This document shows positions 1 through 64,000 of a stretch of 64,000 nucleotides of DNA, in pieces. The stretch comes from Candidatus Babelota bacterium (GTDB lineage Bacteria > Babelota > Babeliae > Babelales > Vermiphilaceae). Position 1 is the first letter of the stretch; each line of letters opens with the position of its first letter. The translations under genes and the position numbers were made by a program. The notes beneath the pieces were generated by a model. The model made no database searches. It saw only the letters and a program-made list of their open reading frames with translations, and was not told where the DNA came from. The stretch is taken from contig JBBDMI010000006.1 of assembly GCA_040878395.1 (NCBI GenBank), forward strand, positions 67,145 through 131,144, written 5' to 3'.

Positions 1-108
1 GATGATACTTATTTTATCCATGTTATAACTCTAATTGAATGTTTACTGTTTTTACTGAGCATAGCATGAATAACAAAACTATAAAAAAATTCAAAAGAAA
101 TTTAATTA

Positions 109-1326
109 TTAATTACTTAAAAGCATATCTTTTAAACAGTCAACAACCTCATCCATAAGCTGAATCCAATTGTTCGGTTCTTTTTGCCTAAACAATCGCA
201 TACTCGGATACCAAGGAGAATCTGATCGATTTTGCAACCAACGCCAATCGGCCGAATAGGGCAGCAATGTCCAAACCGGCAGATACATGGCACCTGCAAC
301 ATGCACAATAGAAGTATCAGCTGAAATAATCAAATCCATCTCTTTCATGACAGAAACAGTATCCATAAATGGACCATGATCTACATCTAAACCTTCAATC
401 ACCTTAAACGGACAATGCGCATCATATTTATTTAATAACTCTTGGCCATCGCCTTTTTGCAAGCTATACACACTCACGCCTGCAATACGAGTTAACGGTT
501 CAAACACTTCGAGCGGAATACAACGTTGCACATACTTATTCTGCTGTAGATTCGACTTGTTTGAATACCAACAAATACCGACTTTAAAATTTGTATCGTT
601 TTTTAATTGTTCATGCCAATGCCGATCTAATGTTGGATCGGAAAAAAGATACGGCATCGGATTTGGAATTGTCTCAACAGATGTTTTGAAAATACGAGGC
701 AAACTGAACATCGGGACACAAACAGCTCCACTATATATAGGATCTTGCATGGTAATGACTTGATCGATATAAGGACATAATGAAAACAGTTTTTGCAATG
801 AACTATGCGTTTGTACCACAATTTTTTTTGCACCGGCTTTTTTAACGTCATGTACATATCGTAAACATTGGATATTATCACCCATGCCCCATTCACTCAG
901 AAGCACCACCTCTTTATCTTCAAAAGAGCGTGGCGTCAACTCAAATAACTTATATTTTTTGTGAATACGCTCAACAGAACCATATCGCCATTCAAAAAAA
1001 TGAAGCCCTTTTTCATAGTGCCCCAATGTAAGTAATGCTTTTGCGCAACCAAACAAAGCATTTTCATGTTTTGGATCACATTCCAATGCTTTTTTATACC
1101 AATGCACTGCCTGATCACACAAACTCAATTGCAATAAAATATAGGCGATATTATAATTTGCATGCACATTTTTTGGATCATGCACAACTGCTTGCGCATA
1201 ATATGGTAATGCGCGCTCAAAATCATCCTGCTTAATGTACGCAAAACCTTGACAGGTCAAATTGGCTATATCAATTGATGCACACACAAAAGAAAAACTG
1301 CATAACAATAAAAATATATATTTCAT
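109..1326 (-). CDS. TPR-repeat / GT9-like (heptosyltransferase-fold) glycosyltransferase fusion with N-terminal signal peptide
   Basis: ORF 109..1368. TPR-like helices (ALPYYAQAVVHDPKNVHANYNIAYILL, AVHWYKKALECDPKHENALF) are followed by GT9-type motifs (WGMGDNIQCLRYV; ISADTSIVHVAGAMYLPVWTLLP). Start moved to Met15 (MKYIFLLLCSFSFVCA), 4 nt after the stop of the upstream gene. Confidence 0.6.
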   Translation of the reverse strand: MKYIFLLLCSFSFVCASIDIANLTCQGFAYIKQDDFERALPYYAQAVVHDPKNVHANYNIAYILLQLSLCDQAVHWYKKALECDPKHENALFGCAKALLTLGHYEKGLHFFEWRYGSVERIHKKYKLFELTPRSFEDKEVVLLSEWGMGDNIQCLRYVHDVKKAGAKKIVVQTHSSLQKLFSLCPYIDQVITMQDPIYSGAVCVPMFSLPRIFKTSVETIPNPMPYLFSDPTLDRHWHEQLKNDTNFKVGICWYSNKSNLQQNKYVQRCIPLEVFEPLTRIAGVSVYSLQKGDGQELLNKYDAHCPFKVIEGLDVDHGPFMDTVSVMKEMDLIISADTSIVHVAGAMYLPVWTLLPYSADWRWLQNRSDSPWYPSMRLFRQKEPNNWIQLMDEVVDCLKDMLLSN

Positions 1327-1330
1327 AAAC

Positions 1331-2521
1331 TCATGCTTCTTTTTGTGCACACAAAAGAACATCATCAAACAACTCTTTCCAGCGGTGCATCATATCTTTT
1401 TTATGCTCTGAGGCAAAAGCTTTTATCTTTTTGCGCATGCTGAAATAATCAGTGTTTTCAATTTTATGCTGCAAGTCTTGCCATGAATCATAATACACAA
1501 TTAACTCTTTATGATCTTTGCAATACCACTCATTGAATTCAAACGTACGGTTTTCCAGCATACTACTCATTACCGGATGAATCGGCGCACCTTCATCTTC
1601 AAGTTGTTTTAAAAAACTGATTGAAGGAACAAAATGTACTAATCCACGATGAAAATCTTCAAACAAACATAAATTTGACCATTGATACGGCCAATACATA
1701 ATACCTTTAAAATCTGCTATATCATTGGTACCATTATAACGACCGGAATATGTTTTAATATTATTTTTTGTGCATTGCTCATTAATGTAATGCATTTGCT
1801 GTTCGTTTAAGCGTGGATATAAAAACACCGTACTTTCTTTATCAACGTGAGCAGGCACCGACCATTTTGGATCTCGATAGCGATTAGTACCCTCTACGAC
1901 ACCAATCGGCTTAATGGTACGCAATCCAATATCCACTCCTTTTTGCAATGCATGGTACCATTCGTATGGTGTATACGAAACTACAAACACATTGTTTTTT
2001 TTTGTTGCTGTACGAAAGAGTTCATAATATGTTTCATCAGGAAAATCTAACGGCTTATGTGAAGGTGAAAAGAAAAAATCAAATCGATTACACACCCAAA
2101 TAATTAATGGCTTTTTCCAATTATCATTTTGTAAAAAAATACGACTTAATGGTGCTGTATCGGAAGTAATAATTGCATCAAACTGATCAAAGTAATCTTT
2201 ATGTTTTTCCCAAACACGCTGTGCACGTTCAGCGGTTATGTTATACACATACAACCCCGCATTTTGTCCTTCAAAATGTTCCAGCGGTTTGTCAAAAATA
2301 AACCATGGTGTTACATCAATATCAAGATCTTTTGCAACACGATCAACCTCTAAAATACATCCTTTATGAAAACCAATATGCAAATATTTAAGTTTGCGTT
2401 CTTTTTTAGTTTCAACCGAACGCTTTGTTAATTGTTGTTGTCCTTGTTGCATATACCACGGAGTAATCGACATCAATCCAAAATGCATGCATAACAAACT
2501 AACTATTAATTGCTTTCTCAT
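1331..2521 (-). CDS. hypothetical exported/anchored protein (faintly GT-B-like C-terminal half)
   Basis: 396-aa ORF, codirectional and tightly spaced with neighbours. Hydrophobic leader MRKQLIVSLLCMHFGLMSI. No motif I can assign with certainty (WPYQWSNLCLFEDFHRGLVHFVPS is only suggestive). Confidence 0.45.
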   Translation of the reverse strand: MRKQLIVSLLCMHFGLMSITPWYMQQGQQQLTKRSVETKKERKLKYLHIGFHKGCILEVDRVAKDLDIDVTPWFIFDKPLEHFEGQNAGLYVYNITAERAQRVWEKHKDYFDQFDAIITSDTAPLSRIFLQNDNWKKPLIIWVCNRFDFFFSPSHKPLDFPDETYYELFRTATKKNNVFVVSYTPYEWYHALQKGVDIGLRTIKPIGVVEGTNRYRDPKWSVPAHVDKESTVFLYPRLNEQQMHYINEQCTKNNIKTYSGRYNGTNDIADFKGIMYWPYQWSNLCLFEDFHRGLVHFVPSISFLKQLEDEGAPIHPVMSSMLENRTFEFNEWYCKDHKELIVYYDSWQDLQHKIENTDYFSMRKKIKAFASEHKKDMMHRWKELFDDVLLCAQKEA

Positions 2522-2546
2522 TCTTTTTCATCCTTTTGTTATTTTA

Positions 2547-3386
2547 TTAATGCTCTAAACAATCCAAATCTAAATCCTGCAATAACCATAAACCCATTGC
2601 TTTACGCTGAACACGTGTTTCTTTTTCTGCAGTTTTTTCCTCAATCAATACAACCGGATGAGACAAATTAAATGGTGATTTTGTCAGATCATAAGGCATA
2701 TGATGACCAGTGTGTTTTTCCTGATTCAATTCAGTATCCAAATGAGTCGACATTAATAGAAATTGTGAACCACTTGCTTTCATATTGCGCAATAAATTAC
2801 ATGCATCAGCATAATTTAAATGTGCCAATACATCACGACATATTATCATATCCGCTTGAGGTAGCGGATCTTTGGTACTGTCTAAGCATAAAAAGTGATG
2901 ATTCTCATCTGTAAAATGTTCACGATTTTTTGCGATCATTTCTGGAACAATATCCACACCTAAATAATGACACTTTTTCAAATCAACTGTTTGCATCCAA
3001 TAATAATCACCGCAACCAATATCCAAAATCGTATCTATTTTTAATGTATCACATAATGTAGCAAGTTCATTACGGACTATTTCAGTTGAAGACAAACTTG
3101 AACCTTGACCGGAACGAGATTTGTCACCTAACCAATAATTGGTATGATAAATTTCAGCAAAAACATCGGTCATATTTTTATGCGCAAAATCTTGAGTCAT
3201 TTGATAACGATCCGGTGGTGTCACCATGTGCGACATATGCACATTGCATAATTCTTGATCAGTTTTACTTTTGATCGGAGCAACATAGGTATTTGTTTGT
3301 TTTTCAAATGCTGTATTGCGGCCTACCGTTACCAATCCAAATGCCTGACTTGAAATGAATAATATTATGAATATTTTTTTTTGCAT
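2547..3386 (-). CDS. class I SAM-dependent methyltransferase with signal peptide
   Basis: Motif I ILDIGCGDYYWM and ADMIICRDVLAHLNY. Paralogous to 9799..10470 and 23485..24165. Start set at Met10 (MQKKIFIILFISSQAFG), preceded by AAGGA about 7 nt upstream. Confidence 0.65.
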   Translation of the reverse strand: MQKKIFIILFISSQAFGLVTVGRNTAFEKQTNTYVAPIKSKTDQELCNVHMSHMVTPPDRYQMTQDFAHKNMTDVFAEIYHTNYWLGDKSRSGQGSSLSSTEIVRNELATLCDTLKIDTILDIGCGDYYWMQTVDLKKCHYLGVDIVPEMIAKNREHFTDENHHFLCLDSTKDPLPQADMIICRDVLAHLNYADACNLLRNMKASGSQFLLMSTHLDTELNQEKHTGHHMPYDLTKSPFNLSHPVVLIEEKTAEKETRVQRKAMGLWLLQDLDLDCLEH

Positions 3387-3482
3387 GATTTCATCCTTTT
3401 TATATGTATACATATCTTTATTCGAACATTTTTCGCATTTTTCTAATAGTTTTTTACGTTAATACACCTAGCTTTTTCTTCC

Positions 3483-3551
3483 TTTTGTCATTCCTGCGAA
3501 GGCAGGAATCTATAATTATTATGGATTCCTGTCTTCACAGGAATGACAAAA
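3483..3551. repeat. short palindromic element (two inverted arms) of the TTTGTCAT-hairpin repeat family
   Basis: ttttgtcattcctgcgaaggcaggaatc ... ggattcctgtcttcacaggaatgacaaaa. Each arm is itself an 8-bp hairpin (attcctgc/gcaggaat and attcctgt/acaggaat), and the arms are inverted relative to each other. Confidence 0.8.
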
Positions 3552-3619
3552 TAAAACCTATTTAATAACCTTTTTCACCTTCGAAGGCAACTCAAAAACC
3601 TGATCATACTCGAGCCATA

Positions 3620-5188
3620 TCATCTAAACTTAAGCTTTTTCATAGCAAGTGCACACATCCCAAGCAAAATCCACAAACAGTAAAATTTACGGATTTGCGT
3701 TGTACCATAGGTACGATCTTTATAATGCACCGGCATATCAACAATTTTTAAATTCAATTTAGCAGCACCAAAAAGCAGATCAAAATCACCAAAAGGATCA
3801 AAGTTGCCAAAAAATGAACGATTACGCGCAATCAATTGATAATCCTCTTTCCACAATACTTTTGTACCACATAATGTGTCTTTTACTCTTTGGCCCAATA
3901 ACCATGAAAAAAGACGACCAAAAAAGTAATTTGCAAAAAAACCTAATAAACGCATTGCACCGGTTTCCATGTTGTATACCAAACGAGAACCATTAATGCA
4001 TTCACCTTTATTTTCAATCAATGCATAATAAAATTTGGGAATTTCTTCCGGTGGAGCGGTTAAATCGGCATCTAAAATCATAACAATATCACCAATAGCA
4101 TAATCAAAACCCAAACGAACAGCATCGCCTTTGCCTTTGCCCTTTTGCACATGAATAGAAATTGATCTATCCGGATATTTTTTTGCAACACGCTTCATTT
4201 CATCCAATGTACCATCAACTGAGTTGCCATCTACAAAAATTAATTCCGTAAACTTTCCCATTTGTGGCGTACGTTTTACCGCAGCTTCGATATTACCTTT
4301 TTCATTCTTACACGGAATCACCACAGAAACGGTATAATCCTGCGCATCACGCTTAATGAACATCGGACGTGCAACAATTGATTGATGCAAACATAAACGA
4401 TTTATGCCAGGAATATGTTTTATGAAAGCGTTAAACAGTGTAGAAATTAACGGGATATATACCGGCAACAACATAAAATGTGATTGGTGTACAACTTGAT
4501 AATTTGAAAGATAAAGAACATGTGCAATATCTTCTTGTGTGAGCCAATTTTTGAATTCTGTTTTTCGACGCAATCCGATCTTTTGTGTTAAACGTAAAAT
4601 AGGTTCCCAAATAGATGAATATGAATCAATAACAATGCGTGTGCCCGCATGACAAAAAGGTTTTAATGATTCAAATAACGCCTGAATATCATACGTATCC
4701 ATAGTAATTGATGAAAGCATAATATAATCAAATGGCTCTTTTTCATCTAAATCTGCAATGGTACCGGTATAAAAATGATGGCGAGAATAAGTTTCCTTAG
4801 CTTCTTGAATCACCATAGGATCCACATCAACACCAACGCCATAACTTGGTTTTACCGCATCGAGTAAATAACCATTTTTGCATTGCAATGCCAAAACACG
4901 CATTCCCTCAGGAATAGTAAACCGATAGAATTTTTTCAATCTATGATGATAATAATGATTTTTTTCAAGCCAATACGAAAACGGTTTATAATCTTCAGGT
5001 ATTTTTTTTAGCGCTCGTTGTTTAGGCACATCTTGATTCAACGAACCTTGGCTCAACGAATCTTGATTCAGCGGATCGTGATTCAGCGGATCGTGATCAA
5101 AATGATGTAACTGATCTTTTATAGGCTCTTTTTTTGTTTTTTGCTTTTCTTGAATTCCCATTACATTCATAACCTTTATGTTTTGCAC
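3620..5188 (-). CDS. bifunctional methyltransferase / GT2 polyprenyl-phosphate glycosyltransferase-like protein (DPM1/GtrB/ArnC-like C-terminal half with TM helices)
   Basis: The N-terminal half resembles a class I MTase (RVLALQCKNGYLLD, FDYIMLSSITMD). The C-terminal half has VSVVIPCKNEKGNIE, FVDGNSVDGT, GKGDAV, ILDADLTAPPEEIP and GSRL, typical of the GT2 DPM1/GtrB type. Hydrophobic segments (LLGFFANYFFGRLFSWLLG, FYCLWILLGMCALAM). No signal peptide. Confidence 0.7.
   Translation of the reverse strand: MQNIKVMNVMGIQEKQKTKKEPIKDQLHHFDHDPLNHDPLNQDSLSQGSLNQDVPKQRALKKIPEDYKPFSYWLEKNHYYHHRLKKFYRFTIPEGMRVLALQCKNGYLLDAVKPSYGVGVDVDPMVIQEAKETYSRHHFYTGTIADLDEKEPFDYIMLSSITMDTYDIQALFESLKPFCHAGTRIVIDSYSSIWEPILRLTQKIGLRRKTEFKNWLTQEDIAHVLYLSNYQVVHQSHFMLLPVYIPLISTLFNAFIKHIPGINRLCLHQSIVARPMFIKRDAQDYTVSVVIPCKNEKGNIEAAVKRTPQMGKFTELIFVDGNSVDGTLDEMKRVAKKYPDRSISIHVQKGKGKGDAVRLGFDYAIGDIVMILDADLTAPPEEIPKFYYALIENKGECINGSRLVYNMETGAMRLLGFFANYFFGRLFSWLLGQRVKDTLCGTKVLWKEDYQLIARNRSFFGNFDPFGDFDLLFGAAKLNLKIVDMPVHYKDRTYGTTQIRKFYCLWILLGMCALAMKKLKFR
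5031..5100 (-). repeat. in-frame 15-bp tandem repeat (~4.5 units) encoding a pentapeptide repeat D/G-P/S-L-N/S-H/Q
   Basis: tcttgattca|acgaaccttggctca|acgaatcttgattca|gcggatcgtgattca|gcggatcgtgatcaa. This translates (minus strand) to HDPLNHDPLNQDSLSQGSLNQD near the N-terminus of the MT-GT2 fusion. Confidence 0.8.
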
Positions 5189-5263
5189 ATACTACACTCT
5201 CGGCACCTATGCTACACTTTTTTTGTAATTTGGCCAATACCAATTACAGACTCACCATTGTAT

Positions 5264-6097
5264 TTACGCGTGCAAAGCGTCCTGCAAGAAACGCTTATAA
5301 TAATCAACAGGATTTAAATTTGATGGTTTTCGCGTGACATTATAATCTTTATCATCAAATGCAATAATCTTCTTTTGATATGGTGACTGCCAATGATCAA
5401 AATGACAATACGCCGGTGACAAAATCTTGGTCGGTTCAAAATCAATAAAATAACGATTGATATGACTTTCATCATTTGCCCAAGCAACATAACCTCGTGC
5501 CAAATCAATATGTATACGCTCACTTGCTGTTTGAGTCAACTGTATAAAGGCATCTTTTGTTCCCCCATAAAACGCACCGGCATAATAATGCACTCCCTCA
5601 TTTGCATGCACATATGCGGTGGAAATAGGATTTGCTTCATATGGTTTTATCATATCAAACAAATGCACTGATAATATAGTCGCAACGCGATCAGACAAAA
5701 TTTCATCCCCTACTGCTTGCCCAAATGCCATATCAGCATCAATTGCATACACATAATCTAAATGAGCAAATTTATCTTTATTTTTATAGTATATTTCAAA
5801 ACGCATCATACTATCATATGGCCATCCCATCTGCTCTTGATACACAGTTGTACATTTTTTGTGTTCATAAGGACTATCGGTAAAAACAAAATAAGTTACA
5901 TCATGATTGGATAAAAAATAAGCATCTGCCGAATGTAATAATCTATCAACATACTGAATATAATTACCGGTAGCCATGACACAAAGGCCCACTTTTTTTT
6001 TATCATTAACGAGTATCTTTTGCTCATGTAAAACAAAAGTATGAAAACCCCAAAGACTCATTAATAAACTGGACACTAACAGTATATTTTTTTTCAT
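5264..6097 (-). CDS. GT6-family glycosyltransferase (histo-blood-group ABO / alpha-1,3-Gal(NAc) transferase-like) with signal anchor
   Basis: AWANDESHINRYFIDFEPTKILSPAYC matches the GT6 signature (human GTA: WHDESHLNKYLL..KPTKVLSPEY). DXD-type motif YAIDADMAF. Leader MKKNILLVSSLLMSLWGF. Confidence 0.75.
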   Translation of the reverse strand: MKKNILLVSSLLMSLWGFHTFVLHEQKILVNDKKKVGLCVMATGNYIQYVDRLLHSADAYFLSNHDVTYFVFTDSPYEHKKCTTVYQEQMGWPYDSMMRFEIYYKNKDKFAHLDYVYAIDADMAFGQAVGDEILSDRVATILSVHLFDMIKPYEANPISTAYVHANEGVHYYAGAFYGGTKDAFIQLTQTASERIHIDLARGYVAWANDESHINRYFIDFEPTKILSPAYCHFDHWQSPYQKKIIAFDDKDYNVTRKPSNLNPVDYYKRFLQDALHA

Positions 6098-6202
6098 TTA
6101 ATCACCTTTTTATTCTATAGGAATGCCAGGGCAAACGCATTTAAAATTAAAGTTTAAAGGCATTTTTTAAGTATGATCCATCACTCTTTACAACAAAAAA
6201 TA

Positions 6203-6384
6203 TTTTTCTATTTTGTCATCCCTGAAGGGGATCCAGGCCAATGAAACTCTTAATAATCAAAGGAATATTATCAGAATAAGTCTAAAATAATTCGTAAAAA
6301 ATTATAAAATTATTCTGGCAGAATCTCTCTTAGGATTATACCGGTTACCGCTGGATCCCCTTCAGGGATGACAAAATAGAAAAA
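6203..6384. mobile_element. MITE-like non-autonomous element with perfect 34-bp terminal inverted repeats
   Basis: Left end tttttctattttgtcatccctgaaggggatccag (6203-6236) is the exact reverse complement of 6351-6384. The internal AT-rich core (aataatcaaaggaatattatca...ataccggttaccgctgg) recurs in inverted orientation at 47102..47295. It has no ORF and lies in a divergent intergenic region. Confidence 0.8.
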
Positions 6385-6470
6385 CATTTCATTAATAACG
6401 CCGCACTATTTTACAAATGCGCGATCTCACATTACCATAAATAAAAAGGCTTTTACACAGGAAATTATCG

Positions 6471-7259
6471 ATGAACATAAAAAAAACCGTATTCATATCG
6501 TTATTATTTATTTTCGCCCAATCACATGCAGTTAAAATAGTCACCACCGGTGCACCAAAATCCGGCATTCAAATACTTGCCAATTGCATAAAAGAGATCA
6601 CCAACATAAAAAAAAGCGCCAATATAAAAGGTGACATGTTGCTCGATGCAAAACAGATGCAACAATATGATTTGATTATAGGAACACCGGTATATAATGA
6701 GCGTAATCTGAATATAATTGCAAAACATAATGCAAAAGTCATATACATCATACGCGATCCACGCGATCAAATTGCCTCTACCGCACAAACCATCTATACT
6801 TATCGCTCTCACATTCCAGCAGCAAAAAATAAAAGTCAAAATCAAATAATAGATGAACTTATCACAAATGGTTCAGCATTTTATGCCTATCAATATCCAT
6901 ACCCTGAGGTTAAACAGGTAAAAGGAATCGTGGATCTTTATAGTTTCTGGCTCCCCTGGATTGAACATCCAAACACAATTGTGGTAACCTTTGAACATCT
7001 CTCGGGCGCATATGGCTCACATGCTCAACAAAAAGAGATCCAACATATCGCCACATTTTTGAATATTCCATGCACGGCACAAAAAGCAACTAAAATTGGC
7101 AACAGCCTGCAAAGTGGCGGCCTGTTTGGACTGTTCAAAAAACAACCGAAAGTTGGCAATTGGAAAAACATGTTTAATGCGCAACACAGAAACAAATGCA
7201 AAAATATTGCAGGTCAATTATTAATTGATCTCGGTTATGAAACAGACGTAAACTGGTAA
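6471..7259 (+). CDS. sulfotransferase (PAPS-dependent fold) with signal peptide
   Basis: 5'-PSB-like TTGAPKSGIQ and 3'-PB-like YIIRDPRDQIAS. C-terminal LLIDLGYE is shared with paralogs at 11129 and 20573. Leader MNIKKTVFISLLFIFAQSHA. Confidence 0.75.
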   Translation: MNIKKTVFISLLFIFAQSHAVKIVTTGAPKSGIQILANCIKEITNIKKSANIKGDMLLDAKQMQQYDLIIGTPVYNERNLNIIAKHNAKVIYIIRDPRDQIASTAQTIYTYRSHIPAAKNKSQNQIIDELITNGSAFYAYQYPYPEVKQVKGIVDLYSFWLPWIEHPNTIVVTFEHLSGAYGSHAQQKEIQHIATFLNIPCTAQKATKIGNSLQSGGLFGLFKKQPKVGNWKNMFNAQHRNKCKNIAGQLLIDLGYETDVNW

Positions 7260-7268
7260 CAGAACATT

Positions 7269-7934
7269 ATGCTGCAATTAAAAACGCATAATCTATTCAA
7301 TCAATTAAAAGAAATAATTCCTGACAATATCACGATCGTTGAAGGCGGTGCCTTTCGCGGCCATGAAACCATTGCAATGGCAAAAGCATGGCCGAACAGC
7401 ACTATCTATACATTCGAGCCGGTTCCGGAATTATACAAAATATTACAAGATAACACCGCACGATTTAGCAACATTCATTGCTTTAATCTCGCATTAAGCA
7501 ATCAAAATGGTACGGCACAATTTTGGCCATCTGAACACCCAAAAAAAGTTGGCGTCCATTCACAAGCCGGCTCACTTCTGGCACCAAAAGAACGTTTAAA
7601 ATGGTCAAACATAAAATTCAAAGACCCTTTTGAAGTGGGCACTATCACCTTGAACAAATGGGCAAAACAACAGAACATTAACAACATAGATTTTCTTTGG
7701 CTTGACCTACAGGGCTATGAACTTCCGGTCATGCAAGCTGCCCCTGAAATTCTACAACAGGTAAAGTATCTCTATACTGAAGTGCATTTCGTTGAAGCTT
7801 ATGCAGACCAAAAACAACACACTGAAGTAATTGATTGGATTGAACAACAAGATTTTACCATGATCGGCAAAGACTACCTCAACACCTCCAGCTGGTTTTT
7901 TGGTAATGTATTATTTGAGCGAAATCAATCATAA
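7269..7934 (+). CDS. FkbM-family methyltransferase
   Basis: VEGGAFRGHETIAMAK, TIYTFEPVPELYKIL, NLALSNQNGTAQFW, IDFLWLDLQGYELPVM. These are FkbM (Methyltransf_21)-like. No leader peptide. Confidence 0.7.
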   Translation: MLQLKTHNLFNQLKEIIPDNITIVEGGAFRGHETIAMAKAWPNSTIYTFEPVPELYKILQDNTARFSNIHCFNLALSNQNGTAQFWPSEHPKKVGVHSQAGSLLAPKERLKWSNIKFKDPFEVGTITLNKWAKQQNINNIDFLWLDLQGYELPVMQAAPEILQQVKYLYTEVHFVEAYADQKQHTEVIDWIEQQDFTMIGKDYLNTSSWFFGNVLFERNQS

Positions 7935-8017
7935 GCTCTTTAATTCGACATTGATTCCAATACGTCTTTCCTAACAAACAAAGCATTGGCAAATCGACCA
8001 CCTAGAGATTGCCATAC

Positions 8018-8512
8018 TTAATGAAAGCCATGCCTTTTCAAAAATGCTTTTAAATAAATATATTTACATGAAGTTTCTCGAATTTTGCAAAAAGAAATTT
8101 CTGTATAAATTGCTTTGACCGTATGCAAAATATCTAAAGATTTTTGCAAAACACAAAGCTCATTACCTTCCATATCAAGCCACATAAAATCAATATGAGA
8201 AATATTATTTTTGGTAGCCCAATCGTTTATAGTGACACACGGAACTTGAATAGGCGTTTTATCAAATGCATGCTCATTCCAATGCAGGACAACCAATAGA
8301 AGAAAAGGTATTTTTCCTGAATAATTTGTAAGTGCATATGGATAACGAATGACATCAGATAAGTTTTCAGTTTCTTTTTCCATTACTTCAAATGAACTGG
8401 GAAGTGGTTCAAAAACATGTACCTCTGCATCAGGAAATATATGTTTTATTCTAATGGTATCTTCACCAAAATACCCTCCCGATTCCAAAACAATAGGAGA
8501 ATACGGCAACAT
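8018..8512 (-). CDS. FkbM-family methyltransferase, short form (possibly truncated)
   Basis: ESGGYFGEDTIRI, VHVFEPLPSSFEVM, YALTNYSGKIPF, IDFMWLDMEGNELCVL. About 55 aa shorter than the paralog at 7269. An in-frame stop lies 9 codons upstream of the ATG. Confidence 0.5.
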   Translation of the reverse strand: MLPYSPIVLESGGYFGEDTIRIKHIFPDAEVHVFEPLPSSFEVMEKETENLSDVIRYPYALTNYSGKIPFLLLVVLHWNEHAFDKTPIQVPCVTINDWATKNNISHIDFMWLDMEGNELCVLQKSLDILHTVKAIYTEISFCKIRETSCKYIYLKAFLKRHGFH

Positions 8513-8727
8513 TTTTTCACATATAAAAACATATTGTCAGGATTCTTAAAAGATGGGTTACATGACACTTAAACAAATAATAAAGCAAATAGCGGTAATG
8601 TTTTAGAATGACCAACATTTAGCTGCATTTTTTCCTTTTTTTAAAATTTTCAATCTTTTAGCCTAAAATAAAACGATGAATTATATACACAAAATATAAC
8701 TAAAACAATAAATTAAACATAATATTC

Positions 8728-9747
8728 TTAATCAACAAACTTTTTAAAATATTCAATCGTTTTCTGTAAACCATTAATCAAATGAACCTGAGGAGACCAA
8801 TTAAGTTCTTTTCTTGCCAATAAAATATCGGGCTTTCTGCGACATGGATCATCTTTTGGCAATCTTAAATATACAATTTGCGAGTCACTCTGTATTGAAT
8901 GTAAAATCATTTCAGCAAGCTGAACTAAATTATATTCATCAGGATTTCCTAAATTAATCGGACCGGTAAAATCTGAAGCTGTATCGAACATCATAGATAT
9001 GAACCCATCAATTAAATCATCAACATAACAAAATGATCGTGTTTGTAATCCACTACCATAAATAGTTAATGGCTCACCTTTTAATGCCTGCATAATAAAA
9101 TTACTCACGACACGCCCATCTCTAGGGTCCATGTTTGGGCCATAGGTATTAAAAATGCGCACAACCTTAATAGGAACATTATATTGTCTATGATAATCAA
9201 AAAATAATGATTCAGCACAACGTTTGCCTTCGTCATAACATGAACGAATGCCGATCGGGTTAACCAAACCACGATATGTTTCAACCTGTGGATGTACTTC
9301 CGGATCACCATAAACTTCACTCGTTGAAGCCTGCATAATTAGAGCATTATATTTTTTTGCTAATTCAAGCATATTTATTGCACCTAACACGCATGTCTTA
9401 GTCGTAAAAATAGGATCTTTTTGATAATGTGGCGGCGATGCCGGACAAGCTAAATTAAAAATGTAATCGACTTGAATATCCAATGGATATGTAATGTCAT
9501 GATGCTTAAATGAAAAACGCTTATCTTCAAATAAGGACTCAATATTATCTAAACGTCCTGTATAAAGATTATCTACTGCAATCACGTTATAATCTAAATC
9601 AAGCAATCTTTTACACAGATGACTTCCTAGAAAGCCGGCACCTCCTGTCACCAACACGTTCTTTTGTTGCTCTTGCGTATAAATACAAGGAAAGCTAATC
9701 ACACTGATCACAAAAAACAACCATTGTTTATAGTTGTTCATTATCAT
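8728..9747 (-). CDS. uxs: UDP-glucuronate decarboxylase (UDP-xylose synthase) with N-terminal membrane anchor/signal peptide
   Basis: VLVTGGAGFLGSHLC, VDNLYTGR, ASTSEVYGDPEVHPQ, NPIGIRSCYDEGKRCAE, RIFNTYGP, DGRVVSNFIMQALKGEPLTIYGSGLQTRSF. This is close to near-identical with human UXS1 motifs. Leader MIMNNYKQWLFFVISVISFPCIY. AGGA lies upstream of the ATG. Confidence 0.85.
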   Translation of the reverse strand: MIMNNYKQWLFFVISVISFPCIYTQEQQKNVLVTGGAGFLGSHLCKRLLDLDYNVIAVDNLYTGRLDNIESLFEDKRFSFKHHDITYPLDIQVDYIFNLACPASPPHYQKDPIFTTKTCVLGAINMLELAKKYNALIMQASTSEVYGDPEVHPQVETYRGLVNPIGIRSCYDEGKRCAESLFFDYHRQYNVPIKVVRIFNTYGPNMDPRDGRVVSNFIMQALKGEPLTIYGSGLQTRSFCYVDDLIDGFISMMFDTASDFTGPINLGNPDEYNLVQLAEMILHSIQSDSQIVYLRLPKDDPCRRKPDILLARKELNWSPQVHLINGLQKTIEYFKKFVD

Positions 9748-9798
9748 TATAAATCCTATATATTTTTAGGAAATAAATAATAACTTTATAAGCTATTT

Positions 9799-10470
9799 TT
9801 ATTTTGTGTTATCAATAAGAAAAATTTGATGCACCGCATTGCCGATTCTAAAATTCATAACTGGTGTTCCATCAATAAAAAACGGTGCTTTTCTTAAATC
9901 GATTTTATGACCACCACCCACTTGAATATCAGGGTTATCACTAGACAAATTATGTGGATACACTTCATTGATAATTAAACAATATTTATATTTCTTTAAT
10001 TGTGGAAGAAAGCGCTTGATATCTTCATTTGGCAAATGTTGAAGCACATGCTTACAAACTAAAAGATCTGCTGACGGCAAATCCATAGTCACTAAATTGC
10101 CAAACTCAAAATGAATATTTGAAGAACCAAATCGCTTTATATTTTTATTAATTACGCTCTCAACAACATCACAGCCAAAGTAATCGATACCATTCCAATC
10201 GATATACCTTGTTGATTCCCAATCACCACAGCCTGCATCCACTACAGATCTGATATTATGTTCACGCATAAATTTTTCTACAAAATGATTATATTCTAAA
10301 CAGTTGGCAAGCAAAGAGCCTCCGCCCGAAAAACCTTCTCCCTGTGCATTTTTGCCCCAGACTGCATTGTGATAAATGTTTGAAAAAACATTTTCATGTC
10401 GATCTGCATTCAAAAGCACGGCTGAACAAATACTGGCAACAAAAATAAGATGAAATTTTACTGTATTCAT
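9799..10470 (-). CDS. class I SAM-dependent methyltransferase with signal peptide
   Basis: VVDAGCGDWESTRYIDW and DLLVCKHVLQHLPNED. Paralog of 2547 and 23485. Start set at the ATG of MNTVKFHLIFVASICSAV, preceded by GGAG 7 nt upstream (the ORF-track start is TTG). Confidence 0.65.
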   Translation of the reverse strand: MNTVKFHLIFVASICSAVLLNADRHENVFSNIYHNAVWGKNAQGEGFSGGGSLLANCLEYNHFVEKFMREHNIRSVVDAGCGDWESTRYIDWNGIDYFGCDVVESVINKNIKRFGSSNIHFEFGNLVTMDLPSADLLVCKHVLQHLPNEDIKRFLPQLKKYKYCLIINEVYPHNLSSDNPDIQVGGGHKIDLRKAPFFIDGTPVMNFRIGNAVHQIFLIDNTK

Positions 10471-10488
10471 TTTTTTCTCCAATATATA

Positions 10489-11076
10489 TTAAGGAACCAC
10501 TGCAACCATTACATTTTGAGGATATTCACCATCATCACCACCAGGAATATAATACACATCGTAATTAGGATTAATCTCTTTAATTTTAGCAATCAAATCT
10601 GCTTGTATTAAACCATCGAAAGCTTCAGTGCCAGCACAATGCATATCATCAATTAAAATAGTATGTGTTTTAATCGGATGCCATGAAATTTGTTCTAGCT
10701 CTTCAATTAATGGACAATTTTTACCACCATCGGCGCGCACTGGCCATACATGCGCATCAAGCCAAAATGTTGCAGGCTTATCCAAATCTTTAATTATATC
10801 CCAAAGGTCTGTCGCTGAACTCCCTTTATATATGGCTACATTTGAATGTGAAGCAAAACGATTTCTTACTTTACGATATGTGCTTTCCTTAAATTCTATA
10901 GACCTAAACTCTTTAAATGCACCAGTTGCTATTGCTTTTTGCAGTCCGTGCCCAGCTGAAGTACCAGTTTCAACAAAATAATAATTTGCATAGGAAGCAA
11001 ACCCTTGTGGACCTATATTTGCTTTACCTGTAGCAAAAACAAGTAACAAAATATATAACATTTTTTGTATATTCAT
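10489..11076 (-). CDS. hypothetical exported protein, possibly methyltransferase-fold
   Basis: 195-aa ORF. Leader MNIQKMLYILLLVFATGKA. YFVETGTSAGHGL, FWLDAHVW and ILIDDMH loosely recall CmcI/FkbM-like MTases. Weak assignment. Confidence 0.3.
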   Translation of the reverse strand: MNIQKMLYILLLVFATGKANIGPQGFASYANYYFVETGTSAGHGLQKAIATGAFKEFRSIEFKESTYRKVRNRFASHSNVAIYKGSSATDLWDIIKDLDKPATFWLDAHVWPVRADGGKNCPLIEELEQISWHPIKTHTILIDDMHCAGTEAFDGLIQADLIAKIKEINPNYDVYYIPGGDDGEYPQNVMVAVVP

Positions 11077-11128
11077 TCTTTCTTCCTTTCAACCAAATCA
11101 AAATTTAAACAACAATAAATTAAGTTAA

Positions 11129-11968
11129 CTAATTTAAATTCCAACTACTATTTTTTTCATATCCCAAATCTATAAGCAAGTCGCCAGCAACATCTTTAAA
11201 CTCCTCAACGTGATGTGGCTTAAAGTATCTCCTCCAAGAGCCTATTCTTTTCCTTCCATTTGGATCAATTTCCCCATGAGTCTGCTCTGATAACTCCAAA
11301 GCTCTTTCGTGGGATAAGTCAATTCCAATATGCCTTGCAATGTTTTTAAGCTCTCTTACTTGCACATCACTTGAGCCTCCACTATAAGCACCCGCTAATT
11401 TTTCATAGGAAGTTACATATACAAAATCATCTCCAAATTTTGTCCATTCAAAATATCTATGATACAAATCATCAATTCCTTTAAAATCTTTCAACTCTGG
11501 ATTGATCCAATGGTTGATGCCCCAATAGAGCTCTGAAGTGTTAAAAATCCACTGCGATAGAGCTTCATCAAAAGATTTTGAAACCAAGCGGGGAAACCAC
11601 TTTTTCCTTTTCACCATATTAATCATAGACACTGCCTGATCGCGAGGGTCCCTAAAAATAAATACTACTTTAAAACCGGCCTTTTTTAACCTTTCGATAT
11701 TTTCTGCTGTGGGCAATGCATGTCCTATTATGGCCTTTTTAGTTTTCACATCTTTATCTGTAATCACAAGATGATCATTTTCTGCATGCTTAAACTTAAT
11801 TTCAGGAGAAATCAAATTTATACAGATTTGCAAAAGCTGTGTTCCACATTTGGGTATAGATGCAATTAAAATGTTACTTGGTACAGCAGATACTTGTAAA
11901 CTTAACAATAACACTCCCAAGTATAATGTTTTATTTTTGATGACCCTACAATAATATTTATTCATCAT
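11129..11968 (-). CDS. sulfotransferase with signal peptide
   Basis: SIPKCGTQLL (5'-PSB-like), FIFRDPRDQAVS (3'-PB-like), C-terminal LLIDLGYE. Start set at MMNKYY..LGVLLLSLQVSA, with GAAGGA upstream. Confidence 0.7.
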   Translation of the reverse strand: MMNKYYCRVIKNKTLYLGVLLLSLQVSAVPSNILIASIPKCGTQLLQICINLISPEIKFKHAENDHLVITDKDVKTKKAIIGHALPTAENIERLKKAGFKVVFIFRDPRDQAVSMINMVKRKKWFPRLVSKSFDEALSQWIFNTSELYWGINHWINPELKDFKGIDDLYHRYFEWTKFGDDFVYVTSYEKLAGAYSGGSSDVQVRELKNIARHIGIDLSHERALELSEQTHGEIDPNGRKRIGSWRRYFKPHHVEEFKDVAGDLLIDLGYEKNSSWNLN

Positions 11969-12000
11969 ACTTTTCCTTCTTGCATAGACCAACATCAATC

Positions 12001-12750
12001 TTATACATTATTTTCAGGTTTACGTGCAAAAGCCCATGCAATGATTGGACAATGCATATGATTAATTCCAGGATTACTTAACATACGATAATCAGGAAAA
12101 CCCTGTGTTTCAAAAGCCTTTTTTAAATATTCAAAATTCCCCCATTGACCAATACTTAACAATTCAAATCCCGCCTCTTGAAGCATCGCTCCAATACCGA
12201 CTGGAGTAAACCCTGTATAAAAATGATAGGGAGTTTCATGCGGAATACTCGTGGTGGGAACGTTAAAATATAAAATCCCACCTGGCTTCATATATTTAAA
12301 TATATTTTTTAAGCAACGAATAGGATCATAGACGTGCTCGAACGTTTGATTCACCATAACAAAATCAAAATCATGCTCATCCAATTCAAACACATGCAAA
12401 TCATATTTTTCTGGATTATGAGAGTAATTTATTACTGAAACATGTTGATGAGATATATAAGCCCATTCAGGATCTTTTCCATTGATAGCCAAACCTTTTA
12501 CCGAAAAACATTGGTTTTCTTGCACAAAACGTTCAAATTCTAAAAGAGCTATTACACGTGGAAAATCTTTGTGCTCCCAACGCCATGCCTTATTATTTTT
12601 TGCTATCGGCAATGGGTCATAACGATATGTGTATTCATGAGTGTAATTCGGCTTTACAAATCTTTCATAAATTATATTGATATCAGCTCGATCCAAATAA
12701 TTTGCGTATGAAAGTAAAGGAGCCAAAACTGATAATATGATTTTTTTCAT
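12001..12750 (-). CDS. SAM-dependent methyltransferase (Methyltransf_11-like) with signal peptide
   Basis: FDFVMVNQTFEHVYDPIRCLKNIFKYMKPGGILYF. Leader MKKIILSVLAPLLSYA. Confidence 0.5.
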   Translation of the reverse strand: MKKIILSVLAPLLSYANYLDRADINIIYERFVKPNYTHEYTYRYDPLPIAKNNKAWRWEHKDFPRVIALLEFERFVQENQCFSVKGLAINGKDPEWAYISHQHVSVINYSHNPEKYDLHVFELDEHDFDFVMVNQTFEHVYDPIRCLKNIFKYMKPGGILYFNVPTTSIPHETPYHFYTGFTPVGIGAMLQEAGFELLSIGQWGNFEYLKKAFETQGFPDYRMLSNPGINHMHCPIIAWAFARKPENNV

Positions 12751-12768
12751 TAGAACAATTTCCTATCT

Positions 12769-13476
12769 TTACGTTTTTTTTGATAACACAGCAACATATA
12801 GGCCATTCCACCAAGTCTCTGGATCTCCAACTTTTTTGGCTGGCAACACGATTTCATATAAAATAGTATACTCTAACTTCTGAAAAGCTGCCCTCGTTCC
12901 TTTTGGTACATTCGGAAAATTCCAATCATCTACAATTGCAATAAATGTATCGGCAAAAACATCATTAAAATAAGTAAAAGCTCTCTCTTGGTCTCTTACC
13001 GTATGCTCACCATCATAAAAATATATATTTACCGGATTCTCAAATAATCCATCTTTATCAAGGACAAAACAATCTTGCTCATAAAATCTATAGTTTACAT
13101 CATTAATAAGACTACAATTTCTTTTAAACTCTTGTTTAGGGCCACCAAATAATGACCAGTTATCACATGCAACAGCTTCAACAACACTTGAGCCATTTCC
13201 ATAAAGTGAAGCTATAAAAGTAGAACCTTTCCATGTGCCAATTTCAAAATAAGTACTATTTTCAAGAGTACAGATATTATTCAATAAATGTTTGACTTTT
13301 CTACTGGTCATACCCTCGATACTAAGCGCTTCAGGAGTCAATTTAGACTGATCATTTTTTGCAAATTCTATACATTTCTTTACATGTTCCACTAAAGAGC
13401 GCTCACCGAACATTAAGTGAGTACCAGTTAAAACAATCAAACAAAACATTTTAGAAGCCAAGAGAAAACGATGCAT
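12769..13476 (-). CDS. putative class I methyltransferase (Methyltransf_24-like) with signal anchor
   Basis: YFEIGTWKGSTF, IYFYDGEHT, IVDDWNF. Leader MHRFLLASKMFCLIVLTG. Confidence 0.4.
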   Translation of the reverse strand: MHRFLLASKMFCLIVLTGTHLMFGERSLVEHVKKCIEFAKNDQSKLTPEALSIEGMTSRKVKHLLNNICTLENSTYFEIGTWKGSTFIASLYGNGSSVVEAVACDNWSLFGGPKQEFKRNCSLINDVNYRFYEQDCFVLDKDGLFENPVNIYFYDGEHTVRDQERAFTYFNDVFADTFIAIVDDWNFPNVPKGTRAAFQKLEYTILYEIVLPAKKVGDPETWWNGLYVAVLSKKT

Positions 13477-13565
13477 ATATATTTCCTTTTTCCATTATAT
13501 AAAAACATTAACGATTCAAATATCAAATTTCTTTTCGTACAACTGTCTTTTATCCATCATCACGC

Positions 13566-14573
13566 TCAACTTACAAATAAATGCAATTTTTTACTATGAA
13601 TGTGAAGATTATTTATCCTACATTCCGTTTTACCAAATCTAGCAAAAGGTACCCGCCGCCCCTTCTGATCAATATTCCAAGTGAAGGATAAAAATGAAGG
13701 ATCAAATAAACAGCTTTCGTTGATAAAACCCGATTTTGATAGTCCATTCCTTGGATCAATACCACCTAAATACTGTCCTAAAGCTGCTGCATCAAAAATT
13801 GAATTAAACTCTGAAAAGAAATGTGCATAATCTTCTGGACTTTGCGCTGTATGACCTTTAGTTGATTTTAATTCACAAACATCAAGATATTCACGCATAA
13901 TTATTGGTAAGTGCGCAATTTCTTTTTTGCCAAAAGTCTGTCTATATTTTGCGATAATCTGCATATCATTCATCGTATTTTTCGCTTGATGCGCAACAAA
14001 ATCAACCAATTTTTCAATGGCCAGTTCATGAGCAAAATAAATAAAACCGGCAATACATCTACCATCATTATCGAATGTAGCAGCAATATTAGAATATGTA
14101 TGAAAAACCGGTAAAAGCTCATTTAAATCAACATAAAGCATATTATCATATTCTAAATGAAAAACGTCTTCAAGCTGATATTGATTCATGAGTTCATGCA
14201 CTAAAAAAAAACGTTCGGTTGTTTTTCGCCAAAAGCCTTGACGAAAACCATTATCTAAACGATTTTGCTGCTCAAAAAGTTCATGCATAAAACTTTTTTC
14301 TAGACTTTCACATGCAACAAAAATAATTTTATCATCATAAAACCTCACATCTGATATTTTTCTGATTGCCTCATTTTCCGCTATCACAAAGATGCGTGCT
14401 TCAGTATTAAATAAGCGAGCTTGATGAGTTGCATCAGCTAAATAATGAGGAAGCGTATTACCCAGATGCGCAAAAACAATTGAATATGCATCTATAACAT
14501 TGCATCCAAATAGCATGAAAAATATACATGCAAACGTGCTATTTTTAACCTTTATATGTGTGACATGAAACAT
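13566..14573 (-). CDS. hypothetical anchored protein (possible glycosyltransferase)
   Basis: 345-aa ORF. ATG start at 14573 (MFHVTHIKVKNSTFACIFFMLFGC) with AGAGGA upstream; the ORF-track start is TTG. Overlaps the upstream gene's 3' end. No secure motif (VFHLEYDNMLYVD might be a DXD-like site). Confidence 0.35.
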   Translation of the reverse strand: MFHVTHIKVKNSTFACIFFMLFGCNVIDAYSIVFAHLGNTLPHYLADATHQARLFNTEARIFVIAENEAIRKISDVRFYDDKIIFVACESLEKSFMHELFEQQNRLDNGFRQGFWRKTTERFFLVHELMNQYQLEDVFHLEYDNMLYVDLNELLPVFHTYSNIAATFDNDGRCIAGFIYFAHELAIEKLVDFVAHQAKNTMNDMQIIAKYRQTFGKKEIAHLPIIMREYLDVCELKSTKGHTAQSPEDYAHFFSEFNSIFDAAALGQYLGGIDPRNGLSKSGFINESCLFDPSFLSFTWNIDQKGRRVPFARFGKTECRINNLHIHSKKLHLFVS

Positions 14574-15402
14574 AATGCAAATTTCCTCTTTTTGCTTGAT
14601 CAAAACACCTGAATGGCACGTTATTCCAATTTAGCTTTCTAATTTTAGGTTGACCCGAACGATTAAGCAAAAAATTAAAATAAAGCTCATATTCTGACAT
14701 ACATGAATGACCAAGCGCTTTTTTATCAACATTTTGGCAAATTGCTCTCCATGGCTCCATGTTATGATTTTTTTCAATAGTTGCAAACAAATCATCCAAG
14801 ACACAACGCTGAAATAGCATATGATGCGTTATGCCAGAAAATTGAGGATAGGCCCTTTTTAATCCTGGAATAAGCTGGCGCATAAATACTAGATATGGTG
14901 GATGCACTTCGTCACTCACATTAAACAGTGGTGCACCGCAACCATTTTGAAAAACAACAGGTTTAAAAAAAATAGTATCTGCATCAACGATCAAAATATT
15001 GTTTGAAATATCAGGTATCACATAAGAAGCATATAACTTTAGAAATTGCTGATAAATCCAACCTGCTCGTGATTTTGGACGATCAATATAATCACGGGCT
15101 TTTTCCTCATCAAAAAAAATTTCATAAATAATATCATACATATCAAATGGATACTCTTTTTCATCAAACCACTCAACAGTTGCATCTTCAAGTAACTGCT
15201 CACTCGAAACAATAATAATTCTTCTATAATCTAAATGCTGCTTTATGCCATTGACAACCAATTCTAATGTTCGACTGTCTTTTTTATGACATGGAATTAC
15301 AATATCTATAGGATCTAATGTAAATGAATACGTAACACGCTCTTGTGCATGTTGTATTTGAAAGATAATAAAAATAGCAACAATGAGCCACCCAGTCTTC
15401 AT
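14545..15402 (-). CDS. putative GT-A-fold glycosyltransferase with signal peptide
   Basis: IDIVIPCHKKDSRTLELVVNGI and ILIVDADTIFFKP (DXD). Leader MKTGWLIVAIFIIFQIQHA. ATGA overlap with the upstream GT47 gene. Confidence 0.4.
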   Translation of the reverse strand: MKTGWLIVAIFIIFQIQHAQERVTYSFTLDPIDIVIPCHKKDSRTLELVVNGIKQHLDYRRIIIVSSEQLLEDATVEWFDEKEYPFDMYDIIYEIFFDEEKARDYIDRPKSRAGWIYQQFLKLYASYVIPDISNNILIVDADTIFFKPVVFQNGCGAPLFNVSDEVHPPYLVFMRQLIPGLKRAYPQFSGITHHMLFQRCVLDDLFATIEKNHNMEPWRAICQNVDKKALGHSCMSEYELYFNFLLNRSGQPKIRKLNWNNVPFRCFDQAKRGNLHYVSCHTYKG

Positions 15403-16334
15403 ACAATTCTCTTTTTTTTAGATTGACTTCTCATCTGTCTTTGCATATCACTTAACAACTGTTGCCAATAATCATATGTCATTTTTTCAGTACTTAACGC
15501 ATGCATATTTTTTTGTATATGCTCATATGACTCATTTAAAAAATCTTCATCCACTACCCGCCAATCATCTACAATCAATACGGGCATATTTTTAAACAAT
15601 TCATCCATTGGAGAAGATAATACGACAGGAACAACACCAACAATAAGTGCTTCCCATGTTCGATGGCAATCAAACCCATTCCCAGGAGGACTTAAAATAA
15701 ACTTTGCCTGCAACATTTTCTTTAAATATTCTAAATGATCAGAAGCAAACAATCGTGAACTAAATAATTTATTATCAAAATAATCAAAAACATCTTTTCT
15801 TGCCTTCAGATTTGTATGTGGATTAAAATTTATTCCTAACAAAACTGTTTTTTGATTATTTCGTGATTTTAACTGAAACAATGTTGTAAAGTCACTCACA
15901 TTTCCAGCATTATGCACATAGCGATTCGCCAAACCAATTGGTATTGCAGAAAATTTTGAATGATCCTGAATCGTTGGATTTTGTCCAAACCAATGCAATA
16001 CTTTTTCGTCACCTAAAAAATCGATAAATCCAGCAGGAACTGCTGCATCAGAATTGTGTGAAATTAATATGTAGGGATTATTTATTTTCACATGTATAGT
16101 TGAAAAAAACACATCAAGCAGATCAGATTTAACAAAAACGATATCGGCATATTCAACAGTTGACGCTTCTAGTAATTTATCAGTTTCATCAAAAACATGA
16201 TCCGACATCGCACGAAACCCATCACCTGAAATATACGGCTTACTAGGCATTCTTTTACCAGAAACTTTCGGTGGCTTTGCTTGATATGAAAATGATATTA
16301 ATACAATAGATAATATTATTATGCGCTTCAACAT
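15399..16334 (-). CDS. GT47 exostosin-like glycosyltransferase with signal anchor
   Basis: The C-terminal motif KFILSPPGNGFDCHRTWEALIVGVVPVV matches the exostosin signature (F-L-x-P-x-G..R..EAL..G.VPV). Leader MLKRIIILSIVLISFSY. Paralog at 22404. Confidence 0.65.
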   Translation of the reverse strand: MLKRIIILSIVLISFSYQAKPPKVSGKRMPSKPYISGDGFRAMSDHVFDETDKLLEASTVEYADIVFVKSDLLDVFFSTIHVKINNPYILISHNSDAAVPAGFIDFLGDEKVLHWFGQNPTIQDHSKFSAIPIGLANRYVHNAGNVSDFTTLFQLKSRNNQKTVLLGINFNPHTNLKARKDVFDYFDNKLFSSRLFASDHLEYLKKMLQAKFILSPPGNGFDCHRTWEALIVGVVPVVLSSPMDELFKNMPVLIVDDWRVVDEDFLNESYEHIQKNMHALSTEKMTYDYWQQLLSDMQRQMRSQSKKKRIV

Positions 16335-16468
16335 GCTATTTTCTACTCTTTATTTTTTTGTTAGAATCTTGAAAAATTAGACCATATTAAATAGCAGTTG
16401 TCAACTTACCTCAATAATACAACAATACCCTTAGGTCATAAACCACATAAATTTCAAAAGCAAACAAT

Positions 16469-17446
16469 CTACAATAGGTCCAAAAAATGTCTATACTTAA
16501 GCCACCAAGTTGTATGCCAATAATGGATAGCAAAACTTTCAGGACGCGTCCAAGACTTTATTTTATCAATATTTTTTTCGTGCCTAAGCCAGTTGGGCCA
16601 AGGATAAAAAGTTGTTGAAGGAAAACCAACAGCAACACCAGTATAGCCTTTACCTAACGCTTTAAAAAAAGATCGAGTAAGATGCCTTGGGCCGGTACGA
16701 TAAATAATTTCAAGAAAAGCCTCTTTACCATCATTAGATTTTAAATCTTCTATGCAATATTTTAAAATATCACTTTTAGGGGCAGAACCTATTAAACCAT
16801 TTAAAAATGAAAAGTTTGCGCTATAACTTATACCGGTATAAAAATCACAATAATGATGAAAAATATCAAAAGGCTTAAGACACTCAAAATCAGTATCAAC
16901 ATACAGCCCACCAAACTCATACAAAACTTCATAACGCAATATATCAGATTTTTCTCCATAGTTTCTTGTAACATCATATGCTTCTTGATTCGTCAAAATT
17001 ATGTCACGAATGTCAAAAACAATAAATTGCTCTTTTTTTTGTTGCAAACATTCATGAAGATCTTCAAAAGTATTTACAACTTTACCTAAAGCAAAATTTA
17101 ACTCGTTGTCAGTCCACAATATAAATAGCCAATAAGGATTGCGGTCTATCCAACTTTTTCGAAGCTGTGCACACGTCTGAGGGAGCTCACTTCCTAACCA
17201 AATATGATGCAAGATAAATGGTATACGAGCATGGTCTGTTTTTTGACCATTAAGAACCTGCTTATCATAAAGCGCTTTTGCATCTGCCCACAACCCCTCT
17301 TGCTGGAGAAACATTTCTTTAAAATTTTTATTTGGGGCTGTTCCTTGAATAAAATCTACAAATAAATCTTCTGCTTGAAGGAAAAATGAACTAAATACAA
17401 AAAAGCATACTCGATTCACATTTTTATTATAAAAAAAATTACTCAT
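16469..17446 (-). CDS. GT32-family (Gly_transf_sug, DXD) glycosyltransferase with signal anchor
   Basis: IPFILHHIWLGSELP, WLFILWTD, GEKSDILRYEVLYEFGGLYVDTDFECLKPF. Start chosen at ATG 17446 (MSNFFYNKNVNRVCFFVFSSFFL), overlapping the upstream stop by 8 nt. Confidence 0.75.
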   Translation of the reverse strand: MSNFFYNKNVNRVCFFVFSSFFLQAEDLFVDFIQGTAPNKNFKEMFLQQEGLWADAKALYDKQVLNGQKTDHARIPFILHHIWLGSELPQTCAQLRKSWIDRNPYWLFILWTDNELNFALGKVVNTFEDLHECLQQKKEQFIVFDIRDIILTNQEAYDVTRNYGEKSDILRYEVLYEFGGLYVDTDFECLKPFDIFHHYCDFYTGISYSANFSFLNGLIGSAPKSDILKYCIEDLKSNDGKEAFLEIIYRTGPRHLTRSFFKALGKGYTGVAVGFPSTTFYPWPNWLRHEKNIDKIKSWTRPESFAIHYWHTTWWLKYRHFLDLL

Positions 17447-18221
17447 ATGAAGCATAAATATCACCCCAAAGTTTTTTTATAACGCTCCAGTCCATCGCGT
17501 CAATATCTTCTAAAGCTTTATAAAAATCTTCTGCAGGAACCCATTGATCAAACCAAAATCTATCGCTTGTGGCTATAGCAATATTAAAAGATTTATATCC
17601 AAGTTCGATAAGACGATCAATACAACGCCTTGATTTATCCATTGTTTCATGATGACATTCAAAAGACACATAAGGTATTGGTGTTTGAAGCCCTAATAAC
17701 ACTTCATGTTCAAAATCCTCAACATCAATTTTACAAAACTGAGGAATGCCATATTTTTTTACTATGTTTTCCAATGTAGTAACTTCAACCTCCACACCTT
17801 CTTCCCAATTTAGATGAGAAAAACGTCCTTCATCAACCCAATCTTTTGAAAATGTTGCCAATACTGAACTATCATGGTGATGTGGATGATACATTTTTAA
17901 GACGCCTTCTTTATCAGCCAATCCAACAGGTTCAATAGCGACATCTTCATTGTTTCCATATTTTTCATACAAAATATTAACACATACCGGTTGCGGCTCC
18001 ACACAAACAACACGAGCTCCACATGCCAAATACTCTCGTGTCTTAAATCCTTTATTTGCACCAACATCAAATACTAAATCTCCAGAACTAAACATGCTTA
18101 AAAGCATATTTTTGGTTTGCTCAGCATCGGTCAATTTATAATACTTTTGATCAATACTAGTTCCATTGGCAAATAAAGCAGTTATCAATAAACTAATAGC
18201 TATTTTGTTTATGTTACTCAT
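17439..18221 (-). CDS. FkbM-family methyltransferase with signal peptide
   Basis: VFDVGANKGFKTREYLACGARVVCVEPQPVCVNIL and FCKIDVEDFEHEVLLG. Leader MSNINKIAISLLITALFA. Confidence 0.7.
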   Translation of the reverse strand: MSNINKIAISLLITALFANGTSIDQKYYKLTDAEQTKNMLLSMFSSGDLVFDVGANKGFKTREYLACGARVVCVEPQPVCVNILYEKYGNNEDVAIEPVGLADKEGVLKMYHPHHHDSSVLATFSKDWVDEGRFSHLNWEEGVEVEVTTLENIVKKYGIPQFCKIDVEDFEHEVLLGLQTPIPYVSFECHHETMDKSRRCIDRLIELGYKSFNIAIATSDRFWFDQWVPAEDFYKALEDIDAMDWSVIKKLWGDIYASYE

Positions 18222-18248
18222 TTTTTTCTCCTCTTAATAATTAATATC

Positions 18249-19202
18249 TTAATTTTTCCAAGACACATGCCAATAGTGTATACCATAACTTTCAGGCTGA
18301 ATCCAAGCTTTAATTTCTTCGTTAGTTTTATGCCAACGATCCCAATTCGGCCAAGGATAAAATGTTGTCACAGGAAAACCAACAGCAATACCACTGTAAC
18401 CCTCACTATAAAATGCCTTTCGAAATGATCGCGTTAATAGCCCAGGTCCGGTCCGGCCAATAATAGAACTCTGAACACCTTGAGGCTTTTTAACTAAATC
18501 TTGAATGCAAATCTTTAGTATTAAATTTTTTGATGAACAACCCATTAAACCATTAAGAAGGGCTTGTGTTTTACTATATCCAAGGCCAGCATAAAAATCA
18601 CATGTATGATGGAAAATATTAAATGATTTTAAACACTCAAAATCAGTGTCGACATATAAACCACCAAATTCAAAAAGGACTTCATAACGAATAATATCTG
18701 AACGTTCACCATAGTTATCTGTAATATCATACGCTTCTTGATTTATTAAATTGAGAGAACGCACATCAAATACAATGAATTGCTCTTGATTTTCATACAA
18801 AACTCGATGCAAAGATTCGTAAGAACAAACTAGACAACCATATTTAAAATTATCAGGATTATCAGTCCACAAAATAAATTTCCATGTAGGATTATGCTCA
18901 AACCACGTTTTTCTCAATGAACTACAAAATTTGGGCAATGGGCTACCTAACCAAATATGATGCAACAATTTAGGTATTTTTTCTTTTTTAGAATATATCC
19001 AATTTTTTCTATAACTTTCATAAACTTTTTTTGCCAACTGCCAATCTCTATTTCTAGAAAAAAAATCCTGATTCATTGCCTGATTAGGACACATGCCAGC
19101 TTGAAAATCAACAAAATTGTCCTGAGCGCTAGACCGAACGTACATAAATAAAACAATAATTAAGTAAGGCCTATAAGAAAATTTTACTATCATAACCTTC
19201 AT
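18249..19202 (-). CDS. GT32-family glycosyltransferase with signal anchor
   Basis: IPKLLHHIWLGSPLP, WKFILWTD, GERSDIIRYEVLFEFGGLYVDTDFECLKSF. Strong SD (AAGGAGG) directly upstream of the ATG at 19202. Confidence 0.8.
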   Translation of the reverse strand: MKVMIVKFSYRPYLIIVLFMYVRSSAQDNFVDFQAGMCPNQAMNQDFFSRNRDWQLAKKVYESYRKNWIYSKKEKIPKLLHHIWLGSPLPKFCSSLRKTWFEHNPTWKFILWTDNPDNFKYGCLVCSYESLHRVLYENQEQFIVFDVRSLNLINQEAYDITDNYGERSDIIRYEVLFEFGGLYVDTDFECLKSFNIFHHTCDFYAGLGYSKTQALLNGLMGCSSKNLILKICIQDLVKKPQGVQSSIIGRTGPGLLTRSFRKAFYSEGYSGIAVGFPVTTFYPWPNWDRWHKTNEEIKAWIQPESYGIHYWHVSWKN

Positions 19203-19491
19203 TTACCTCCTTAATTGATTACCAAGCAAACCTCACATTGCATAATAATTCTTGTATACTATGTATCTTAAATGATTCTCTCGTAATTTTGCAATATCAC
19301 TCCTGTTATTTTTATAAAATATACTTTTTCCGCCCCACTATTTAAAACTTTATCGGCTTTAATTATAAAATTAGCAAGAGAAAACCAAAAATTATTTAGA
19401 AAAAAACATACAGAATTGAATAAAATTTATGTAGACTATAAAAAATTAAACTTAAAACTTTACAATAAAAATATAATACATAAGGAAACAA

Positions 19492-20481
19492 ATGAAGCAA
19501 TTCATATTAATAATCATTGTATTGTTATCCCAATACACATTTTCAAGCGGCATAACATTTGGACTGAACGGTGGAAGACTAGGAGATAACATTCTCAACT
19601 ATTGCAAGCATAAATGGATATCTTTAAAATACAATATAGATCTTTATGTTCCTGATTTTAAATACAAAAATAAACTTCCATTGCATCATTATGAAAAATC
19701 AAAGCAAGACCTTCAAAATGCAAATTTTTCTCAAACCAAAAAGCTTCATCATGACAGCCAGATAAATACAAATATAAAAAACTGTATTTATGTTGGCAAT
19801 TACTACCTCACTATTGATGATATTACAAATCGTGATGCATGGCCAAATTACATTTTCAAACTAAGCATCGAACACCCTGAGTTTGGAGCACAATTAAAAA
19901 AAATGCTCACTCCTGAAATAAATCATATGCCATTACCACAAGACATTATCACAGTTGCATTACACATTCGCAAAGGAGGAGGAGTTGACTTACCACTTTC
20001 TTCGCAACAATACATAGAAGATAAACCCAAAACATCTAATACCTCAAAAGGTGCCGATAAATACCATCCATTAAAATTTCCACCTGAACAGTACTACCTT
20101 GACCAATTACTTACCTTATATACTATTCTTGATGAACAACCTCTTTATGCATATATATTCACCGATGACAAGCATCCTGAAAAAATAACTCAACGAATTC
20201 AAGCACATTGTAAAAATAAAAACATTATCTTTGACTGTCGCAAAGAAGACAATGTACACAATAAAAATGTTCTTTATGATGTATGCCTTATGAGCAAGTT
20301 TGACTATCTTATTCGTTCCGGATCACACTTCCCATGGATATCCCAAATAATTGGCAACCATAAAGGAATTATTTTCCCTCAAGGATCTCATTGGGAAGGC
20401 AATAACCTAATAATGGGCCCAATTTTATTTGTAGAGCCAAACAGAAAAAGCAATATCATTGTCGAAACAAAAATTTCATAA
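19492..20481 (+). CDS. putative fucosyltransferase-like protein (GT11-like motifs) with signal peptide
   Basis: VALHIRKGGG (cf. HxRRGDY), YAYIFTDD (cf. FSDD), DVCLMSKFDYLIRSGSHFPWISQIIG (cf. GT11 motif III). Leader MKQFILIIIVLLSQYTFS. Assignment is tentative. Confidence 0.4.
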   Translation: MKQFILIIIVLLSQYTFSSGITFGLNGGRLGDNILNYCKHKWISLKYNIDLYVPDFKYKNKLPLHHYEKSKQDLQNANFSQTKKLHHDSQINTNIKNCIYVGNYYLTIDDITNRDAWPNYIFKLSIEHPEFGAQLKKMLTPEINHMPLPQDIITVALHIRKGGGVDLPLSSQQYIEDKPKTSNTSKGADKYHPLKFPPEQYYLDQLLTLYTILDEQPLYAYIFTDDKHPEKITQRIQAHCKNKNIIFDCRKEDNVHNKNVLYDVCLMSKFDYLIRSGSHFPWISQIIGNHKGIIFPQGSHWEGNNLIMGPILFVEPNRKSNIIVETKIS

Positions 20482-20572
20482 AACCTTAAAGAAAAAGTGA
20501 GGAAAACATTTGTACCCTTTATTAATTAACAAGATAAGTTTCATTAATAATAATAAAAAAAAGGATTTTAAC

Positions 20573-21373
20573 ATGAAAAAAACATTAATAATATTATTAC
20601 TACTGAGCCTCAACCCTATGACCTATACATATAAACTCATAACCACAGGTGCACCAAAGTCTGGAACTCGCATGCTATTAAAATGCGTTGGTGACATAAT
20701 TGGAAATAGCAAATATAATGCTGTAAATGGACACATTCTTCTCACACATAGACAACTCAATCAACTTAACGATCAATGTCAGATTTTGGCTGGACACCCA
20801 ATATTTAATGATCAAAATGTTGCCCATGTGAATCAACACAAAGCAAAAGTTTTTTATATAATTCGAGATCCACGCGACCAAATTGTCTCAATGGCTTTTT
20901 GGATATATAGAAACATTCATACACGTCCTGAATATAAAAATAAATCATTTGATGAAGTACTCATGGAACTCATCACCCAAAGCTCTAAAATTTATGGCAA
21001 GTCCTATAAGCATGATATCGTTTACAATTTAAAAGGCATAACTGAATTTTACAACTTATGGCTTGGCTGGAAATTAGACCTTAACACATACACTACCCAC
21101 TTTGAAAAACTTGTTGGTCCTAAAGGAGGGGGAACTGAACATGAACAATTAAAAGAAATAGAGAACATGTTCAAACATTTGGAAATAGAATATACAGATC
21201 AAGATATACAATATATTGCCGATAATCTATTTGGATCAACTCAAACTTTCCGAGGGGGACAAATTGGTGACTGGAAAAAACATTTTAAAAAAGAACATAT
21301 TAATGCCTTCAAAAAATTTGGAGGACAGCTTCTTATAGATCTCGGGTATGAAATCAATTTAAATTGGCAATAA
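20573..21373 (+). CDS. sulfotransferase with signal peptide
   Basis: TTGAPKSGTRML, YIIRDPRDQIVS, LLIDLGYE. Start at ATG 20573 (MKKTLIILLLLSL) with AAGGA upstream; the ORF-track start at 20510 is TTG. Confidence 0.75.
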   Translation: MKKTLIILLLLSLNPMTYTYKLITTGAPKSGTRMLLKCVGDIIGNSKYNAVNGHILLTHRQLNQLNDQCQILAGHPIFNDQNVAHVNQHKAKVFYIIRDPRDQIVSMAFWIYRNIHTRPEYKNKSFDEVLMELITQSSKIYGKSYKHDIVYNLKGITEFYNLWLGWKLDLNTYTTHFEKLVGPKGGGTEHEQLKEIENMFKHLEIEYTDQDIQYIADNLFGSTQTFRGGQIGDWKKHFKKEHINAFKKFGGQLLIDLGYEINLNWQ

Positions 21374-21414
21374 CTAATTAAGAGCCTCAACATTTCGAGG
21401 CTCTTAATTAGTTA
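21371..21414. terminator. bidirectional intrinsic terminator hairpin between convergent genes
   Basis: Perfect 18-bp stem taactaattaagagcctc / gaggctcttaattagtta with loop aacatttc, flanked by A/T-rich sequence. Confidence 0.7.
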
Positions 21415-21471
21415 TTTAACATCACATTTTATAATAAATACAATAAAAAACGGTTAAAAATAACAATAAGC

Positions 21472-22407
21472 TTACTTTTGCCAAGAAACTTTCCAATGGT
21501 GAATAGCATAACTTTCAGGGCGAATCCACTCTTTAATTCTTTGTCCAGTCTGCCTTCTGTAATGGTGCGGCCAAGGATATAAAAAAGTAACCGGAAATGG
21601 AATCACTGGCCCTTGAACCTCAGATACGCGCTTGATAAAACAATCGGCAAAATAATATGGCCCTGAATATGCCAAACTATCGGCTCGTTGACGACGATTT
21701 GTTAAGCCATCTATTGCTTCTTTTAATATCGGACATCCTGAAACTGAAGCAATTAAACCATTATAAAGATAAAATGGCTTGTCATGATTTACTCCTGTAT
21801 AAAAGTCACAACAGTGATGCAGTTCATCAAATGATCTTAAACATTCAAAATCGGTATCAACATATAATCCACCAATATTATATAGAATTTCATAGCGAGC
21901 TATGTCTGATTTCTCTCCATAGTTCTTTGCTCTTTTTTCATACGCATACTGATTCTTCAAGGAAACTTTGCGCATATCCATAACAATAAATTGCTCTTTT
22001 TCAGGCTGCTTTAAATAAAGTTTGAGCTGTTGAAAACTATCAAGAACAATGCCGCCATACTGAGTCGATGGATGATCCGTCCATAAAACAAAAGTCCAAT
22101 TAGGATTGTGATCTATCCATGTTTTACGAAACATTTGAGCATATTCCGGCAATGGACTTCCCACCCAAATATGATGGACAACCAATGGAATACGAGCCTG
22201 ATCACTGTATGTTAAGTCATTAAGAACATTTTTTTCATACAATTTCTGAGCTATTTGCCAACGTTTATTATTAAGTGAAAATTGCACATCATGATCAGGA
22301 TGCGTATTCATACTTTTTTGAAAATCTACACAAAAGGTTGGCAATAACTTCTCATATCCCTGTGCTGAAAAAAAACAACATAACAATAACACAAATACTT
22401 TTTTCAC
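21472..22407 (-). CDS. GT32-family glycosyltransferase with signal peptide
   Basis: IPLVVHHIWVGSPLP, WTFVLWTD, GEKSDIARYEILYNIGGLYVDTDFECLRSF. GTG start in a GTGA overlap with the upstream GT47 gene. Leader MKKVFVLLLCCFFSAQG. Confidence 0.75.
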   Translation of the reverse strand: MKKVFVLLLCCFFSAQGYEKLLPTFCVDFQKSMNTHPDHDVQFSLNNKRWQIAQKLYEKNVLNDLTYSDQARIPLVVHHIWVGSPLPEYAQMFRKTWIDHNPNWTFVLWTDHPSTQYGGIVLDSFQQLKLYLKQPEKEQFIVMDMRKVSLKNQYAYEKRAKNYGEKSDIARYEILYNIGGLYVDTDFECLRSFDELHHCCDFYTGVNHDKPFYLYNGLIASVSGCPILKEAIDGLTNRRQRADSLAYSGPYYFADCFIKRVSEVQGPVIPFPVTFLYPWPHHYRRQTGQRIKEWIRPESYAIHHWKVSWQK

Positions 22408-23360
22408 TTTAAGCCCTTTTTATAAGATTCGCGCGCTTCGCTTTGACACATTTTTATTTTTCCAAACCAATATTGAGCAAACATACGATCATAATCATAA
22501 TCAACTTGATGCATCTCGTCCCATTTTCGATTTAAATAATCCTCAGTTAATATTGACCAATCATCAATCACTAATATCGGCAGCTTTTCATATAAGCCTG
22601 TTATGACCGATTGAGGAACAATTGGAATACTACCAACAAGAATCGCCTCCCAAGTGCGATGACAATCAAGCCCAGCCCCTCGAGGACTCAAAACAAATTT
22701 TGATCGTGCTATATCTTGCATATAGCCATCAAATGGTTTTTTATTTGCAACAAAACAATAAGGTTTATCTTTAAACATCTCAATGATACCCAAACGTGAA
22801 TCATGAGTGTTGGATAAAATATTAAGATATAACAGCTTATCTTTTCGTATCTCTTTGTTTATAACAGAATACAGAACTTCAATATTTCCATGTGGCCAAT
22901 AACGATTTGCTAGTCCTAATGGAATACCATGCAACTTAGGATGATTTTTTATCTGAATATTTTTTGCAAACCACGCAATTATTTTTTCACCTTCAAGATA
23001 ATTTTTATATTTTCCGGGTGGTGCAAATAATGTATTATGCGTAATCAAAATATACCCAACAGGAATTTCAGGATGTACATACATTAAAAAATAATGAATA
23101 TAATCACCATTTACAAAAATAATATCCCCATACTTAATATCATTAGAGTCAAAAGCTTTACGCGTTTCATCAAATATATGATCCGCAAAATCTCTAAAAG
23201 TATCTCCAGATAAAAAAGGATAACTGGAACGACGCTTTGTTGCATCAGTTTCTAACCAATATGCTGGCTTAACAGAAGACGGAAGCACTATTTTTTTTGC
23301 AAAACTAAAAATATGAAAAACAATCATTAAAAATACAAAAAATGATGACAAGGTTATCAT
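22404..23360 (-). CDS. GT47 exostosin-like glycosyltransferase with signal anchor
   Basis: KFVLSPRGAGLDCHRTWEAILVGSIPIV. Collinear similarity to 15399..16334 (ISGDGFR/LSGDTFR, HVFDET/HIFDET, VDDW/IDDW). AGGAG upstream. Confidence 0.65.
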   Translation of the reverse strand: MITLSSFFVFLMIVFHIFSFAKKIVLPSSVKPAYWLETDATKRRSSYPFLSGDTFRDFADHIFDETRKAFDSNDIKYGDIIFVNGDYIHYFLMYVHPEIPVGYILITHNTLFAPPGKYKNYLEGEKIIAWFAKNIQIKNHPKLHGIPLGLANRYWPHGNIEVLYSVINKEIRKDKLLYLNILSNTHDSRLGIIEMFKDKPYCFVANKKPFDGYMQDIARSKFVLSPRGAGLDCHRTWEAILVGSIPIVPQSVITGLYEKLPILVIDDWSILTEDYLNRKWDEMHQVDYDYDRMFAQYWFGKIKMCQSEARESYKKGLK

Positions 23361-23484
23361 TAAAAAAATCTCCTGTTTTTTATCATACTTATATTTTTTT
23401 ATTGTTTAACTCATACCATGATTTGCTTATTTTGCCAATCTGTTTTAAAATTGTGATCAATTTATTTTTTTTACAGGAAACACA

Positions 23485-24165
23485 ATGAAAAAATTTTTTT
23501 TAACTCTCACCACTATTAGTGCATTAACAGTTGCAGAAACAGCCGAGCAAATGCAAATAAAATTTTCAGAAATCTATCAAAGTAATGGCTGGAGAGGAAA
23601 AGAGTCAGTATCCGGCACCGGTTCTGACCTAAAACAAACTGAAGCGATCCGCACGAGCTTACCATCACTCTTGAAGCTTTTAAAAATAAATACAATGCTA
23701 GATGCCGCATGTGGAGATTTTCATTGGATGCAACAAATTGATTTAAGTTTTTTAGATTTTTATTTTGGTGTTGATATCGTTCCACAAATGATTAAAAACA
23801 ACCAACAGCGCTATAGCACAAGCAAACGCTCTTTTATGCATAAAAATATTGCCCATGATCTATTGCCTAAAGTAGATCTAATTTTTTGTCGTGATTGCCT
23901 CGTACATTTAGAACTAAAAGATACACTACAAGTATTAAAAAATTTTAAAAGAAGTGGTTCAAAATATATACTCCTAACAACATTTACACGCAAAAGTCCC
24001 AACACAAACCTCCCATCGTGGCAATGGAGAACTTTAAACATGCAATTAGAACCATTTAATTTCCCTGAACCAATAGCGCTAATTAATGAACAATGCACAG
24101 AAAACAATGGTGAATATACAGATAAGTCACTTGGACTATGGAGACTATCTGATATAAATATTTAA
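23485..24165 (+). CDS. class I SAM-dependent methyltransferase with signal peptide
   Basis: MLDAACGDFHWMQQIDL and DLIFCRDCLVHLELKD. Paralog of 2547 and 9799. AGGAA 6 nt upstream of the ATG. Confidence 0.65.
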   Translation: MKKFFLTLTTISALTVAETAEQMQIKFSEIYQSNGWRGKESVSGTGSDLKQTEAIRTSLPSLLKLLKINTMLDAACGDFHWMQQIDLSFLDFYFGVDIVPQMIKNNQQRYSTSKRSFMHKNIAHDLLPKVDLIFCRDCLVHLELKDTLQVLKNFKRSGSKYILLTTFTRKSPNTNLPSWQWRTLNMQLEPFNFPEPIALINEQCTENNGEYTDKSLGLWRLSDINI

Positions 24166-24166
24166 C

Positions 24167-24204
24167 AAAAAAAGAGGCATAATTTCACTAATGCCTCTTT
24201 TTTT
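24167..24204. terminator. bidirectional intrinsic terminator
   Basis: aaaaaaagaggcat-aatttcacta-atgcctcttttttt. An 8-bp GC-containing stem extended by complementary A and T runs, lying between convergent genes. Confidence 0.7.
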
Positions 24205-24262
24205 AATTTATCATTTCTTTATCTTTTTAATTTTTTGTAGTATGCCAAATTGTTCCAGAAAC

Positions 24263-25045
24263 TCAAAATGACATATTGCCACTATTTTTTTCATCGGAAC
24301 TCTTAAGAGAATATCCCATAAATGTTTCCATTTCCCAATTAAGGCTATTATTAACAAGTTCTAAATCACTTGAACTAATTGGAGCATATTTCTTTGGTTC
24401 AAATGATTGATTTCCACTGTCTTTATAAGTATTAATTGCAACAAAAGGCTCTTTTTTTGTTAACTCAAAACACTCTGAAACAAACCCAATAAATTGTTCA
24501 GGATTTTTTACTACGTCTTCATACCGAACGAAAAGAAAATTTTTCACCTCCATTCCGATCGTTAAAAAATTCTTCATTTCCAAGTTTCTCGCATCTAATA
24601 TATTCTGAAAACTAGTTTTTTCAGGAATATGCGGATAATGAAACTTAGTAGAAATAAAATTATAAAAAGAAGTCCTATCTTGATGAGGCAAAAGTTCTTT
24701 GTGAGAAAATAGGCTCTTGAGCCAATTATATGGATCCCGCACTACCAAAACAAAAAGGCAATTATCTTTGCGTAAAAATGGAAAATCATTAACATTATCT
24801 ACAACAGGCCAATGATGTTTATGTGGTACTTGTTTTTGATTAATAGGATGATTAAAAAAATAAGATGGAAAATTTGCCTTCATTAAACCTTGGATAAAAT
24901 TAGTTCCTGAACATCTTTGTCCTATGAGAGCAAGTTCAGTTATTTTATCTCCTGAAGAATGAATCGATGGATGTGAAAAACCACTCATTCCAAGGCCAAA
25001 AAGTTTACTCGTTAATAATAGTAAAATAATGTATTTTTTTTCCAT
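24263..25045 (-). CDS. sulfotransferase-like protein with signal peptide
   Basis: LIGQRCSGTNFIQ (P-loop-like 5'-PSB) and VVRDPYNWLKS (3'-PB-like). Leader MEKKYIILLLLTSKLFG. More divergent than the three PKSG/RDPRD paralogs. Confidence 0.5.
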   Translation of the reverse strand: MEKKYIILLLLTSKLFGLGMSGFSHPSIHSSGDKITELALIGQRCSGTNFIQGLMKANFPSYFFNHPINQKQVPHKHHWPVVDNVNDFPFLRKDNCLFVLVVRDPYNWLKSLFSHKELLPHQDRTSFYNFISTKFHYPHIPEKTSFQNILDARNLEMKNFLTIGMEVKNFLFVRYEDVVKNPEQFIGFVSECFELTKKEPFVAINTYKDSGNQSFEPKKYAPISSSDLELVNNSLNWEMETFMGYSLKSSDEKNSGNMSF

Positions 25046-25203
25046 TACAAAGCCCCTTTTTTTTATAAGATTTTTTTTAAAAAAACATAGCTTTAGTTAA
25101 AAAACAATGACAAATCACTCGAATTATAGAAACTATCTGATATCAGTGTTTAGCAAAAAAAACATGAATAAAATTATGCCTCTTTTTTAAAATCATAGTT
25201 TCT

Positions 25204-25788
25204 TTAGGGAAAAATTACACCCCATTTCTTTTCTTGACAAACATACACAATACAATTTCTTTTTAATTGTTTTGCTGTATCAAACATAATTTGCCATTCA
25301 ATATCAATGTGTACGTCATCAAAAATAAGTGGAACACTTACATCAAACATTTCAATATTCTCTAAAAAGCCTCTTCTTCCAATACAACGCGGAGGGCCAT
25401 CAATAAGAATTGCATCATATGATGGAGGTAGTTTTGACTTTAATATGTCTAGATTATACCAGTTATTGACAATAGGCGCATGAATATAATTACTGCTATG
25501 TCTATTAACAAATTGATGATTATGTTCTACTGAATACATAATAAAATGTTTTGCTAACTGTCCCGTACCAAAACCACTACCAAACTCTAAAATGGTAGAC
25601 CCTTGTGGCAATAATTCTTGCATAAAATGATACAGTTCTTGAGAAATTGCCATGCCACCAAAACCATTGATTTTTACTGCTCCAACAGGAACATCATAAT
25701 TTATAACAGTGACTCTTGGCTTAAAATCAGCTTTCATGCTAAAAATAAGCATCAGTGAAAATGCTAAACTAATAAAAGATTTCTTCAT
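25204..25788 (-). CDS. DUF579/Polysacc_synt_4-like putative polysaccharide O-methyltransferase with signal peptide
   Basis: TILEFGSGFGTG, YSVEHN, YDAILIDGPPRCIGRRG, LIFDDVHIDIE. The layout resembles plant glucuronoxylan methyltransferase (GXM/DUF579). Paralog at 31343. Start at MKKSFISLAFSLML with GAAGGA upstream. Confidence 0.4.
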   Translation of the reverse strand: MKKSFISLAFSLMLIFSMKADFKPRVTVINYDVPVGAVKINGFGGMAISQELYHFMQELLPQGSTILEFGSGFGTGQLAKHFIMYSVEHNHQFVNRHSSNYIHAPIVNNWYNLDILKSKLPPSYDAILIDGPPRCIGRRGFLENIEMFDVSVPLIFDDVHIDIEWQIMFDTAKQLKRNCIVYVCQEKKWGVIFP

Positions 25789-25860
25789 TAAACATCCTTC
25801 TTTTTTTATAAAAAATTTAATTGGCATTAACATACCCAGCCTTCAAAATTCTGTCAATTC

Positions 25861-26739
25861 CTAACGTTGAATAAATGTTGGTTCATATTCCATATGGGCT
25901 GACCTATTTTGAATCTGATACAGCGGCCACAAATCAATCTTCTTTCCATCCAAAAAACACTGCAATAATGTCTTTGGACTAAGATCTTTTCTTTTCATAT
26001 TCGAATTACCAAATTGAGTCTGGACAACATTAAGAGGTAAATTTACAATCTTTGAAGTTGCATAACAAAATCCTTGCCTCCCTCTTATTTTACTCGTAAC
26101 GCCTGCCCACATTGACTCAAGTGAATTTGGATTGTAATATCCTAACCGGTTCATATCATCTTTAATGTCTTTTTTACGATAAACAGTCATATCCACTGTG
26201 TGTGGATACCCCCAGTCTGAAATTTGTGATGCTTGATTAAAGCGCCAAATAAAGCCGTCCCCTACATCTTGTAAAGGCGGAATAGATTGAGCTCGATTCC
26301 ATGAGTAAAGATAATTTATATAAGGGGATAATCGTAAAAAACAACCATATGCATTATACTGCTCCATAGCTGAAATAGCATGATGTAAATCAATATCATC
26401 TTTTACAATAATGTCATCAACCCCAAACAATATATATTCTGCTGTTGATGCATTAAAAGCTTTAAGGGTCAATTGCTTAAAGTCTTTTGCATCCTTTCTT
26501 TGTTTTAAATAATGCACTTGTGGAAAACTTTGTTTTACTATTTCATATCCTGATTGAAAATCATCACCACTAGAACGATAAACCACAAAAACATCTCTGA
26601 GACCTGAAATAAAAACCGAGCTTGATTCTAATAATGCATAAAGTTGCATTGGACGATCAAAAGAAAAAATAATAAAATCTGCCTGATTTTGTGCATGTAT
26701 TGCAAAAAAACCGAATATACAAAATAATAATTGCTTCAT
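25861..26739 (-). CDS. unclassified GT-A-like protein with signal peptide (paralog of 32897..33787)
   Basis: DFIIFSFDRPMQLYALLES, FVVYRSS, EYILFGVDDIIVKD (DXD-like), YPHTVDMTVYRK. Collinear with 32897..33787 and with the C-terminal domains of 33799 and 37140. Confidence 0.4.
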   Translation of the reverse strand: MKQLLFCIFGFFAIHAQNQADFIIFSFDRPMQLYALLESSSVFISGLRDVFVVYRSSGDDFQSGYEIVKQSFPQVHYLKQRKDAKDFKQLTLKAFNASTAEYILFGVDDIIVKDDIDLHHAISAMEQYNAYGCFLRLSPYINYLYSWNRAQSIPPLQDVGDGFIWRFNQASQISDWGYPHTVDMTVYRKKDIKDDMNRLGYYNPNSLESMWAGVTSKIRGRQGFCYATSKIVNLPLNVVQTQFGNSNMKRKDLSPKTLLQCFLDGKKIDLWPLYQIQNRSAHMEYEPTFIQR

Positions 26740-26763
26740 CTTTTCTTACTTCCTTTTTAATAC

Positions 26764-27615
26764 TTATAATGTAATACGCACATCTCCCAACGGTTGATAT
26801 GGCTCCATACTACAAATGTAATGACACATACATTGTTGTATTTTTAAGTTTCTTCGTACATCAGCTAATGGATTTTTTGCATTATACATGTATAAAGCTT
26901 CATCCTCAAAGCAATAATAACGGCCTGCACACATTTCCAACAAAGGGTACATAATGGCACGATCACATGTAGTTGGTAAGAATGCATCCTTGTACATGAA
27001 ATCTTTTTTATCGATCTTTTTGAATAACCAAGCATAGTAAGTACGCAAATGCGATGAAACCCATTCACTGCGTCGATATTTATTATCTTTTATTACTTCA
27101 GGATCATGACGTTTGCAAAAACCGGTATAACCATCAGGCCAAACTTTAAACTGACCAAATGTCATCCAAACATCAGCGTCTGCATATGCATTATTTACAC
27201 GTGCAAAAACTAAATCATCTGCAAGCCAATCGTCTCCATCTATATTAAGCACAATTACATGGTCGGGCAATTGATGAATAATGTTATACCAATTTGCCAT
27301 TGCTCCCATACGCACTTCATTATGTATTAATGTAACTTTTTCATTTAATGAGTGATTACTTAAGTAATTACACAACCTTTCATGAGTATCATCAGTTGAA
27401 CAGTCATTGATAATATACAGATGATAATTTTCATATTTTTGATCTAAAATTGTCTGAACATTTTTAAGACACCATCGACTGTTATTATAGGTAGGAACCA
27501 CAATAGCCAACTCTTTTTGACCATCTATTTCATGTTGCTTAATAGCATGCCATTGTTCTTGCGACATTGACTGACATACATGCACACTCAGAAATAAACA
27601 TAATAAAAAAAACAT
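26764..27615 (-). CDS. GT2-family glycosyltransferase with signal peptide
   Basis: LAIVVPTYNNSRW, YENYHLYIINDCSTDDT, VLNIDGDDWLADD, SHLRTYYAWLFKK. AAGGAAG upstream of the ATG. Confidence 0.8.
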   Translation of the reverse strand: MFFLLCLFLSVHVCQSMSQEQWHAIKQHEIDGQKELAIVVPTYNNSRWCLKNVQTILDQKYENYHLYIINDCSTDDTHERLCNYLSNHSLNEKVTLIHNEVRMGAMANWYNIIHQLPDHVIVLNIDGDDWLADDLVFARVNNAYADADVWMTFGQFKVWPDGYTGFCKRHDPEVIKDNKYRRSEWVSSHLRTYYAWLFKKIDKKDFMYKDAFLPTTCDRAIMYPLLEMCAGRYYCFEDEALYMYNAKNPLADVRRNLKIQQCMCHYICSMEPYQPLGDVRITL

Positions 27616-27626
27616 ATCTTCCTTTT

Positions 27627-28511
27627 TTATTGCACATCAGTTGCAAAGTCTGTAATAATTTCTGCTAGTGGTTCATACGGACGCATCTTAAATATACGAT
27701 CACGAATTTTTCCCTGATCAATTCCATGTACTCGCATGTCAGAAATAGGATTAACCGCATTATAAATGTACAAAATATCATCAAGACATCTGAATCGTCC
27801 ACCACACATCTCAATCATTGGTACCATCATGACTTTATCACAGGTAACCTGTACAAAATTGCCATTATACATTAGATCTTCTTTTTTTAATTTTTTGAAT
27901 AACCACGCATAATAGGTACGCAAATGTGAAATAGGCAAACCACATTGGCGAAAGGCATTTTGTTCAATTGTTGATGCACCATAACCACGACAAAATCCAA
28001 TTTCACCACGAGGAAACTCTTTATATTGCCCATATGTTAACCAAACATTTGGATTTGCGTATACGTCATTAATATATGAAAGAACCTGCTCATGAGGCAA
28101 CCAATCATCACCATCAATGTTTATAACAATCACATGATCTTCAATCTGATAAATTGTGTTATAAAAATTAGCCATCGCTCCCACACGTTTATTATTCTTA
28201 ATAAGCGTAACTTTGTGTCGATTGGAATGATCATTAATATACTGATACAACTTATCAAATGTATCATCTGTTGAAACATCATCAATAATATACAGATGAT
28301 AATTTTCATAATCTTGCGACAAGATAGAATCTATGTTTTTAATGCAAACATTTTTCCTGCTATTGTTATATGTAGGCACCACAACGGCAATCTCTTTTTG
28401 ACCATTGACAATATGCTCTAAGACTGCTTGCTCTATTTGATCAGACATTGCAAAATTTGCTGCAACATTAAAGACTAAAATAAAAAGTAAACGCTTCACC
28501 GATACTCTCAT
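27627..28511 (-). CDS. GT2-family glycosyltransferase with signal peptide
   Basis: IAVVVPTYNNSR, YENYHLYIIDDVSTDDT, VINIDGDDWLPHE, SHLRTYYAWLFKK. Closest paralog of 26764..27615, so an apparent tandem duplicate. Confidence 0.8.
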   Translation of the reverse strand: MRVSVKRLLFILVFNVAANFAMSDQIEQAVLEHIVNGQKEIAVVVPTYNNSRKNVCIKNIDSILSQDYENYHLYIIDDVSTDDTFDKLYQYINDHSNRHKVTLIKNNKRVGAMANFYNTIYQIEDHVIVINIDGDDWLPHEQVLSYINDVYANPNVWLTYGQYKEFPRGEIGFCRGYGASTIEQNAFRQCGLPISHLRTYYAWLFKKLKKEDLMYNGNFVQVTCDKVMMVPMIEMCGGRFRCLDDILYIYNAVNPISDMRVHGIDQGKIRDRIFKMRPYEPLAEIITDFATDVQ

Positions 28512-28588
28512 GATTTAAACTGTTTAATTATTAACAAATTGACAGAGTAAACCGTACGAAATCATACAAAATCTGTCAAACAATTTTC

Positions 28589-29524
28589 TTACATCCAAGA
28601 ACAATGCCAGTGATGCACTGCAAAACTTTCAGAGCAAAACCATTTTGCAATTAATGCCCTCTCTGTTTCATTTCGTGCATAGCTCGGCCACGGATAAAAA
28701 TATATAGTTGGAAATGCAACTACTCTGCCGTTATAACCTTTTTGCAACATATCAAAAAAGCAACGTGAAAAATATTTTGGCCCTGTGCTATTAATAATAC
28801 CGACAACGCTATTACATGTTATTCTTAAATTATCGATACAACGTTTAAGTATAGGATTACCTGCAGTGGCGCCAATTAAACCGTTCAACAATGAAAAGCT
28901 TCCACTATATCCAATACCTGTATAAAAATCTAAATGATAATGCAGGGCATCAAAAGCCTTTAAACATTCAAAATCAGTATCAACATATAAACCCCCGAAC
29001 ATATATAATATCTCATAACGTAAAATATCTGATTTTTGACCTAAGTTTTTAGATAGTTGTAACATATTCTGATTATTCAAAGTCACATACTGAATATCAA
29101 AAACTATCTGCTTTTCTCCAAGCATCAAGAGCTCTTGCAACTCTTTAACACTTCTTGCTTGCACGCCATATCTATAATTTTCAGGCTTATCGGTCCATAG
29201 AATAAATTGCCAATCAGGATGCTTGTCAATCCAACTGTCACGTAACTTTATATTTTCTTTTGGCAAAGGACTTCCAAGCCAAATATGATGACAAATAAGA
29301 GGAATGCGCAAGAATTGTTCAGCTTCATTTCTATTTTGATAACGATCAAACAAATTTTTAACAAAAGTCCACTTCCAATGTTTTTTTTCTGTCAATAAAG
29401 TATCATTAAAATTCTTATTTGGAAGCATGCCGATTTCAAAAGATCTTTTATTATTAAAAGAAAACACTAAAGAATATAAAACTAAACAATAAACAGCAAA
29501 AAATAACCTTATAACCCTATCCAT
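28589..29524 (-). CDS. GT32-family glycosyltransferase with signal anchor
   Basis: IPLICHHIWLGSPLP, WQFILWTD, GQKSDILRYEILYMFGGLYVDTDFECLKAF. Confidence 0.75.
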   Translation of the reverse strand: MDRVIRLFFAVYCLVLYSLVFSFNNKRSFEIGMLPNKNFNDTLLTEKKHWKWTFVKNLFDRYQNRNEAEQFLRIPLICHHIWLGSPLPKENIKLRDSWIDKHPDWQFILWTDKPENYRYGVQARSVKELQELLMLGEKQIVFDIQYVTLNNQNMLQLSKNLGQKSDILRYEILYMFGGLYVDTDFECLKAFDALHYHLDFYTGIGYSGSFSLLNGLIGATAGNPILKRCIDNLRITCNSVVGIINSTGPKYFSRCFFDMLQKGYNGRVVAFPTIYFYPWPSYARNETERALIAKWFCSESFAVHHWHCSWM

Positions 29525-29597
29525 TTTTTTACCCCTAAAATCAATGGCTATTGTAAGGGCAATATTAGCAATTTTGGAATAATAAAGGCTATAATTT

Positions 29598-30404
29598 TCA
29601 GCAAGGAGCTTGTGTTAACTTTTGATAAGAATTCATTTTTTTGATTGCTTTAACATATTTTTTCCTTGTAGCTTGATTGATATTCACTAAATTTAAAGAA
29701 TTATCATTATTATAAATCATTAAAATATCCTCAATGTATTTGTGATGGATTCCAGCCATCTCAAACATTGGATACATAGTAGCTAAATCTACAGCCATAG
29801 GAAAAAAAGCATCTTCAAACATTAAATCTTCTTTTTTTATATGCTTAAATAGACCTGCATAAAAGGTTCTCAAATGCGAAAGACACCAAGTGTACTTCCT
29901 TATTGTATTATTTTTAACCACCTCTTCAGGTACAGCAGAACAAAAACATTTAGGATATCCAGGAATCAATCTTTCATACGATCCATAAGTTAACCAAATA
30001 TTATCATCTTGGTAAGTTTCATTTAAATAATTTAAAACTTCATCATGAGCCAACCAATCATCTCCATCAAGTATCACAATGACTTCATCATCTTCACACG
30101 TATGAATCGATTTATATTGATTTGCAAGATGCCCTTCACGCTTTTCATTACATATCAATTCAACCTTATCTTGCATATCAAATGTTTCTATGCATTTTTT
30201 CACCAAATCAACGGCTCCATCTGTTGAGCAATCATCAGTATAAATCAAACGCCAATCAGTATGTTTTTGCTTAAATATCGAAATAAGGTTTTTTTCGCAC
30301 CATTGTGCATTATTATATGATGCCGTTACAAAAACAAACTTTTTGTCTTCTGCAAGCAAAAACATCGAAGAAACTGATAAAAAAACCATTAAAAAAAATT
30401 TCAT
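29598..30404 (-). CDS. GT2-family glycosyltransferase with signal peptide
   Basis: FVFVTASYNNAQW, WRLIYTDDCSTDG, VILDGDDWLAHDE, SHLRTFYAGLFKH. ATGA overlap with the upstream paralog. Confidence 0.8.
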   Translation of the reverse strand: MKFFLMVFLSVSSMFLLAEDKKFVFVTASYNNAQWCEKNLISIFKQKHTDWRLIYTDDCSTDGAVDLVKKCIETFDMQDKVELICNEKREGHLANQYKSIHTCEDDEVIVILDGDDWLAHDEVLNYLNETYQDDNIWLTYGSYERLIPGYPKCFCSAVPEEVVKNNTIRKYTWCLSHLRTFYAGLFKHIKKEDLMFEDAFFPMAVDLATMYPMFEMAGIHHKYIEDILMIYNNDNSLNLVNINQATRKKYVKAIKKMNSYQKLTQAPC

Positions 30405-31234
30405 GCTTTTTGTTCCATAATAAAAGATTGAAAAAACTGCTTACTCAATGGAGCGTATGGCTTTGTGCCCCGTATTTTTGAAAGGCATCTTTTTCTCAGC
30501 CTATTGATACTTTTCGATTTACTAAAATTCAAATCATTTAAGTTATTATATGTCACAAGAACTTGCGAAATATATTTATATCTTCCGGCGGCCATCTCAA
30601 ACATAGGATACATAATGGCTAAATCTACAACTATAGGAAAAAAAGTACCGTCTAAACACAAATCATTTAAATCTATCTTTTTATACAACCCTGCATAAAA
30701 TGTGCGTAAATGAGAAAGCACCCACGTATGCTTGCGGATTGAATTATCCTCAATTACCTTATCAGGAATCTCTGCACAATACTGAGGATAAGGGGGGCTC
30801 GCAGCTTCATAAGAACCATAAGTCAACCAAACATCATCATCCTGATATACTTCATTTAAGTAGCTTAAAACCCCGTTATGAGCAAGCCAATCATCACCAT
30901 CAAGCACAACAACTATTTCATTATTTTGACATGAATGAACCGCTTGGTACTGATTTGCAAGATGCCCAACACGTTCAACATTACAATCAAGCATCACTTT
31001 TTTTTGCATGTTATGTTGAATAATAAAATCATTCACAAGATAGCCTGTGCCGTCAGTAGAACAATCATCAATATAGATTAAACGCCAATTGTCGTAATCT
31101 TGATTAAAAATTGAAACTAAATGTTTTTGATACCACTGCGCATTATTATATGATGCCGCAACAATAACAAATCTTTTATCCTCTGCAATTAAAATCGAAC
31201 CCATCAATACAAACAGTATAAATAATTGTCTCAT
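30401..31234 (-). CDS. GT2-family glycosyltransferase with signal peptide
   Basis: FVIVAASYNNAQW, WRLIYIDDCSTDGT, VVLDGDDWLAHNG, SHLRTFYAGLYKK. Confidence 0.8.
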   Translation of the reverse strand: MRQLFILFVLMGSILIAEDKRFVIVAASYNNAQWYQKHLVSIFNQDYDNWRLIYIDDCSTDGTGYLVNDFIIQHNMQKKVMLDCNVERVGHLANQYQAVHSCQNNEIVVVLDGDDWLAHNGVLSYLNEVYQDDDVWLTYGSYEAASPPYPQYCAEIPDKVIEDNSIRKHTWVLSHLRTFYAGLYKKIDLNDLCLDGTFFPIVVDLAIMYPMFEMAAGRYKYISQVLVTYNNLNDLNFSKSKSINRLRKRCLSKIRGTKPYAPLSKQFFQSFIMEQKA

Positions 31235-31342
31235 TTTCAGCTCCAGAATAAAAGATTAACAAAGCTAATTGCGCTTGATATCAATCTGAAGTTATCAAAA
31301 AGAGCTCACCATTTAAACCGCCTTACACATTTGCCATCTTAA

Positions 31343-31930
31343 TTAATGTGAAAATATAATTCCATATTGCTTCGTATTAACAGTATATATTTCATAAGAT
31401 CGCCCTAACATATCAACCAAATCCATCATTAATCGGTACTCTTCCGGCCTGTTAACGTCATCAATGATAATTGGAACATCTTTTCTAAACAGATCAAAAT
31501 AAACATAAAATCCATAACGCCCAATATTCCCCACCGGACCATCAACTAAAATAAGATCATAATCCTTTGGAAGATCTTCAGCTAAAATATTCGGATCATA
31601 CCAACTATCTTTTATAGGCGCATAAATATAATTGGTATTATATTGATTTAAAAAAAATGGATCATGCTCGACCGAATACACGGTATAATGTTTTGAGAAC
31701 TCCCCACTTGCCCAACCACTGCCAAATTCAAGAAGAGTGCTTCCTTTGGGCAACAACTCTTTTATATGATCAAACAACTCTTTTGCAATCGACCAACCAC
31801 CAAAGTCGCGCGTTTTTGCCAATCGCTCATAATAATCATAAAATTTTGCATGATAAGTTTTATTGGAATGATAAGAGGCCCCTAAAGGAATCACAAACAA
31901 AGACAAGATAAGAATTTTTTTTATTTTCAC
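31343..31930 (-). CDS. DUF579/Polysacc_synt_4-like putative polysaccharide O-methyltransferase with signal peptide
   Basis: TLLEFGSGWASG, YSVEHD, YDLILVDGPVGNIGRYG, IIIDDVNRPEE. Paralog of 25204..25788. Confidence 0.4.
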   Translation of the reverse strand: MKIKKILILSLFVIPLGASYHSNKTYHAKFYDYYERLAKTRDFGGWSIAKELFDHIKELLPKGSTLLEFGSGWASGEFSKHYTVYSVEHDPFFLNQYNTNYIYAPIKDSWYDPNILAEDLPKDYDLILVDGPVGNIGRYGFYVYFDLFRKDVPIIIDDVNRPEEYRLMMDLVDMLGRSYEIYTVNTKQYGIIFSH

Positions 31931-31967
31931 AAAAACCCCCTTTTACACTCAAACAGTATTATTTTTT

Positions 31968-32795
31968 TTAATGAAACAACTTTTGTAATGGCTCATACTT
32001 TGCATATCCTCGAATCGTATTTAAAATAATCCGCTGCTGCTCGCGCCGATCATGAAAAAAACTTAAGCTATTGATATCATTATACATATATAAAATATCC
32101 GGGATAAACTTTGAGTGCCATCCTGCCATCTCAATCATGGGAATCATAGTTGCAGCATCAACACTCATAGACAAATAATTCCCATTCAACATAAGATGCT
32201 CATGCTTAATTTTTTTATACAAGCCTGCATAAAATGTCCGTAAATGCGATGTCACCCATGGCCCATAGTCACGAATACCATTTTGCTCAATGACATAATT
32301 CGGAATTTGACGACTACACCCACGAGCACCACGTTTATAATATTGAAATTGCCCATAGGTTATCCAAACATCATCTTGATACACTTTATTCAGATACGAA
32401 AACACGCCATCATGCGCCAACCAATCATCACCATCAACTATAACAATAATTGCATCGTCCGGGCATTGTTGAATTGCGTGATACTGATTATAACAATGCC
32501 CCATACGCTTCATATTATGTATAATGTTAACTTTATGATACATGTTATTCTGGCTCACAAACTGCTCAACAAACTCGCCTGTTCCATCAACAGAACAATC
32601 ATCAATATAGATCAAAGACCAATTGTCATATTCTTGATTGAATATAGATAACAGATTTTTTTTATACCAATCAACATTGTTATATGAAGCAGTTACCACA
32701 ATAAAATGTTTGTCGATAGACGCGCACATAAAAGTGGACACAAAAAATAAAAAAAAGGTAAAAAAAAACCTTTCCATGAAATTTAGTATAACCAT
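31968..32795 (-). CDS. GT2-family glycosyltransferase with signal anchor
   Basis: FIVVTASYNNVDW, WSLIYIDDCSVDGT, VIVDGDDWLAHDG, SHLRTFYAGLYKK. Met7 (32777) is an alternative start. Confidence 0.8.
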   Translation of the reverse strand: MVILNFMERFFFTFFLFFVSTFMCASIDKHFIVVTASYNNVDWYKKNLLSIFNQEYDNWSLIYIDDCSVDGTGEFVEQFVSQNNMYHKVNIIHNMKRMGHCYNQYHAIQQCPDDAIIVIVDGDDWLAHDGVFSYLNKVYQDDVWITYGQFQYYKRGARGCSRQIPNYVIEQNGIRDYGPWVTSHLRTFYAGLYKKIKHEHLMLNGNYLSMSVDAATMIPMIEMAGWHSKFIPDILYMYNDINSLSFFHDRREQQRIILNTIRGYAKYEPLQKLFH

Positions 32796-32896
32796 TGCAT
32801 CTTCCCACTCTCATAATTTATTATTACAGTTAGTATTGTACTTTACTTATAAAGTATATTACAAGATTTTTAAAGAATACTTTTTGAGGAAAAAAA

Positions 32897-33787
32897 GTGA
32901 AATTATATAATCAAAAAAGATTAATTTACAGTTTTTTGTGTATCTTTTCTTTATCCGGAGCAGCTCAGAGCTCATCGTCCGATTTAATTATATTCTCTTA
33001 CAACAGACCGTTACAACTGGAAAGTTTATTACGATCAATAGACCAACATATACAACATCTAGAAAACTTATTTATTCTTTACCGCAGTGAAGGCGACGCA
33101 TTTGAATCTGCATATGAAGAACTAAAAGAAATGTACCCTAAAGCAAATTTTTACCAACAAAGTAACCGACCAAGAAATGACTTTAAACCTATACTGCTTG
33201 ATATGTTAAATTATGCCCAAGCCGATTACATAATGTTTGCGGTCGATGATATCATCATCACAGAAAATATCGATGTAAACAAATGCGTAAACGCTTTGGA
33301 ACAAACAAATGCGTACGGATTTTATTTACGATTAGGCAAAAATATCACCTATTCTTATACATATAATATGCCATTAAAATTACCTCACTTAACACCAATA
33401 GCTGAAGATATATACGCATTTACCTTTGCCGGCAATAAAAGTTATTGGGCCTATCCCAACACTGTGGATATGACCATTTATAAAAAATCAGATATTTTGC
33501 CATTTTTGACACATGCAAATTACAGCTCACCCAATAAACTAGAATCAGTTTGGCATCAAAAAGCAAATCTACATCAACAAGGTTTATGCTTCAGTCATTC
33601 AAAAATGATCAATACACCATTGAATATTGTTCAAGAAGACTGGAATAATAAACATGATGATCTGTATACACCGGAAGAACTTTTAAGCTTTTGGCAACAA
33701 GGACTTAGGATTGATATTAACGATGTGTACAACATTGATAACAATACGGCCCACATATCATATCATCCGATATTCATAAAAAAATAA
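32897..33787 (+). CDS. unclassified GT-A-like protein with signal peptide (paralog of 25861..26739)
   Basis: GTG start with GAGGA 6 nt upstream. DLIIFSYNRPLQLESLLRS, FILYRSEG, DYIMFAVDDIIITE, YPNTVDMTIYKK. Confidence 0.4.
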   Translation: MKLYNQKRLIYSFLCIFSLSGAAQSSSSDLIIFSYNRPLQLESLLRSIDQHIQHLENLFILYRSEGDAFESAYEELKEMYPKANFYQQSNRPRNDFKPILLDMLNYAQADYIMFAVDDIIITENIDVNKCVNALEQTNAYGFYLRLGKNITYSYTYNMPLKLPHLTPIAEDIYAFTFAGNKSYWAYPNTVDMTIYKKSDILPFLTHANYSSPNKLESVWHQKANLHQQGLCFSHSKMINTPLNIVQEDWNNKHDDLYTPEELLSFWQQGLRIDINDVYNIDNNTAHISYHPIFIKK

Positions 33788-33798
33788 AGGTGTAAAAA

Positions 33799-35220
33799 AT
33801 GAAAAACTATATAACAATTGTCACACTGTTTTTTTGCAGTGCCTTATATACACAAGCAGAAAAGCATATCACTGTTATTATTCCATCGTATAATAACGCC
33901 AGCTGCTATAATAAAAATTTAGATTCTGTCTTTTCACAAAATTATCATAACTACAATATAATCTACATTGATGATGCTTCGCCTGACGGGACAGGCAATC
34001 TGGTTACATCATATATACAACATCATCCCTTGCGTAAAAAAATAAAACTGATTAAAAACCAATATAACCGCAAAGCATTAGCAAATATATATAAGACGGT
34101 CCACATGTGCAATGACAATGACCTAATAGTAATTCTTGATGGAGATGATTGGTTTGCACATAATAATGCATTAACCTTCATTAATAATCTTTTTTTTAAT
34201 AATGACATTTGGCTTGCTTATGGACAATATATCAATGTTCCTGAACAACTAGCTAAACAACAAAATATCCCGGTATTCGGCTATGCAAAGCCTACACCCG
34301 AACACCTGATAGAATCTGGAGACTATAGAAATCATCCAGGTTGGTATTGGTCAGGTCTGCGCATGTTTTACGCCGGACTATTCAAGCAAATTCAATTCAA
34401 AGATTTTATTTTGCCATACAATCCATTTAAAGGGAAGTTCTTTCCTACAAGCTATGATGGCGCAATTATGTATCCAATGCTTGAAATGTGTAGCACCCAC
34501 TTTGCACATATTCCTGAAATACTATTGCATCGCAATATAGATACTCCACTCAATGATTTCAAAGTTAATCGAAACTTACAACGTTTATGTGGCAAAGCTT
34601 TGCGCACATTCAAACCATACAGTCAATTAAAAGAAATTCCACAGAAAGATAACAATGCAACTGCAGAGCTTATTATTATACCAAATGGAAATAATGACAT
34701 GCGTACTGTACTAGGAAAAATAAAATCAAATGATTTTGCACAAATGCATATTCTACATACACCAACAAGAAAAAATCTACCCGCTTATTTGGCAATGAAA
34801 CGCAGTTATCAACTGAAACCAATAACACCACAAAAAAATATCATGCAACATGTACGTGATATATGCTCAAAAAGTACATGTTCACATATTTTAATTGCAG
34901 ACAATAGTTTAACCAAGTTTTCAGTGCCAACTGCATTAAAACTACTCGAGCAACTTCCTGCTGATATGCTCTTATGTGATAATGAACATATCGACAGATC
35001 AGTACCCATTAAAAATTTGCCACTGGAACACCTGGATGACACTATCTATGGTTTTTGCACAGAATATTACCCCATAGAAGAACTGCATCACATAAGTGGT
35101 TTATACAGAAAAGATTTCTTGCAAACCTGCTTGGATAAAGCACAGAACATTCATGAACTAAAAACATTAATAAACGATTATCTTAATGCACAAAACAATG
35201 TAGTCCTGTGTACATTATAG
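33799..35220 (+). CDS. two-domain glycosyltransferase: N-terminal GT2 plus C-terminal divergent GT-A-like domain; signal peptide
   Basis: ITVIIPSYNNAS, YNIIYIDDASPDGT, VILDGDDWFAHNN, SGLRMFYAGLFKQ. The C-terminal ~190 aa (ELIIIPNGNNDM.., SHILIADNSLTKF) is collinear with the stand-alone 292/296-aa proteins but lacks their VDD motif. Confidence 0.7.
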   Translation: MKNYITIVTLFFCSALYTQAEKHITVIIPSYNNASCYNKNLDSVFSQNYHNYNIIYIDDASPDGTGNLVTSYIQHHPLRKKIKLIKNQYNRKALANIYKTVHMCNDNDLIVILDGDDWFAHNNALTFINNLFFNNDIWLAYGQYINVPEQLAKQQNIPVFGYAKPTPEHLIESGDYRNHPGWYWSGLRMFYAGLFKQIQFKDFILPYNPFKGKFFPTSYDGAIMYPMLEMCSTHFAHIPEILLHRNIDTPLNDFKVNRNLQRLCGKALRTFKPYSQLKEIPQKDNNATAELIIIPNGNNDMRTVLGKIKSNDFAQMHILHTPTRKNLPAYLAMKRSYQLKPITPQKNIMQHVRDICSKSTCSHILIADNSLTKFSVPTALKLLEQLPADMLLCDNEHIDRSVPIKNLPLEHLDDTIYGFCTEYYPIEELHHISGLYRKDFLQTCLDKAQNIHELKTLINDYLNAQNNVVLCTL

Positions 35221-36144
35221 TTATTGCTCAAATGCTTCAGGAATCAACCAACTGCCGGCCCAATGATGGACGGCAAATGATTCCGGTTGTATCCAACTTG
35301 AACGTGTAGTGTTTTTTTGGTGATAGCCACATGGATAAAAAAAGCTTGTAGGAAATGCAATATCAACACTATCATCTATTCCTGCTCGTGCAATAAATGC
35401 ACGACTAAAATGAATAGGGCCGCTACGAATAACGATTGGACCAAATCCACGATCTCGTTCAATAGTTTGCACTGCATATTTTAAAATTTCATGCCCAGGA
35501 TGTGCAGCAAACAATGCAGCGCCCAATTGAGCATAATTGGTGTCTAATGGTTGAATGCCAGTATAAAAATCGTATGCATGATGCAATGGATCAAGCGGTT
35601 TTAAACATTCAAAATCACAATCGATATACACGCCACCAATGCGATACACAATCTCATACTTTATAATATCCGATTTTTCGCCATAATTACGTGATGCGTC
35701 GAAAAACTTACGATTATCAAATTGCAATGGTGCAACATCAACAACAATATAACGCTCATCGGTCAAAAGAAGCAGATTTTGTAACTCTTGCCATGAATGC
35801 ACAACAATGCCACGTGGATCATTATCTATGCGGTCGGTCCACAGTACAAATCTCCAATCGGGATGCATATCTTCCCATGTTTTACGCAATGCTTTATCTT
35901 CTTGAGACAATGGACGCCCGAACCATACATGATGCATAATTTTGGGTATTTTTTCATATTCTTGAAACGTAACTTGATCAAGATTATATGTTGCATATAA
36001 TCTTCGTGACAGAGGCAACAGTTCTTGTATTATTGGCAGCTCTTGAAATTGATAACTATCAATTTGCATTGAAGCATCAAAATCAATTGCTGCATACGCT
36101 TGAATAAAAACAAAAATTGTTATAAAAAATATATTTTTTTTCAT
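35221..36144 (-). CDS. GT32-family glycosyltransferase with signal peptide
   Basis: IPKIMHHVWFGRPLS, WRFVLWTD, GEKSDIIKYEIVYRIGGVYIDCDFECLKPL. Its stop codon abuts the stop of the convergent 33799..35220. Confidence 0.75.
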   Translation of the reverse strand: MKKNIFFITIFVFIQAYAAIDFDASMQIDSYQFQELPIIQELLPLSRRLYATYNLDQVTFQEYEKIPKIMHHVWFGRPLSQEDKALRKTWEDMHPDWRFVLWTDRIDNDPRGIVVHSWQELQNLLLLTDERYIVVDVAPLQFDNRKFFDASRNYGEKSDIIKYEIVYRIGGVYIDCDFECLKPLDPLHHAYDFYTGIQPLDTNYAQLGAALFAAHPGHEILKYAVQTIERDRGFGPIVIRSGPIHFSRAFIARAGIDDSVDIAFPTSFFYPCGYHQKNTTRSSWIQPESFAVHHWAGSWLIPEAFEQ

Positions 36145-36160
36145 GATTCACTCAAAAAAT

Positions 36161-36184
36161 AAAAGCCTCGTTACAGAGGCTTTT
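36161..36184 (-). terminator. intrinsic terminator downstream of 36189..37130
   Basis: aaaagcctc-gttaca-gaggctttt. On the minus strand the hairpin is followed by attttttg. Confidence 0.6.
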
Positions 36185-36188
36185 AAAA

Positions 36189-37130
36189 TTAATCATTCCA
36201 ACATTCAGTCTCTTGATCATTATTTAATTTTTTAAATTGATCCAACCTATAGCGTGATGGCATCCAGCTTTTTGCCCAATGATGAATTGCATAAGCACCT
36301 TCTTTTATCCATTTTTCATAAGCCATTCCTTTTTCTTGGCATCCTAATGGATAAGCATAACTTGCGGGAAGCGCTATATCAATCCGCCCATCTTTACCGG
36401 CCATCTTAAAGAATGATTTGGTAAAATGTACAGGGCCACTTTTTTTTGGTGCTCCTTTATGATGCCAATCATCTTTGATTGTTTCAATACAATGGGCCAA
36501 AATAGGATGTTTTGGCGGTGCGCCGTAAAGTGCTGCACCCAACTGTACAAACTGTGAATCCAGTGGTTGAATTGCAGTAACAAAATCATAGCCAAGTAAT
36601 GAATCCAATGGTTTAAGACATTCAAAATCAACATCTAAATAAAAACCACCGAAATTATAAATTATTTCCCATTTCATTAAATCAGAACGAACTCCCGGAC
36701 TTTCAGTTGAATCGAAATATGCACGGTTATGCATATGCATATTTTTTACATCTTCATCTGTCCATAGTTTATAAAACCATCCACGACCCATATGATAATG
36801 TTTCCATGATTCACACAGTTGCACAAAAGATTCAGGCAACGGACCACCAATCCAAATTTGATGAATAATACGTGGGATTTTTTCCTCTAATGTAATCCCT
36901 TTTGCCTGCAAGGCAGAAAGATTATTTTTTTGATACAGATCTTTGAAAAAATCATATAGTTCTTGACCATCAATTTCTTCAATGATTAATCGAGTTGTTG
37001 GTATTGCGCGTGGATATTTTTCTTTACGCATTGAAACATCAAAGTCTGCATAAACCCACGGTTCAACTTCATCTGCACCCATCGCCACACATTGCAATAA
37101 AACCAACGAACATATAATTATCTTTTTCAT
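36189..37130 (-). CDS. GT32-family glycosyltransferase with signal peptide
   Basis: IPRIIHQIWIGGPLP, YKLWTD, GVRSDLMKWEIIYNFGGFYLDVDFECLKPL. Confidence 0.75.
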   Translation of the reverse strand: MKKIIICSLVLLQCVAMGADEVEPWVYADFDVSMRKEKYPRAIPTTRLIIEEIDGQELYDFFKDLYQKNNLSALQAKGITLEEKIPRIIHQIWIGGPLPESFVQLCESWKHYHMGRGWFYKLWTDEDVKNMHMHNRAYFDSTESPGVRSDLMKWEIIYNFGGFYLDVDFECLKPLDSLLGYDFVTAIQPLDSQFVQLGAALYGAPPKHPILAHCIETIKDDWHHKGAPKKSGPVHFTKSFFKMAGKDGRIDIALPASYAYPLGCQEKGMAYEKWIKEGAYAIHHWAKSWMPSRYRLDQFKKLNNDQETECWND

Positions 37131-37139
37131 CTAGTCTCC

Positions 37140-38666
37140 TTATATTTTTACCAAATAATTTCCCTGCTGATTAACTTTATAACCTAACTTAAGCAATGGT
37201 GCCAGAAAATCCGGAACTTTCTTTCGTTTATGTACATGTGATCGCTTACAACACAAACCCATTTGATTTAGATCAACAAAACTCATATTCAATAAACGAT
37301 AAAGATCATTAAAGTTTTGACAGCAGGCTCCATCTAATATTTTTTTAATATCAGATTTCCTTACCAGATTCATGGTCCATGCAAATGGTTGACGCCAATC
37401 AAGCTCTGCTTGATTAAATTGCCAAGCATAAAAACCATCCGGTGTTTGAGTAAATAGAGGCTTTTTCATTTCACGCTTAAGTAAGTGAGTTCCGGTTACA
37501 TCATCACCAAGACTAAAATTGAATGATAATGCTTTGGTTGCCTCTAGCGCATTAACTGCATCAACTAACGGGATTGCTTCAGTTAAAACAAATGTATCAG
37601 TAGTCAACAAAAGATAACCGGAATTTTGGCACATCCAATCAAGAAACTGACACAACGAACCCTCTTGATTAAATGTTACAAAATCAACGGTAGGAAATGT
37701 TGATTGCAACGCAAGCACTGAAGATGCATGAGGTTCTTCAGTGAGAACTACGACATCCTGTATAGGTAATGCTGAATTTTCAATTTCCGTGAGAATAGCA
37801 TGCAAATCTGTAGGATTAAGTGAAAAAATAACGATATCAATGGGATCCATTGAACGTTTTGATGTTATATAATTGGTTGCAGGCAAATATTTAGGACTAC
37901 TACGAATAACGCGATCACAATGTAATTGATAAATCACATTTTTTTTATAATCATTAATTGGCGTTTCTTCATTATAAACATACAATACATCCGGAATAAA
38001 CCGCATGTGAGATCCGGCCAATTCCAACAATGGCATCATCATAGCCATATCACAAGTAATACTAAAATAATTTCCGTCATGCACAAAATCACGCAACTTT
38101 ATTTGCTTGAATAAACCTGCATAAAAAGTGCGTAAATGCGAAGTCATCCAGTCGTATTCACGAAAGACATTTCGTTGAATAACTGCACGTGGCATTTGAC
38201 GACAGTAGCCTAATTTTCCATCCGGATGACGTTCAAATTGTCCATAAGTCAACCATACCTCTGAATCCTGATACTCTTGATTCACACGTTTTAAAACATC
38301 ATTATGCGCAAGCCAATCATCACCATCAAGATGAATAACGATTTCATCATCATCACACATCCAAACCGCTTTATAATGATTGGCCATTGCACCCTGATTG
38401 GTCTCATTGCAAATCAATGTAACTTTTTCATGCAAATTATGTTTATCAATATAAGATTTCACCAAGCTACCGGTTCCATCAGGTGAACAATCGTCAATAT
38501 ATATAATACGATAATTGGTATAATTCTGAAAACATGCCGAATTTAAATTGCGCTCATACCATTGCGCATTATTATACGACGGAATCACAATGACCATCGG
38601 TTTTTCTTCATACGAAAAGAGACTAAAAGCGTGTATTAATGTGCAAAAAATAAGCGTTTTTTTCAT
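37140..38666 (-). CDS. two-domain glycosyltransferase: N-terminal GT2 plus C-terminal divergent GT-A-like domain; signal peptide
   Basis: MVIVIPSYNNAQW, YRIIYIDDCSPDGT, IHLDGDDWLAHND, SHLRTFYAGLFKQ. The C-terminal domain (IDIVIFSLNPTDLHAIL, GYLLLTTDTFVLTE) is collinear with 25861 and 32897. Start at Met3 (MKKTLIFCTL) with AAGGA spaced ~5 nt. Confidence 0.7.
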   Translation of the reverse strand: MKKTLIFCTLIHAFSLFSYEEKPMVIVIPSYNNAQWYERNLNSACFQNYTNYRIIYIDDCSPDGTGSLVKSYIDKHNLHEKVTLICNETNQGAMANHYKAVWMCDDDEIVIHLDGDDWLAHNDVLKRVNQEYQDSEVWLTYGQFERHPDGKLGYCRQMPRAVIQRNVFREYDWMTSHLRTFYAGLFKQIKLRDFVHDGNYFSITCDMAMMMPLLELAGSHMRFIPDVLYVYNEETPINDYKKNVIYQLHCDRVIRSSPKYLPATNYITSKRSMDPIDIVIFSLNPTDLHAILTEIENSALPIQDVVVLTEEPHASSVLALQSTFPTVDFVTFNQEGSLCQFLDWMCQNSGYLLLTTDTFVLTEAIPLVDAVNALEATKALSFNFSLGDDVTGTHLLKREMKKPLFTQTPDGFYAWQFNQAELDWRQPFAWTMNLVRKSDIKKILDGACCQNFNDLYRLLNMSFVDLNQMGLCCKRSHVHKRKKVPDFLAPLLKLGYKVNQQGNYLVKI

Positions 38667-38676
38667 TATCATCCTT

Positions 38677-39798
38677 TTACCAATTCATAACAACTGCAGC
38701 TTGCTTCATCACATAAACTTCATGTTGAATCATTTCTTTGACCAACTGTTCAAAATTAACTTTTGGTTCCCAACCAAGCTTTTCTTTCGCTTTTGTTGCA
38801 TCACCAATGAGCAGATCGACTTCAGCCGGTCTGAAATACTGCGGATCAACAAAAACATACGGCGTACCGGTACGTTTATCAAGGCCACGTTCGTTCAATC
38901 CTTCACCTTCCCATACAATTTCGATACCAACATGTGCAAATGCAATTTCAACAAACTCACGCACTGAATGCATTTGTCCGGTTGCAATCACAAAATCTTC
39001 CGGTTCATCTAACTGCAAAATACGCCACATCGCATCGACATATTCACGTGCATGACCCCAATCACGCTTTGCATCAAGATTTCCTAAATAAAGAGCATCT
39101 TGAAATCCGAATTTAATACGCGCAACAGCACGAGTAATTTTTCGTGTTACAAATGTTTCACCCCGCACCGGTGATTCATGATTAAACAAGATGCCATTAC
39201 ATGCATATAAACCGTATGCTTCGCGATAGTTTTTTGTTATCCAAAAACCGTACAGTTTTGCAACACCATATGGTGAGCGAGGATAAAATGGTGTTAATTC
39301 TGTTTGTGGAATTTCTTGCACTTTCCCATACAGTTCACTGGTTGACGCTTGATAAAAACGAGTTTTATTGGTCAACCCTAAAATGCGAATCGCCTCCAAA
39401 ATACGTAAGGTGCCTAATGCATCAACTTGTGCTGTATATTCCGGAAGTTCAAACGAAACGGCAACATGACTTTGAGCAGCTAAATTATAAATTTCATCCG
39501 GCTCAATCTCTTTTATTAATCGGATAATATTACTTGTATCGGTGATATCGCCATAATGTAATTCAAATCTGTTGTCCGGAGATTGATGTTTATCTCTATA
39601 GATGTGATCTAATCGTGGAGTATTGAATGATGAAGCTCGACGTTTGACCCCATGAACTTTATACCCTTTTTGTAATAACAGTTCAACTAAGTATGAACCA
39701 TCTTGCCCGGTAACTCCGATGATCAATGCAACTTTGGCATGTATGGATATAACACCTAGTAACAACAATAAAACTAATTTAAACATACTTTTTTTCAT
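38677..39798 (-). CDS. gmd: GDP-mannose 4,6-dehydratase carrying an N-terminal signal peptide-like extension
   Basis: [76 protein letters not shown]. Homology to E. coli Gmd ([18 protein letters not shown]) starts right after the leader [26 protein letters not shown] lies 5 nt upstream of ATG 39798. Confidence 0.9.
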
Positions 39799-39817
39799 TC
39801 TCATCCTTTTTTTTACC

Positions 39818-39844
39818 TTTGTCATCCTCGAAGAGGATCCAGGC
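39818..39844. repeat. solo arm of the TTTGTCAT-hairpin repeat family
   Basis: tttgtcatcctcgaagaggatccaggc, with hairpin atcctc-gaa-gaggat. It lies ~20 nt upstream of the gmd copy 1 start. Confidence 0.7.
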
Positions 39845-39891
39845 TAAAATAACTTTCATTCAAAAAACTATTTTAGCTTATTTAAAATAAA

Positions 39892-40899
39892 CTACTCTGC
39901 TTCAAATATATGAAATCGCTCACACCATTCAAGGGTTTTTTCAATCCCTGCTTTTAAATCGGTTTTTGCTTGCCATCCGAGTTCGGTCATTTTATCAACA
40001 TTGAGCAGCTTACGCGGTGTTCCATCAGGCTTTGATCTGTCCCAAACAATTTCACCTTCAAAACCAACAACCTCTTTTATCATGTTGGTCAACTCGGAAA
40101 TTGAAACATCAACACCGGTACCAATATTGACTATTTCACTGCCATCATATTGATTCATTAAGAAAATACAAGCATCAGCTAAATCTTCAACATACAAAAA
40201 TTCACGAAATGGGGATCCTGTTCCCCAAGCAACAAATTCTTTTTGGCCACGCAACTTTGCAGTATAAACTTTACGCAATAATGCAGGCAAAACATGTGAT
40301 GTTTCTAAATTAAAATTATCATTTGGTCCATATAAATTTGTCGGCATACATGCAATAAAATTTGTTTCATATTGACGATTATAAGCTTGGCACATTTTAA
40401 TACCGGTTATTTTTGCAATTGCATACGGCTCATTTGTCCATTCCAGTTCACTGGTGAGTAAATACTCTTCTTTCATCGGTTGAGGACAATTGCGCGGATA
40501 AATACATGAAGAGCCTAAAAAGAGCATTTTTTTTACTTTAAAATGATACGATGCATGAATAATGTTCGATTGAATCATTACATTGTCATAAATAAATTCT
40601 GCTGGTTTGTCACGATTTGCCAAAATACCACCAACCTTTGCCGCACACATAAATACATAATCCGGACGCTCATGATGAAAAAATTTGTAAACTTCTTGTT
40701 GATTACGCAAATCAAGCTCATGGTGATTACGCGTTATGATATTAGAATAACCTTCATCTTTTAATTGACGTACAATTGCAGAACCAACCAATCCACGATG
40801 ACCTGCAACATAAATTTTTGCTTTTTTATGCATCTCTGCTTGGCACGAAACTGCAGCAGTCAAACCTGCCATTACCATCGACAATCCTCTCTTCATCAT
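39892..40899 (-). CDS. fcl: GDP-L-fucose synthase (GDP-4-keto-6-deoxymannose 3,5-epimerase/4-reductase) with hydrophobic N-terminal extension
   Basis: KIYVAGHRGLVGSAIVRQL, LGSSCIYP, EPYAIAKI, PTNLYGPNDNF, SHVLPALL. GGAGA lies upstream of the MMKRGLSMVMAGLTAAVSCQA start. An internal Met23 (40833, MHKKAKIYVAG) would give a canonical cytosolic form. Confidence 0.85.
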   Translation of the reverse strand: MMKRGLSMVMAGLTAAVSCQAEMHKKAKIYVAGHRGLVGSAIVRQLKDEGYSNIITRNHHELDLRNQQEVYKFFHHERPDYVFMCAAKVGGILANRDKPAEFIYDNVMIQSNIIHASYHFKVKKMLFLGSSCIYPRNCPQPMKEEYLLTSELEWTNEPYAIAKITGIKMCQAYNRQYETNFIACMPTNLYGPNDNFNLETSHVLPALLRKVYTAKLRGQKEFVAWGTGSPFREFLYVEDLADACIFLMNQYDGSEIVNIGTGVDVSISELTNMIKEVVGFEGEIVWDRSKPDGTPRKLLNVDKMTELGWQAKTDLKAGIEKTLEWCERFHIFEAE

Positions 40900-40959
40900 A
40901 TCTCCAATCTATAAGCTTTTAATAATGGGACATCTTAGCAATTGTTCCAAAAAGAGTAA

Positions 40960-40989
40960 AGAGCAGAAGGTACAAGTACCTTCTGCTCT
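40960..40989. terminator. strong hairpin, probable bidirectional terminator
   Basis: A 14-bp perfect stem agagcagaaggtac / gtaccttctgctct, with T-rich tracts on both strands (tcgtttttatttttt on the plus strand, ttactcttttt on the minus strand). Confidence 0.6.
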
Positions 40990-41008
40990 TCGTTTTTATT
41001 TTTTGTGT

Positions 41009-41290
41009 CTATTTTGTATTAGTTATAATTTCTCCGACTATATCTAATACTATAATTCCAGCATAAACGGCAAAGATCGCTAATCCGGCTTTATAATAGA
41101 CATCACGCCATTCATTATCTACCAATTCTTGAGTGCTCGGACTTATAAGATAAACTGCCTCGCCATTTTTAACCATTTCTTCTGTTTTTTCATCTACATA
41201 AAAAATATCTGTATCGATTGTATTTGCATGCAGTAATGAGATATTACCAAAAAAAAGTAAAAAACTTAAAAAAATAATTCGCAACATCAA
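41009..41290 (-). CDS. small membrane/secreted protein
   Basis: 93 aa. Leader MMLRIIFLSFLLFFGNISLLHA and a C-terminal TM helix (AGLAIFAVYAGIIVLDIVGEII). Confidence 0.5.
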   Translation of the reverse strand: MMLRIIFLSFLLFFGNISLLHANTIDTDIFYVDEKTEEMVKNGEAVYLISPSTQELVDNEWRDVYYKAGLAIFAVYAGIIVLDIVGEIITNTK

Positions 41291-41298
41291 TGTCCCTT

Positions 41299-41613
41299 TT
41301 ATACTAATGTCTTTAAAACTTTATTCATTGATTTTAGCTCTGAATTCATTTTAATGAACATCAAAACTGATAGCATCGTACCCCATGCGCATATTAAACC
41401 GGTCAACATTTGTACCGCTGAAACACGTGACAAAATACGCGTATATGCCAATTGAAGTTCAGATCTTTTATCTTTCTCAAAAATATTTTGAATTAAAGTT
41501 ATCACTTTATCTTGCTCTGCTTGATCAATATTTTTTGCTTCTGCTGCATCCAATGGCGTTACCATACACATTATTAAACTTAAAAAAACAATGTTTTTTA
41601 TATTTTTAATCAT
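41299..41613 (-). CDS. small membrane/secreted protein
   Basis: 104 aa. Leader IVFLSLIMCMVTPLDA and a C-terminal TM helix (MLTGLICAWGTMLSVLMFI). Confidence 0.5.
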   Translation of the reverse strand: MIKNIKNIVFLSLIMCMVTPLDAAEAKNIDQAEQDKVITLIQNIFEKDKRSELQLAYTRILSRVSAVQMLTGLICAWGTMLSVLMFIKMNSELKSMNKVLKTLV

Positions 41614-41638
41614 TATTAATCCAATACAGTTTTAAAAT

Positions 41639-42592
41639 TTATTTATTCAAATTTATAGATTTCACCATAGCTAATACTCTGCTAATAATGCCTGGATTCA
41701 GTCTTGAAAAATCTTTTTTCATTTCCTGTACTCGACACAAAATCTGATCATAGCTTATTGTTGGATGAACTTTATCATTATTAAAGTCCCATGAAATTGC
41801 ACTTTGAAGAGCATCTTCTAAAACTCTAGGCTCAAAATATTCTGTTTGCTTTGCAATATTACGAATCTGTTCATCAGACATACTGTGTTTTATACTAAGA
41901 TATCGTTTTATAATTTCAACTCTATGATCTTCTGAAGTCTTTTTTAAATCATAAATAGACTGGCCAAAATGGTGTTGATTATGCTCATCAAGATCATCCC
42001 AAATATCTAAGTCTATTCCTCCAATCAAAATAAAACGTCCTCGATATTTTCTTAATAACATCCAAAGATCTGCAGGCATAACAACCTTGTCACAGCATTT
42101 TGCACCAAAAAGCAACAATTCATCCATAACTAATGCTATTTTTACATCACTATTTTCTAATTTATCACCAATTTCATATATTTTACTTTGTAGGTATCCA
42201 TTAAAATTATACTTAAAACGGCTATAGTCTGACTCAACATCAACAAATTCGACTTCTCCCTCAATCATAGAGGCCATCGCATAGATCATATCTCTCTTAC
42301 TAAAGCCATAACCGCGACATCTTAAAATAATCTTATTAGGTACCAATTTAGTTTGATCCCTATTGAATCGATCAATTTTTTTTGCTAAATCCGGATAAAA
42401 TTTTTTAATATCTTCAACCAATTTTGGATCAAATTTTCGTCTACCCCATAGGCTGGTATTACTTTCACTGTTTTTTATTTCAATGTTGTCTTTGCTTGAA
42501 ACACCATCAGGCAAATTACTATCGGCCAATAATATTCCTGCACTCATTACCAATGAAAAAACTATCCCTTTTTGCACTGTTTGCTTTGTCAT
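41639..42592 (-). CDS. degenerate AAA+ ATPase-like protein with signal peptide (Walker A eroded, Walker B kept)
   Basis: Collinear with the classic AAA module. KIILRCRGYGFSKRDMIYAMA stands in place of the G-PPGTGKT-LA region; IALVMDELLLFG corresponds to Walker B hhhhDE; RFILIGGIDLDIWDDLDEHNQHHFGQSIYDLKKTSEDHRVEIIKRYL corresponds to ATNRPD..LRPGRFD..I...P....R..IL. Leader GIVFSLVMSAGILLA. Confidence 0.45.
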   Translation of the reverse strand: MTKQTVQKGIVFSLVMSAGILLADSNLPDGVSSKDNIEIKNSESNTSLWGRRKFDPKLVEDIKKFYPDLAKKIDRFNRDQTKLVPNKIILRCRGYGFSKRDMIYAMASMIEGEVEFVDVESDYSRFKYNFNGYLQSKIYEIGDKLENSDVKIALVMDELLLFGAKCCDKVVMPADLWMLLRKYRGRFILIGGIDLDIWDDLDEHNQHHFGQSIYDLKKTSEDHRVEIIKRYLSIKHSMSDEQIRNIAKQTEYFEPRVLEDALQSAISWDFNNDKVHPTISYDQILCRVQEMKKDFSRLNPGIISRVLAMVKSINLNK

Positions 42593-42707
42593 GCCTTAAT
42601 CCTTGTATGAGACTTGTTAATCTTATCATTGAGTGTAACAAGAAAAATAAAATATAAAAATGGCAAGTTAAGTTTTTACGATGAAATAAAAATCATACAA
42701 AGAAAAA

Positions 42708-42732
42708 GCCTTGTGTATTTGTTACACAAGGC
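42708..42732 (-). terminator. intrinsic terminator downstream of the large ankyrin gene
   Basis: gccttgtgta-tttgt-tacacaaggc. On the minus strand it is followed by tttttctttg. Confidence 0.65.
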
Positions 42733-42755
42733 CTTGTAAATAATATCGATTTTAA

Positions 42756-44804
42756 TTAAAAGCTGTTCATTTGAGTATGCAATTTCCTACTCGCTTTACT
42801 TTCATGGAAGCAACGATGATAACACACATCATCTTTGTCAAAGATGTATACAAATGCACCATTAAAACCGGTACGAGTTGAAACATATTGATCATCAATA
42901 GCATATGTATAATCATAATACTTATGTTCAATTTTACCTGGAATAACAATTGCATATAAATTTGCCGGAACATATAAACCTATATCATCACACAACTGTT
43001 TATACTTACCGTCAACTGTATCATCTATGCGCACACCATAAGACAAATAATCATCGAGTTGATTACTAAAGAGATGAAACTTATCAGTTGCATCTTTATG
43101 TTTCTCTTTATAATTGTCATGCAAACGAACTGCCTTTGGTGAATTTTCCTTTGACAATGCACGGCGATTATACAAAACAAGTGTCATAGGATAACGACCC
43201 AACTGTCTAAATGCCGCATGTGAATCATCAACTTGCAAGACGCACGTTTCACAATCAAATATATGTGATGGATCCACTTGCAACCATTTTACACTTTTTT
43301 GCTTTACTTCTTTTTTATCATCAGGTAACGATACTATTTCTTTCTTTACACTTGCCGGTGGCGAACTGCTAAAAGCATTTTTTCTAGCTAATTTTTTTGC
43401 TCTTCTTTTAGCTTGTTGCTTTTGTTTTTGCGAAACTTGTTTTTGTTGTTGAACCATCTGACGCTGTAATAGTCGAGCAATTGCTTTATGGTCATTTTGC
43501 TTTGCAATATCAATCGGCTTTTTACCATACTTATCAGCTTGATGCAGATCTGCTTTATAATTAATAAGAACTTCTACCGCATCCAAGCAACCATATTGAG
43601 CTGCAAGAAATAATGGCGACACTCCGTGACTATCACTTATATTGGCCAACTTCTTATCATATGAACATAGTTTATTAATTAAATAAGGACGATCATATTG
43701 CGCAGCTTTATGCAACGCTGTAAAACCTTCATCAACTTCTACTAACTGCGTACGAGCATTTACTTGATATTTTAATAAAAGATCTACTATATGAGGATGC
43801 CCCTCTAAAACAGCAAAATATAATGGCGTACTTCCTTGATGCGCAATAGCATCCTTATTTGCACCATTTCTTAACAAATATGTTGCAATATCAAGATGCC
43901 CCTGTGAACATGCAATATGCAATGGAACAATGCCACTTGAAGTTTTTGCATGTATATCAGCATCTAATGTTATTAATCTTTTTACTGCAGAAAGTTTGCC
44001 GACATGCACCGCTGTATGCAATGACGTAACTCCTGAATCTGAAGCGATATCAACAGGAACGCCTCTTTCTTTTACCAATAATTCGATAATACCTATAAGA
44101 TCGCGTTGAGCCGCAAAATGTAACGCTGTATGCCCTTTAGCATTTTGCGCTTTCAGATCAATGCCAGTAGATACTAAATATTTCGATAATTGTTCAAAAC
44201 TCAATACAATAGCTAAATGCAATAAAGTATTGCCACCAGCTGTTTTGAAATGTAGATTTGCGCCTTTACTCAATAAAAAAGTCACCATTTCAAGTTGATC
44301 ATTAATAACAGCCATGGAAAGTGGTGTGTGCCTATCTATTGATAAAGCTTCCAAATCTATGCCCTGATCTATCAATAATTCTGCAATTTTAATACGACCA
44401 TGAAGCGCCGCCAAATGAAGTGCAGTACAATGCTTTTTGCTCACTAATGTCTTATCAGCACCAGCATCAAGCAAAAGTTTAGTTATATCAAAATAACCTT
44501 CTTGCGCAGCTATCAACAACGGAGTGCAACCATTATGCCGAACATTAATATCAACTCCCGGAAACTTCACAAAAGCTTTTACTGTTTCAACGTCTCCATT
44601 ATATGCTGCTGCAACTAAAACAATTTGTTTATATGGTAATAAATGCTTAAGTGCCTCATTTTTATACTGAGCATTGTTTGTTGCACAAGCTAATTGATAC
44701 ACGCTGCTCCACTTGGCAGCTTCGTTGAAATCTTGATCACTAGCTTTTAAATAGCCAAAAATGGATATCAAACAGATAAACATAGAAAATAATTTACGTT
44801 TCAT
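42756..44804 (-). CDS. ankyrin-repeat protein (~11 repeats) with signal peptide, Lys/Gln-rich linker and unknown ~200-aa C-terminal domain
   Basis: Repeated G-x-TPL-H-x-A...G...hh..Ll..GA motifs (CTPLLIAAQEGYFDITKLLLDAGAD, CTALHLAALHGRIKIAELLIDQGID, and so on). Linker QQQKQVSQKQKQQAKRRAKKLARK. Leader MKRKLFSMFICLISIFGYLKA. Confidence 0.85.
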   Translation of the reverse strand: MKRKLFSMFICLISIFGYLKASDQDFNEAAKWSSVYQLACATNNAQYKNEALKHLLPYKQIVLVAAAYNGDVETVKAFVKFPGVDINVRHNGCTPLLIAAQEGYFDITKLLLDAGADKTLVSKKHCTALHLAALHGRIKIAELLIDQGIDLEALSIDRHTPLSMAVINDQLEMVTFLLSKGANLHFKTAGGNTLLHLAIVLSFEQLSKYLVSTGIDLKAQNAKGHTALHFAAQRDLIGIIELLVKERGVPVDIASDSGVTSLHTAVHVGKLSAVKRLITLDADIHAKTSSGIVPLHIACSQGHLDIATYLLRNGANKDAIAHQGSTPLYFAVLEGHPHIVDLLLKYQVNARTQLVEVDEGFTALHKAAQYDRPYLINKLCSYDKKLANISDSHGVSPLFLAAQYGCLDAVEVLINYKADLHQADKYGKKPIDIAKQNDHKAIARLLQRQMVQQQKQVSQKQKQQAKRRAKKLARKNAFSSSPPASVKKEIVSLPDDKKEVKQKSVKWLQVDPSHIFDCETCVLQVDDSHAAFRQLGRYPMTLVLYNRRALSKENSPKAVRLHDNYKEKHKDATDKFHLFSNQLDDYLSYGVRIDDTVDGKYKQLCDDIGLYVPANLYAIVIPGKIEHKYYDYTYAIDDQYVSTRTGFNGAFVYIFDKDDVCYHRCFHESKASRKLHTQMNSF

Positions 44805-44974
44805 ATTGAACCCCCATTCAATGATATATACCTAAAAAATAGATTTTTTTAGGTGTTTTCCCGATAAAAAACGGCTTTAACCGTACTATAATTATACAAC
44901 TTTATTTCATTTTGTAAATAAAATATTGGATCTTAGCTATAAAATATTAGTCAAAGGAAGAAAATAGCTTGCAT

Positions 44975-45805
44975 TCACCGATTTTCGGCATAGCGTAATT
45001 TTAAATATTTTTGCCAAATATGTGGAAAGACATGAGCAATATATAGATCAAGCTTACGACGTTCATCAGACGAAACTAGCAAAGCATGATGCTTTGTTTT
45101 TTCGCCTTTAGTTAAAGAGGTGTCTTCCTGCTTTTCATACATCGATAAACTTGCTAATTTGTGTTCATCATACTGTGCCATAAAATCGTCTAGATATTCT
45201 GGACTAACATTTAAAAAATTCAGTAATTTTTTAAACACCTGCTCAGGCTGTGTAATCAAATCTTCATAATAAATGAGATGCCTTTTGTCAGGACACCATT
45301 CATCATACAACTTTAAAATATCAAAATAGTTCATGGTTAAGGTATTGTTAAATAGCTCTTTTGCTGTTGGATTATCAAGCGACCTGTTTTTATTTCGCCG
45401 TGAAAGCAGATTAAAAATTCTTGGCAACGCCTCTTTTGGATTACGCACAATCACAATTAAAGTTTCTTGTTGCGAATCGAATGTACCCATCATTTTCATT
45501 TGATCAATATAATGTACTTTCCAAATAGGCAACTTATTATAATCAGTTTGCATATCAAACCAATAACCGAAAGGACAGTTGATTTTTGTTATTTTTTCGG
45601 TACGCATCTCCAACGTCGGACGCTTGGTTAAATATTCAAGACAATAACGCAACCATGTGTTTCCTGAACCGGGAAATGAAAGTAAATAGGTTTTTGGTGC
45701 ATCAGTATAGAACCGAGAAAGATTCATCTGATCAACATCAACCCATTCGCCAACTTTTGCATAAAAAGAACAAAAAATAAGTAGGGTGAATAACATTTTC
45801 TTCAT
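44975..45805 (-). CDS. sulfotransferase-like protein with signal peptide
   Basis: LLSFPGSGNTWLRYCLEYL (P-loop-like PAPS 5'-phosphosulfate site) and VIVRNPKEALPR (3'-PB-like). Leader MKKMLFTLLIFCSFYA. Confidence 0.5.
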   Translation of the reverse strand: MKKMLFTLLIFCSFYAKVGEWVDVDQMNLSRFYTDAPKTYLLSFPGSGNTWLRYCLEYLTKRPTLEMRTEKITKINCPFGYWFDMQTDYNKLPIWKVHYIDQMKMMGTFDSQQETLIVIVRNPKEALPRIFNLLSRRNKNRSLDNPTAKELFNNTLTMNYFDILKLYDEWCPDKRHLIYYEDLITQPEQVFKKLLNFLNVSPEYLDDFMAQYDEHKLASLSMYEKQEDTSLTKGEKTKHHALLVSSDERRKLDLYIAHVFPHIWQKYLKLRYAENR

Positions 45806-45898
45806 AGCATTTTACTTTCATTTTGTTGTTTTACTTCCTGTGCTCATCTAGCATTAAATGCAACCTTAACACAAAGATATCGTAATATACCTATAGAT

Positions 45899-46996
45899 CT
45901 ATATTTCCAACTGTGCTATTTTTTGGCCTACAGTCATAACGCCGGACATTTGTTCATTATTTAGCAACTCTTGCTCATCAGCTTTAATCATGATACTAAC
46001 CAATTCATAAAAGGTGACCTTTGGTTTCCACTGCAAAATCTTTTCTGCTTTTGAAGCATCACCACGCAATTGCTCAACCTCTGTTGGTCTAAAATATTGT
46101 GGATCTACTGCGACAATTTTATTTCCTGTATCAGCATCAATTGCATAAGCATCTTTACCGTGGCCAAGCCATTGCAACTTAATATCCACACATGCAAACG
46201 CCAAATCAACAAATTCACGGACACTGTGCATCTGCCCGGTCGCAATAACTAAATCATGCGGTCTCTCTTGTTGTAACATAAGCCACATAGCCTCTACATA
46301 ATCTTTTGCATATCCCCAATCACGCTTTGCATCTAAATTACCCAAATATAATGTTTGTTGCACGCCATGTTTTATGCGCACAGCTGCACGGGTAATTTTA
46401 CGCGTTACAAAAGTCTCACCACGCATTGGAGATTCATGATTAAATAAAATACCATTACATGCAAACATGCCATAGGCTTCGCGATAATTTTTTGTTATCC
46501 AATATGCATACAGTTTTGCTGCAGCATACGGCGAACGTGGTGCAAATGGGGTATGTTCATTCTGTGGACACTCAGTCGCATTACCATATAATTCACTCGT
46601 GGAAGCTTGATAAAAACGTACTTTTTCAGTTAAACCTAAAATACGAATAGCTTCTAACATACGCAGTGTGCCAAGTCCATCAGCTTGTGCTGTATACTCC
46701 GGTGTTTCAAATGAAACTGCAACATGACTTTGCGCTGCTAAATGATAAATCTCATCAGGTTGAATTTCCTGAATAACACGGATTAAATTGGTAGAATCGG
46801 TGACATCGCCATAATGCAACTGAAAGCGTCGCTCAGGCGATTCATGTTGATCTTGAAATAGGTGGTCAACACGTGAAGTATTAAATGAAGAAGAGCGCCG
46901 CTTGATGCCATGCACTTCATATCCTTTTTGCAATAACAGCTCTGCTAAATATGAACCATCTTGTCCGGTGACACCGGTAATAAGCGCTCTTTTCAT
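45899..46996 (-). CDS. gmd: GDP-mannose 4,6-dehydratase (canonical, no leader)
   Basis: [75 protein letters not shown] 7 nt upstream of the ATG. Confidence 0.9.
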
Positions 46997-47101
46997 TGTG
47001 CTATCCTTACTTTATTACAAATACAGAGTAAATGCATTTAATTTTGAATCTAAAAACTGTTTTTTAAGTTCATTCATCACTCTTTACAATAAAAATCATT
47101 T

Positions 47102-47295
47102 CCATTTTGTCATTCCTGAAGGGAATCCAGTGGTAACCGGTATGATTTTTAAGAAAACCTTGCCAAAATGATTTATAATTTTTTTACAAATTATTTTTGA
47201 TAATATTCCTTTGATTATTGAACAATCTTCTTTGCCCAGTCTTTGTCCAAACTATGCCGGTTACCGCTGGATCCCCTTCAGGGATGACAAAATGG
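47102..47295. mobile_element. MITE-like element, second full-length copy (inverted relative to 6203..6384)
   Basis: Ends are ccattttgtcattcctgaagggaatccagtggtaaccgg and ccggttaccgctggatccccttcagggatgacaaaatgg. The reverse complement of the core shares aataatcaaaggaatattatca...ataccggttacc with the 6.2-kb copy. A 13-nt terminal fragment gatgacaaaatag recurs at 47353-47365. Confidence 0.8.
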
Positions 47296-47408
47296 GCAAA
47301 TTACTTTGTTTTTTGCACCTGAATTGTCACATTAAATTGTTTAAACATACTTGATGACAAAATAGGAGGTTATTTCATTTTAAGTAAATTTAAAAACATT
47401 TGCCCTAA

Positions 47409-48530
47409 TTACAGATGTTTTTTATAACTACCTTGTTTTAATAATTTTACAATGCCACGCACATTTTCCGCAGCATCACGCTTGGTAATCAACAGTGCAT
47501 CATCAACTTCGACAACACACAAATCATCAACACCAACAAGCGCAACCAATTTACCCGGGACATCAACTAAATTATTACGTGCATCAACACCAATAAAATT
47601 CGCATCCAAAGTGTTATACTGTTGTTTCAATGACAAAAACACCTCAATGTTTCCTACATCACACCAAGAAAAATCAACCGGCATAACCGAAACATGCTTG
47701 CTTCGTTCCATAACGGCATAATCAATTGAATCGGCAACAACTTTTTCATAGCTACCAACATTGTCTAAGTAGTTTTTAACACCTGCGAACATTTCCGATG
47801 CTTCTTGTTGAAACTCACGCATAAACGTTGAAGCCTGTGCACAAAAAATACTTATATTCCAAAGTTTATTGCCTTGTTCGATATATTGTTGTGCAACTTC
47901 GAATGACGGCTTTTCACGGAAACGACTCACTTTATATGGCGCTTGTTGCTCTAATGCATCCTGTGGATCAAATTCAATATATCCATAACCGGTTGCAGGA
48001 TAAGTCGGCTCTACACCAAGTAGTACGATATCATCATGCTTTGTTGCATGATCAACTGCATGATCTAAAAAGTCTCTACACTTTTCCCAATCACGTTTTG
48101 GAATAAACGGATCTGCCGGCAGGAAAACAATAACAGCATTTGGATCAATTGCATGGATTTCCATACAACATAATAAAATTGCAGGTCCGGTGTTGCGCGA
48201 ACCAGGCTCAACTAAAATACGCCCAACACGATGCTCAACAGATAACCGAATGTTTTCTTCATGCTTAGCTGTTGTACTTATCCAAATATGATCTTTTGTT
48301 GTCATCGGCGCAATACGATCAATTGCTTGCTCAAGTAACGTAACATCAGAACCTAATGTTAATAGCTGTTTTGGCTTGCATTGTCGACTCAACGGCCATA
48401 AGCGAGAACCATCACCACCGGCTAAAATAACACAATACAGATTTTTTTTATTCATATTAGTTCCGTGTGCTGTAAATGCTGAACATGCGACCAATAAACA
48501 CGCAAATAGTTTTTTACCATGAAATACCAT
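47409..48530 (-). CDS. manC: mannose-1-phosphate guanylyltransferase with signal peptide-like leader
   Basis: YCVILAGGDGSRLWPLSRQCKPKQLL plus an NTP-transferase fold. The start at Met13 (MVFHGKKLFACLLVACSAFTAHG) has AGGAG 7 nt upstream. An internal Met38 (48455, MNKKNLYCVILAGG) would give a canonical leaderless form but has no clear SD. Confidence 0.8.
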   Translation of the reverse strand: MVFHGKKLFACLLVACSAFTAHGTNMNKKNLYCVILAGGDGSRLWPLSRQCKPKQLLTLGSDVTLLEQAIDRIAPMTTKDHIWISTTAKHEENIRLSVEHRVGRILVEPGSRNTGPAILLCCMEIHAIDPNAVIVFLPADPFIPKRDWEKCRDFLDHAVDHATKHDDIVLLGVEPTYPATGYGYIEFDPQDALEQQAPYKVSRFREKPSFEVAQQYIEQGNKLWNISIFCAQASTFMREFQQEASEMFAGVKNYLDNVGSYEKVVADSIDYAVMERSKHVSVMPVDFSWCDVGNIEVFLSLKQQYNTLDANFIGVDARNNLVDVPGKLVALVGVDDLCVVEVDDALLITKRDAAENVRGIVKLLKQGSYKKHL

Positions 48531-49854
48531 ACCAATGCTCCTTTTTTTTGGTAATATAACAAACAACTATTTTCCATATACCAACCGATGTCAATAACAT
48601 TAAAATCGGTTCAAAAACAATACGATATCGACAGCATCCGTCAATACCTGTTGGAAAGCTCAAACTGATCATCATTACTACAAAAAACCAGCCAATTAAA
48701 CTATTCATTTTAAAAACAACATATAATCCAACAATTGTCAGCAATAAACGAATGATTGACCATATCAATTCAAACCATGTAATATTCTCAACCCATTTGT
48801 GTGAAGTGCCGCCCATAATATAGTGATGTATACGTTGAGTCAAAGAACCTGATTGCACAAAAAAAGAATGCGCCATTTTATGTCGCTCCGGCTCAAGTAA
48901 TCTTTTGAGTTGCGTACTATACAAACCAAGCCATGTTTTGCACACATTAACAAACCAAATGCGCACAAATGTAAAAGGATGTTTTTTTAGGTAGGTATAA
49001 AAAATTTTTTTTGCCGGTTGCCACCCCTGATCATCCAAACTATGTTTTCCCGCAAAACGCAACTCTGTTTCTATAATCTCTTGTGGATCTTTTTGTTCAA
49101 CAGAGCCGATTACTTTTGCTAACAAAACTTGATACAGATTCACTTGGGCTGTAGGCGCAAAAGCAAAACAACCGTACTGCACATAATTACGCGTCATATA
49201 CATGGTTAATGGCAAAAAAAATGAAAACAACAATAATAATATATTTTTTATTTTAGAATGATGCATTGCAAAAAAGGTAATAATAGAAAGGCAAACAACA
49301 AACAACATTGCAACTGGTTTTATCAACATTGAAATACCTAAAAATAATCCCGAAAAACACAATGCACTGCTATCATGCGTTTTTAAAAAAGTAAGATAAC
49401 GCTCAACAAACAATAATAAAACAACCAATAAAAGCGTTTCGGCTAAAATCAATTGTGGATACACATAAAATCCAATAGTACCTAAAAAACAAAAAGCAGT
49501 AATGGCAGCTATCATTTTATTAAAAAAAGTAGATGCAATATGCATTAACAATAAAAGTGCACAACTCATAAGTAATATTTGCACGATAATAATTGGTGTA
49601 ATAGTATGCCCAAATAGTGTAAATAGTACCCCCATCACAAATGGGTATCCCACCGGCTGAATAGGAGCACTATTTACACTATTTGGGTCAGTCAAGGTTC
49701 CTGTTTGCGCAAAATGCCAAGCGATTGGATCATAGCCATAGGAATCAACATCATAATGACCCTGCGGTTTTGGCACAAAAAAATATAACGTAGTTGCAAA
49801 AAAAAGATACACTAGAATAAAAACAAATGATTCTTTTTGCACGTTAAGCAACAT
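48514..49854 (-). CDS. polytopic GT-C-fold membrane glycosyltransferase (ArnT/PMT-like)
   Basis: About 10 or more hydrophobic helices. An N-terminal loop with YGYDPIAWHF and PIQPVGYPFVMGVLFTLFG is typical of the GT39/GT83-type. It is the only polytopic protein in the island. Confidence 0.45.
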   Translation of the reverse strand: MLLNVQKESFVFILVYLFFATTLYFFVPKPQGHYDVDSYGYDPIAWHFAQTGTLTDPNSVNSAPIQPVGYPFVMGVLFTLFGHTITPIIIVQILLMSCALLLLMHIASTFFNKMIAAITAFCFLGTIGFYVYPQLILAETLLLVVLLLFVERYLTFLKTHDSSALCFSGLFLGISMLIKPVAMLFVVCLSIITFFAMHHSKIKNILLLLFSFFLPLTMYMTRNYVQYGCFAFAPTAQVNLYQVLLAKVIGSVEQKDPQEIIETELRFAGKHSLDDQGWQPAKKIFYTYLKKHPFTFVRIWFVNVCKTWLGLYSTQLKRLLEPERHKMAHSFFVQSGSLTQRIHHYIMGGTSHKWVENITWFELIWSIIRLLLTIVGLYVVFKMNSLIGWFFVVMMISLSFPTGIDGCCRYRIVFEPILMLLTSVGIWKIVVCYITKKKEHWYGISW

Positions 49855-52006
49855 CTTGCGATCCACCACTATTACATGCCAACGCATCAATTATCAAAGT
49901 TAGCTCTGCAACACGATCTAAACGCTCATATGAAATTGGCGGGTTAAATGTTGGCTGGCTACATGCATCAAAAAACTGTTTTAACAAAGTAGCATGCCCC
50001 TTATCTTGGCAACTGCTTTGTTCATCAAAACCGGTATACAGTCCGTACCCTTTGAGCGTTTTATAATCATCCATAACAATAGATTTACCATCAAAGAAAA
50101 GCTCCATGCGCTCTTTTGGTAAATGCTTACTGCCCACAGAAGTATATAACAATGAACAGACAGACCCATCTTCAAAACTCATTTGCACTGAAAAATTATC
50201 GGTCGGAAAAATATTTTCATTTGCACTGTGCATCGATTCAACAGAAACTGCAATCGGTTTTGTATTGGTTAAATAGCAAAAAAGATCAACAATATGACAT
50301 GCTTCACCAATTATTCTTCCTGCCCCAATATCAGTTTGCACCCAATGATCTTTGGAAATAAATCCTGCATTCATACGGTAATGCATAATCATTGGGCCGG
50401 AACGTTTATCCGTTTCTTTTTTTATTTTTTGTATAAACGGCGCAAATGAACGATTATAATCAACACAAAATGGAGCGTTCGGATACATTTTTAAGAAGCT
50501 ACGCATATCTTGTAACTGTTGCCAATCAGTAACCATAGGTTTTTCTAGAAAAACTGCCTTTCCATGCGATAACGCGTCCATAGACTGAGCTGCATGAAAT
50601 TTGTGCGGAGAAGCAATCACAACCGCATCAACAACATCTTCGGTGAACAAATCAGTATAATCTGAACATGCTTTTGCGGCACCATATACTTTAGAACTAT
50701 TCATTGAAGAAGTAACATCAACATCTGCAACAGCATTAATTTTTGTATTTTTTAATTTTGAAATAGCGGGCATTAATTTAACTTTTGCAAAACCACCGGC
50801 ACCAATCATCCCCACCCGAATCACATCTCTACGCGCAGGAATAAATCTAACATCACATGATTTTTCATCTTTTTTTTCATCACTATGCTCTGTATGTTCA
50901 TCTACATCATAAGCAACTAATACACCCAAGCCATTTTGCTCTCTGATATGTTCATAGGCTTGCGCAATCGTATCAAGAGTTGCTTCCTGCGTTGCTAACA
51001 TTGAAATATCTATTTCATCTTTTTGCAATAGTTGTACAAATGCCTGCATATTACGATTTTCAGTCCAACGTACATAAGGCAATGGATAATCAACTCCTTG
51101 TTGCTCATAGACCGGATCATAACGTCCCGGACCATATGAACATGAAATCTTAAAGTCAATCTCTTTTGAATAAAATGGACTGCGATCAAATTGTAAATTT
51201 ACATCACCAACCAAAACTACTTTGCCTTTTTTGCGCGTTAACTCCATCGCTTGTTGCACAAGGGTATCACCTTGTGCAGCGGCAGTAATAATAGTTGCAT
51301 CAACACCATAATGATGAGTAATATAATCAATTTCCTGCTTGATGTTATCACTTGTAGGATGCAATACCCAATCAGCTCCGGCTTGCTTTGCTAAATCTAA
51401 ACGATCTTCCAGTAAATCAATACCAACAACATTACATCCGGATTTTTTTGCCAACTGCACAGTCAATTGCCCAATCAACCCCAGGCCGATAACACATACA
51501 TTTTCACCCAACTTTAAATCTGCTTGTCGAATACCTTGCAAAGCGATTGCACCAATTGTGGTGATACTAGCTTCTTTTAAATGCGTTTGACTCACCTTCA
51601 CCGTCAAATGTTCCGGCACACAAACCAAGTCTGCATGATGAGCATAACCTGCTCCGGCACACGCAACATAATCACCAATGCGCAACTGTCTCACTTTACT
51701 TCCGACCGCAAGAACACGACCTGAACATGAATAACCTAATGCTTGTGATTCACCTTTTAATTTACTTTTTATTAAAGCAGCAGTGCCTTCAATGCCATGA
51801 GACGCAACCGATTCTAATACTTTTTTTATTTTTGTCGTAGCATTCGAAAACAATGAGTTTTGTTCTGCTTGCGCAATAGTCGCAGATTCAGTGCCTGAAC
51901 TAATAAACGAATAATGCACTGCAACCAAAACATCGTATGCGTCCATCGCAGGTTGACATACCTCTTTTACAACAACTGCACCTTTTTGCAAAAATACTTG
52001 CCTCAT
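49844..52006 (-). CDS. two-domain oxidoreductase: N-terminal MDR/zinc-alcohol-dehydrogenase-like plus C-terminal Gfo/Idh/MocA
   Basis: GYSCSGRVLAVGSKV and VCVIGLGLIGQLTVQLAKKSGCNVVGIDL (MDR Rossmann). Then IRVGMIGAGGFAKVKLMPAI and VVIASPHKFHAAQSMDALSHGKAVFLEKPM (Gfo/Idh/MocA). ATGA overlap with wecBC, with AGGAG upstream. Confidence 0.7.
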   Translation of the reverse strand: MRQVFLQKGAVVVKEVCQPAMDAYDVLVAVHYSFISSGTESATIAQAEQNSLFSNATTKIKKVLESVASHGIEGTAALIKSKLKGESQALGYSCSGRVLAVGSKVRQLRIGDYVACAGAGYAHHADLVCVPEHLTVKVSQTHLKEASITTIGAIALQGIRQADLKLGENVCVIGLGLIGQLTVQLAKKSGCNVVGIDLLEDRLDLAKQAGADWVLHPTSDNIKQEIDYITHHYGVDATIITAAAQGDTLVQQAMELTRKKGKVVLVGDVNLQFDRSPFYSKEIDFKISCSYGPGRYDPVYEQQGVDYPLPYVRWTENRNMQAFVQLLQKDEIDISMLATQEATLDTIAQAYEHIREQNGLGVLVAYDVDEHTEHSDEKKDEKSCDVRFIPARRDVIRVGMIGAGGFAKVKLMPAISKLKNTKINAVADVDVTSSMNSSKVYGAAKACSDYTDLFTEDVVDAVVIASPHKFHAAQSMDALSHGKAVFLEKPMVTDWQQLQDMRSFLKMYPNAPFCVDYNRSFAPFIQKIKKETDKRSGPMIMHYRMNAGFISKDHWVQTDIGAGRIIGEACHIVDLFCYLTNTKPIAVSVESMHSANENIFPTDNFSVQMSFEDGSVCSLLYTSVGSKHLPKERMELFFDGKSIVMDDYKTLKGYGLYTGFDEQSSCQDKGHATLLKQFFDACSQPTFNPPISYERLDRVAELTLIIDALACNSGGSQDVA

Positions 52007-54582
52007 CCTAACTCCTGGCTACGTTCGACATGTGTATAATAGTGTACTTCATCTTCCGGCATGAAAAATTCTAATGAACTTGCAGGCCAATACAGATGTT
52101 TTTTATCAGTTTGCTTTTCTGTATGCAAAATGCCACAAAAATCTAAAACTTTTTTGTTTTGTAAAATTTTCTTATCAATTGCTCTAAATCGTGTATGTCC
52201 AACAAGAAAAACAACGACATCAGCTTTTTGTAAGCCTTCAGTAATTGAAATTGCCTCGTCCGGATAAAGTGCTGTTAATTTTTGCTGATTTAAATGTGGT
52301 TCACACACCATCATATTAATACTGCCATTTTCTTTAACCAAATCTGCAATACGAACCGCAGGTGACTCTCGCATATCATCAACATCAGGCTTATAGGTCA
52401 ATCCCATTAATAAAACATTACATTTTTTTGTAGCTTGATTACACCATTGGCGTGCAGCTTTAAAAATATATTCAACAACCTGTAAAGGACGCCCATCATT
52501 TATGTTACGCGCAGACTGTAATAGCTTTGTTTTTGTATTGAATGTTTCAATTAAAAACCATGGATCAACTGCAATGCAATGCCCGCCAACACCACATGAT
52601 GGTTTTAAAATATTCACACGCGGATGCTTGTTGGCAAGTTCAATAACTTCATAAGGATTCAAACCAACCGCATATGCCATTGATGCAACTTGGTGAGCAA
52701 ATGCAATTTGCGTATCACGAGAACTATTTTCAATAAGCTTTACCATTTCAGCGGTTTTTGCATCGGTTAAATAAATATTACCGGTTACAAATGGTTTATA
52801 TAATTCCTGTGCTGCATATACTGAAGCTTGATTAATACCACCCAGTACGCGATCATTTTCTACTAATTCCTTAAAAATCTTACCCGGCAATACACGCTCA
52901 GGGCAATGTGCAACAAAAAAATCTGTGCCCACAAGTAAACCTGACTCTTGTTGTAGAAATTGTGCCAATTTTTCTGTAGCACCAACCGGAACTGTTGACT
53001 CCAAAATCACAACATCATTTTTTTTAAGCACTGATGCAATTGTCTTGCCGGCACTAAATACATAACTTAAGTCCGCTTGTTTGTTTTCTTTAAATGGTGT
53101 GGGAACTGCAATAATAAAAAAATCTGATTGAGTAATCTTAGTGGTTGCACAAAATCTATCTGTTTGCAAAGCAATTTGTAATTTTTCAAAAAGATCCGGT
53201 TCTTTAATGACCGGCTCACCTTGGTTAATTGCGTCAACACGTTGTTGATCAATATCAAAACCAACGACATCAAAACCTGATTCAGCACACACAATTGAGG
53301 TTGGCAAACCGATGTAACCTAAGCCCAATACGGTAACTTTTTTCATTATTCCCCTTGTTTTACATTTTTCAAAAGGCATATTTTTCATTGAAGACAGATT
53401 GTCAATCTGTCCATTTTCTGCCTGTTTTTTACTCACCGGTAGTTTAGCTTCTTTTTTTAAATGTGTCTTTAAAATTTCCGCTATTTTTTCCGATGCAAAT
53501 CCATCGCCATATATAACAGATGGCAAAGTAGTATCATTTTGCATATAAATGTTCTGCAATGCACTGTTTAATTTTTGTTGATCAGTGCCAACCAACTGTG
53601 CAAGCCCCTCAATCACCCCTTCTTTACGTTCCGTTTTTTCACGCAAAACAATCGTCGGTTTTCCCAAACTTATTGCCTCTTCTTGAATGCCTCCTGAATC
53701 GGTTAATACAAAATCAGCATGACTCAAAAGATATACTAAATCTTGATAAGGCAATGGCTCAGAAACATAACAATTATTCAGTTCCGAAAGACCAATTTCT
53801 TGCAACACATCAACAACATGAGGATTAGGATGAAATGGATATACACAAAAAACATCTTCATAGTTTTGCAAAAAAGTTTGCACCGTTTGCAATACACGTT
53901 TTATACCACCATTGAATGACTCACGACGATGCATGGTCAACAACACCAATTTTTTATTATCCGCTTTGCATTGCTGCACCATTTTTTTTATATGGGATGA
54001 AATTACAATTTCATTTGATACAATTTTATTTTGCATAATGCGTAATGCATCAACCACCGTATTACCGGTACAAAATAGTTTTTGTTCATCAATCTGTTCT
54101 GCACGTAAATTATCTAACGCTAATGATGTCGGCGCAAAATGAAACTGTGCAAAAGTTGAAACAACACGCCGATTCATTTCTTCAGGAAATGGCGCATATA
54201 TATCGTCAGTGCGCAAACCGGCCTCAATATGACCAACCGGAATTTTGAGATAAAATGCTGCCATCGCAGCAGCCATAGTGGAAGTGGTATCACCTTGCAC
54301 TAACACCAATGAAGGTTGTACTTTTTGAAAAACCTCTTTTGTTTTTTGTAATAATGATTGTGTCACATAAAAAAGATCTTGCTTAATCCTCATTACACCC
54401 AAATCAATATCAGGCATGACACCAAATAGATCAAAAACATCTTGCAACAGTTGATCATGTTGCATCGTTGAACATAAAACAACCGGCACATCTGCTTCCT
54501 TTAAAGCAAAATATACTGGTAACATTTTTATACCTTCAGGACGTGTACCAATAATTAAAACAATAGGTGAACTGCTCGCCAT
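52003..54582 (-). CDS. fused UDP-GlcNAc 2-epimerase (WecB) / UDP-ManNAc dehydrogenase (WecC)
   Basis: N-terminal part: VLIIGTRPEGIKMLPV, VQGDTTST, GHIEAGLRT, HRRES, DSGGIQEEA. C-terminal part: VTVLGLGYIGLPTSIVCAESGFDVVGFDID, CPERVLPG, GVGGHCI. A single uninterrupted 859-aa ORF. Confidence 0.85.
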   Translation of the reverse strand: MASSSPIVLIIGTRPEGIKMLPVYFALKEADVPVVLCSTMQHDQLLQDVFDLFGVMPDIDLGVMRIKQDLFYVTQSLLQKTKEVFQKVQPSLVLVQGDTTSTMAAAMAAFYLKIPVGHIEAGLRTDDIYAPFPEEMNRRVVSTFAQFHFAPTSLALDNLRAEQIDEQKLFCTGNTVVDALRIMQNKIVSNEIVISSHIKKMVQQCKADNKKLVLLTMHRRESFNGGIKRVLQTVQTFLQNYEDVFCVYPFHPNPHVVDVLQEIGLSELNNCYVSEPLPYQDLVYLLSHADFVLTDSGGIQEEAISLGKPTIVLREKTERKEGVIEGLAQLVGTDQQKLNSALQNIYMQNDTTLPSVIYGDGFASEKIAEILKTHLKKEAKLPVSKKQAENGQIDNLSSMKNMPFEKCKTRGIMKKVTVLGLGYIGLPTSIVCAESGFDVVGFDIDQQRVDAINQGEPVIKEPDLFEKLQIALQTDRFCATTKITQSDFFIIAVPTPFKENKQADLSYVFSAGKTIASVLKKNDVVILESTVPVGATEKLAQFLQQESGLLVGTDFFVAHCPERVLPGKIFKELVENDRVLGGINQASVYAAQELYKPFVTGNIYLTDAKTAEMVKLIENSSRDTQIAFAHQVASMAYAVGLNPYEVIELANKHPRVNILKPSCGVGGHCIAVDPWFLIETFNTKTKLLQSARNINDGRPLQVVEYIFKAARQWCNQATKKCNVLLMGLTYKPDVDDMRESPAVRIADLVKENGSINMMVCEPHLNQQKLTALYPDEAISITEGLQKADVVVFLVGHTRFRAIDKKILQNKKVLDFCGILHTEKQTDKKHLYWPASSLEFFMPEDEVHYYTHVERSQELG

Positions 54583-54661
54583 TTTTTACCTTGCACTAAT
54601 TTGTGAATCAAATTGATGCAGTTCACCTTACCATATCGTTTTTTATTCGTAAATTTTGTTT

Positions 54662-55387
54662 TTACTTTTTATCTGGACGTACAGCTTTGGTCATTGCTCC
54701 AGTATCTTTTAACAAATAATCAGGTTCAATTTTAGAATCAGCACCTGCATCAATCAACGCCTTTTTGACATGAATGTCAATTGCATTTAAATATGCTGTC
54801 TCTCCCTCATTATTCTGCATATTTACTTCAGCACCAGCTTCAAGTAATAAATTAACTTTAGCTAATGCATCTTGACCATACATCTTTGCTGCATACATCA
54901 ATGCTGTATTACCATCTACGTCCTGCACATTAACATCAGCACCGGCTGCAATTAAAGCTTTGACATTTTCCAGTGTTTTTCCATCTTGCACAGCATGCAT
55001 CAATGCTGTCCTTCCATACTCATCAACAAGATTAACATCAGCTTTTTTTTCAATTAACAAATTCACTAATTTAACCTTATAAGGATCAATAACTGCATAC
55101 ATCAATGGAGTCCAGCCATACGCATTTTGTGCATCAACATTTGGCATATCTTCTTTGCGTTTCTTCCCTTTAAGCAATCCTTTAGATGAACTTAATAATT
55201 TCTTTACCCGATCATAATCTCCAAACTTTCCTTCGTTTCCAATGCTTGCAAAAAGTTCTCTATCCGGTTGCCGTTCTACACCGGCCAATAAACGCTCGCT
55301 AAGGAGCAAATCAGGTTTGTTAAAATCCGCACTAAACAGTTGCCCACTTGAAGCAATTAATAATGAAAGTAATATCATTTTCTTCAT
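54662..55387 (-). CDS. ankyrin-repeat protein with signal peptide
   Basis: GWTPLMYAVID, GRTALMHAVQDGKTLENVKALIAAGADVN, GNTALMYAA, GETAYLNA. Start at MKKMILLSLLIASSGQLFSA with AGGAG 8 nt upstream (the ORF-track start is TTG). Confidence 0.85.
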   Translation of the reverse strand: MKKMILLSLLIASSGQLFSADFNKPDLLLSERLLAGVERQPDRELFASIGNEGKFGDYDRVKKLLSSSKGLLKGKKRKEDMPNVDAQNAYGWTPLMYAVIDPYKVKLVNLLIEKKADVNLVDEYGRTALMHAVQDGKTLENVKALIAAGADVNVQDVDGNTALMYAAKMYGQDALAKVNLLLEAGAEVNMQNNEGETAYLNAIDIHVKKALIDAGADSKIEPDYLLKDTGAMTKAVRPDKK

Positions 55388-55754
55388 ACATTTTACTCCT
55401 TGAATCTGCAAAAGATTCCTTTTTTAAAGGGTGTTTCTACCCTATATCACACTTAACTATACCAATATTCAGCTCATCTGACCTATCTGCTTTAATTTTA
55501 TAATAGCAATTAAATAAATGGCATAGCAAGGCTTTTACAGACAAATGATACAAACTTCATTAAATGTCATAAAATAGCTATAAGAGAGGGAGTCAATGAT
55601 ATTACAGGAGGAAATACGTGTGAGGATGCCCCAAGAGTCTTCCGTATTAATTTTATTTTGTTTTTATCTTAACCTGCAGCTTTGCTTATTCCAGCACTTT
55701 GAACTGAGTCAATACCATCTTTAAATAAACGATTAACATAAGTACACCAATTTA

Positions 55755-56132
55755 TTATCGGGCTGATTTAGTTAAACCGGTATCCTCAACCTGTGGCAAA
55801 CCATTTTCTATAAGCTGCGCAATTTCATGACGTCCTTTTTCGCGTGCAATATCCACAGCAGTTTTACGTTTCCAATTTTTAATTGTTGAACGAGCGCCGG
55901 CTTCTAATAATCTTTGCACCATTTCTTTCCTGCCGGTTCGAGCTGCATAATGCAATGCTGTCCATCCAAAGCAATTTCTCTTGTTCACCTTGGCTTTATG
56001 CTTTAGTAACAAATCCATTACCGACAATGCTTTGGGAGAACGTCGATTGCAAGCAGATATTATCAATGGCGTAGCTCCAAAAGAATCTGTTGAATTTGCA
56101 TTATCGTTGATAACAAAACAATCTCTATTTTT
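55755..56132 (-). pseudogene. 5'-truncated ankyrin-repeat gene fragment
   Basis: The open frame reads ..INDNANSTDSFGATPLIISACNRR.. then GWTALHYAARTGRKEMVQRLLEAGA. The ankyrin repeat continues upstream of the only candidate start (TTG at 56066). No ATG, no leader peptide, and a stop at 56133-56135. Confidence 0.4.
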
Positions 56133-56147
56133 TTATATCATATAACA

Positions 56148-56705
56148 CTACAAACGCATGTTGCGACCAAAATCCTTTGTTAACCATGCAGCAGCACCAA
56201 GAGTTATCCCGCCAATTAACCATCTTTCTCGTTGATCTTCAGGAATCATCTGCAACAATTTATATGACGCAATCACCGTGGCCAACGAACCGGTTATAAA
56301 ACCGATTTCATATACACGATTCGGCAAAGCAGCTGCAAGCTCTGCATCTTCGCGCGTTGCGAAATCAATCCAATCCTGTTGATCCGGTTGCGCCTGCAAA
56401 TCATTATACAAACTCCATAACTTTGTTAACTTAACAGCATGAGGTGTCGAAAGAAATGACCCTGCAGCCACCCCCATATGCAAACCAAAATGCCCAGCAT
56501 AATGTAATGCAGGCACAGTTACTAATGCGGTACCAACGACTGCTTCATAAGCACCACGCGTAGCACCGGCAGCAAATACGCGCGTATTTTGCTCAATTCT
56601 CTGGATTCGTGAATAACGGGAATTTGATGGAGACGGAACTATTGAATTATCTGCAGCATATGCTAGAAAACTAAAACATAATACTATTAAAAAATGATGT
56701 TTCAT
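56148..56705 (-). CDS. hypothetical membrane/secreted protein
   Basis: 185 aa. Leader MKHHFLIVLCFSFLAYA. Gly/Ala-rich hydrophobic segments. Confidence 0.45.
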   Translation of the reverse strand: MKHHFLIVLCFSFLAYAADNSIVPSPSNSRYSRIQRIEQNTRVFAAGATRGAYEAVVGTALVTVPALHYAGHFGLHMGVAAGSFLSTPHAVKLTKLWSLYNDLQAQPDQQDWIDFATREDAELAAALPNRVYEIGFITGSLATVIASYKLLQMIPEDQRERWLIGGITLGAAAWLTKDFGRNMRL

Positions 56706-56843
56706 GAAAAGACCTTCCGCGTATAAATGAACAAGTAAGTTAAAGTCATAACACAGGTTATATCAAATCATTCTTTTTTGCATCTAATTATGTTATCTAT
56801 TGGGATATAAACAAAAAAGCTATATAAAATAATTTGGAAAAAA

Positions 56844-57779
56844 ATGAAGCACAAACCAATGTTAGCTAAAATCGGCAAAGAGGAGCTTCTTGAAGATAAC
56901 GAACTTATTTTTGAACCAAAACTTGATGGCTATCGTGCATTATGTGAAGTTACACCAAAAAGTATGAAGTTCTACAGCCGTCGCGGCATTGATATCACTC
57001 AACAATTTCCTGAGTTCGATTTTCGAAATCTAATTGACGCAAAGTCATGTATTTTGGATGGTGAAATTATTGTATACAACAAAAAAGGACTTCCTGATTT
57101 CAATCTCATGCAAGGACGCAGTCAACTAACACAACAAGCATTAATTGATGAACGATCCGAAGCTCATCCTGCAACATATGCTGTTTTTGATATATTAACA
57201 AAGGATGGCAAATCACTACTAAAAAAACCGTTCATTGAACGGCATGACATATTATATAAAACTATAAAACAAGGCAATCATCTTGAGCTGCTACCTTGGA
57301 CCCATAACGGCAAAAAACTGTTTCAAGAAATGAAACAACATAAACTTGAAGGAGTAATTGCAAAAGATCCTCAAGGCATATATGAACCGGGCAAACGAAC
57401 CCGTGCATGGCAAAAAGTAAAATTCAACAAAACAGTTGAATGCGTAGTCCTTGGATTTACACAAGAAAAAAAATTGATCTCTTCTCTCGCCTTAGGACTA
57501 TATGATGAAAAAGGTAAACTGCACTATGTCGGCAGAGTTGGCACCGGATTCTCTCAAGACAAAATCGATGAACTCTATCCGAAACTGCTCAAATATGAAA
57601 CGGCAAAACCTGCTGCAAAAAATATTGCCAAAATCAGCAATTTAATTTTAATCAAACCGAACATTGTTGTTGAAATTAAATATCTTGAAATGAGCAAAAC
57701 CGGCACGTTACGCCATACGTCTTATGTGCATTATCGTGATGATAAAAAACCAAAAGCTTGCACATTAGATCAGTTATGA
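56844..57779 (+). CDS. ATP-dependent DNA ligase (minimal adenylation + OB-fold, LigC/LigD-ligase-domain-like)
   Basis: Motif I FEPKLDGYRAL, III ILDGEIIVY, IIIa YAVFDIL, IV EGVIAKD, V AWQKVKF, VI LRHTSYVHYRDDK. Begins ..KPMLAK.., as in LigD-type ligase domains. Confidence 0.8.
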   Translation: MKHKPMLAKIGKEELLEDNELIFEPKLDGYRALCEVTPKSMKFYSRRGIDITQQFPEFDFRNLIDAKSCILDGEIIVYNKKGLPDFNLMQGRSQLTQQALIDERSEAHPATYAVFDILTKDGKSLLKKPFIERHDILYKTIKQGNHLELLPWTHNGKKLFQEMKQHKLEGVIAKDPQGIYEPGKRTRAWQKVKFNKTVECVVLGFTQEKKLISSLALGLYDEKGKLHYVGRVGTGFSQDKIDELYPKLLKYETAKPAAKNIAKISNLILIKPNIVVEIKYLEMSKTGTLRHTSYVHYRDDKKPKACTLDQL

Positions 57780-57944
57780 CTTTGTTCGCTTTGCTTTATA
57801 ATCAGCAATTTTTTTTTTCAGATCTTCGATTTCATCAAATATCGATTCATAGGTTTCAAGATCTAAATATACAGATTCTGTCTTACCTTGTGCATTTTTA
57901 AGGAATTGCGGCTTTATTTCGGGATACTTTTTCTTTCTTTTCAT
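57774..57944 (-). CDS. small antitoxin-like ORF (56 aa), not in the supplied ORF track
   Basis: My translation is MKRKKKYPEIKPQFLKNAQGKTESVYLDLETYESIFDEIEDLKKKIADYKAKRTKS. It resembles the antitoxin at 58218..58427 (KIKPGFFYDEEGNKIGVLLKLEEFGEIMDELEDLHD). GAAGGT lies 6 nt upstream. The ATG is 2 nt after the toxin stop, and the 3' end overlaps the ligase stop by 6 nt. Confidence 0.45.
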   Translation of the reverse strand: MKRKKKYPEIKPQFLKNAQGKTESVYLDLETYESIFDEIEDLKKKIADYKAKRTKS

Positions 57945-57946
57945 GC

Positions 57947-58231
57947 TTAATACCTTCTATAAACTTGCTTTCTATGAGCAATACCTATAACCAAAATAGT
58001 AATAACATTATGCTTTACCTGAAAAACGACACGATAGTCACCAACTCTCATCCGATAGATTGACTCTGTTGTGCCTTCTAGCTTCTTTATATCTTGATTA
58101 AAATCTGATGAGACAAGCCCTTCCAATTTTTGATTAATTTTTTTAAGCTGTGGTTTATCAATCTTTTTGAGATCTTTTTTTGCCTGCACAGCAAACTCAA
58201 TTTTATAGCCAACAAAACTACTTTTTAGCAT
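57947..58231 (-). CDS. relE: RelE/ParE-family type II toxin
   Basis: YRMRVGDYRVVFQVKHNVITILVIGIAHRKQVY, the classic RelE/ParE C-terminal signature. Overlaps the upstream antitoxin by 14 nt. Confidence 0.75.
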   Translation of the reverse strand: MLKSSFVGYKIEFAVQAKKDLKKIDKPQLKKINQKLEGLVSSDFNQDIKKLEGTTESIYRMRVGDYRVVFQVKHNVITILVIGIAHRKQVYRRY

Positions 58232-58427
58232 CTAGAACTTCTTTCATCACTTCATCGTATGGAATCGTTTTAGTTTCTTGAGCAGTACGCTCATAGACCA
58301 TACAAACATCATGCAGATCTTCCAGCTCATCCATAATCTCGCCAAACTCTTCAAGCTTTAACAAAACCCCTATTTTGTTACCTTCTTCGTCATAAAAAAA
58401 ACCTGGCTTTATCTTTAATTTCATCAC
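58218..58427 (-). CDS. type II antitoxin (partner of RelE/ParE toxin)
   Basis: A 69-aa acidic protein immediately upstream of, and overlapping, the toxin gene. Contains the ELEDLHD motif. Confidence 0.55.
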   Translation of the reverse strand: MMKLKIKPGFFYDEEGNKIGVLLKLEEFGEIMDELEDLHDVCMVYERTAQETKTIPYDEVMKEVLDAKK

Positions 58428-58811
58428 ACACCTATAACTTGTAAAAGCTCAACAACATAATACCATTATAAAGGCCTAAATATACCAAATACAATTATAT
58501 TAAATATATCATCCAATCTCAAAAAATTATGTCCATAAAACTACCCGTTTTACCTTGATTTTTAACCAAAAACATGCAAATCCTTCTTTGATTTTCAACC
58601 AAAGTAATCTGAATGTCATCTCAGAAAAGTCGAACACCAAACTTAAGACATAATATTTCTAAATCAACCTTTTTGATGCGCCAAAAAATACTTTTTATAT
58701 GCATAAGCATTAAGTGAATAACAGCCTACAAGCGCAAAAACATAAATAATACCGAAAACATAATTTTTCCTCGTAATATTTAAAAGTGAAATTTAAAGCC
58801 ACAAGAAAAAT

Positions 58812-59741
58812 CTAAAAATTAATACCGCCCCCGGCCCACATACTAACAGTATATTTTTGCACCTATTGTTTTTGGCTTTGAATCATGGCTATAAGACAAT
58901 CCTAAAAGAAGAGCGCTTGGCAACTCATTAATAAAGAATCGATATAAATATGATGCAAAAATACTATTACGTATCAATGTAGCCGAAGAAGATAGATTAG
59001 GCAAAGGAGGTTTAATTTCTGCATTAAAACCAATGGTAGCATTATACCCAATGGTTAAATGATGTTTGTTCCAGCTGCTTTGATGTGCTAGAAACAGATC
59101 ACAAAGATTCCCTCAATCAATATTGAATTTCCCTTTCAAATTTGGCAATTTCGCCTGCACGTTTCTTGGAAAAAAATGAATGAACCGCAAGGCACCAAAT
59201 AATCTTCGCTTCGATTCAGGTGCATAAATATATGATGCATCACCTTACACGCCAATAGCATAATGACCTGTACCAAATTGAATACCTTCTAAAGAATCAT
59301 CTTTATGCGTCGGTACGCCTAAAATACCTGAAATAGTTCCTCGTGATTTCTCATTCAACTTGAACCCTCTACCGGCATAAAACAAAATATCATCAGTTTG
59401 TGTTCGCTCAAACTGATTTTGATTTAAAGTATCAGCCACATGGCCGACAGCTCCAATACCCTAACATACGATCTACCAAAAGTACGTACATAGTTCCCAA
59501 TTCCAGCGGTAGTTCTTTGAAACAGATCATTATATAGTCGCCGATATTGATTAACCATTGCAGAACCGGCAAGATTTCCCCGTGTTAAACCTTGTTCAAT
59601 TTTTTGCAATCTTGTGGTTTCGGCAATGCGCAAGTTATACACAATGGTAACCGCTTGCACTTTAAAAAGGCCAATGGCAGTCAATATCAATAATTTTTGA
59701 AATAGCTTCATAATACCTTTATTTCCTTTTTTATGAGACAT
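58812..59741 (-). pseudogene. decayed outer-membrane-protein-like gene (multiple frameshifts/stops)
   Basis: ORFs 59424..59741 (leader MKLFQKLLILTAIGLFKVQA) and 59245..59439 are adjacent in different frames. Further downstream, fragments such as ..LLLGLSYSHDSKPKTIGAKIY and TVSMWAGGGINF-stop (a C-terminal aromatic, OMP-like) can be read only by switching frames. Confidence 0.45.
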
Positions 59742-59868
59742 GAATCAAATATATCACGATATACCCTGTAATCAACCTTGATCGATTAAAAATCATCACC
59801 TTGACAATTACTGATAAATATGTATATTTGAAAATATATCAAAAAGATAAAAAATGAGGTTATGATCT

Positions 59869-61179
59869 ATGTATATAAATATCAAAAAACACCTAAAAAG
59901 CATGCTTTTTATCAGTATAGTTACACTAAGCTTTACTGCAGTAAAACCTGCAGCAACATCATCACATGAAGCAACTTCTTTCAATAGTCCAAGACCACTG
60001 GTTGATATAGTAATTAAGCAATTAGTTAAAGATTTCACTGTTGCCACAAGAGATGTTAACGGTCAAAGCTATTCTTCAATTTCAACACACATACATAAGA
60101 CCTTGAGTCAACTACCCTTAGACCTCATCGAAGCATTAAATAATGAAATTCGCCGATCTCTTAGTTGGCAAGAACAGCCATACTTAAAAGAAGTAATATC
60201 ACCAACTAAAAAATATATTAAATATCTTCTTTTTAATAAAACCGGATCAACATTGCTCGCAAGTAGTTTAGACAAAAAGCTATATATAATAAAAATAGAT
60301 GATGGCTCATTCAAAACTATACATCTGCCCATGGCCGCACGCAGCTTAGCCCTCTCAGATGATGGGCGCTATTTAGCAGCATTATTATATAAAAGAAAAC
60401 TTATGGTATTAGACTCATACAATCAACAAACAAATATCATCGAAACTCCTGAACTTTTCACACATACGGAACGCAGCCCTACCTCTATTGAAAAAATTGA
60501 ATTTTGCAAAGATGATCAACTTATTAAAGGAACCTTATACAGCGTCCCTCAATATAACATTGCATGGAAATTAAAAGATATATTCCAACAAGAAATACCT
60601 GAACATTTTTTTATTCCAAAAGAACCTACATCATCTTTTGATGATAAAAAACCATTTGCATACATTAATGCATATAATAATCAAATAACTGTTTGCGCAG
60701 ATACTTCCTATGATCTATCTCATATAGATCGTCCTTCTGCGCATACCTTTTGCCCAAACTATAACTATCTTGCCGTTGGCATGACCAATGGCAAGATCGC
60801 CCTATGGCATTGCCCTAACTGGCAGCATTATCTCCTGCAACGAACAATCAGAAAAACAAAAGTAGCAAGAAAGCCGCTTGTATATATCGAACTTATTAAA
60901 GCTCTTGAACAAAATAAAAATGATATTTTTCATCAATTGCCAAAAGAAGAACAAACGAAACTTTTAAATGATTTAAAAATAAATATTGAAGCACTTAGGC
61001 AATCAGTTTGCGCTACAAATCGCTTTGAAATACTCATCGAACAAAACAATATCGAATTAGCACGTATGCACATACAAAATTTTGCACTCAATCTTGTTCC
61101 ACAACAAACGAATAAAAGAAAAATAGAACATGCAACTGATACAGAAAATCTCGAAACTCAAAGATTAAAAATCGATTAA
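59869..61179 (+). CDS. hypothetical secreted protein (possible beta-propeller/WD-like repeats)
   Basis: 436 aa. Leader KSMLFISIVTLSFTAVKPA. Segments LLFNKTGSTLLASSLDKKLYIIK, LALSDDGRYLAALLYKRKLMVLD and YLAVGMTNGKIALWH look like WD/beta-propeller blades. Weak call. Confidence 0.4.
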   Translation: MYINIKKHLKSMLFISIVTLSFTAVKPAATSSHEATSFNSPRPLVDIVIKQLVKDFTVATRDVNGQSYSSISTHIHKTLSQLPLDLIEALNNEIRRSLSWQEQPYLKEVISPTKKYIKYLLFNKTGSTLLASSLDKKLYIIKIDDGSFKTIHLPMAARSLALSDDGRYLAALLYKRKLMVLDSYNQQTNIIETPELFTHTERSPTSIEKIEFCKDDQLIKGTLYSVPQYNIAWKLKDIFQQEIPEHFFIPKEPTSSFDDKKPFAYINAYNNQITVCADTSYDLSHIDRPSAHTFCPNYNYLAVGMTNGKIALWHCPNWQHYLLQRTIRKTKVARKPLVYIELIKALEQNKNDIFHQLPKEEQTKLLNDLKINIEALRQSVCATNRFEILIEQNNIELARMHIQNFALNLVPQQTNKRKIEHATDTENLETQRLKID

Positions 61180-61206
61180 ATAATCAAAAAATGAAGGTTA
61201 TAAGAA

Positions 61207-61557
61207 ATGGAAAAAAAATACAATGCAGCCCATGCAATACAAGACAAACAAAGCAAGGCAGTTTCTGCATTTGCATTAATGAACGAACAATACATAAACA
61301 ACCCAACATGCAATAGTATAAAGCCATATTTAACCTCTGTTGCACATCAACAAATCTATACAACTGCAAGTATTCGCGCACAATTAACGCTTGGCATCAT
61401 GTATGCCCAAAAAACTGCGGCTTCTCAATCAAAAGTCACACAACAATTTTATGCATTAAAAGCTAAAGAATATCTCGGTGCTGTTGCATTACAAGAGCAA
61501 TACAGATCCGGTCAGGAATGTGCTCTTGCAATACTACAATTGCTTACAATGCAATAA
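61207..61557 (+). CDS. hypothetical small protein
   Basis: 116-aa ORF with GAAGGT upstream. No secure motif (TLGIMYAQ is faintly Sel1-like). Confidence 0.35.
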   Translation: MEKKYNAAHAIQDKQSKAVSAFALMNEQYINNPTCNSIKPYLTSVAHQQIYTTASIRAQLTLGIMYAQKTAASQSKVTQQFYALKAKEYLGAVALQEQYRSGQECALAILQLLTMQ

Positions 61558-61564
61558 AAACACC

Positions 61565-62590
61565 TTAAAATCCAAAGCCGACACGTACGGTTAAACCTTG
61601 CAATGCCAAATCGCCATTCACACTCATATTGGCACCGGCATTTACATCATCAAAAAAACGCATCAATTGATTCTGGCCAAAGAAATAAAGTTGTTCCCAA
61701 CCTGCTTGAATATCAAAATGGTAAGAATCATCACACAGCGTTGTTTGCCAACCTAAACCAAGCATTAAATCAAGACGTGGACGACACATTGCAAAACGAT
61801 TACACGCAATATCTAAAAAAGTAGTTGGTGCAACTTCGTCAGAAAATGCAATCTCTTCATGCTGTTTAATCTTATATCTGCCATAAAGCAATGCTACATC
61901 AAAATTTCCTGATATAAAAAAATCACACCCTAATGCCCAACGTGAACGAATCCCAACTTTGGGACCAACACCCCAAAAATCATTACACATATCAATATCA
62001 TCATCCAATACAATGGCAACCGGCCCCTGGCTTTGTCCACCATTTGAATTAATATTAAATGTTTGATTAATCCGTGCATAAGCAACACCTAATAATGGCA
62101 TAATATCAACTGAACAAGTTGGTGAAAACCATGCATGCAAATGTGCATCAAGCATATTAAGATCAAGACGGACACATGCGTTGGCATTTTGTGCTGTTGT
62201 TATTGTTGAGCCGGGATTTGTCCACACAGGAAAAAGAACCACCGGAAATGTTTCTGAAAGACAATCGTTACCTTTCGTGCCAAAGCGAGTCCAATATGCA
62301 GTTAAACCCATATCACGATGTTCATTATAATAACTTTCACCTATACGAAATCCTCCATTACGATCAAATTTTGCACGCTCAACTTGACCACAGGTATTGA
62401 TATGTACTGCACCATTATTATTTGTAATCGCATAATCAAGTCCATCTTCATATGCGCGCCAGTACAGTCCATCTACAAATCCATAAAAAGAATGGCATGA
62501 CTCTTGTTGAGTATCACATCCCTTTTGCATATCACATGCAGTTGCACTTAAATAAGTAAGCATTAACAAAGCTATTTTTGCGTGTTTCAT
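61565..62590 (-). CDS. cysteine-rich beta-barrel outer-membrane protein (Legionella-MOMP-like)
   Basis: Signal peptide MKHAKIALLMLTYLSATA. The C-terminal ..LQGLTVRVGFGF ends in Phe. Alternating hydrophobic beta-strand pattern. About 12 Cys by my count. GAGGGA upstream. Confidence 0.5.
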   Translation of the reverse strand: MKHAKIALLMLTYLSATACDMQKGCDTQQESCHSFYGFVDGLYWRAYEDGLDYAITNNNGAVHINTCGQVERAKFDRNGGFRIGESYYNEHRDMGLTAYWTRFGTKGNDCLSETFPVVLFPVWTNPGSTITTAQNANACVRLDLNMLDAHLHAWFSPTCSVDIMPLLGVAYARINQTFNINSNGGQSQGPVAIVLDDDIDMCNDFWGVGPKVGIRSRWALGCDFFISGNFDVALLYGRYKIKQHEEIAFSDEVAPTTFLDIACNRFAMCRPRLDLMLGLGWQTTLCDDSYHFDIQAGWEQLYFFGQNQLMRFFDDVNAGANMSVNGDLALQGLTVRVGFGF

Positions 62591-62616
62591 ATTCTTTATC
62601 CCTCATATTTTTAAAA

Positions 62617-64000
62617 TTACATCACTACTTTACTTGCCCAACGCTTCGCTTTTACATCAAACATTGTAATCATTGCTTTAGTTGCAATATCTGCAAACTG
62701 CACTGTAACATCTTCTAAATTTGGATTAAAGGCGAAGAAGGTTGTAGTTCCTCCTTTTGTAAATGCGGCAGTATACACTAATGCATCTGTGTTTGGTGTT
62801 GCATGACCATACACCGTCCAATCTGGTGTGCCAAAATGATCAATAATATGCATAAAATGCAACACTTCGTTAATCGATTGTGCCGGATCAGCAAACGCAC
62901 CACCTTGCGAACCCCACGGAGGTGTCGGGCCGAACATAGTGAAAACATCAAGCATAAATTGATATGGTGTTGGTGCAGTAGCACTTAAATCAGTTTGTCC
63001 AAATGCGATACTGTTGTCACCCAACATTCTGAGCATATTCATATTGGAATCGAAATTGATCTGCCAACAAGCATTAGTCGTGGTGATGCCGGCAGGAATA
63101 GTATCGACAAAAGCAGTTGTATCCATTGATGCATTCCACGCATGCAGATATTCTTTGTTTCTTCCATAAACTAACGTCCACGCTGAACATGGAAATGCAT
63201 TAATCACTTTTACATTTTCAGGCGTTTGTCCAAAATCAGAACTATAATTAATCACCGCTTGTGCAATTTTTGGCGTTCCACTACTTGTCGGTTCACCTGC
63301 TGCTGTACTGTGAATAGTGGTATCAATAAATGCAGTTCCTGCTGCATAGGTTGCATCACCGGTTTTAGTTGTCACAGGCACAAACGAAACGGTTGGCGCT
63401 TGCCCTTTTTTAAGATTTAAATTTTTGTCAAAGAAATAACTATCCATCGCATAAGAGTTTGTTGCATATAGATAAATTCCCAAATCAACAATATCACGGC
63501 GCCCGGTTGTCATACCCCATAAAATGATTGAAGCATACGCTTGCAAAGCTTCTCCAATTGAATTTTCATTATGCCCTGAATTGCCACCGGCAATGGTTGC
63601 TTGAATACCATCAGCCCAACCATGACCGGCCCATTGATCAAAGAAATTCAGTTTTGCAAAACTCATGCTTGGATTTTTGAAAAAATTCAAATCGGTACCA
63701 TTATTTTTTTCATTATAACAAATATCCTGCACCAATTGATCAATCGCTTGACCAAATTTTGCAGCTTTCGCCCAACCGTTGCCATCATCCGGATTTGTTT
63801 TCCAAGCTCCGTCATATAAACCTGCAAGAGCCGCTGCTGCAATCCAATAACCAAACTGATAGTGATGATCATTAAATGCATTTGCTACACCAAACGATTC
63901 CCACACAATACCAATTGATTGACCAAGCATTTTTTCTTGACCGCCAACTTCACCAAAAATATTATGAATCGGCAATGTTTGTTTACGACTCGGCCAAGGA
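62617..64000 (-). CDS. GH81 endo-beta-1,3-glucanase, C-terminal part (N-terminus beyond window)
   Basis: NDHHYQFGYWIAAAALAGLYD (cf. GH81 NDHHFHYGY), FDQWAGHGWADG (cf. GHSWA.G), NENSIGEALQAYASIILWG (cf. ESxSEAVNAYY..LWG, two catalytic Glu). The frame stays open upstream of the TTG listed in the ORF track, through position 64000. Confidence 0.75.
   Translation of the reverse strand, partial: PWPSRKQTLPIHNIFGEVGGQEKMLGQSIGIVWESFGVANAFNDHHYQFGYWIAAAALAGLYDGAWKTNPDDGNGWAKAAKFGQAIDQLVQDICYNEKNNGTDLNFFKNPSMSFAKLNFFDQWAGHGWADGIQATIAGGNSGHNENSIGEALQAYASIILWGMTTGRRDIVDLGIYLYATNSYAMDSYFFDKNLNLKKGQAPTVSFVPVTTKTGDATYAAGTAFIDTTIHSTAAGEPTSSGTPKIAQAVINYSSDFGQTPENVKVINAFPCSAWTLVYGRNKEYLHAWNASMDTTAFVDTIPAGITTTNACWQINFDSNMNMLRMLGDNSIAFGQTDLSATAPTPYQFMLDVFTMFGPTPPWGSQGGAFADPAQSINEVLHFMHIIDHFGTPDWTVYGHATPNTDALVYTAAFTKGGTTTFFAFNPNLEDVTVQFADIATKAMITMFDVKAKRWASKVVM

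What the first reader, a model, noticed from the sequence alone, without database searches (positions are those of the whole stretch)
5264..6097. ABO histo-blood-group-like GT6 glycosyltransferase with retained DXD motif
Seen: AWANDESHINRYFIDFEPTKILSPAYC aligns with the diagnostic GT6 block (WHDESHLNKY...KPTKVLSPEY in human GTA/GTB and alpha3GalT). An acidic metal-binding-type motif IDADM is present. Established: GT6 is mainly a vertebrate family. Only a few bacterial or phage members are known (for example Bacteroides ovatus BoGT6a and E. coli O86 WbnI), and several of those replace DXD with NXN. Their acceptor is typically Fuc-alpha1,2-Gal (H antigen). Inference: together with a complete GDP-fucose branch and a GT11-like candidate in the same island, this suggests synthesis of a blood-group A/B-like epitope, as host mimicry or host glycan editing.
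Basis: partly seen in the sequence, partly recalled or inferred. Interest (0 to 1): 0.65.

Follow-up and report, generated by a model that had tools for sequence, protein, structure and literature searches.

The report
Blood-group-type sugar transferase in a protist parasite
This is a real, probably active relative of the human ABO blood-group enzymes, encoded by a Dependentiae bacterium (a parasite of protists); it belongs to an already described bacterial and phage branch of the family, but it carries an export-type leader, as do almost all the other sugar-building enzymes in the 48-kb island around it.

Summary
ORF 5264-6097(-) is a family-6 glycosyltransferase: Pfam PF03414 E=1.6e-42, an AlphaFold model with pLDDT 95, and rmsd 1.4-1.6 Å to BoGT6a. 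It keeps D120-A-D122 and the catalytic Glu210.

- The GDP-fucose branch is present (ManC, two GMD, Fcl).
- ORF 19492-20481 is a distant GT11-like fucosyltransferase (hhalign 96.9% against a Pfam-verified phage GT11; fold hits are only fucosyltransferases).
- GT6 with a DXD motif is not rare. All 120 best homologues keep it, 224 GTDB species genomes and 72 phage records encode relatives, and the clade was described in 2012 (Parachlamydia PaGT6, an A-antigen synthase).
- The carriers are Dependentiae, Chlamydiota and similar lineages that live inside protists, so mimicry of a vertebrate host is unlikely.

The query sits in a 100%-supported subclade with an altered acceptor pocket (His→Leu, Trp→Ala) and an Ala-Gly-Ala donor motif. 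In the human enzyme that motif gives GalNAc > Gal dual specificity.

Most unusual: the GT6, 39 of 48 island proteins, and even GMD, Fcl and ManC start with signal-peptide-like segments. This is conserved across lineages and hints at glycosylation outside the bacterial cytoplasm.

Verdict: a new variant of a known kind, of moderate interest.

The parts
5264..6097 (-). GT6 glycosyltransferase gene (277 aa), the finding itself
   Evidence: Pfam PF03414 E=1.6e-42. PDB sequence hits to ABO, BoGT6a and alpha3GalT. AF2 model pLDDT 95.4 with Foldseek TM up to 0.90.
6026..6097 (-). N-terminal Lys-Lys plus 21-residue uncharged hydrophobic segment (residues 1-24): Sec signal peptide or uncleaved signal anchor
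   Evidence: Sequence MKKNILLVSSLLMSLWGFHTFVLH. Modelled as a helix over residues 2-23. A comparable segment is present in nearly all 120 homologues.
6102..6107 (-). Shine-Dalgarno AGGTGA, 4 nt upstream of the ATG
   Evidence: Read from the sequence. It supports the upstream start, so the hydrophobic N-terminus is translated.
5732..5740 (-). DXD metal-binding motif D120-A-D122
   Evidence: Aligns with human D211-V-D213 and BoGT6a N95-A-N97. Invariant D-x-D in 120 of 120 homologues.
5573..5581 (-). Donor-specificity tripeptide A173-G174-A175 (human codons 266-268)
   Evidence: Alignment. In the human GTA backbone AGA gives A +++++ and B ++ activity (PMC5377540 Table 2).
5468..5473 (-). D209-E210, equivalent to human D302-E303 (catalytic Glu)
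   Evidence: Invariant in 120 of 120 homologues.
3620..5188 (-). Methyltransferase-GT2 fusion 75 nt downstream of GT6 on the same strand. The GT2 part resembles polyprenyl-phosphate sugar synthases. It has no signal-like N-terminus.
   Evidence: Pfam. PDB best hits are Dol-P-Man synthase 5mlz (3e-15), ArnC and GtrB. The GT6 then MT-GT2 order is conserved in L002, L003, L004, L082 and L083.
19492..20481 (+). Distant GT11-like (alpha1,2-fucosyltransferase-like) enzyme with a signal-like N-terminus
   Evidence: hhalign of A3 against phage B23 GT11: probability 96.9%, E=1.9e-10. The phage protein is Pfam GT11, E=2.8e-21. AF2 model pLDDT 94.5; the top 33 Foldseek hits are all fucosyltransferases. 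Homologues lie within 10 kb of GT6 in 12 of 78 loci, with two copies in L082.
38677..39825 (-). GDP-mannose 4,6-dehydratase paralogue with a ~30-aa signal-like N-terminal extension
   Evidence: Pfam GDP_Man_Dehyd E=1.5e-158, domain starting at residue 34. N-terminus shown.
39892..40899 (-). GDP-L-fucose synthase (Fcl) with a signal-like N-terminus
   Evidence: NCBIfam GDPFucSynFcl 485.5 bits, just below the 500-bit cutoff, starting at residue 26. Signal-bearing Fcl is conserved in about 11 related loci.
45899..46996 (-). Second GDP-mannose 4,6-dehydratase, without an N-terminal extension (cytoplasmic type)
   Evidence: Pfam E=6.3e-157, domain from residue 5.
47409..48566 (-). Mannose-1-phosphate guanylyltransferase (ManC-like) with a signal-like N-terminus
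   Evidence: Pfam NTP_transferase plus ManC beta-helix. N-terminus shown.

Best explanation
ORF 5264-6097(-) encodes a functional, metal-dependent, retaining family-6 glycosyltransferase. It belongs to the prokaryotic 'minimal catalytic domain + DXD' branch, the same type as Parachlamydia PaGT6 and cyanophage P-SSM2.

Proposed mechanism:
- Asp120 and Asp122 hold Mn2+/Mg2+ on the UDP diphosphate.
- Arg99, Asp209 and Asn208 hold the donor sugar.
- Glu210 assists front-side transfer of an alpha-linked GalNAc, and less well Gal, to O3 of a beta-galactoside.

The most likely acceptor is a Fuc-alpha1,2-Gal unit. That unit would be made by the GT11-like enzyme (19492-20481) from GDP-fucose supplied by the island. 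The product would be a blood-group-A/B-like cap on a larger methylated and sulfated glycan.

The protein is made with an N-terminal Sec-type signal or anchor, like about 40 other enzymes in the island. I therefore infer that the catalytic domain works on the outer side of the cytoplasmic membrane: in the periplasm, on the cell surface, or in the host compartment that houses this intracellular bacterium. There it would use nucleotide sugars taken from or shared with the host.

What is shown: family membership, fold, intact catalytic motifs, gene context, and conservation of the N-terminal segment. What is inferred: donor preference, fucosylated acceptor, and extracytoplasmic location.
For: Family, fold and motifs.

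Branch placement:
- 37% identity to P-SSM2 GT6, against about 30% to ABO and BoGT6a.
- In the NJ tree the query clade has 100% bootstrap, inside an 88%-supported group next to the WHDESH-type group. Phage, human and Bacteroides enzymes fall outside.

Characterised relative: PaGT6 is Mg/Mn-dependent, transfers GalNAc to H trisaccharide and 2'-fucosyllactose, and is inactive on LacNAc (PMC3516806).

Donor: the query motif is AGA. In human GTA this motif gives A +++++ and B ++ (PMC5377540 Table 2).

Fucose link:
- GMD, Fcl and ManC lie in the island.
- The GT11-like ORF is supported.
- GMD lies within 10 kb of GT6 in 17 of 78 related loci, Fcl in 15 and the GT11-like gene in 12.
- L082, from the query's own clade, has two GT11-like genes 4.7 and 8.7 kb upstream of its GT6.
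- Cyanophages B23 and P-SSM2 place GT11 next to or near GT6.
- The small residue Ala246 at the position that must make room for the 2'-fucose is retained.

Export:
- A hydrophobic N-terminus occurs in nearly all 120 homologues and in 39 of 48 island ORFs. It is of the same style as the porin-like 61565-62590.
- It is absent from housekeeping genes such as purA, asnB, the DNA ligase and the second GMD.
- In the cultured Dependentiae C. destructans, 44% of CDS carry signal peptides (PMC6561590).
- Precedent: Chlamydia secretes glycogen enzymes that use UDP-Glc imported into the inclusion lumen (PMC4829429).
- No Wzx, Wzy or initiating-transferase Pfam hit was found among the window's ORFs of 120 aa or more.
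Against: No biochemistry was done.

Acceptor pocket: in the family-wide alignment the query subclade has replaced contacts that bind the H antigen in BoGT6a and GTA/GTB. The changes are His122/233→Leu142, Gly124/235→Val144, Thr134/245→Pro152 and Trp189/300→Ala207 (with Trp206 one position earlier); the donor-sugar contact His190/301→Asn208 is also replaced. The acceptor may therefore not be fucosylated. The pairwise alignment to BoGT6a instead places query His145 on His122, so this call depends on the alignment.

Gene distances: the GT11-like gene is 13 kb from GT6 and on the other strand. GMD and Fcl are about 33 kb away in this genome.

Topology:
- Leloir glycosyltransferases normally need cytoplasmic UDP-sugars.
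- The flanks of the hydrophobic segment are positively charged on both sides (+2.1 and +1.6 in the clade), so the positive-inside rule does not decide orientation.
- The 21-residue segment could be a plain membrane anchor.
- No signal-peptide predictor was available; my scoring is crude.
Confidence: 0.5

Rival explanations
1. The enzyme has the same chemistry (retaining alpha1,3-Gal/GalNAc transfer) but acts on a non-fucosylated or otherwise different acceptor, as alpha3GalT, iGb3 synthase and Forssman synthase do. The product would be an alpha-Gal/alpha-GalNAc cap unrelated to the A/B antigens.
For: The query's 22-member subclade (100% bootstrap) has Leu for the His that hydrogen-bonds the acceptor. 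In alpha3GT this His is Gln, which is linked to non-fucosylated acceptors (PMC3516806). The subclade also has Val for Gly at A2, Ala for the 'highly conserved' stacking Trp, and Pro for Thr. In this subclade the constant operon partner is the MT-GT2 polyprenyl-P-sugar-synthase-like gene, not a fucosyltransferase.
Against: Ala246 at the fucose-accommodating A7 position is kept small, whereas alpha3GT has Trp there. An acidic residue is kept next to the human D326 position. GT11-like and GDP-fucose genes recur close to GT6, including in the same subclade in L082. The only characterised relative in this branch needs the fucose.
Confidence: 0.3
2. The N-terminal hydrophobic helix is only a membrane tether. 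The catalytic domain faces the bacterial cytoplasm, and the enzyme works in a classical undecaprenyl-linked LOS, O-antigen or capsule pathway, as E. coli O86 WbnI and BoGT6a do.
For: UDP-sugars are cytoplasmic in bacteria. Other GT6 enzymes are membrane-tethered by other means: the BHB domain in BoGT6a and an N-terminal anchor in vertebrates (PMC3516806). Flank charges are about equal on both sides. A Wzx-type flippase and GT4 enzymes lie near the GT6 of relative L083.
Against: Most homologues have short segments ending in small-x-small residues immediately before the catalytic core, like cleavable signal peptides. The same N-termini occur on soluble enzymes that have no reason to be tethered (GMD, Fcl, ManC, sulfotransferases) and on ankyrin-repeat proteins and a porin-like protein. 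The window has no flippase, polymerase or initiating transferase.
Confidence: 0.25
3. The enzyme is a secreted effector that edits host glycans (protist glycoproteins or glycolipids on the vacuole or in the secretory pathway) rather than building a bacterial surface glycan.
For: The leader is of export type. The neighbouring enzymes resemble eukaryotic types: Sulfotransfer_1, GT32/Gb3-synthase-like, GT47/RXYLT1-like. Signal-bearing ankyrin-repeat proteins lie in the same island. Secretomes in Dependentiae are large. The family is distributed across unrelated protist-associated lineages.
Against: A Sec signal alone reaches only the periplasm. No dedicated secretion signal or system was identified here. 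The co-located polyprenyl-P-sugar synthase and PMT_2 GT-C enzyme point to modification of the bacterium's own envelope. There are no experimental data.
Confidence: 0.15
4. The protein is a catalytically dead GT6-fold protein, either a carbohydrate-binding protein or a decaying gene.
For: Several acceptor-site residues differ from characterised enzymes.
Against: All donor and catalytic residues are intact and invariant across 120 homologues: T43, R99, D120, D122, Y171, D209, E210. The ORF is full-length with a good SD. The subclade is conserved at 63-76% identity. The model confidence is very high.
Confidence: 0.03

Closest known systems
PaGT6 of Parachlamydia acanthamoebae (Thiyagarajan et al. 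2012, Sci Rep 2:940, PMC3516806): prokaryotic DXD-type GT6, 'clade 1'
   Same: Both have a minimal catalytic domain, a D-x-D motif and no C-terminal BHB domain, and both come from an intracellular bacterium of amoebae or protists. Sequences of this presumed type (WHDESH, H-P-G, A-G-G; the PaGT6 sequence itself was not compared) are the query's nearest large sister group at about 45-50% identity. PaGT6 is metal-dependent and makes A antigen from H acceptors.
   Different: The query subclade has AGA instead of AGG at the donor tripeptide. It has Leu-Ser-Val-His instead of His-Pro-Gly-Phe, and Trp-Ala-Asn-Asp-Glu instead of x-Trp-His-Asp-Glu, at the acceptor/donor loops. Its linker is longer (about 11 aa) after a hydrophobic N-terminal segment of about 19-21 aa. 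The 2012 paper does not mention any signal peptide. Activity of the query is untested.
Cyanophage GT6 (Prochlorococcus phage P-SSM2 PSSM2_268; Synechococcus phage B23 gp348)
   Same: DXD-type minimal GT6, 37% identical to the query. It is encoded near a GT11 fucosyltransferase gene, the same functional pairing as inferred here.
   Different: The phage proteins start directly at the first beta-strand (MKICILTIATNKY..) with no hydrophobic leader. Their setting is a phage genome, and they fall outside the endosymbiont radiation in the tree.
Human GTA/GTB (ABO) and bovine alpha3GalT (vertebrate GT6)
   Same: GT-A fold with TM ~0.71-0.77. Shared features are the DXD motif, the Asp-Glu catalytic pair, the donor tripeptide position, and an N-terminal hydrophobic anchor that places the domain in a non-cytosolic compartment.
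   Different: Only about 30% identity. The query has no long stem region. Acceptor contacts H233, W300, H301 and T245 are not conserved in the family-wide alignment. The gene is bacterial.
BoGT6a (Bacteroides ovatus) and WbnI (E. coli O86): bacterial NXN-type GT6
   Same: Bacterial origin and the same fold (rmsd 1.4-1.6 Å, TM up to 0.90). These enzymes make A or B antigen on fucosylated acceptors.
   Different: They are metal-independent with N-x-N and tethered by a C-terminal BHB domain. The query keeps DXD, lacks a BHB domain and has an N-terminal leader. The query scores 176 bits, below the 250-bit cutoff of NCBIfam NF041524 Gltr_6.

Membership tests
CAZy GT6 / Pfam Glyco_transf_6 (PF03414) | Significant match to the family profile above the curated threshold | tested here: met
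   145.8 bits against a cutoff of 25, E=1.6e-42, profile positions 62-312 of 313.
CAZy GT6 / Pfam Glyco_transf_6 (PF03414) | GT-A fold superimposable on solved GT6 structures | tested here: met
   AF2 model pLDDT 95.4. Foldseek hits to GTA/GTB, BoGT6a and alpha3GalT at E~1e-25, TM 0.71-0.90, rmsd down to 1.4 Å.
CAZy GT6 / Pfam Glyco_transf_6 (PF03414) | Catalytic Glu (human E303, bovine E317, BoGT6a E192) preceded by Asp | tested here: met
   D209-E210 align. Both are invariant in 120 of 120 homologues.
CAZy GT6 / Pfam Glyco_transf_6 (PF03414) | Retaining alpha1,3-Gal/GalNAc transferase activity with a UDP-sugar donor | not testable with these tools
   Requires an enzyme assay. Donor contacts T43, R99 and D209 are conserved; H301/H190 is Asn208.
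Metal-dependent DXD-type prokaryotic GT6 (clade 1: PaGT6, P-SSM2) | D-x-D motif instead of N-x-N | tested here: met
   D120-A-D122. D-x-D is present in 120 of 120 homologues.
Metal-dependent DXD-type prokaryotic GT6 (clade 1: PaGT6, P-SSM2) | Minimal catalytic domain with no C-terminal basic-hydrophobic-basic membrane domain and no vertebrate stem | tested here: met
   The protein is 277 aa. The core starts at residue ~35. The C-terminal tail PVDYYKRFLQDALHA forms a short helix at 263-276 without a BHB pattern.
Metal-dependent DXD-type prokaryotic GT6 (clade 1: PaGT6, P-SSM2) | Groups with PaGT6-type and phage sequences rather than with the vertebrate or NXN clades | tested here: inconclusive
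   The query has higher identity to P-SSM2 (37%) than to ABO or BoGT6a (~30%). In the NJ tree ABO and BoGT6a fall outside, but the deep nodes have only 45-48% bootstrap. The PaGT6 sequence itself was not available.
Blood-group A/B synthase function (H-antigen-dependent) | Acceptor-contact residues for Fuc-alpha1,2-Gal: His233/122, Thr245/134, Trp300/189, and a small residue at A7 | tested here: not met
   In the family-wide alignment these positions are Leu142, Pro152 and Ala207; only Ala246 (A7), Tyr171, Trp236 and Glu210 are retained. Caveat: the pairwise HMMER alignment puts His145 on His122.
Blood-group A/B synthase function (H-antigen-dependent) | Genomic coupling to an alpha1,2-fucosyltransferase and a GDP-fucose supply | tested here: met
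   The GT11-like ORF 19492-20481 is supported. GMD, Fcl and ManC are present. These genes recur near GT6 in related loci.
NCBIfam NF041524 Gltr_6 subfamily | Score at or above the curated cutoff | tested here: not met
   176.4 bits against a cutoff of 250.
CAZy GT11 (for the partner ORF 19492-20481) | Match to Pfam Glyco_transf_11 above threshold | tested here: not met
   No Pfam or NCBIfam hit even at E<=10, and none of 70 homologues has a precomputed Pfam domain. Only remote homology supports it: hhalign 96.9% and a fucosyltransferase-type GT-B fold. It should be called GT11-like, not a GT11 member.

The most novel reading that the evidence does not exclude
The GT6 is one component of an exported, Golgi-like glycosylation toolkit shared by unrelated protist-dwelling bacteria (Dependentiae, Chlamydiota, some Pseudomonadota). 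In this reading, Leloir glycosyltransferases (GT6, GT2, GT32, GT47-like, GT11-like), PAPS-dependent sulfotransferases, methyltransferases and even the nucleotide-sugar enzymes GMD, Fcl, ManC and a UXS-like enzyme are sent across the cytoplasmic membrane by Sec-type leaders. They would then assemble fucosylated, A/B-like, methylated and sulfated glycans in the periplasm or in the host-derived compartment, using host nucleotide sugars. This would be nucleotide-sugar metabolism and Leloir glycosylation outside the bacterial cytoplasm.
Probability: 0.3. Interest if true: 0.85.

Novelty: new variant of a known kind. Interest (0 to 1): 0.5.

Why it matters
The gene itself extends a known branch of the ABO family, the DXD-type prokaryotic GT6. 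It also shows that this branch is large and concentrated in bacteria that live inside protists, which bears on the debated prokaryote-to-vertebrate origin of the ABO genes. The query's subclade has a remodelled acceptor pocket and an AGA donor motif, so it is a candidate source of new alpha-Gal/GalNAc transferase specificities for glycan synthesis. The wider point is the conserved export-type leaders on this GT6, on dozens of neighbouring sugar-modifying enzymes, and on GDP-fucose pathway enzymes. If these leaders are functional, intracellular bacteria would run a glycosylation pathway outside their own cytoplasm. So far this is known only in the special case of chlamydial glycogen synthesis in the inclusion.

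Tried and rejected
- Direct GT11 detection: Pfam at E<=10 and NCBIfam found nothing in any window ORF. The claim was rescued only by profile-profile and fold comparison.
- Tested whether the two-domain GT2 proteins (37140-38672, 33799-35220) or the GTx proteins (25861-26739, 32897-33787) are GT74 or GT2-type fucosyltransferases. PDB sequence searches gave only generic GT2 hits or nothing. WrtF (9omh) scored only E=1.8. This remains unresolved.
- The look-up of encoding contigs for the query protein returned only a 2.7-kb Logan contig, so the window was annotated by Pfam in batches instead.
- The listing of cluster members gave no organism names.
- Literature searches for Dependentiae glycosyltransferases or signal peptides on them found nothing relevant. 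The Brew 2010 review (PMC2988317) is not held.
- Promoter and terminator scans around the gene were at background level.
- Rfam and tRNA scans of the window were empty.
- The first MAFFT result (His233→Leu) was re-examined. A pairwise alignment to BoGT6a shifts the loop by two residues. The family-wide gradient ATQHPGF → ATIQPNY → ATILSVH favours the Leu assignment, but it stays uncertain.
- The positive-inside rule was tried to settle topology and did not discriminate.
- Rejected: contamination from a eukaryote or giant virus. The window has Shine-Dalgarno sites, a Legionella_OMP-type porin, dense intron-free genes, and an identical NCBI Dependentiae MAG protein.
Full report

Yes. The minus-strand ORF 5264-6097 (277 aa) contains both quoted peptides. 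An AGGTGA Shine-Dalgarno site sits 4 nt before the ATG at 6097.

- It matches Pfam Glyco_transf_6 at E=1.6e-42, 145.8 bits against a cutoff of 25.
- By sequence it hits human GTA/GTB at 1e-31, Bacteroides BoGT6a at 2e-30 and bovine alpha3GalT at 1e-25.
- An AlphaFold2 model built on 95 homologues has pLDDT 95.4 and pTM 0.88.
- The model superimposes on GTA/GTB, BoGT6a and alpha3GalT with Foldseek E~1e-25, TM up to 0.90 and rmsd 1.4-1.6 Å.
- IDADM aligns on the human VDVDM, so the DXD motif is D120-A-D122. DES aligns on D302-E303, so the catalytic Glu is E210.

Neither is met.

**2. Where it comes from and how common it is**

The identical protein is an NCBI 'hypothetical protein' of a Candidatus Dependentiae MAG, on a 133.8-kb contig.

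- There are 302 word-sharing homologues.
- There are 2245 clusters at 50% identity with E<=1e-3.
- Relatives occur in 224 GTDB species genomes and 72 phage records, mostly cyanophages.
- The 78 best genome loci come from Dependentiae/Babeliales, Chlamydiota (Parachlamydiaceae, Rhabdochlamydiaceae, Simkaniaceae), 'uncultured Pseudomonadota' and a few 'Verrucomicrobiota' MAGs. Cultured Dependentiae and these chlamydial families live inside protists.
- All 120 best homologues keep D-x-D, Glu303, Asp302 and Arg188. DXD retention is therefore the norm here, not an exception.

This branch is already in the literature. Thiyagarajan et al. 2012 (PMC3516806) divide GT6 into three groups:
1. Prokaryotic minimal enzymes with DXD: cyanophage P-SSM2, marine metagenome sequences, and Parachlamydia PaGT6.
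2. Vertebrate enzymes.
3. Bacterial NXN enzymes with a C-terminal BHB domain.

The same paper shows that PaGT6 is Mg/Mn-dependent, transfers GalNAc to H trisaccharide and 2'-fucosyllactose, and does not act on LacNAc.

**3. Position within the family and the active site**

A neighbour-joining tree with 60 bootstraps puts the query in a 22-sequence clade with 100% support. That clade lies inside a 49-sequence group with 88% support. This group lies next to the larger 'WHDESH' group, which I take to include PaGT6 on the basis of its motifs. Cyanophage, human ABO and BoGT6a fall outside, with weak deep support of 45-48%.

The family-wide alignment with ABO and BoGT6a shows the following.
- Donor and catalytic residues are conserved: Thr43, Arg99, Asp120, Asp122, Tyr171, Asp209, Glu210.
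- The query's subclade differs at positions that contact the acceptor in BoGT6a and GTA/GTB (listed in PMC3516806). The changes are His122/233→Leu142, Gly124/235→Val144, Phe125→His145, Thr134/245→Pro152 and Trp189/300→Ala207 (with Trp206 one position earlier). The donor-sugar contact His190/301 is also replaced, by Asn208.
- Ala246 stays small. This is the position whose small side chain makes room for the 2'-fucose.
- An acidic residue next to the human D326 position is kept.

One caveat applies. The pairwise HMMER alignment to BoGT6a shifts the loop so that query His145 falls on His122. The graded series ATQHPGF → ATIQPNY → ATILSVH across the family favours the Leu assignment.

The donor tripeptide is Ala-Gly-Ala. 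In Yamamoto's code table for the human A transferase, AGA gives A activity +++++ and B activity ++, whereas AGG (as in BoGT6a and the presumed PaGT6-type sequences) gives A only (PMC5377540 Table 2). From this I predict UDP-GalNAc as the main donor, with some use of UDP-Gal. This is an inference.

**4. Genomic context**

Pfam and NCBIfam scans of all 56 non-nested ORFs of 120 aa or more show that window positions ~100-48,600 form one glycan island, mostly on the minus strand. It contains:
- the GT6;
- about ten GT2 enzymes (two of them two-domain) and six GT32 enzymes, one with a Gb3-synthase C-terminal region;
- two GT47/RXYLT1-like proteins;
- five Sulfotransfer_1 proteins;
- three FkbM-type and several other methyltransferases;
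- a UXS-like SDR;
- ManC, two GMD paralogues and Fcl (485.5 bits, just under the 500-bit cutoff);
- a PMT_2 GT-C enzyme and two ankyrin-repeat proteins.

No flippase, polymerase or initiating transferase was detected.

The GT6 is the first gene of a same-strand run: GT6, then a methyltransferase-GT2 fusion after a 75-nt gap, then a methyltransferase, an unknown protein and a TPR protein. The GT2 part of the fusion is closest to Dol-P-Man synthase, ArnC and GtrB. The GT6 → MT-GT2 order is conserved in the closest relatives L002, L003, L004, L082 and L083.

**5. The fucose link**

No ORF hits Pfam GT11. ORF 19492-20481 nevertheless carries GT11-like motifs: GRLGDNILNY, HIRKGGG, FTDD and DVCLMSKFDYLIRSGSHFPW.

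- The profile of its 66 homologues, none of which has any Pfam annotation, aligns to Synechococcus phage B23 gp347 with hhalign probability 96.9%, E=1.9e-10, over 233 columns, motif on motif.
- gp347 is itself Pfam GT11 at E=2.8e-21.
- The ORF's AlphaFold model has pLDDT 94.5. The 33 best PDB matches are all GT-B fucosyltransferases (FUT8, AtFUT1, POFUT2, NodZ), at modest TM of about 0.4-0.5.

Across the 78 related loci, the genes found within 10 kb of the GT6 are:

| Neighbour | Loci out of 78 |
|---|---|
| Homologue of the two-domain GT2 37140-38672 | 60 |
| GMD | 17 |
| Fcl | 15 |
| GT11-like gene | 12 |

Two gene orders recur: ManC-Fcl-GMD-GT2-GT32-GT32-GTx-GT2-GT6, and GMD, Fcl | GT2-GTx-GT6. 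In L082, a member of the query's own clade, two GT11-like genes lie 4.7 and 8.7 kb upstream of the GT6. Cyanophages B23 and P-SSM2 also place GT11 beside or near GT6. Gene context therefore supports a Fuc-alpha1,2-Gal acceptor, while the active-site substitutions argue for caution.

**6. The unexpected feature: export-type leaders**

The GT6 begins MKK followed by 21 uncharged, mostly hydrophobic residues, modelled as a helix over residues 2-23. Nearly all 120 homologues have such a segment.

- In the WHDESH group it is about 17 residues, often ends in small-x-small, and sits about 4 residues before the catalytic core, like a cleavable signal peptide.
- In the query's clade it is about 19 residues followed by an 11-residue linker, which is more like a signal anchor.
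- Phage GT6 proteins have none.

In the island, 39 of 48 ORFs satisfy a simple K/R-plus-hydrophobic-stretch rule, and only four clearly lack such an N-terminus. Those that have it include GMD 38677-39825, Fcl, ManC and the UXS-like SDR. A second GMD (45899-46996) has none. Leader-bearing GMD and Fcl are conserved next to GT6 in many lineages. Housekeeping genes in the same loci (purA, asnB, DNA ligase) lack such leaders, and a porin-like protein has the same kind of leader.

Two published observations bear on this. In the cultured Dependentiae Chromulinavorax destructans, 44% of CDS carry signal peptides and are thought to be exported through Sec (PMC6561590). Chlamydia trachomatis secretes glycogen-synthesis enzymes that use UDP-glucose imported into the inclusion lumen (PMC4829429).

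From this I infer that the GT6 acts outside the cytoplasmic membrane. The inference is limited in three ways:
- No signal-peptide predictor was available.
- The segment is flanked by positive charge on both sides, so orientation is not settled.
- The source of the UDP-sugar is unexplained.

**7. Verdict**

The gene is a genuine, probably active DXD-type GT6. As a family member it is ordinary and already anticipated by PaGT6 and P-SSM2. It counts as a new variant because its subclade has a remodelled acceptor pocket, an AGA donor motif and a signal-anchor-like N-terminus. It also sits in a very large island of leader-bearing glycan enzymes.

My estimates are:
- that it is an active GT6 transferase: about 0.95;
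- that it is metal-dependent: about 0.85;
- that it makes an A/B-like Fuc-containing epitope: about 0.4;
- that its catalytic domain is extracytoplasmic: about 0.55.

Mimicry of vertebrate blood groups is unlikely, given the inferred protist host.

Noticed in passing
window ~100-48600 (e.g. 38677-39825, 39892-40899, 47409-48566, 8728-9747, 6471-7259): Nearly every enzyme of the 48-kb glycan island starts with a K/R-rich segment followed by a hydrophobic one, like a signal peptide. This includes glycosyltransferases, sulfotransferases and methyltransferases, and also the soluble nucleotide-sugar enzymes GMD, Fcl, ManC and a UXS-like SDR. Under a simple rule 39 of 48 ORFs qualify, and only 4 clearly lack it. 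Leader-bearing GMD and Fcl are conserved beside GT6 in Dependentiae, Chlamydiota and Pseudomonadota MAGs.
   Followed up: partly
window 6198-6389 and 47105-47292: A MITE-like element. Its 39-nt inverted-repeat arms (97% complementary, 114 nt apart) lie in the divergent GT6/sulfotransferase intergenic region. A second copy of the arm pair lies between GMD2 and ManC. Zero matches are expected by chance.
   Followed up: partly
window 37140-38672 and 33799-35220; 25861-26739 and 32897-33787: Two-domain proteins with an N-terminal GT2 and a C-terminal second GT-A-like domain. The second domain resembles the stand-alone 'GTx' proteins (DIVIFSLNP versus DLIIFSYNRP) and gives only weak TIGR04440 or GT2 hits. 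Homologues of 37140-38672 are the commonest GT6 neighbour, in 60 of 78 loci. Their function is unknown; a galactosyl- or fucosyltransferase role was not resolved.
   Followed up: partly
window 3620-5188 and 48514-49890: A methyltransferase fused to a Dol-P-Man-synthase/ArnC/GtrB-like GT2, with no leader, lies directly downstream of GT6. A PMT_2 (GT-C, ArnT-like) membrane enzyme lies at the other end of the island. Together these are the ingredients of a lipid-phosphate-sugar route for periplasmic glycosylation.
   Followed up: partly
window 6471-7259, 11129-11998, 20510-21373, 24263-25045, 44975-45805: Five Sulfotransfer_1-family (PAPS-dependent, eukaryote-type) proteins with signal-like N-termini in one bacterial island. 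Together with three FkbM methyltransferases, they suggest sulfated and methylated glycans.
   Followed up: no
window 38677-39825 versus 45899-46996: Two GDP-mannose dehydratase paralogues in the same island, one with a ~30-aa leader and one without. The same duality is seen in L047 and L039.
   Followed up: partly
L080 2210-3720; L081 255-3211: Cyanophages B23 and P-SSM2 carry a Pfam-verified or annotated GT11 gene adjacent to or three genes upstream of their GT6 gene. This suggests phage-encoded synthesis of an H-type and then an A/B-type structure.
   Followed up: partly
representative library hits P0191, P0192, P0216, P0243, P0263, P0325 etc.: Many GT6 domains are embedded in very long proteins of 500-1294 aa, some with two matched stretches, of unknown origin and architecture.
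   Followed up: no
window 42756-44804, 54662-55411, 56844-57779, 59869-61179, 61565-62590, 62617-63975: Flanking genes typical of a protist-associated bacterium: two signal-bearing ankyrin-repeat proteins, an ATP-dependent DNA ligase, a weak WD40-like protein, a Legionella_OMP-type porin and a protein with a GH81 C-terminal domain.
   Followed up: no

Follow-up and report, generated by a model that had tools for sequence, protein, structure and literature searches.

The palindromic repeats in the window, by which we mean the whole 64,000-nucleotide stretch of DNA analysed, are very probably (about 85%, judging from sequence comparison) hairpin repeats of the Ssn type whose cognate nuclease gene is present in the same genome. 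NTS/SRM, CGTC/TGTC-tagged REPs and Neisseria dRS3 are family names for the same elements. Because an Ssn nuclease gene sits between two of the hairpins in this genome, the repeats are a further example of the already published Ssn system (2025), and the kind of element is not new. The five pieces reported in the first-pass annotation (6203-6384, 47102-47295, 3483-3551, 39818-39844 and 47353-47365) were all recovered, and its description of a MITE-like or REP-like non-autonomous structured family is supported. The result that it had named as a refutation, an absence of further copies from the rest of the genome, was not obtained: 76 arms were counted genome-wide. Coordinates are collected in Table 1.

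Table 1. Repeat copies, their components and the associated nuclease gene (C16 is a contig outside the window; other positions are those of the window)
Feature	Position	Strand	Details
ssn gene, 95-aa protein	C16:21175-21459		Pfam GIY-YIG match, E 7.7e-18
Arm-ssn-arm element	C16:21104-21603		Inverted family-A arms TTTTGTCATCCCTGAAGGGGATCCAGG... and ...CCTGGATCCCCTTCAGGGATGACAAAA
Minimal head-to-head family-B arm pair	3483-3551	.	Two-arm inverted repeat
Arm 1 of 3483-3551	3486-3509	+	TGTC-ATTCCTGC-GAAG-GCAGGAAT
Arm 2 of 3483-3551	3525-3548	-	TGTC-ATTCCTGT-GAAG-ACAGGAAT
Composite repeat unit around the 6203-6384 copy	6126-6397	.	Per-base BLAST repeat coverage versus whole genome
Family-A head-to-head arm pair	6203-6384	.	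Arms 6214-6232 (+) and 6355-6373 (-)
Solo family-D arm, truncated element	39818-39844	+	TTTGTCATCCTCGAAGAGGATCCAGG
Left 9-bp target-site duplication	47014-47022	.	ATTACAAAT, read from sequence
Composite 385-nt MITE	47023-47407	.	Ends ACAGAGTAAATG... and ...CATTTGCCCTA
Family-A head-to-head arm pair	47102-47295	.	Nested in MITE 47023-47407
Arm of 47102-47295	47108-47126	+	ATTCC/GGAAT
Arm of 47102-47295	47271-47289	-	ATCCC/GGGAT
'B' mosaic module, then right palindrome half	47296-47365	.	gggcaaattactttgttttttgcacc..., then ...AACATACTTGATGACAAAAT
Right target-site duplication	47408-47416	.	ATTACAGAT, 8/9 identical to left copy

Distribution of the repeats

A hairpin-aware census placed 76 oriented arms at 38 intergenic loci of the 1.34-Mb genome, on 14 of its 16 contigs, and none of the 76 lies inside an ORF of at least 90 aa. 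Neighbouring arms are paired head-to-head in 30 cases, tail-to-tail in six and head-to-tail in two. The pattern TTGTCATYCC-N(3-12)-GGRATC likewise found copies across the genome, with 46 matches as opposed to 0 for a reversed-pattern control. Copy number of the motif ranges from 0 to 46 among 61 Dependentiae relatives, and a scan of public genomes with a loosened pattern located it at ≥120 loci of other phyla; the exact family-A arm had given no match in a first scan of this kind, and a looser pattern was required. The spread of the arms over contigs, the empty control and the occurrence in other phyla all speak against chance similarity or local duplication within the island, for which testing left no supporting point and whose probability is negligible. 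Eight arms are located no more than 400 nt from a contig end.

Arm anatomy and stem covariation

Each arm consists of a TGTC tag, a stem opening with A-T and T-A pairs, a loop of 3-7 nt and a C/CCA(G) tail. The tag is TGTC in 72 of the 76 arms, TATC in three and TTTC in one, with GTC immediately before the palindrome in 72; the base directly after the palindrome is C in 68, and the tail reads CCA in 63 (CCAG 43, CCAC 9, CCAT 8, CCAA 3). The first two stem pairs are A-T and T-A in 28/28 distinct arm types, and the third is C-G or T-A in 28/28, the census itself having required a hairpin. Stems of families B and C are 8 bp long, with a 4-nt loop in family B, and those of family A (6203-6384 and 47102-47295) have 5-6 pairs only. 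The stems listed in the first-pass annotation (attcc/ggaat, atccc/gggat, attcctgc/gcaggaat, attcctgt/acaggaat and atcctc/gaggat) read as given there.

An unbiased test of covariation was provided by 76 distinct arms of other phyla, in which pairs 6-8 were unconstrained by the search pattern. These positions were paired in 95%, 89% and 92% of arms, respectively, with up to four Watson-Crick types. Taken jointly, pairs 3-8 were 96% paired, as against 74% (maximum 78%) with shuffled partners. The pairing covariation of the stems is real, and the compensatory changes claimed earlier are thus borne out. The copy at 3483-3551 itself has one compensatory C-G to T-A change between its arms, which as single-stranded DNA have folding energies of -7.7 kcal/mol (z -4.7) and -6.4 kcal/mol (z -3.3). 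In family A the small hairpins have little thermodynamic stability as DNA (-3.4 kcal/mol, with z from -0.2 to -0.9), and the whole 6203-6384 element folds into a single long hairpin (-45.4 kcal/mol, z -10). The long arm-to-arm stem of a two-armed element would compete with the small arm hairpins.

The associated nuclease gene

The intact Ssn homolog encoded on contig C16 shares 55-62% identity with homologs from Wolbachia, Rickettsia, Ignavibacteria and Patescibacteria, and residues Y7, Y18, R28, H32, E65 and N84 are invariant in the alignment. Ssn was described by Chenal et al. 2025 (Nat Commun 16:2388; PMC11893778) and characterised in Neisseria and Wolbachia. SsnA, the 94-aa GIY-YIG nuclease of Neisseria meningitidis, binds NTS/SRM hairpins as single-stranded DNA only, shows no binding to RNA versions of them and nicks the DNA a few nucleotides upstream of the tag (PMC11893778). 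The C 3' of the palindrome is key for binding and the three conserved bases 5' of it for cutting, and catalytic mutants at Y6, Y17 and E64 have been published (PMC11893778). Ssn proteins are defined as single-domain GIY-YIG proteins of ~95 aa belonging to CDD cd10448, with catalytic Tyr, Tyr and Glu (PMC11893778). The predicted protein resembles them in its length of ~95 aa, its single GIY-YIG domain and its apparent catalytic residues.

Only two ssn gene copies are present in the genome. The second, on contig C3, is a 62% identical paralog that adjoins four family-B arms. Its cassette site is occupied by an ankyrin gene in one congener (G001) and by other DNA in a second (G002), so that it represents a variable spot and not a clean empty site. 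The association of gene and arms recurs elsewhere: an ssn gene adjoins arms in loci of Ignavibacteria, Wolbachia and Rickettsia, and also in Pirellulales (L076) and Dependentiae (L128). Inverted hairpins flank the gene at 10/11 Ssn loci of related Dependentiae genomes, and among 61 Dependentiae genomes a strong Ssn match was found in 5/7 with the motif and in 6/54 without it. Congener G001 has related arms and no Ssn gene.

The first-pass annotation had suggested a REP-associated tyrosine transposase as the cognate enzyme. This enzyme is absent, and the associated gene is the GIY-YIG nuclease instead: a profile search of the genome for Y1/RAYT (PF01797) gave no match, with control genomes responding, and a search for IS110/Piv-type recombinases (PF01548), the enzyme type that targets dRS3 in Neisseria, was likewise negative. 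The rve and DDE_3 transposases were considered as partners and rejected because they had no genome matches.

The two full copies

Both arms of the 6203-6384 copy read TGTC-ATCCC-TGAAG-GGGAT and have CCAG tails (6233-6236 and 6351-6354). Its perfect 34-nt inverted ends were confirmed, and the inverted pair reaches 39 nt at 97% complementarity (6198-6236 versus 6351-6389). The repeated DNA reaches past the ends originally given for the two full copies, to ~6126-6397 and ~47023-47407. The larger unit at 6126-6397 begins with AGGGCAAACGCATTTAAAAT, which in an end comparison proved similar to the termini of the 47023-47407 MITE, and it has no clear right terminal repeat and no detected target duplication. 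Positions 6210-6292 are 81% identical over 83 nt to the ssn 3' flank in the C16 element, and the similarity runs ~50 nt past the arm itself. Because the sequence shared with the ssn element extends beyond the arm, the 6203-6384 copy looks like a gene-less internal-deletion derivative of that element. The GT6 and sulfotransferase genes that flank it are not adjacent in G001 or G002.

The internal core that the two full copies had been said to share in opposite orientation is indeed present, extending over 113 nt at 75% complementarity (6281-6393 versus 47088-47200). The second copy lies within a MITE whose insertion point is the upstream gene's stop codon, in a junction of 411 nt (46997-47407) that in G001 and G002 measures only ~13-17 nt. 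A target-site duplication, which the first-pass annotation had proposed looking for, surrounds this outer MITE, and the empty site in G002 has a single TTACAAATG; none was found around the 6126-6397 unit. The right copy of the duplication includes the stop codon of the gene at 47409-48566 (-). A DDE_Tnp_1 insertion sequence resident at C10:70409-71752 has the terminal repeat CAGGGCAATCGCGTGAATAA and a 9-bp duplication GGTCGCCTT, and the MITE ends CAGAGTAAATG and TAGGGCAAATG resemble the insertion-sequence repeat CAGGGCAATCG. In its outer shell only, the 47023-47407 element fits a MITE of a DDE insertion sequence. No such shell was demonstrated for 6126-6397, and at 3483-3551 and 39818 the comparison is not applicable.

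The 13-nt piece at 47353-47365 (GATGACAAAATAG), described earlier as an end fragment of the family, is present as reported; it represents one half of a separate palindrome module, TTTGTCATCAAGT...ACTTGATGACAAA. Intact TTTGTCATCAAGT-loop-ACTTGATGACAAA palindromes in the same flanking context are present at C8:21619, C9:3034 and C12:81533. When these empty palindromes are compared with filled copies, the outer anchors TTTTGTCAT and ATGACAAAA are fixed with identical flanks, and the segment between them is exchanged. Flanks directly outside the arms are palindromic in their turn (…ATTTTGTCAT / ATGACAAAAT…) or part of larger repeat modules, which would obscure any target-site duplication there.

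These observations bear on whether the copies are ordinary MITEs of an IS4/IS5-type DDE insertion sequence, with the arms as passive passengers whose spread here owes nothing to Ssn. The 47023-47407 element, with its imperfect terminal repeats and its 9-bp duplication (ATTACAAAT/ATTACAGAT), would suit this explanation, as would the resemblance of its ends to the CAGGGCAATCGCG... ends of the resident DDE_Tnp_1 insertion sequence, which also makes 9-bp duplications, and the same kind of left end on the 6203-6384 unit. However, the family-A pair occurs in two unrelated outer frameworks, ending CAGGGCAAA and CTCACCTTACGCA, the first of which also exists with a plain palindrome replacing the arm pair, and a family-A arm pair also brackets the ssn gene. 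Moreover, the repeated sequence at 3483-3551 and 39818 is limited to the arms plus a few neighbouring bases, and the arm motif is common to phyla without this insertion sequence. We therefore regard a purely DDE-driven origin as improbable. The likeness to IS4/IS5-type MITEs extends to the terminal inverted repeats and 9-bp target duplication of 47023-47407; unlike such MITEs, the shell is found on one copy, perhaps two, and the arms are internal to it and also occur without it.

The minimal pair and the solo arm

Around 3483-3551, only ~3474-3556 is repeated elsewhere in the genome according to BLAST coverage. The junction that contains it (3414-3619) measures 206 nt here, compared with ~27-30 nt in G001 and G002. 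CATATC, a 6-nt sequence repeated on either side of the 3414-3619 insert, was rejected as a candidate target duplication because the DNA between CATATC and the arms is unique and the orthologous intergenic DNA is too diverged.

The solo arm at 39818 is followed by ~20 nt of internal sequence (GGCTAAAATAA...), and BLAST coverage delimits the repeated stretch to ~39786-39860. G001 and G002 lack the arm in their orthologous intergenic region upstream of gmd. The longest reading frame called for gmd copy 1 (38677-39825) takes as its start codon an ATG within the arm's ATGACAAA.

Insertion sites and gene context

At the sites that could be tested (3414-3619, ~39818 and 46997-47407) the flanking gene order is the same in both congeners, so these are simple insertions, and the proposal that the repeats mark rearrangement junctions fails there. 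Because arms are missing at the orthologous sites in G001 and G002, the comparison points to their recent gain in the present genome. Genome-wide, 32 loci could be classified, of which 16 lie between tandem, 12 between convergent and four between divergent genes. The repeats had been described as always just 5' of genes; every copy is upstream of a gene start inside the window, and the 12 convergent loci show that the rule does not extend genome-wide.

If the hairpins were instead RNA or DNA signals selected by the host, for instance as stabilisers of transcript 3' ends, as terminators or as outward promoters, selection for RNA structure would explain the covariation. Consistent with such a function, convergent loci are modestly enriched (12/32 versus 21% of intergenic bases, p = 0.03), the tag's reverse complement ATGACA resembles an outward -35 box, one weak promoter-like match (47113-47086) faces gmd, and in other bacteria REPs can have an mRNA-stabilising effect (background in PMC3733652). 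Against it, the stems are not followed by T-tracts, scans called no terminators at the elements, and promoter-like sites did not exceed shuffled expectation; the promoter and terminator scans as a whole found nothing above that level. A search of Rfam over the window at gathering thresholds also gave no match, and the RNA form is not a ligand of SsnA (PMC11893778). Copy number varies from 0 to 46 among 61 relatives, and G001 and G002 lack elements at the same gene junctions, so that the elements are dispensable for those genes. An RNA or DNA signalling function thus appears quite unlikely, and the terminator or attenuator role proposed in the first-pass annotation is unsupported. Among the roles it had offered, a protein-binding site has the best support, by analogy with the hairpin as Ssn recognition site in this family.

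Comparison with known systems

Like published NTS/SRM repeats, the arms are oriented hairpins with a (C/T)GTC tag, a stem starting with AT and a C after the palindrome. The hairpin-gene-hairpin architecture, the many gene-less copies in intergenic mosaics and the enrichment in host-associated bacteria are also shared. Unlike the published repeats, the stems are AT-rich (CCTGC, CCCTG and CCTC, not CCCGC), family A has 5-6 pairs, and some copies are nested in DDE-type MITEs. The published SRM string, HGTCWYN(0-2)YYVSBRHN(0-5)WNVSBRGN(0-2)RNCYNB (PMC11893778), had no match within the window. In the genome it gave three matches (3/76 arms), compared with 0-2 in ten first-order Markov random genomes, and was thus not enriched over random; this regular expression was rejected as a census tool here. 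It fails because the arms have T at stem positions where the string requires V or S. As the string misses ~96% of arms in this AT-rich genome, surveys that rely on it undercount low-GC lineages.

The CGTC-tagged REP superfamily of Di Nocera, De Gregorio and Rocco (2013, BMC Genomics 14:522; PMC3733652) includes Neisseria dRS3/NIME and Rickettsia RPE-4/RPE-6. It is defined by a CGTC (often TGTC) tag, a stem of 8-9 bp opening with A-T and T-A, a loop of 4-5 nt, an unpaired CCA tail and mostly intergenic head-to-head dimers, and no dedicated enzyme was reported for it (PMC3733652). The arms share the TGTC tag variant, the first two stem pairs, loops of 4-5 nt, the CCA tail, the head-to-head predominance and, as with NIMEs, a mosaic association with other repeat modules. 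The likeness to dRS3/NIME noted in the first-pass annotation is therefore more than a resemblance, since the arms carry CGTC/TGTC-tagged REP anatomy. The literal dRS3 sequence ATTCCC-N8-GGGAAT is not in the window, where the arms are of ATCCC or ATTCC type with other spacings. Two differences are the 5-6 bp stems of family A, versus 8-9 bp for the four CGTC families, and the presence of arms flanking a GIY-YIG gene, as in Chenal 2025 and unlike in the 2013 account.

REPIN/RAYT systems are similar in that tagged hairpins are dispersed between genes as inverted pairs, that the cognate gene is low in copy number and itself flanked by hairpins and, if the analogy holds, that recognition is as single-stranded DNA. 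They differ in that the tag here is TGTC and not GTAG, the genome is without a Y1 transposase, and the partner is a hydrolytic GIY-YIG nuclease without known strand-transfer chemistry.

Possible routes of propagation

Ssn would recognise the arms when DNA becomes single-stranded during replication, repair or DNA uptake, and this interaction could lead to the maintenance and spread of the arms and to stem covariation. The window copies are gene-less arm pairs arranged head-to-head, a minimal pair and a single truncated arm. Some copies may also move passively, 47102-47295 being carried inside the 385-nt MITE, whose insertion generated a 9-bp duplication typical of the resident DDE insertion sequence. 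Propagation of the repeats by Ssn itself is a tentative suggestion, to which we give slightly less than even odds; the only known chemistry of the nuclease is hydrolytic, so a part in spreading repeats is hypothetical in every organism.

It is also possible, if rather doubtful, that arm-ssn-arm is an autonomous mobile element of a mechanistic class outside current transposon classifications. The ends of such an element would be set by a lone single-stranded-DNA GIY-YIG nuclease, and it would have been recently active in this Dependentiae lineage, its gene-less derivatives entering or replacing the centre of TGTCAT...ATGACA palindromes. Arms inside two unrelated MITE shells would follow if derivatives enter palindrome centres.

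Alternatively, Ssn and the hairpins might have been domesticated by the host to restrict or modulate either recombination or single-stranded DNA entering the cell, with repeats that are no longer mobile. The only biological role shown for any Ssn member is the modulation of transformation in Neisseria meningitidis (PMC11893778), which fits this interpretation, as do the low number of ssn genes (two) and the clustering of arms in a variable glycan island. On the other hand, recent gain is indicated by site-by-site presence or absence relative to the congeners, by the near-identity of arms at different loci and by the occurrence of deletion derivatives and of truncated solo arms, and we consider domestication with loss of mobility unlikely. 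A domesticated system and a mobile one are compatible with each other.

The pairing of hairpin and nuclease has been known since 2025 and the repeat superfamily since 2013, and little is added in kind. The Ssn system is here extended to Dependentiae, reduced intracellular parasites of protists and a phylum not mentioned in the Ssn paper (PMC11893778). Evidence for recent gain is available at site level, where two gene pairs tightly coupled in congeners are split by 180-400 nt here; together with the gene-less copy that shares ssn-element sequence, it bears on whether Ssn propagates the repeats. The arms also affect annotation, creating false start codons (gmd copy 1), spurious small ORFs and assembly breaks.

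Hairpin arms in the window and across the genome

The repeat copies reported by the first-pass annotation were all present as described when checked against the window sequence. Apart from the 13-nt fragment, each is built of arms, oriented hairpin repeats that run from TTTGTCAT through a short stem-loop to CCAG or CCAT, and the stem differences between copies are paired changes. The two full copies share a 113-nt core (6281-6393 and 47088-47200, 75% match) in opposite orientation.

Arms, arm families and transposase genes (bare coordinates are window positions; C numbers are contigs of the same genome)
Feature	Location	Description
Two-armed copy	6203-6384	Perfect 34-nt inverted ends, extended to 39 nt at 97% complementarity
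Second two-armed copy	47102-47295	Internal core inverted relative to the 6203-6384 copy
Arm pair	3483-3551	69 nt
Solo arm	39818-39844	
13-nt fragment	47353-47365	GATGACAAAATAG
Stem family A		ATCCC/ATTCC-TGAAG; 29 arms
Stem family B		ATTCCTGC-GAAG; about 20 arms
Stem family C		ATTCCCGG-CTTGA
Stem family D		ATCCTC-GAA
Insertion sequence	C10:70409-71752	1344 bp; DDE_Tnp_1 transposase ORF (398-aa open frame), perfect 20-nt terminal repeats CAGGGCAATCGCGTGAATAA
Second DDE_Tnp_1 ORF	C5:99262-99759	

A hairpin-aware census of the genome (1.34 Mb, 35% G+C, 16 contigs, the window being C6:67145-131144) found 76 arms. They are spread over 38 loci on 14 contigs, C4 and C14 being without arms, and none of the 76 lies within an ORF of ≥90 aa. 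TGTC stands at the start of 72 arms, C directly follows the palindrome in 68, and 63 end in CCA. Neighbouring arms are mostly head-to-head (30, against 6 tail-to-tail and 2 head-to-tail); the head-to-head units span 23-498 nt, and their lengths peak near 157 and 200 nt. The stems fall into four main families, and single hairpins with tags on both strands, e.g., TTTGTCATCCTCGAAGAGGATGACAAA, exist too. The strict motif occurs 46 times, versus 0 for the reversed control; in public genomes, TTGTCATYCC-N(3-12)-GGRATCCAG occurs at at least 120 loci in many phyla. Eight arms lie <400 nt from contig ends (C9:131/330, C10:55, C10:100089, C12:28, C12:88868/89024, C15:66788). Breaks in the assembly are probably due in large part to these repeats, so the true copy number may be higher than 76.

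Association with a GIY-YIG nuclease

Judged by their sequence, the arms belong to an already published kind of Ssn-associated hairpin. The CGTC-tagged REP superfamily of Di Nocera et al. 2013 (PMC3733652) has an 8-9 bp stem that starts with complementary A and T, a 4-5 nt loop and a CCA tail; its units are mostly head-to-head dimers. The authors concluded that the family, to which Neisseria dRS3 and Rickettsia RPE-4/6 belong, "apparently lack[s] a dedicated transposase". The arms fit this structural definition except for the short family-A stems (5-6 pairs). Chenal et al. 2025 (PMC11893778) found dRS3 to be contained in the Neisseria NTS, CGTCATTCCCGCGMAVGCGGGAATCYRG, and NTS and related "Ssn-related motifs" to be associated across bacteria with SsnA, a 94-aa GIY-YIG protein. 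The arms agree with this system in gene architecture, tag and 3' C. The published motif search string gave 3 matches in the genome and 0 in the window, without enrichment: it demands G or C at positions where these AT-rich stems carry T.

The cognate gene is present. A 498-nt family-A unit (C16:21104-21603) holds a 95-aa ORF (MHTYFVYILCSERNGTLYIGVTNN...) with a Pfam GIY-YIG match (E 7.7e-18). The protein retains Y7, Y18, R28, H32, E65 and N84 in alignment with homologs; the published SsnA mutants are at Y6, Y17 and E64 (PMC11893778). A paralog (C3:54624-54905, 62% identical) adjoins four family-B arms. Homologs with 55-73% identity are plentiful in metagenomes and are also found in Wolbachia, Rickettsia, Ignavibacteria, Patescibacteria and Hyphomicrobium; many of their contigs are very short. 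The gene adjoins arms of the same design wherever the DNA was fetched (Ignavibacteria, Wolbachia, a Rickettsia endosymbiont, a Pirellulales locus and another Dependentiae genome).

Among 61 Dependentiae genomes, a strong Ssn match was found in 5 of 7 with the strict motif versus 6 of 54 without it. Several of the latter have Ssn genes flanked by variant hairpins (e.g., CGTCATCCTCGCGAATGCGGGGATCCAG, GTCGTTGCGAGC...GCAATCCAG), and 10 of 11 Ssn loci in other Dependentiae have the hairpin-gene-hairpin form. At fetched loci from other genera (L169, L170, L172-L174) the flanking hairpins are quite different, e.g., GTCGTCCTCGCGAAGGCGAGGATCCAG, CGTCATTGCGAGGAACGAAGCAATCGAG and AGTCTTTGCGAGCGAAGCGTGGCAATCCAG, which suggests that nuclease and hairpin co-diversified within one phylum.

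Window positions 6210-6292 match the DNA directly downstream of the stop codon of ssn (81% identity over 83 nt, ~50 nt of it beyond the arm), and C5:134716 does likewise over 111 nt. Because this similarity extends beyond the arm, the gene-less units look like internal-deletion derivatives of an ssn-bearing unit, as a MITE is of its parent.

The first-pass annotation had proposed a non-autonomous, REP-like element resembling dRS3, perhaps a protein-binding site, and pointed to a tyrosine transposase as possible partner. The identity stands, with protein binding a candidate function by analogy; the transposase does not, since the partner appears to be Ssn and no RAYT was found. Family searches of the genome likewise gave no IS110, rve or DDE_3 enzyme, and the window had no Rfam match.

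Neisseria SsnA binds the tagged hairpin as single-stranded DNA only, not double-stranded DNA or RNA, and nicks it upstream at a distance of a few nucleotides; binding depends most on the C that follows the palindrome, and cutting on the three bases that precede it (PMC11893778). At the sequence level, the present genome shows hairpins of the same design, a cognate gene that is intact and lies between two arms, apparent deletion derivatives, recent gain and nesting in MITEs. Ssn, a hydrolytic nuclease, would act here on the arms, and this interaction could maintain tag, stem and tail and drive or permit arm spread. The NTS-ssnA-NTS arrangement has been likened to an insertion sequence in appearance (PMC11893778). 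The system may also be domesticated, serving as in Neisseria to handle single-stranded DNA that is incoming or being replicated; such a role would be compatible with Ssn-mediated spread.

Selection on the hairpin

Since the census demanded a hairpin, covariation was assessed on 76 distinct arms from other genomes, in which pairs 6-8 were unconstrained by the search pattern. These were paired in 95%, 89% and 92% of arms, with up to four Watson-Crick types; pairs 3-8 jointly were 96% paired, versus 74% (maximum 78%) with shuffled partners. The earlier argument from covariation to a selected structure is therefore sound. In the census itself, stem pair 3 is C-G or T-A in every distinct arm type. 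The selected structure is most likely a single-stranded-DNA hairpin rather than RNA. Predicted DNA folding gives stable hairpins for family-B arms (-7.7 kcal/mol, z -4.7), weak ones for family-A arms (-3.4 kcal/mol, with z between about -0.2 and -0.9), and one long hairpin for the entire 182-nt unit (-45 kcal/mol, z -10).

Recent gain and nesting in larger repeats

Two congeners, G001 and G002, point to recent site-level gain. Genes flanking the 411-nt insert at 46997-47407 are 13-17 nt apart in both, and those flanking the 206-nt insert at 3414-3619 about 27-30 nt; the solo arm at 39818 is absent from both. Gene order is kept at all three sites, so the proposal that the elements mark rearrangement junctions fails there. 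The 206-nt insert parts the methyltransferase gene from an upstream methyltransferase-GT2 gene, and the 411-nt insert parts gmd copy 2 from its upstream gene; both pairs are probably co-transcribed in the congeners, and their expression may be changed here. G001 has related arms elsewhere (e.g., C11:24945-25113, C2:12174-12246, C23:57587-57628 of that genome) and, in its 95%-complete assembly, no Ssn homolog at E ≤ 1e-8; these arms are orphan hairpins, lacking the nuclease gene.

Whole-genome repeat comparison revealed repeated DNA larger than arm pairs, a mosaic organisation that parallels Neisseria NIMEs. The unit at 47023-47407 has ends ACAGAGTAAATG... and ...CATTTGCCCTA, resembling the terminal repeat CAGGGCAATCGCGTGAATAA of the C10 insertion sequence, and flanks ATTACAAAT and ATTACAGAT (8 of 9 positions alike), with a single TTACAAATG at the G002 empty site. 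From these insertion-sequence-like ends and the flanking 9-bp duplication, the 47102-47295 copy travelled at least once within a conventional MITE. The C10 insertion sequence, with its own 9-bp target duplication GGTCGCCTT, is the likely transposase source for MITE shells ending (C)AGGGCAAA.

Another framework has CTCACCTTACGCA at its ends. At C8:21619, C9:3034 and C12:81533 it encloses a simple palindrome, TTTGTCATCAAGT-loop-ACTTGATGACAAA; elsewhere, between identical flanks, the palindrome gives way to a pair of family-A arms or to the ssn unit. The outer TTTTGTCAT and ATGACAAAA are constant and the segment between them varies. The 13-nt window fragment is half of this palindrome.

Together with its four arms, the ssn paralog makes up a cassette of some 990 nt (C3:54580-55602; locus L158, 1181-2203). 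Its boundaries are marked by a direct repeat of 30 nt, GTCGATTCTGTAATGATGAAAGAATCATAA; this repeat corresponds to the 3' end of the upstream gene, apparently an oligoribonuclease, and itself consists of GTC and then a GATTCT...AGAATC hairpin. The gap holds a putative ankyrin-repeat-like ORF in G001 (translation read by eye) and other non-coding DNA in G002; with contents so different, the site acts like a slot for exchangeable cassettes.

A separate mosaic repeat, ~280-330 nt long with CTCACCTTACGCA/TGCGTAAGGTGAG at its ends and a TGTCAT...ATGACA palindrome in the middle, occurs at C8:21505-21790, C12:81338-81700, C3:4619-4758 and about 25 more sites. Its end motif has 29 genomic matches with up to 2 mismatches, and no cognate transposase was identified.

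Position relative to genes

The four window sites are tandem or divergent intergenic regions, from which the elements had seemed always to lie 5' of genes. This pattern is a small-sample effect: genome-wide, the loci divide into 16 tandem, 12 convergent and 4 divergent, with the other 6 at contig edges. With 21% of intergenic bases in convergent regions, convergent loci are, if anything, more frequent than expected (p = 0.03, on crude ORF calls). Scans found no terminator-like sites at the elements, and promoter-like sites no commoner than in shuffled sequence.

The longest ORF call for gmd copy 1 (38677..39825, minus strand) starts at an ATG within the solo arm (39818-39825, ATGACAAA), and automated annotation may give it a false N-terminal extension; a start ~20-30 nt downstream, which has a Shine-Dalgarno-like AAGGA, is the better one. 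Translated arms also yield spurious peptides such as LSSLKGIQ.

What the first reader, a model, noticed from the sequence alone, without database searches (positions are those of the whole stretch)
6471..45805. Five sulfotransferase-like genes scattered through the island, with no PAPS-synthesis genes in view
Seen: three close paralogs (6471..7259, 11129..11968, 20573..21373) share PK(S/C)GT, a [IF]IRDPRDQ box and a C-terminal LLIDLGYE. Two divergent members (24263..25045 with CSGTN / VRDPYNW; 44975..45805 with PGSGNTW / VRNPKEA) retain the 5'-PSB and 3'-PB logic. All five have leaders. Established: the PKxGT(T) and RDPxD-like boxes bind the 5'-phosphosulfate and 3'-phosphate of PAPS in cytosolic and Golgi sulfotransferases. 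Sulfated bacterial glycans are uncommon (Nod factors, mycobacterial sulfolipids, some cyanobacterial and marine EPS). Inference: the product may be multiply sulfated, or several acceptors may be sulfated, possibly host molecules. The predicted export conflicts with the cytosolic location of PAPS.
Basis: partly seen in the sequence, partly recalled or inferred. Interest (0 to 1): 0.7.

Follow-up and report, generated by a model that had tools for sequence, protein, structure and literature searches.

The report
Leader-tagged sulfotransferases in a Dependentiae glycan island
An intracellular parasite of protists (phylum Dependentiae) carries five sulfotransferase-type genes in a very large sugar-building gene island where nearly every enzyme has an export-type leader; related genomes put the same leader on the enzyme that makes the sulfate donor, which suggests sulfation happens outside the bacterial cytoplasm.

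Summary
All five ORFs reach Pfam's Sulfotransfer_1 threshold, though 24263-25045 only barely. A high-confidence model of ST3 matches cytosolic SULT structures. The window contains no PAPS-synthesis gene.

Only ST2 and ST3 keep the full catalytic set of their family. ST1 lacks the catalytic His and the P-loop Thr. ST5 has Gly where its family has Arg/Lys in the P-loop. ST4 belongs to a small orphan family.

The source is a Candidatus Dependentiae MAG, an obligate intracellular parasite of protists. The leaders are not specific to the sulfotransferases. About 44 of 52 ORFs in the roughly 55-kb island have one, including GT2, GT6, GT32, GT47-like and methyltransferase genes and one GDP-mannose dehydratase copy.

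Homologous islands in other Dependentiae place a bifunctional ATP-sulfurylase/APS-kinase next to the sulfotransferase genes. That enzyme carries the same kind of leader in place of its canonical N-terminus. Homologues from Dependentiae and Chlamydiae have leaders; those from free-living phyla do not.

Best reading: these are PAPS-dependent sulfotransferases in a glycan-building toolkit that works outside the bacterial cytoplasm, in the periplasm or the host. This fits the data better than a topological conflict does. Export, the acceptor and this genome's PAPS source are all inferred. I found no published description.

The parts
6471..7259 (+). ST1: SULT-like 'LLIDLGYE'-family sulfotransferase paralogue with leader (aa 1-20). 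It is divergent at catalytic positions, with PKSGI and Thr in place of the catalytic His.
   Evidence: Pfam PF00685 at 35.3 bits. No alternative start lies between the leader and the P-loop. The ortholog P0009 shares the same substitutions.
11129..11968 (-). ST2: SULT-like 'LLIDLGYE'-family sulfotransferase with leader. It has PKCGT, GH, RDPRDQAVS and a basic RKR-IGSW motif.
   Evidence: Pfam PF00685 at 40.5 bits.
20573..21373 (+). ST3: SULT-like 'LLIDLGYE'-family sulfotransferase with leader and the full canonical residue set (K29, H75, R98, S106, FRGGQIGDWK).
   Evidence: Pfam at 45.9 bits. PDB hits to SULT2A1 and SULT7A1. AF2 model pLDDT 92.9. Foldseek top hits are SULT2A1 and EST at E 3e-8, TM about 0.63.
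24263..25045 (-). ST4: orphan sulfotransferase-fold protein with leader. It has GQRCSGTNF, HKHH and VVRDPYNWLKS.
   Evidence: Pfam at 22.1 bits against a threshold of 22. Only 6 homologues were found, and NCBI names it 'hypothetical protein'. The motifs are invariant in the family. AF2 pLDDT 77. The best Foldseek hits are all sulfotransferases but weak: E 7e-4, TM 0.4-0.5.
44975..45805 (-). ST5: StaL/Teg/CurM-like sulfotransferase (PRSGNTW family) with leader. His98 and Arg121 are present, but the basic P-loop residue is replaced by Gly.
   Evidence: Pfam PF00685 at 36.4 bits and PF13469 at 30.4 bits. PDB hits to CurM ST, Teg14 and SULT1A3. The family has 1144 representatives.
38677..39825 (-). 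GDP-mannose 4,6-dehydratase copy with an N-terminal leader of about 30 aa.
   Evidence: Pfam GDP_Man_Dehyd, 1.5e-158. It is 71% identical to the leaderless copy at 45899-46996. N-terminus.
45899..46996 (-). GDP-mannose 4,6-dehydratase copy without a leader. It serves as an internal control for the leader-bearing copy.
39892..40899 (-). GDP-fucose-synthase-like NAD epimerase/reductase with leader. A Met lies directly after the leader.
   Evidence: Pfam Epimerase, 2.5e-63.
47409..48566 (-). Mannose-1-phosphate guanylyltransferase (ManC-like). The leader depends on which start codon is used.
   Evidence: Pfam NTP_transferase plus ManC beta-helix.
48514..49890 (-). Polytopic GT-C glycosyltransferase of the PMT_2/ArnT type.
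   Evidence: Pfam PMT_2. Nine predicted hydrophobic segments.
49844..54582 (-). Two leaderless fusion enzymes: an ADH_zinc_N plus GFO/IDH/MocA oxidoreductase, and a UDP-GlcNAc 2-epimerase plus UDP-ManNAc-dehydrogenase-type protein.
16469..19202 (-). Two GT32 (Gly_transf_sug, DXD) paralogues flanking an FkbM methyltransferase. All three have leaders.
21472..23360 (-). A GT32 paralogue and a GT47/exostosin-like paralogue, both with leaders.
25861..32795 (-). Run of leader-bearing GT2 paralogues (26764, 27627, 29598, 30401, 31968), one GT32 (28589) and two families of unknown function (25861; 31343).
32897..35220 (+). A GT-A-like protein of unknown family (32897) and a GT2 fusion protein (33799), both with leaders.
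35221..38672 (-). Two GT32 paralogues and a 510-aa GT2 fusion protein, all with leaders.
109..6097 (-). Left end of the island: a TPR/GT9-like protein, an unknown protein, a SAM methyltransferase, a leaderless methyltransferase-GT2 fusion, and a GT6 with leader.
7269..16334 (.). FkbM methyltransferases (7269+, 8018-, both leaderless), plus genes with leaders: an NAD epimerase (8728-), methyltransferases (9799-, 12001-, 12769-), unknown families (10489-, 13566-), a DUF6492 protein (14545-) and a GT47-like protein (15399-).
42756..44804 (-). 682-aa ankyrin-repeat protein with leader, next to ST5.

Best explanation
The window comes from a Candidatus Dependentiae (TM6) genome, an obligate intracellular parasite of protists. 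It holds an island of at least 55 kb that builds and decorates glycans. The island encodes about 20 Leloir-type glycosyltransferases, about 10 SAM methyltransferases, GDP-mannose/GDP-6-deoxyhexose and UDP-ManNAcA-type sugar-nucleotide enzymes, and five proteins with a sulfotransferase fold.

The five belong to three families:
- ST1-3: a SULT-like family with a C-terminal LLIDLGYE motif.
- ST4: a small orphan family.
- ST5: the PRSGNTW family, which resembles StaL, Teg and CurM.

ST2 and ST3 have every residue that solved SULTs use to bind PAPS and catalyse transfer, so they are most likely active PAPS-dependent O-sulfotransferases. ST1 (no catalytic His) and ST5 (no basic P-loop residue) may be impaired or work differently.

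Nearly every enzyme in the island carries a short N-terminal signal resembling a Sec signal peptide. I therefore infer that the toolkit is exported across the inner membrane. It would then work in the periplasm or at the cell surface, or in the host compartment after release by type II secretion or vesicles. In those places host ATP, GTP, SAM, sugar nucleotides and PAPS are within reach.

Related Dependentiae islands encode a bifunctional ATP-sulfurylase/APS-kinase next to the sulfotransferase genes. Its canonical N-terminus is replaced by the same kind of leader, so in those genomes PAPS would be made where the sulfotransferases act. This window has no such gene. Here PAPS must come from a gene elsewhere in the genome or from the host.

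Shown: family and fold membership, the residue patterns, the island-wide leaders, the split between leader-bearing and leaderless lineages, and the linkage of sulfotransferase genes to PAPS synthase genes in relatives.

Inferred: actual export, the compartment, the acceptor (probably the island's own glycan), and the PAPS source.
For: - **Family and fold.** Pfam hits for all five. The family profile aligns with SULT7A1 and SULT2A1 at E 6e-18 to 1e-15, matching PKSGTH, THL, RNPKDxxVS and FRKGxxGDW. The ST3 model has pLDDT 92.9 and its top Foldseek hits are SULT2A1 and EST. In 121 family members, K29 is kept in 118, H75 in 115, R98 in 121 and S106 in 120.
- **Organism.** Proteins identical to the window's are named '[Candidatus Dependentiae bacterium]' by NCBI. 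Related loci lie in Babeliales chromosomes beside SecA and Mur ligase.
- **Leaders in the island.** 44-45 of 52 island ORFs have an N-terminus resembling a signal peptide. The two GDP-mannose dehydratase paralogues, 71% identical, differ by having or lacking the leader. ST1 has no alternative start codon downstream of its leader.
- **Control.** Housekeeping proteins in Babeliales loci lack leaders.
- **Lineage split.** Among the genome loci, 15 of 16 homologues labelled Dependentiae, Babeliales or TM6 have a hydrophobic leader, as do 5 of 5 evaluable Chlamydiae homologues. None of about 25 homologues from Chloroflexi, cyanobacteria, Verrucomicrobia, Planctomycetes or Acidobacteria does.
- **PAPS synthase.** A complete ATP-sulfurylase/APS-kinase lies next to the sulfotransferase homologues in L009, L041, L050, L029 and L027. 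All five begin with hydrophobic leaders. Of its 120 closest relatives, 50 have a leader in place of the canonical 'LIEPHGG...' N-terminus, and these fall into pure clades of 23, 9, 9 and 3.
- **Homologous islands.** L009, L029, L037, L041 and L050 share the window's gene families.
- **Literature.** In C. destructans 44% of CDS have predicted signal peptides, and the authors take a Sec system as the likely export route (PMC6561590). TM6 genomes encode type II secretion components (PMC4776705).
Against: - No trained signal-peptide or topology predictor was available. The leaders could be uncleaved membrane anchors.
- Several genes have a Met directly after the leader: ST3 M16, ST4 M20, ST5 M27, the GDP-fucose-synthase-like gene M23 and ManC M38. 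Leaderless cytoplasmic isoforms are therefore possible.
- Leader-type PAPS synthases keep the same five conserved cysteines as cytoplasmic ones and show no disulfide-type adaptation. That argues weakly against an oxidising periplasmic location.
- ATP-, GTP- and NADPH-dependent enzymes working outside a bacterial cytoplasm would be unusual.
- No PAPS synthase, PAPS transporter or PAP phosphatase is in this window. None of the top 120 PAPS-synthase hits lies on a 133,822-bp contig.
- In some Babeliales genomes the sulfotransferase homologues sit beside unknown genes rather than glycosyltransferases. The acceptor need not be a glycan.
- Three of the five proteins deviate at catalytic positions.
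Confidence: 0.55

Rival explanations
1. These are secreted effectors that act on the host. The sulfotransferases, and the GT32/TcdA-like, GT6 and other enzymes, are released into the host cytosol or vacuole by Sec plus type II secretion or by vesicles. There they modify host proteins, glycans or small molecules using the host's own PAPS and sugar nucleotides. No bacterial glycan is built.
For: - The leaders, and the type II secretion components found in TM6 genomes.
- Leader-bearing ankyrin-repeat proteins lie within the island.
- The GT32 paralogues partly match the TcdA/TcdB glucosyltransferase domain at 1.7e-8.
- The window has no PAPS synthase, which fits use of host PAPS.
- The leader-type PAPS synthases show no periplasmic disulfide signature, which fits a reducing destination.
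- Elsewhere the sulfotransferase homologues are not always beside glycosyltransferases.
Against: - The island also encodes leader-bearing GDP-sugar enzymes, a GT-C membrane transferase and many tandem GT2 paralogues. That looks like stepwise assembly of one complex glycan.
- Relatives carry their own leader-tagged PAPS synthase, which would be unnecessary if host PAPS were enough.
- No host target is known.
- This rival overlaps with the best explanation. It differs only in the acceptor.
Confidence: 0.25
2. This is ordinary cytoplasmic glycan synthesis. The hydrophobic N-termini are membrane tethers or are bypassed by internal start codons. The enzymes would sit at the cytoplasmic face of the inner membrane, use cytoplasmic PAPS and sugar nucleotides made by the bacterium, and the product would be exported as in O-antigen or capsule pathways.
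For: - Met codons lie directly after the leader in ST3, ST4, ST5, the GDP-fucose-synthase-like gene and ManC.
- Leaderless sugar-nucleotide enzymes are present in the island (45899, 49844, 52003).
- Cysteine patterns are unchanged in leader-type PAPS synthases.
- This is the normal arrangement for bacterial Leloir glycosyltransferases and PAPS-dependent sulfotransferases such as NodH and Stf0 (established knowledge).
Against: - The N-termini have basic residues before the hydrophobic stretch, so the positive-inside rule puts the catalytic domain outside the cytoplasm.
- The uncharged stretches are mostly 13-20 residues. That is typical of a signal peptide and short for a membrane helix.
- ST1 and the PAPS synthases have no internal start codon.
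- The leader replaces the canonical N-terminus of PAPS synthase and is inherited within clades.
- Free-living homologues lack the leader.
- No Wzx/Wzy, ABC exporter or initiating phosphoglycosyltransferase was found in 64 kb.
Confidence: 0.15
3. Several of the five are not enzymes. ST1, ST5 and possibly ST4 would be pseudo-sulfotransferases, for example proteins that bind PAP(S) or a glycan, or decaying paralogues. Real sulfation capacity would then be lower than 'five sulfotransferases' suggests.
For: - ST1 has Thr at H75 (His in 115 of 121 relatives) and Ile at T32. It also lacks the GGG motif and the Arg of TFRxG.
- ST5 has Gly at the P-loop position where relatives have Arg in 118 and Lys in 6 of 151.
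- ST4 has Cys at the position that aligns by eye with the P-loop Lys of HS-sulfotransferase-type loops. Its Pfam score is borderline and its fold match is weak.
Against: - The ST1 ortholog in a second genome (P0009) keeps an intact ORF, the same substitutions, and all other motifs including R98, S106 and LLIDL-YE. This points to selection rather than decay.
- The ST4 motifs are invariant across six homologues that are 37-49% identical to ST4.
- Sulfotransferases are known that use other bases, or Arg in place of Lys (established knowledge for the PRSGST-type enzymes; not tested here).
Confidence: 0.3

Closest known systems
Eukaryotic cytosolic sulfotransferases (SULT2A1, SULT1E1/EST, SULT7A1; Pfam PF00685)
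   Same: ST1-3 share the fold and, in ST2 and ST3, every PAPS-binding and catalytic element: the PKxGT P-loop, the His base, RxPxDxxxS and the RKG-type GxWK motif.
   Different: - Sequence identity is only 15-21%.
- ST1-3 have a family-specific C-terminal AGQLLIDLGYE motif.
- They are bacterial.
- They carry an export-type leader, whereas SULTs are cytosolic.
- The acceptor is unknown.
- ST1 lacks the His.
Bacterial natural-product sulfotransferases StaL, Teg12/Teg14 and the CurM ST domain
   Same: ST5 matches these by sequence (CurM ST 1.6e-5, Teg14 7e-4). It shares the P(R/K)xGNTW loop, the KxH histidine and the RNP(K/R) motif.
   Different: - ST5 has Gly at the basic P-loop position.
- It has a leader.
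- It sits in a glycan island rather than a polyketide or glycopeptide cluster.
NodH with NodPQ (rhizobial Nod-factor sulfation); RaxST with RaxPQ; mycobacterial Stf0/Stf3 with CysNC
   Same: In these systems a PAPS-dependent sulfotransferase is genetically linked to a dedicated PAPS synthase and modifies a glycoconjugate or peptide. Homologous Dependentiae islands show the same linkage of sulfotransferase and ATP-sulfurylase/APS-kinase genes. The named systems themselves are recalled from established knowledge.
   Different: Those systems are cytoplasmic and leaderless. Here both the sulfotransferases and, in relatives, the PAPS synthase carry leaders. This window has no PAPS synthase. The number of sulfotransferases and glycosyltransferases is far larger.
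Golgi sulfotransferases and glycosyltransferases of eukaryotes (type II anchored, luminal, fed by PAPS and nucleotide-sugar transporters)
   Same: The concept is the same: Leloir glycosyltransferases and PAPS-dependent sulfotransferases sit behind an N-terminal hydrophobic signal, in a compartment separate from where the donors are normally made. GT6, GT32 and GT47-like families are represented.
   Different: There is no evidence of eukaryotic origin, since the nearest relatives are bacterial. No transporter was found. In relatives the enzymes that make the donors are themselves leader-tagged.
Chlamydia glycogen-metabolism enzymes secreted into the inclusion lumen
   Same: An intracellular bacterium relocates a whole carbohydrate pathway outside its own cytoplasm and feeds it with host-derived sugar nucleotides.
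   Different: That pathway uses type III secretion signals and makes glycogen. Here the signals are Sec-type, the phylum is different, the chemistry is heteroglycan synthesis with sulfation and methylation, and nothing has been shown experimentally.
Periplasmic aryl-sulfate sulfotransferase (ASST/AssT)
   Same: It is the known bacterial example of sulfotransfer in the periplasm.
   Different: By established knowledge, ASST does not use PAPS and has a beta-propeller fold. The window's proteins have the PAPS-type P-loop fold.

Membership tests
PAPS-dependent sulfotransferase, Sulfotransfer_1 (PF00685) | Profile HMM score above the curated threshold | tested here: met
   35.3, 40.5, 45.9, 22.1 and 36.4 bits against a threshold of 22. 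ST4 passes by 0.1 bit.
PAPS-dependent sulfotransferase, Sulfotransfer_1 (PF00685) | 5'-phosphosulfate-binding P-loop with a basic residue and Thr/Ser (PKxGT[T]) | tested here: inconclusive
   - Met in ST2 (PKCGT) and ST3 (PKSGT).
- ST1 has the Lys, but Ile replaces Thr (PKSGI).
- ST5 has Gly where relatives have Arg or Lys (124 of 151).
- ST4 reads RCSGTN.

PAPS-dependent sulfotransferase, Sulfotransfer_1 (PF00685) | Catalytic histidine after strand 3 | tested here: inconclusive
   - Met in ST2, ST3 (H75, which aligns to the THL of SULT7A1) and ST5 (H98; His in 146 of 151 relatives).
- Not met in ST1, which has Thr (His in 115 of 121).
- ST4 has an invariant HKHH, but the model is poor in that region (pLDDT below 50 for residues 67-78).
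PAPS-dependent sulfotransferase, Sulfotransfer_1 (PF00685) | 3'-phosphate-binding motif (Rx(P)xxxxxS) and C-terminal RKG / GxxGxWK motif | tested here: met
   - ST1-3 have RDPRDQxxS. In the family the Arg is kept in 121 of 121 and the Ser in 120 of 121.
- This aligns to RNPRDVLVS and LLRKGVSGDWKNHF of SULT2A1.
- ST4 has RDPYNWLKS.
- ST5 has the Arg, but Arg replaces the Ser, as in most of its own family.
PAPS-dependent sulfotransferase, Sulfotransfer_1 (PF00685) | Sulfotransferase alpha/beta fold | tested here: met
   - ST3: pLDDT 92.9. The top 50 Foldseek PDB hits are all SULTs, at E around 1e-7 and TM about 0.6.
- ST4: pLDDT 77. The best hits are sulfotransferases (SULT1A3, TPST1/2, HS3OST) but weak, at E 7e-4 and TM 0.4-0.5.
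- ST1, ST2 and ST5 were not modelled.
PAPS-dependent sulfotransferase, Sulfotransfer_1 (PF00685) | PAPS binding and sulfate transfer to an acceptor | not testable with these tools
   This needs recombinant protein. The only indirect support is gene linkage to PAPS synthase in homologous islands.
Sec (type I) signal-peptide proteins | Basic n-region, h-region of 7-15 residues, polar c-region with small residues at -3 and -1 | tested here: inconclusive
   - By heuristic, all five sulfotransferases and 44-45 of 52 island ORFs have the n- and h-regions.
- AxA-like cleavage sites are clear in ST1 (SHA|V) and ST2 (VSA|V). They are ambiguous in ST3 and ST5.
- Housekeeping controls are negative.
- SignalP and Phobius were not available.
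Gene clusters pairing a sulfotransferase with PAPS synthase (NodH/NodPQ-type) | ATP sulfurylase and APS kinase encoded with the sulfotransferase | tested here: not met
   None occurs in the 64-kb window. The feature is met in the homologous islands L009, L041, L050, L029 and L027.
Wzx/Wzy- or ABC-dependent surface-polysaccharide loci | Initiating phosphoglycosyltransferase, flippase or ABC exporter, polymerase or ligase | tested here: not met
   No such Pfam families appear among the ORFs of 100 aa or more. The only polytopic membrane protein is a PMT_2-type GT-C. These genes could lie outside the window.

The most novel reading that the evidence does not exclude
Dependentiae, and apparently environmental Chlamydiae and some other low-GC MAG lineages, have moved a complete donor-dependent glycan factory out of the bacterial cytoplasm. 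It would sit in the periplasm or in the host compartment and would comprise PAPS synthase, PAPS-dependent sulfotransferases, SAM methyltransferases, Leloir glycosyltransferases and even GDP-sugar-converting enzymes. Each protein would be sent there by a Sec-type leader, and the pathway would run directly on host ATP, GTP, SAM and sugar phosphates. The result would be a bacterial analogue of a Golgi, made possible by the energy-parasite lifestyle.
Probability: 0.35. Interest if true: 0.85.

Novelty: new variant of a known kind. Interest (0 to 1): 0.62.

Why it matters
PAPS-dependent sulfation and Leloir glycosylation are textbook cytoplasmic processes in bacteria, because the donors exist only there. 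Suppose an obligate intracellular phylum really exports the whole toolkit, including the enzyme that makes PAPS. That would be a new way for parasites to spend host energy and metabolites on their own surface or matrix, or to rewrite host glycoconjugates.

It would also explain part of the unusually large predicted secretome of Dependentiae, 44% of CDS in C. destructans (PMC6561590).

It would give concrete candidate genes for sulfated or methylated glycans made by protist-associated bacteria. [quoted passage not shown] 2000, listed in the references of PMC2229832). This finding shows that relatives in the environmental Chlamydiae do carry leader-tagged sulfotransferases and PAPS synthase.

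If the leaders prove to be simple membrane tethers, the locus is still one of the densest glycosyltransferase, methyltransferase and sulfotransferase islands in a reduced genome. In that case it is otherwise ordinary.

Tried and rejected
- **NCBIfam.** The scan of the five sulfotransferases gave no informative hit.
- **ST4 against PDB sequences.** No hit at E up to 1. Only the fold search pointed to sulfotransferases, and weakly.
- **PAPS synthase of the window's own genome.** I queried with a Dependentiae PAPS synthase. None of the top 120 hits lies on a 133,822-bp contig, so this is inconclusive. The exact-match look-up returned only a 40.8-kb Logan contig, not the NCBI contig.
- **Syntenic relative L083.** It extends past the left edge of the window and shows Fic, GT2, a nucleotidyltransferase and Asn synthase, but no PAPS synthase.
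- **Cysteine content.** Leader-type and canonical PAPS synthases show no difference: mean 6.2 against 6.3, with the same five conserved positions. This test does not separate a periplasmic location from a reducing one.
- **Neighbours of sulfotransferase homologues in two Babeliales loci.** The unknown proteins of about 280-345 aa there are not homologous to any window ORF.
- **Relaxed Pfam search on ten unannotated window ORFs.** The only result was a sub-threshold GT2 match for 32897-33787.
- **tRNA and Rfam scans of the window.** Both found nothing.
- **Literature.** Searches combining Dependentiae or environmental Chlamydiae with sulfotransferase, glycosyltransferase or signal peptide found nothing relevant.
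- **Giant-virus origin, rejected.** Ankyrins, an ATP-dependent ligase, glycosyltransferase islands and low GC raised the possibility. Against it are the Legionella_OMP-type porin, a RelE-type toxin-antitoxin pair, the NCBI assignment, and homologous loci inside Babeliales chromosomes beside SecA and Mur ligase.
- **Recent eukaryotic origin of the leaders as Golgi anchors, rejected.** Methyltransferases, GDP-mannose dehydratase and PAPS synthase also carry leaders, and the nearest sulfotransferase relatives are bacterial.

Full report

The five ORFs are present and translate as described. All reach Pfam's curated threshold of 22 bits for Sulfotransfer_1:

| Gene | Coordinates | Sulfotransfer_1 score (bits) |
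|---|---|---|
| ST1 | 6471-7259 | 35.3 |
| ST2 | 11129-11968 | 40.5 |
| ST3 | 20573-21373 | 45.9 |
| ST4 | 24263-25045 | 22.1 (marginal) |
| ST5 | 44975-45805 | 36.4 (also Sulfotransfer_3, 30.4 bits) |

NCBIfam adds nothing.

Some details need correcting. ST1 reads PKSGIQ rather than PKSGT. ST2 reads FIFRDPRDQ. ST1-3 are only 31-39% identical to each other. Each of the five starts with a basic residue or two followed by an uncharged hydrophobic stretch.

No PAPS-synthesis gene is in the 64 kb. The Pfam scans covered at least one member of every ORF family of 100 aa or more. A six-frame scan for ATP-sulfurylase, APS-kinase and CysD signature motifs also found none.

**2. What organism and what locus?**

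Proteins identical to ST3, ST1 and ST4 are deposited as '[Candidatus Dependentiae bacterium]' on a 133,822-bp MAG contig. The same sequence also occurs in a Logan assembly. GC content is 30-39% throughout, with no compositional break.

The right flank carries a Legionella_OMP-type porin, an ATP-dependent DNA ligase, a WD40 protein and a GH81 fragment, and a RelE/ParE-like toxin-antitoxin pair.

From position 109 to about 54,600 the window is one very large glycan island:
- Seven GT2 paralogues, two of them fused to a second domain. That domain is also found as two stand-alone paralogues (25861, 32897).
- Six GT32 (DXD) paralogues.
- Two GT47/exostosin-like proteins.
- One GT6.
- One methyltransferase-GT2 fusion.
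- One GT-C (PMT_2).
- About ten SAM- or FkbM-type methyltransferases.
- Two GDP-mannose 4,6-dehydratases.
- A GDP-fucose-synthase-like reductase, a ManC, another NAD epimerase, and two fusion oxidoreductases.
- Ankyrin-repeat proteins.
- Several families with no Pfam match.

I found no flippase, polymerase, ABC exporter or initiating phosphoglycosyltransferase.

**3. Are the five really sulfotransferases?**

*ST1-3.* They belong to a family with a conserved C-terminal AGQLLIDLGYE motif. A profile of this family hits solved cytosolic SULTs at E 6e-18 (SULT7A1) and 1e-15 (SULT2A1). The alignments pair:
- isiPKsGthLL with VSYPKSGTHWL (the 5'-PSB loop);
- llasHliy with AIPTHLNY (the catalytic His);
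- fiiRDPRDqivS with YIVRNPKDTAVS (the 3'-PB motif);
- tfRkGkiGsWkkhF with VFRKGVVGDWINYF.

The AlphaFold model of ST3 has pLDDT 92.9. Its first 50 Foldseek PDB hits are all SULT structures, at E around 1e-7 and TM about 0.6.

Across 121 family members, the Lys is kept in 118, the His in 115, the Arg in 121 and the Ser in 120. ST2 and ST3 have all of them. ST1 has Thr at the His position and Ile at the P-loop Thr, and it lacks the GGG and the TFR-Arg. Its ortholog P0009 in a second genome shares these changes. So ST1 is a conserved but catalytically atypical member.

*ST5.* It belongs to a large family of 1144 representatives at E up to 1e-3 that has a PRSGNTW loop. Its closest solved relatives are CurM ST, Teg14 and SULT1A3. 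ST5 keeps the His (146 of 151) and the Arg (147 of 151). It has Gly where 118 relatives have Arg and 6 have Lys.

*ST4.* Only six homologues are detectable, all unannotated. They share invariant G(Q/E)RCSGTNF, HKH and RDPYxWLxS motifs. The model is moderate (pLDDT 77). Its best structural matches are sulfotransferases but weak, at E 7e-4 and TM 0.4-0.5.

Verdict: two canonical enzymes, two family members with an unusual active site, and one probable but weakly supported member.

**4. The leaders are an island-wide feature.**

By a simple heuristic, 50 of 60 window ORFs are flagged. The heuristic asks for an uncharged stretch of at least 9 residues with mean Kyte-Doolittle hydropathy of at least 1.9, starting within the first 35 residues. 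I removed one Rossmann-strand false positive (52003) and the polytopic GT-C (48514), and allowed one borderline case (23485). That leaves 44-45 of 52 island ORFs with an N-terminus resembling a signal peptide. They include glycosyltransferases, methyltransferases, the NAD epimerase 8728, the GDP-fucose-synthase-like enzyme and one GDP-mannose dehydratase.

The two dehydratase copies are 71% identical and differ by a leader of about 30 residues. This looks like one copy for each of two locations.

The uncharged stretches are mostly 13-20 residues and follow Lys or Arg. That is typical of Sec signal peptides rather than membrane helices.

ST1 has no alternative start codon between the leader and the P-loop. 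Several other genes do have a Met just after the leader: ST3 M16, ST4 M20, ST5 M27, the GDP-fucose-synthase-like gene M23 and ManC M38. These may be relics of ancestral starts, or they may allow two isoforms.

Housekeeping proteins in Babeliales loci lack such N-termini. I checked an RRM protein, RuvX, a Mur ligase, a nitroreductase, FabD and ACP.

This fits published work. In Chromulinavorax destructans 44% of CDS and 78% of ankyrin proteins have predicted signal peptides, and the authors take a Sec system as the likely export route (PMC6561590). TM6 genomes encode type II secretion components, and Babeliales lack most LPS genes (PMC4776705).

**5. Evidence from relatives.**

A scan of one genome per species returned 76 loci encoding LLIDLGYE-family homologues. 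I scored the region upstream of the P-loop for a hydrophobic leader:

| Lineage label | Loci with a hydrophobic leader |
|---|---|
| Dependentiae / Babeliales / TM6 | 15 of 16 |
| Chlamydiae (Parachlamydiaceae, Waddliaceae and others) | 5 of 5 evaluable |
| Low-GC 'Pseudomonadota' MAGs | 4 of 4 evaluable |
| Chloroflexi, cyanobacteria, Verrucomicrobia, Planctomycetes, Acidobacteria, Marinimicrobia | 0 of about 25 |

The homologues without a leader have Arg-rich, non-hydrophobic N-termini instead. The ST5 family shows the same two forms: leaderless proteins of about 220 aa and leader-bearing proteins of about 260-290 aa.

A motif scan of the flanks found a complete bifunctional ATP-sulfurylase/APS-kinase next to the sulfotransferase homologues in several loci:
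- L009, a Dependentiae single-cell genome;
- L041, Babeliales;
- L050, TM6 UASB124;
- L029/L046 and L027;
- three Chloroflexi loci.

L009, L029, L037, L041 and L050 are islands homologous to the window's. They share its GT2, GT6, GT32 and GT47-like genes, methyltransferases, an epimerase and several unknown families.

These PAPS synthases in the Dependentiae and related low-GC loci begin with hydrophobic leaders directly before the conserved 'LT(K/Q)RQLCDLEL' segment. An example is MRQFKNIVLLFFIFIFYGNSFG|LSVKLTKRQLCDLE. Free-living Rhodothermales and Bacteroidetes enzymes of about 60% identity begin with the canonical 'LIEPHGGxLxxL...' segment instead.

Of the 120 closest relatives, 50 are leader-type, including one from a Parachlamydia MAG, and 42 are canonical. 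The leader-type proteins fall into pure neighbour-joining clades of 23, 9, 9 and 3. The leader is therefore inherited and is not a gene-calling accident.

**6. Most likely mechanism.**

ST2 and ST3 are PAPS-dependent O-sulfotransferases, and perhaps the others are too. They are part of a leader-tagged toolkit that builds and decorates a glycan or glycoconjugate outside the bacterial cytoplasm.

The bacterium is an energy parasite inside a eukaryotic cell. Host ATP must cross its outer membrane and periplasm to reach the ATP/ADP translocases that these bacteria rely on. Released proteins would sit among host metabolites. Enzymes that depend on ATP, GTP, SAM, sugar nucleotides or PAPS could therefore work there. 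These steps are inference.

In relatives the PAPS-making enzyme is co-targeted with the sulfotransferases. For this genome the PAPS source is unresolved. None of the 120 best PAPS-synthase hits lies on a 133,822-bp contig. A syntenic relative shows no PAPS synthase just left of the island.

Several things count against this reading:
- I had no trained signal-peptide predictor.
- Internal Met codons could give leaderless isoforms.
- Cysteine patterns are unchanged in the leader-type PAPS synthases.
- In some Babeliales genomes the sulfotransferase homologues are not next to glycosyltransferases, so the acceptor is open.

**7. Comparison with known systems and novelty.**

In fold and chemistry these are members of known sulfotransferase families. 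The NCBI record already names ST1 and ST3 'sulfotransferase domain-containing protein'.

Three things differ from every characterised bacterial sulfation system (NodH/NodPQ, RaxST/RaxPQ, Stf0, StaL/Teg, CurM):
- the systematic export-type leader;
- its extension to PAPS synthase and GDP-sugar enzymes;
- its restriction to host-associated lineages.

The nearest concepts are the eukaryotic Golgi and the secreted glycogen pathway of Chlamydia (recalled from the literature). Neither is a homologous system. Full-text searches found nothing linking Dependentiae or environmental Chlamydiae with sulfotransferases or with such islands.

I rate it a new variant of a known kind. It is of moderate to high interest as a testable hypothesis, and the main claim about topology is not yet proven.

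Noticed in passing
window 38677-39825 (-) and 45899-46996 (-): Two GDP-mannose 4,6-dehydratase paralogues are 71% identical. One has a basic-hydrophobic leader of about 30 aa and the other has none. This looks like one copy for each of two compartments.
   Followed up: partly
L009:8302-9981, L041:2390-4081, L050:8039-9712 (-), L029:407-2083, L027:13280-14980; proteins P0127-P0246: Bifunctional ATP-sulfurylase/APS-kinase (PAPS synthase) in Dependentiae, a Parachlamydia MAG and many unnamed metagenomic sequences has a hydrophobic leader in place of the canonical 'LIEPHGG...' N-terminal segment. This applies to 50 of the 120 closest relatives, and they fall into pure clades.
   Followed up: yes
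window: ST3 codon 16, ST4 codon 20, ST5 codon 27, 39892-40899 codon 23, 47409-48566 codon 38: An in-frame ATG sits directly after the leader in several island genes. In ManC and the GDP-fucose-synthase-like gene it is at the position where leaderless homologues start. These could be relics of ancestral start codons, or a way to make both exported and cytoplasmic isoforms.
   Followed up: no
window 5264-6097 (-): A GT6-family glycosyltransferase (Pfam Glyco_transf_6, 1.6e-42; the family of the ABO and alpha-1,3-Gal transferases) with a leader, in the same island as a GDP-fucose-type pathway. A homologue is present in the L009 island. The glycan might resemble a blood-group structure, but this is speculative.
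   Followed up: no
window 16469-17464, 18249-19202, 21472-22407, 28589-29524, 35221-36144, 36189-37130 (all -): Six GT32 (Gly_transf_sug, DXD) paralogues with leaders. The best one also matches the catalytic core of the TcdA/TcdB glucosyltransferase domain (1.7e-8). These could modify host proteins.
   Followed up: no
window 25861-26739 (-), 32897-33787 (+), C-terminal halves of 33799-35220 (+) and 37140-38672 (-); also 19492-20481 (+), 13566-14603 (-), 10489-11076 (-), 25204-25833 / 31343-31930 (-), 1331-2521 (-): Several leader-bearing protein families have no Pfam match. One of them gives a sub-threshold GT2 hit (32897; 19.3 bits against a cutoff of 23.3). Most of them (all but the 25204/31343 family) recur in the homologous Dependentiae islands L009, L029, L037, L041 and L050. 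They are probably undescribed glycan-modifying enzymes.
   Followed up: partly
window 57774-58427 (-): Small overlapping ORFs resemble a type II toxin-antitoxin module: a RelE/ParE-like 94-aa ORF at 57947-58231 with a 69-aa upstream partner at 58218-58427, and a second antitoxin-like 56-aa ORF at 57774-57944. I judged this from the sequences only and did not scan them.
   Followed up: no
window 49844-52006 (-) and 52003-54582 (-): Two leaderless fusion enzymes: a zinc-ADH-type domain fused to a GFO/IDH/MocA oxidoreductase (720 aa), and a UDP-GlcNAc 2-epimerase fused to a UDP-ManNAc/UDP-Glc-dehydrogenase-type enzyme (859 aa). Together they suggest cytoplasmic synthesis of a UDP-ManNAcA-type precursor.
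   Followed up: no
L003:3485-14014 and L005:3208-10828 (Babeliales genomes): In other Babeliales the LLIDLGYE-type sulfotransferases occur in two or three copies. They sit beside runs of leader-bearing proteins of 280-345 aa with no Pfam match and no similarity to window ORFs, and beside 830-aa beta-helix proteins. The sulfotransferase family is therefore not tied to one island type. Leader-bearing DIT1_PvcA-like enzymes are also present in L005.
   Followed up: partly
window 56844-57779 (+), 61565-62590 (-), 62617-63975 (-): The right flank outside the island has an ATP-dependent DNA ligase (leaderless), a Legionella_OMP-family porin with a signal peptide, and a GH81-like protein.
   Followed up: no
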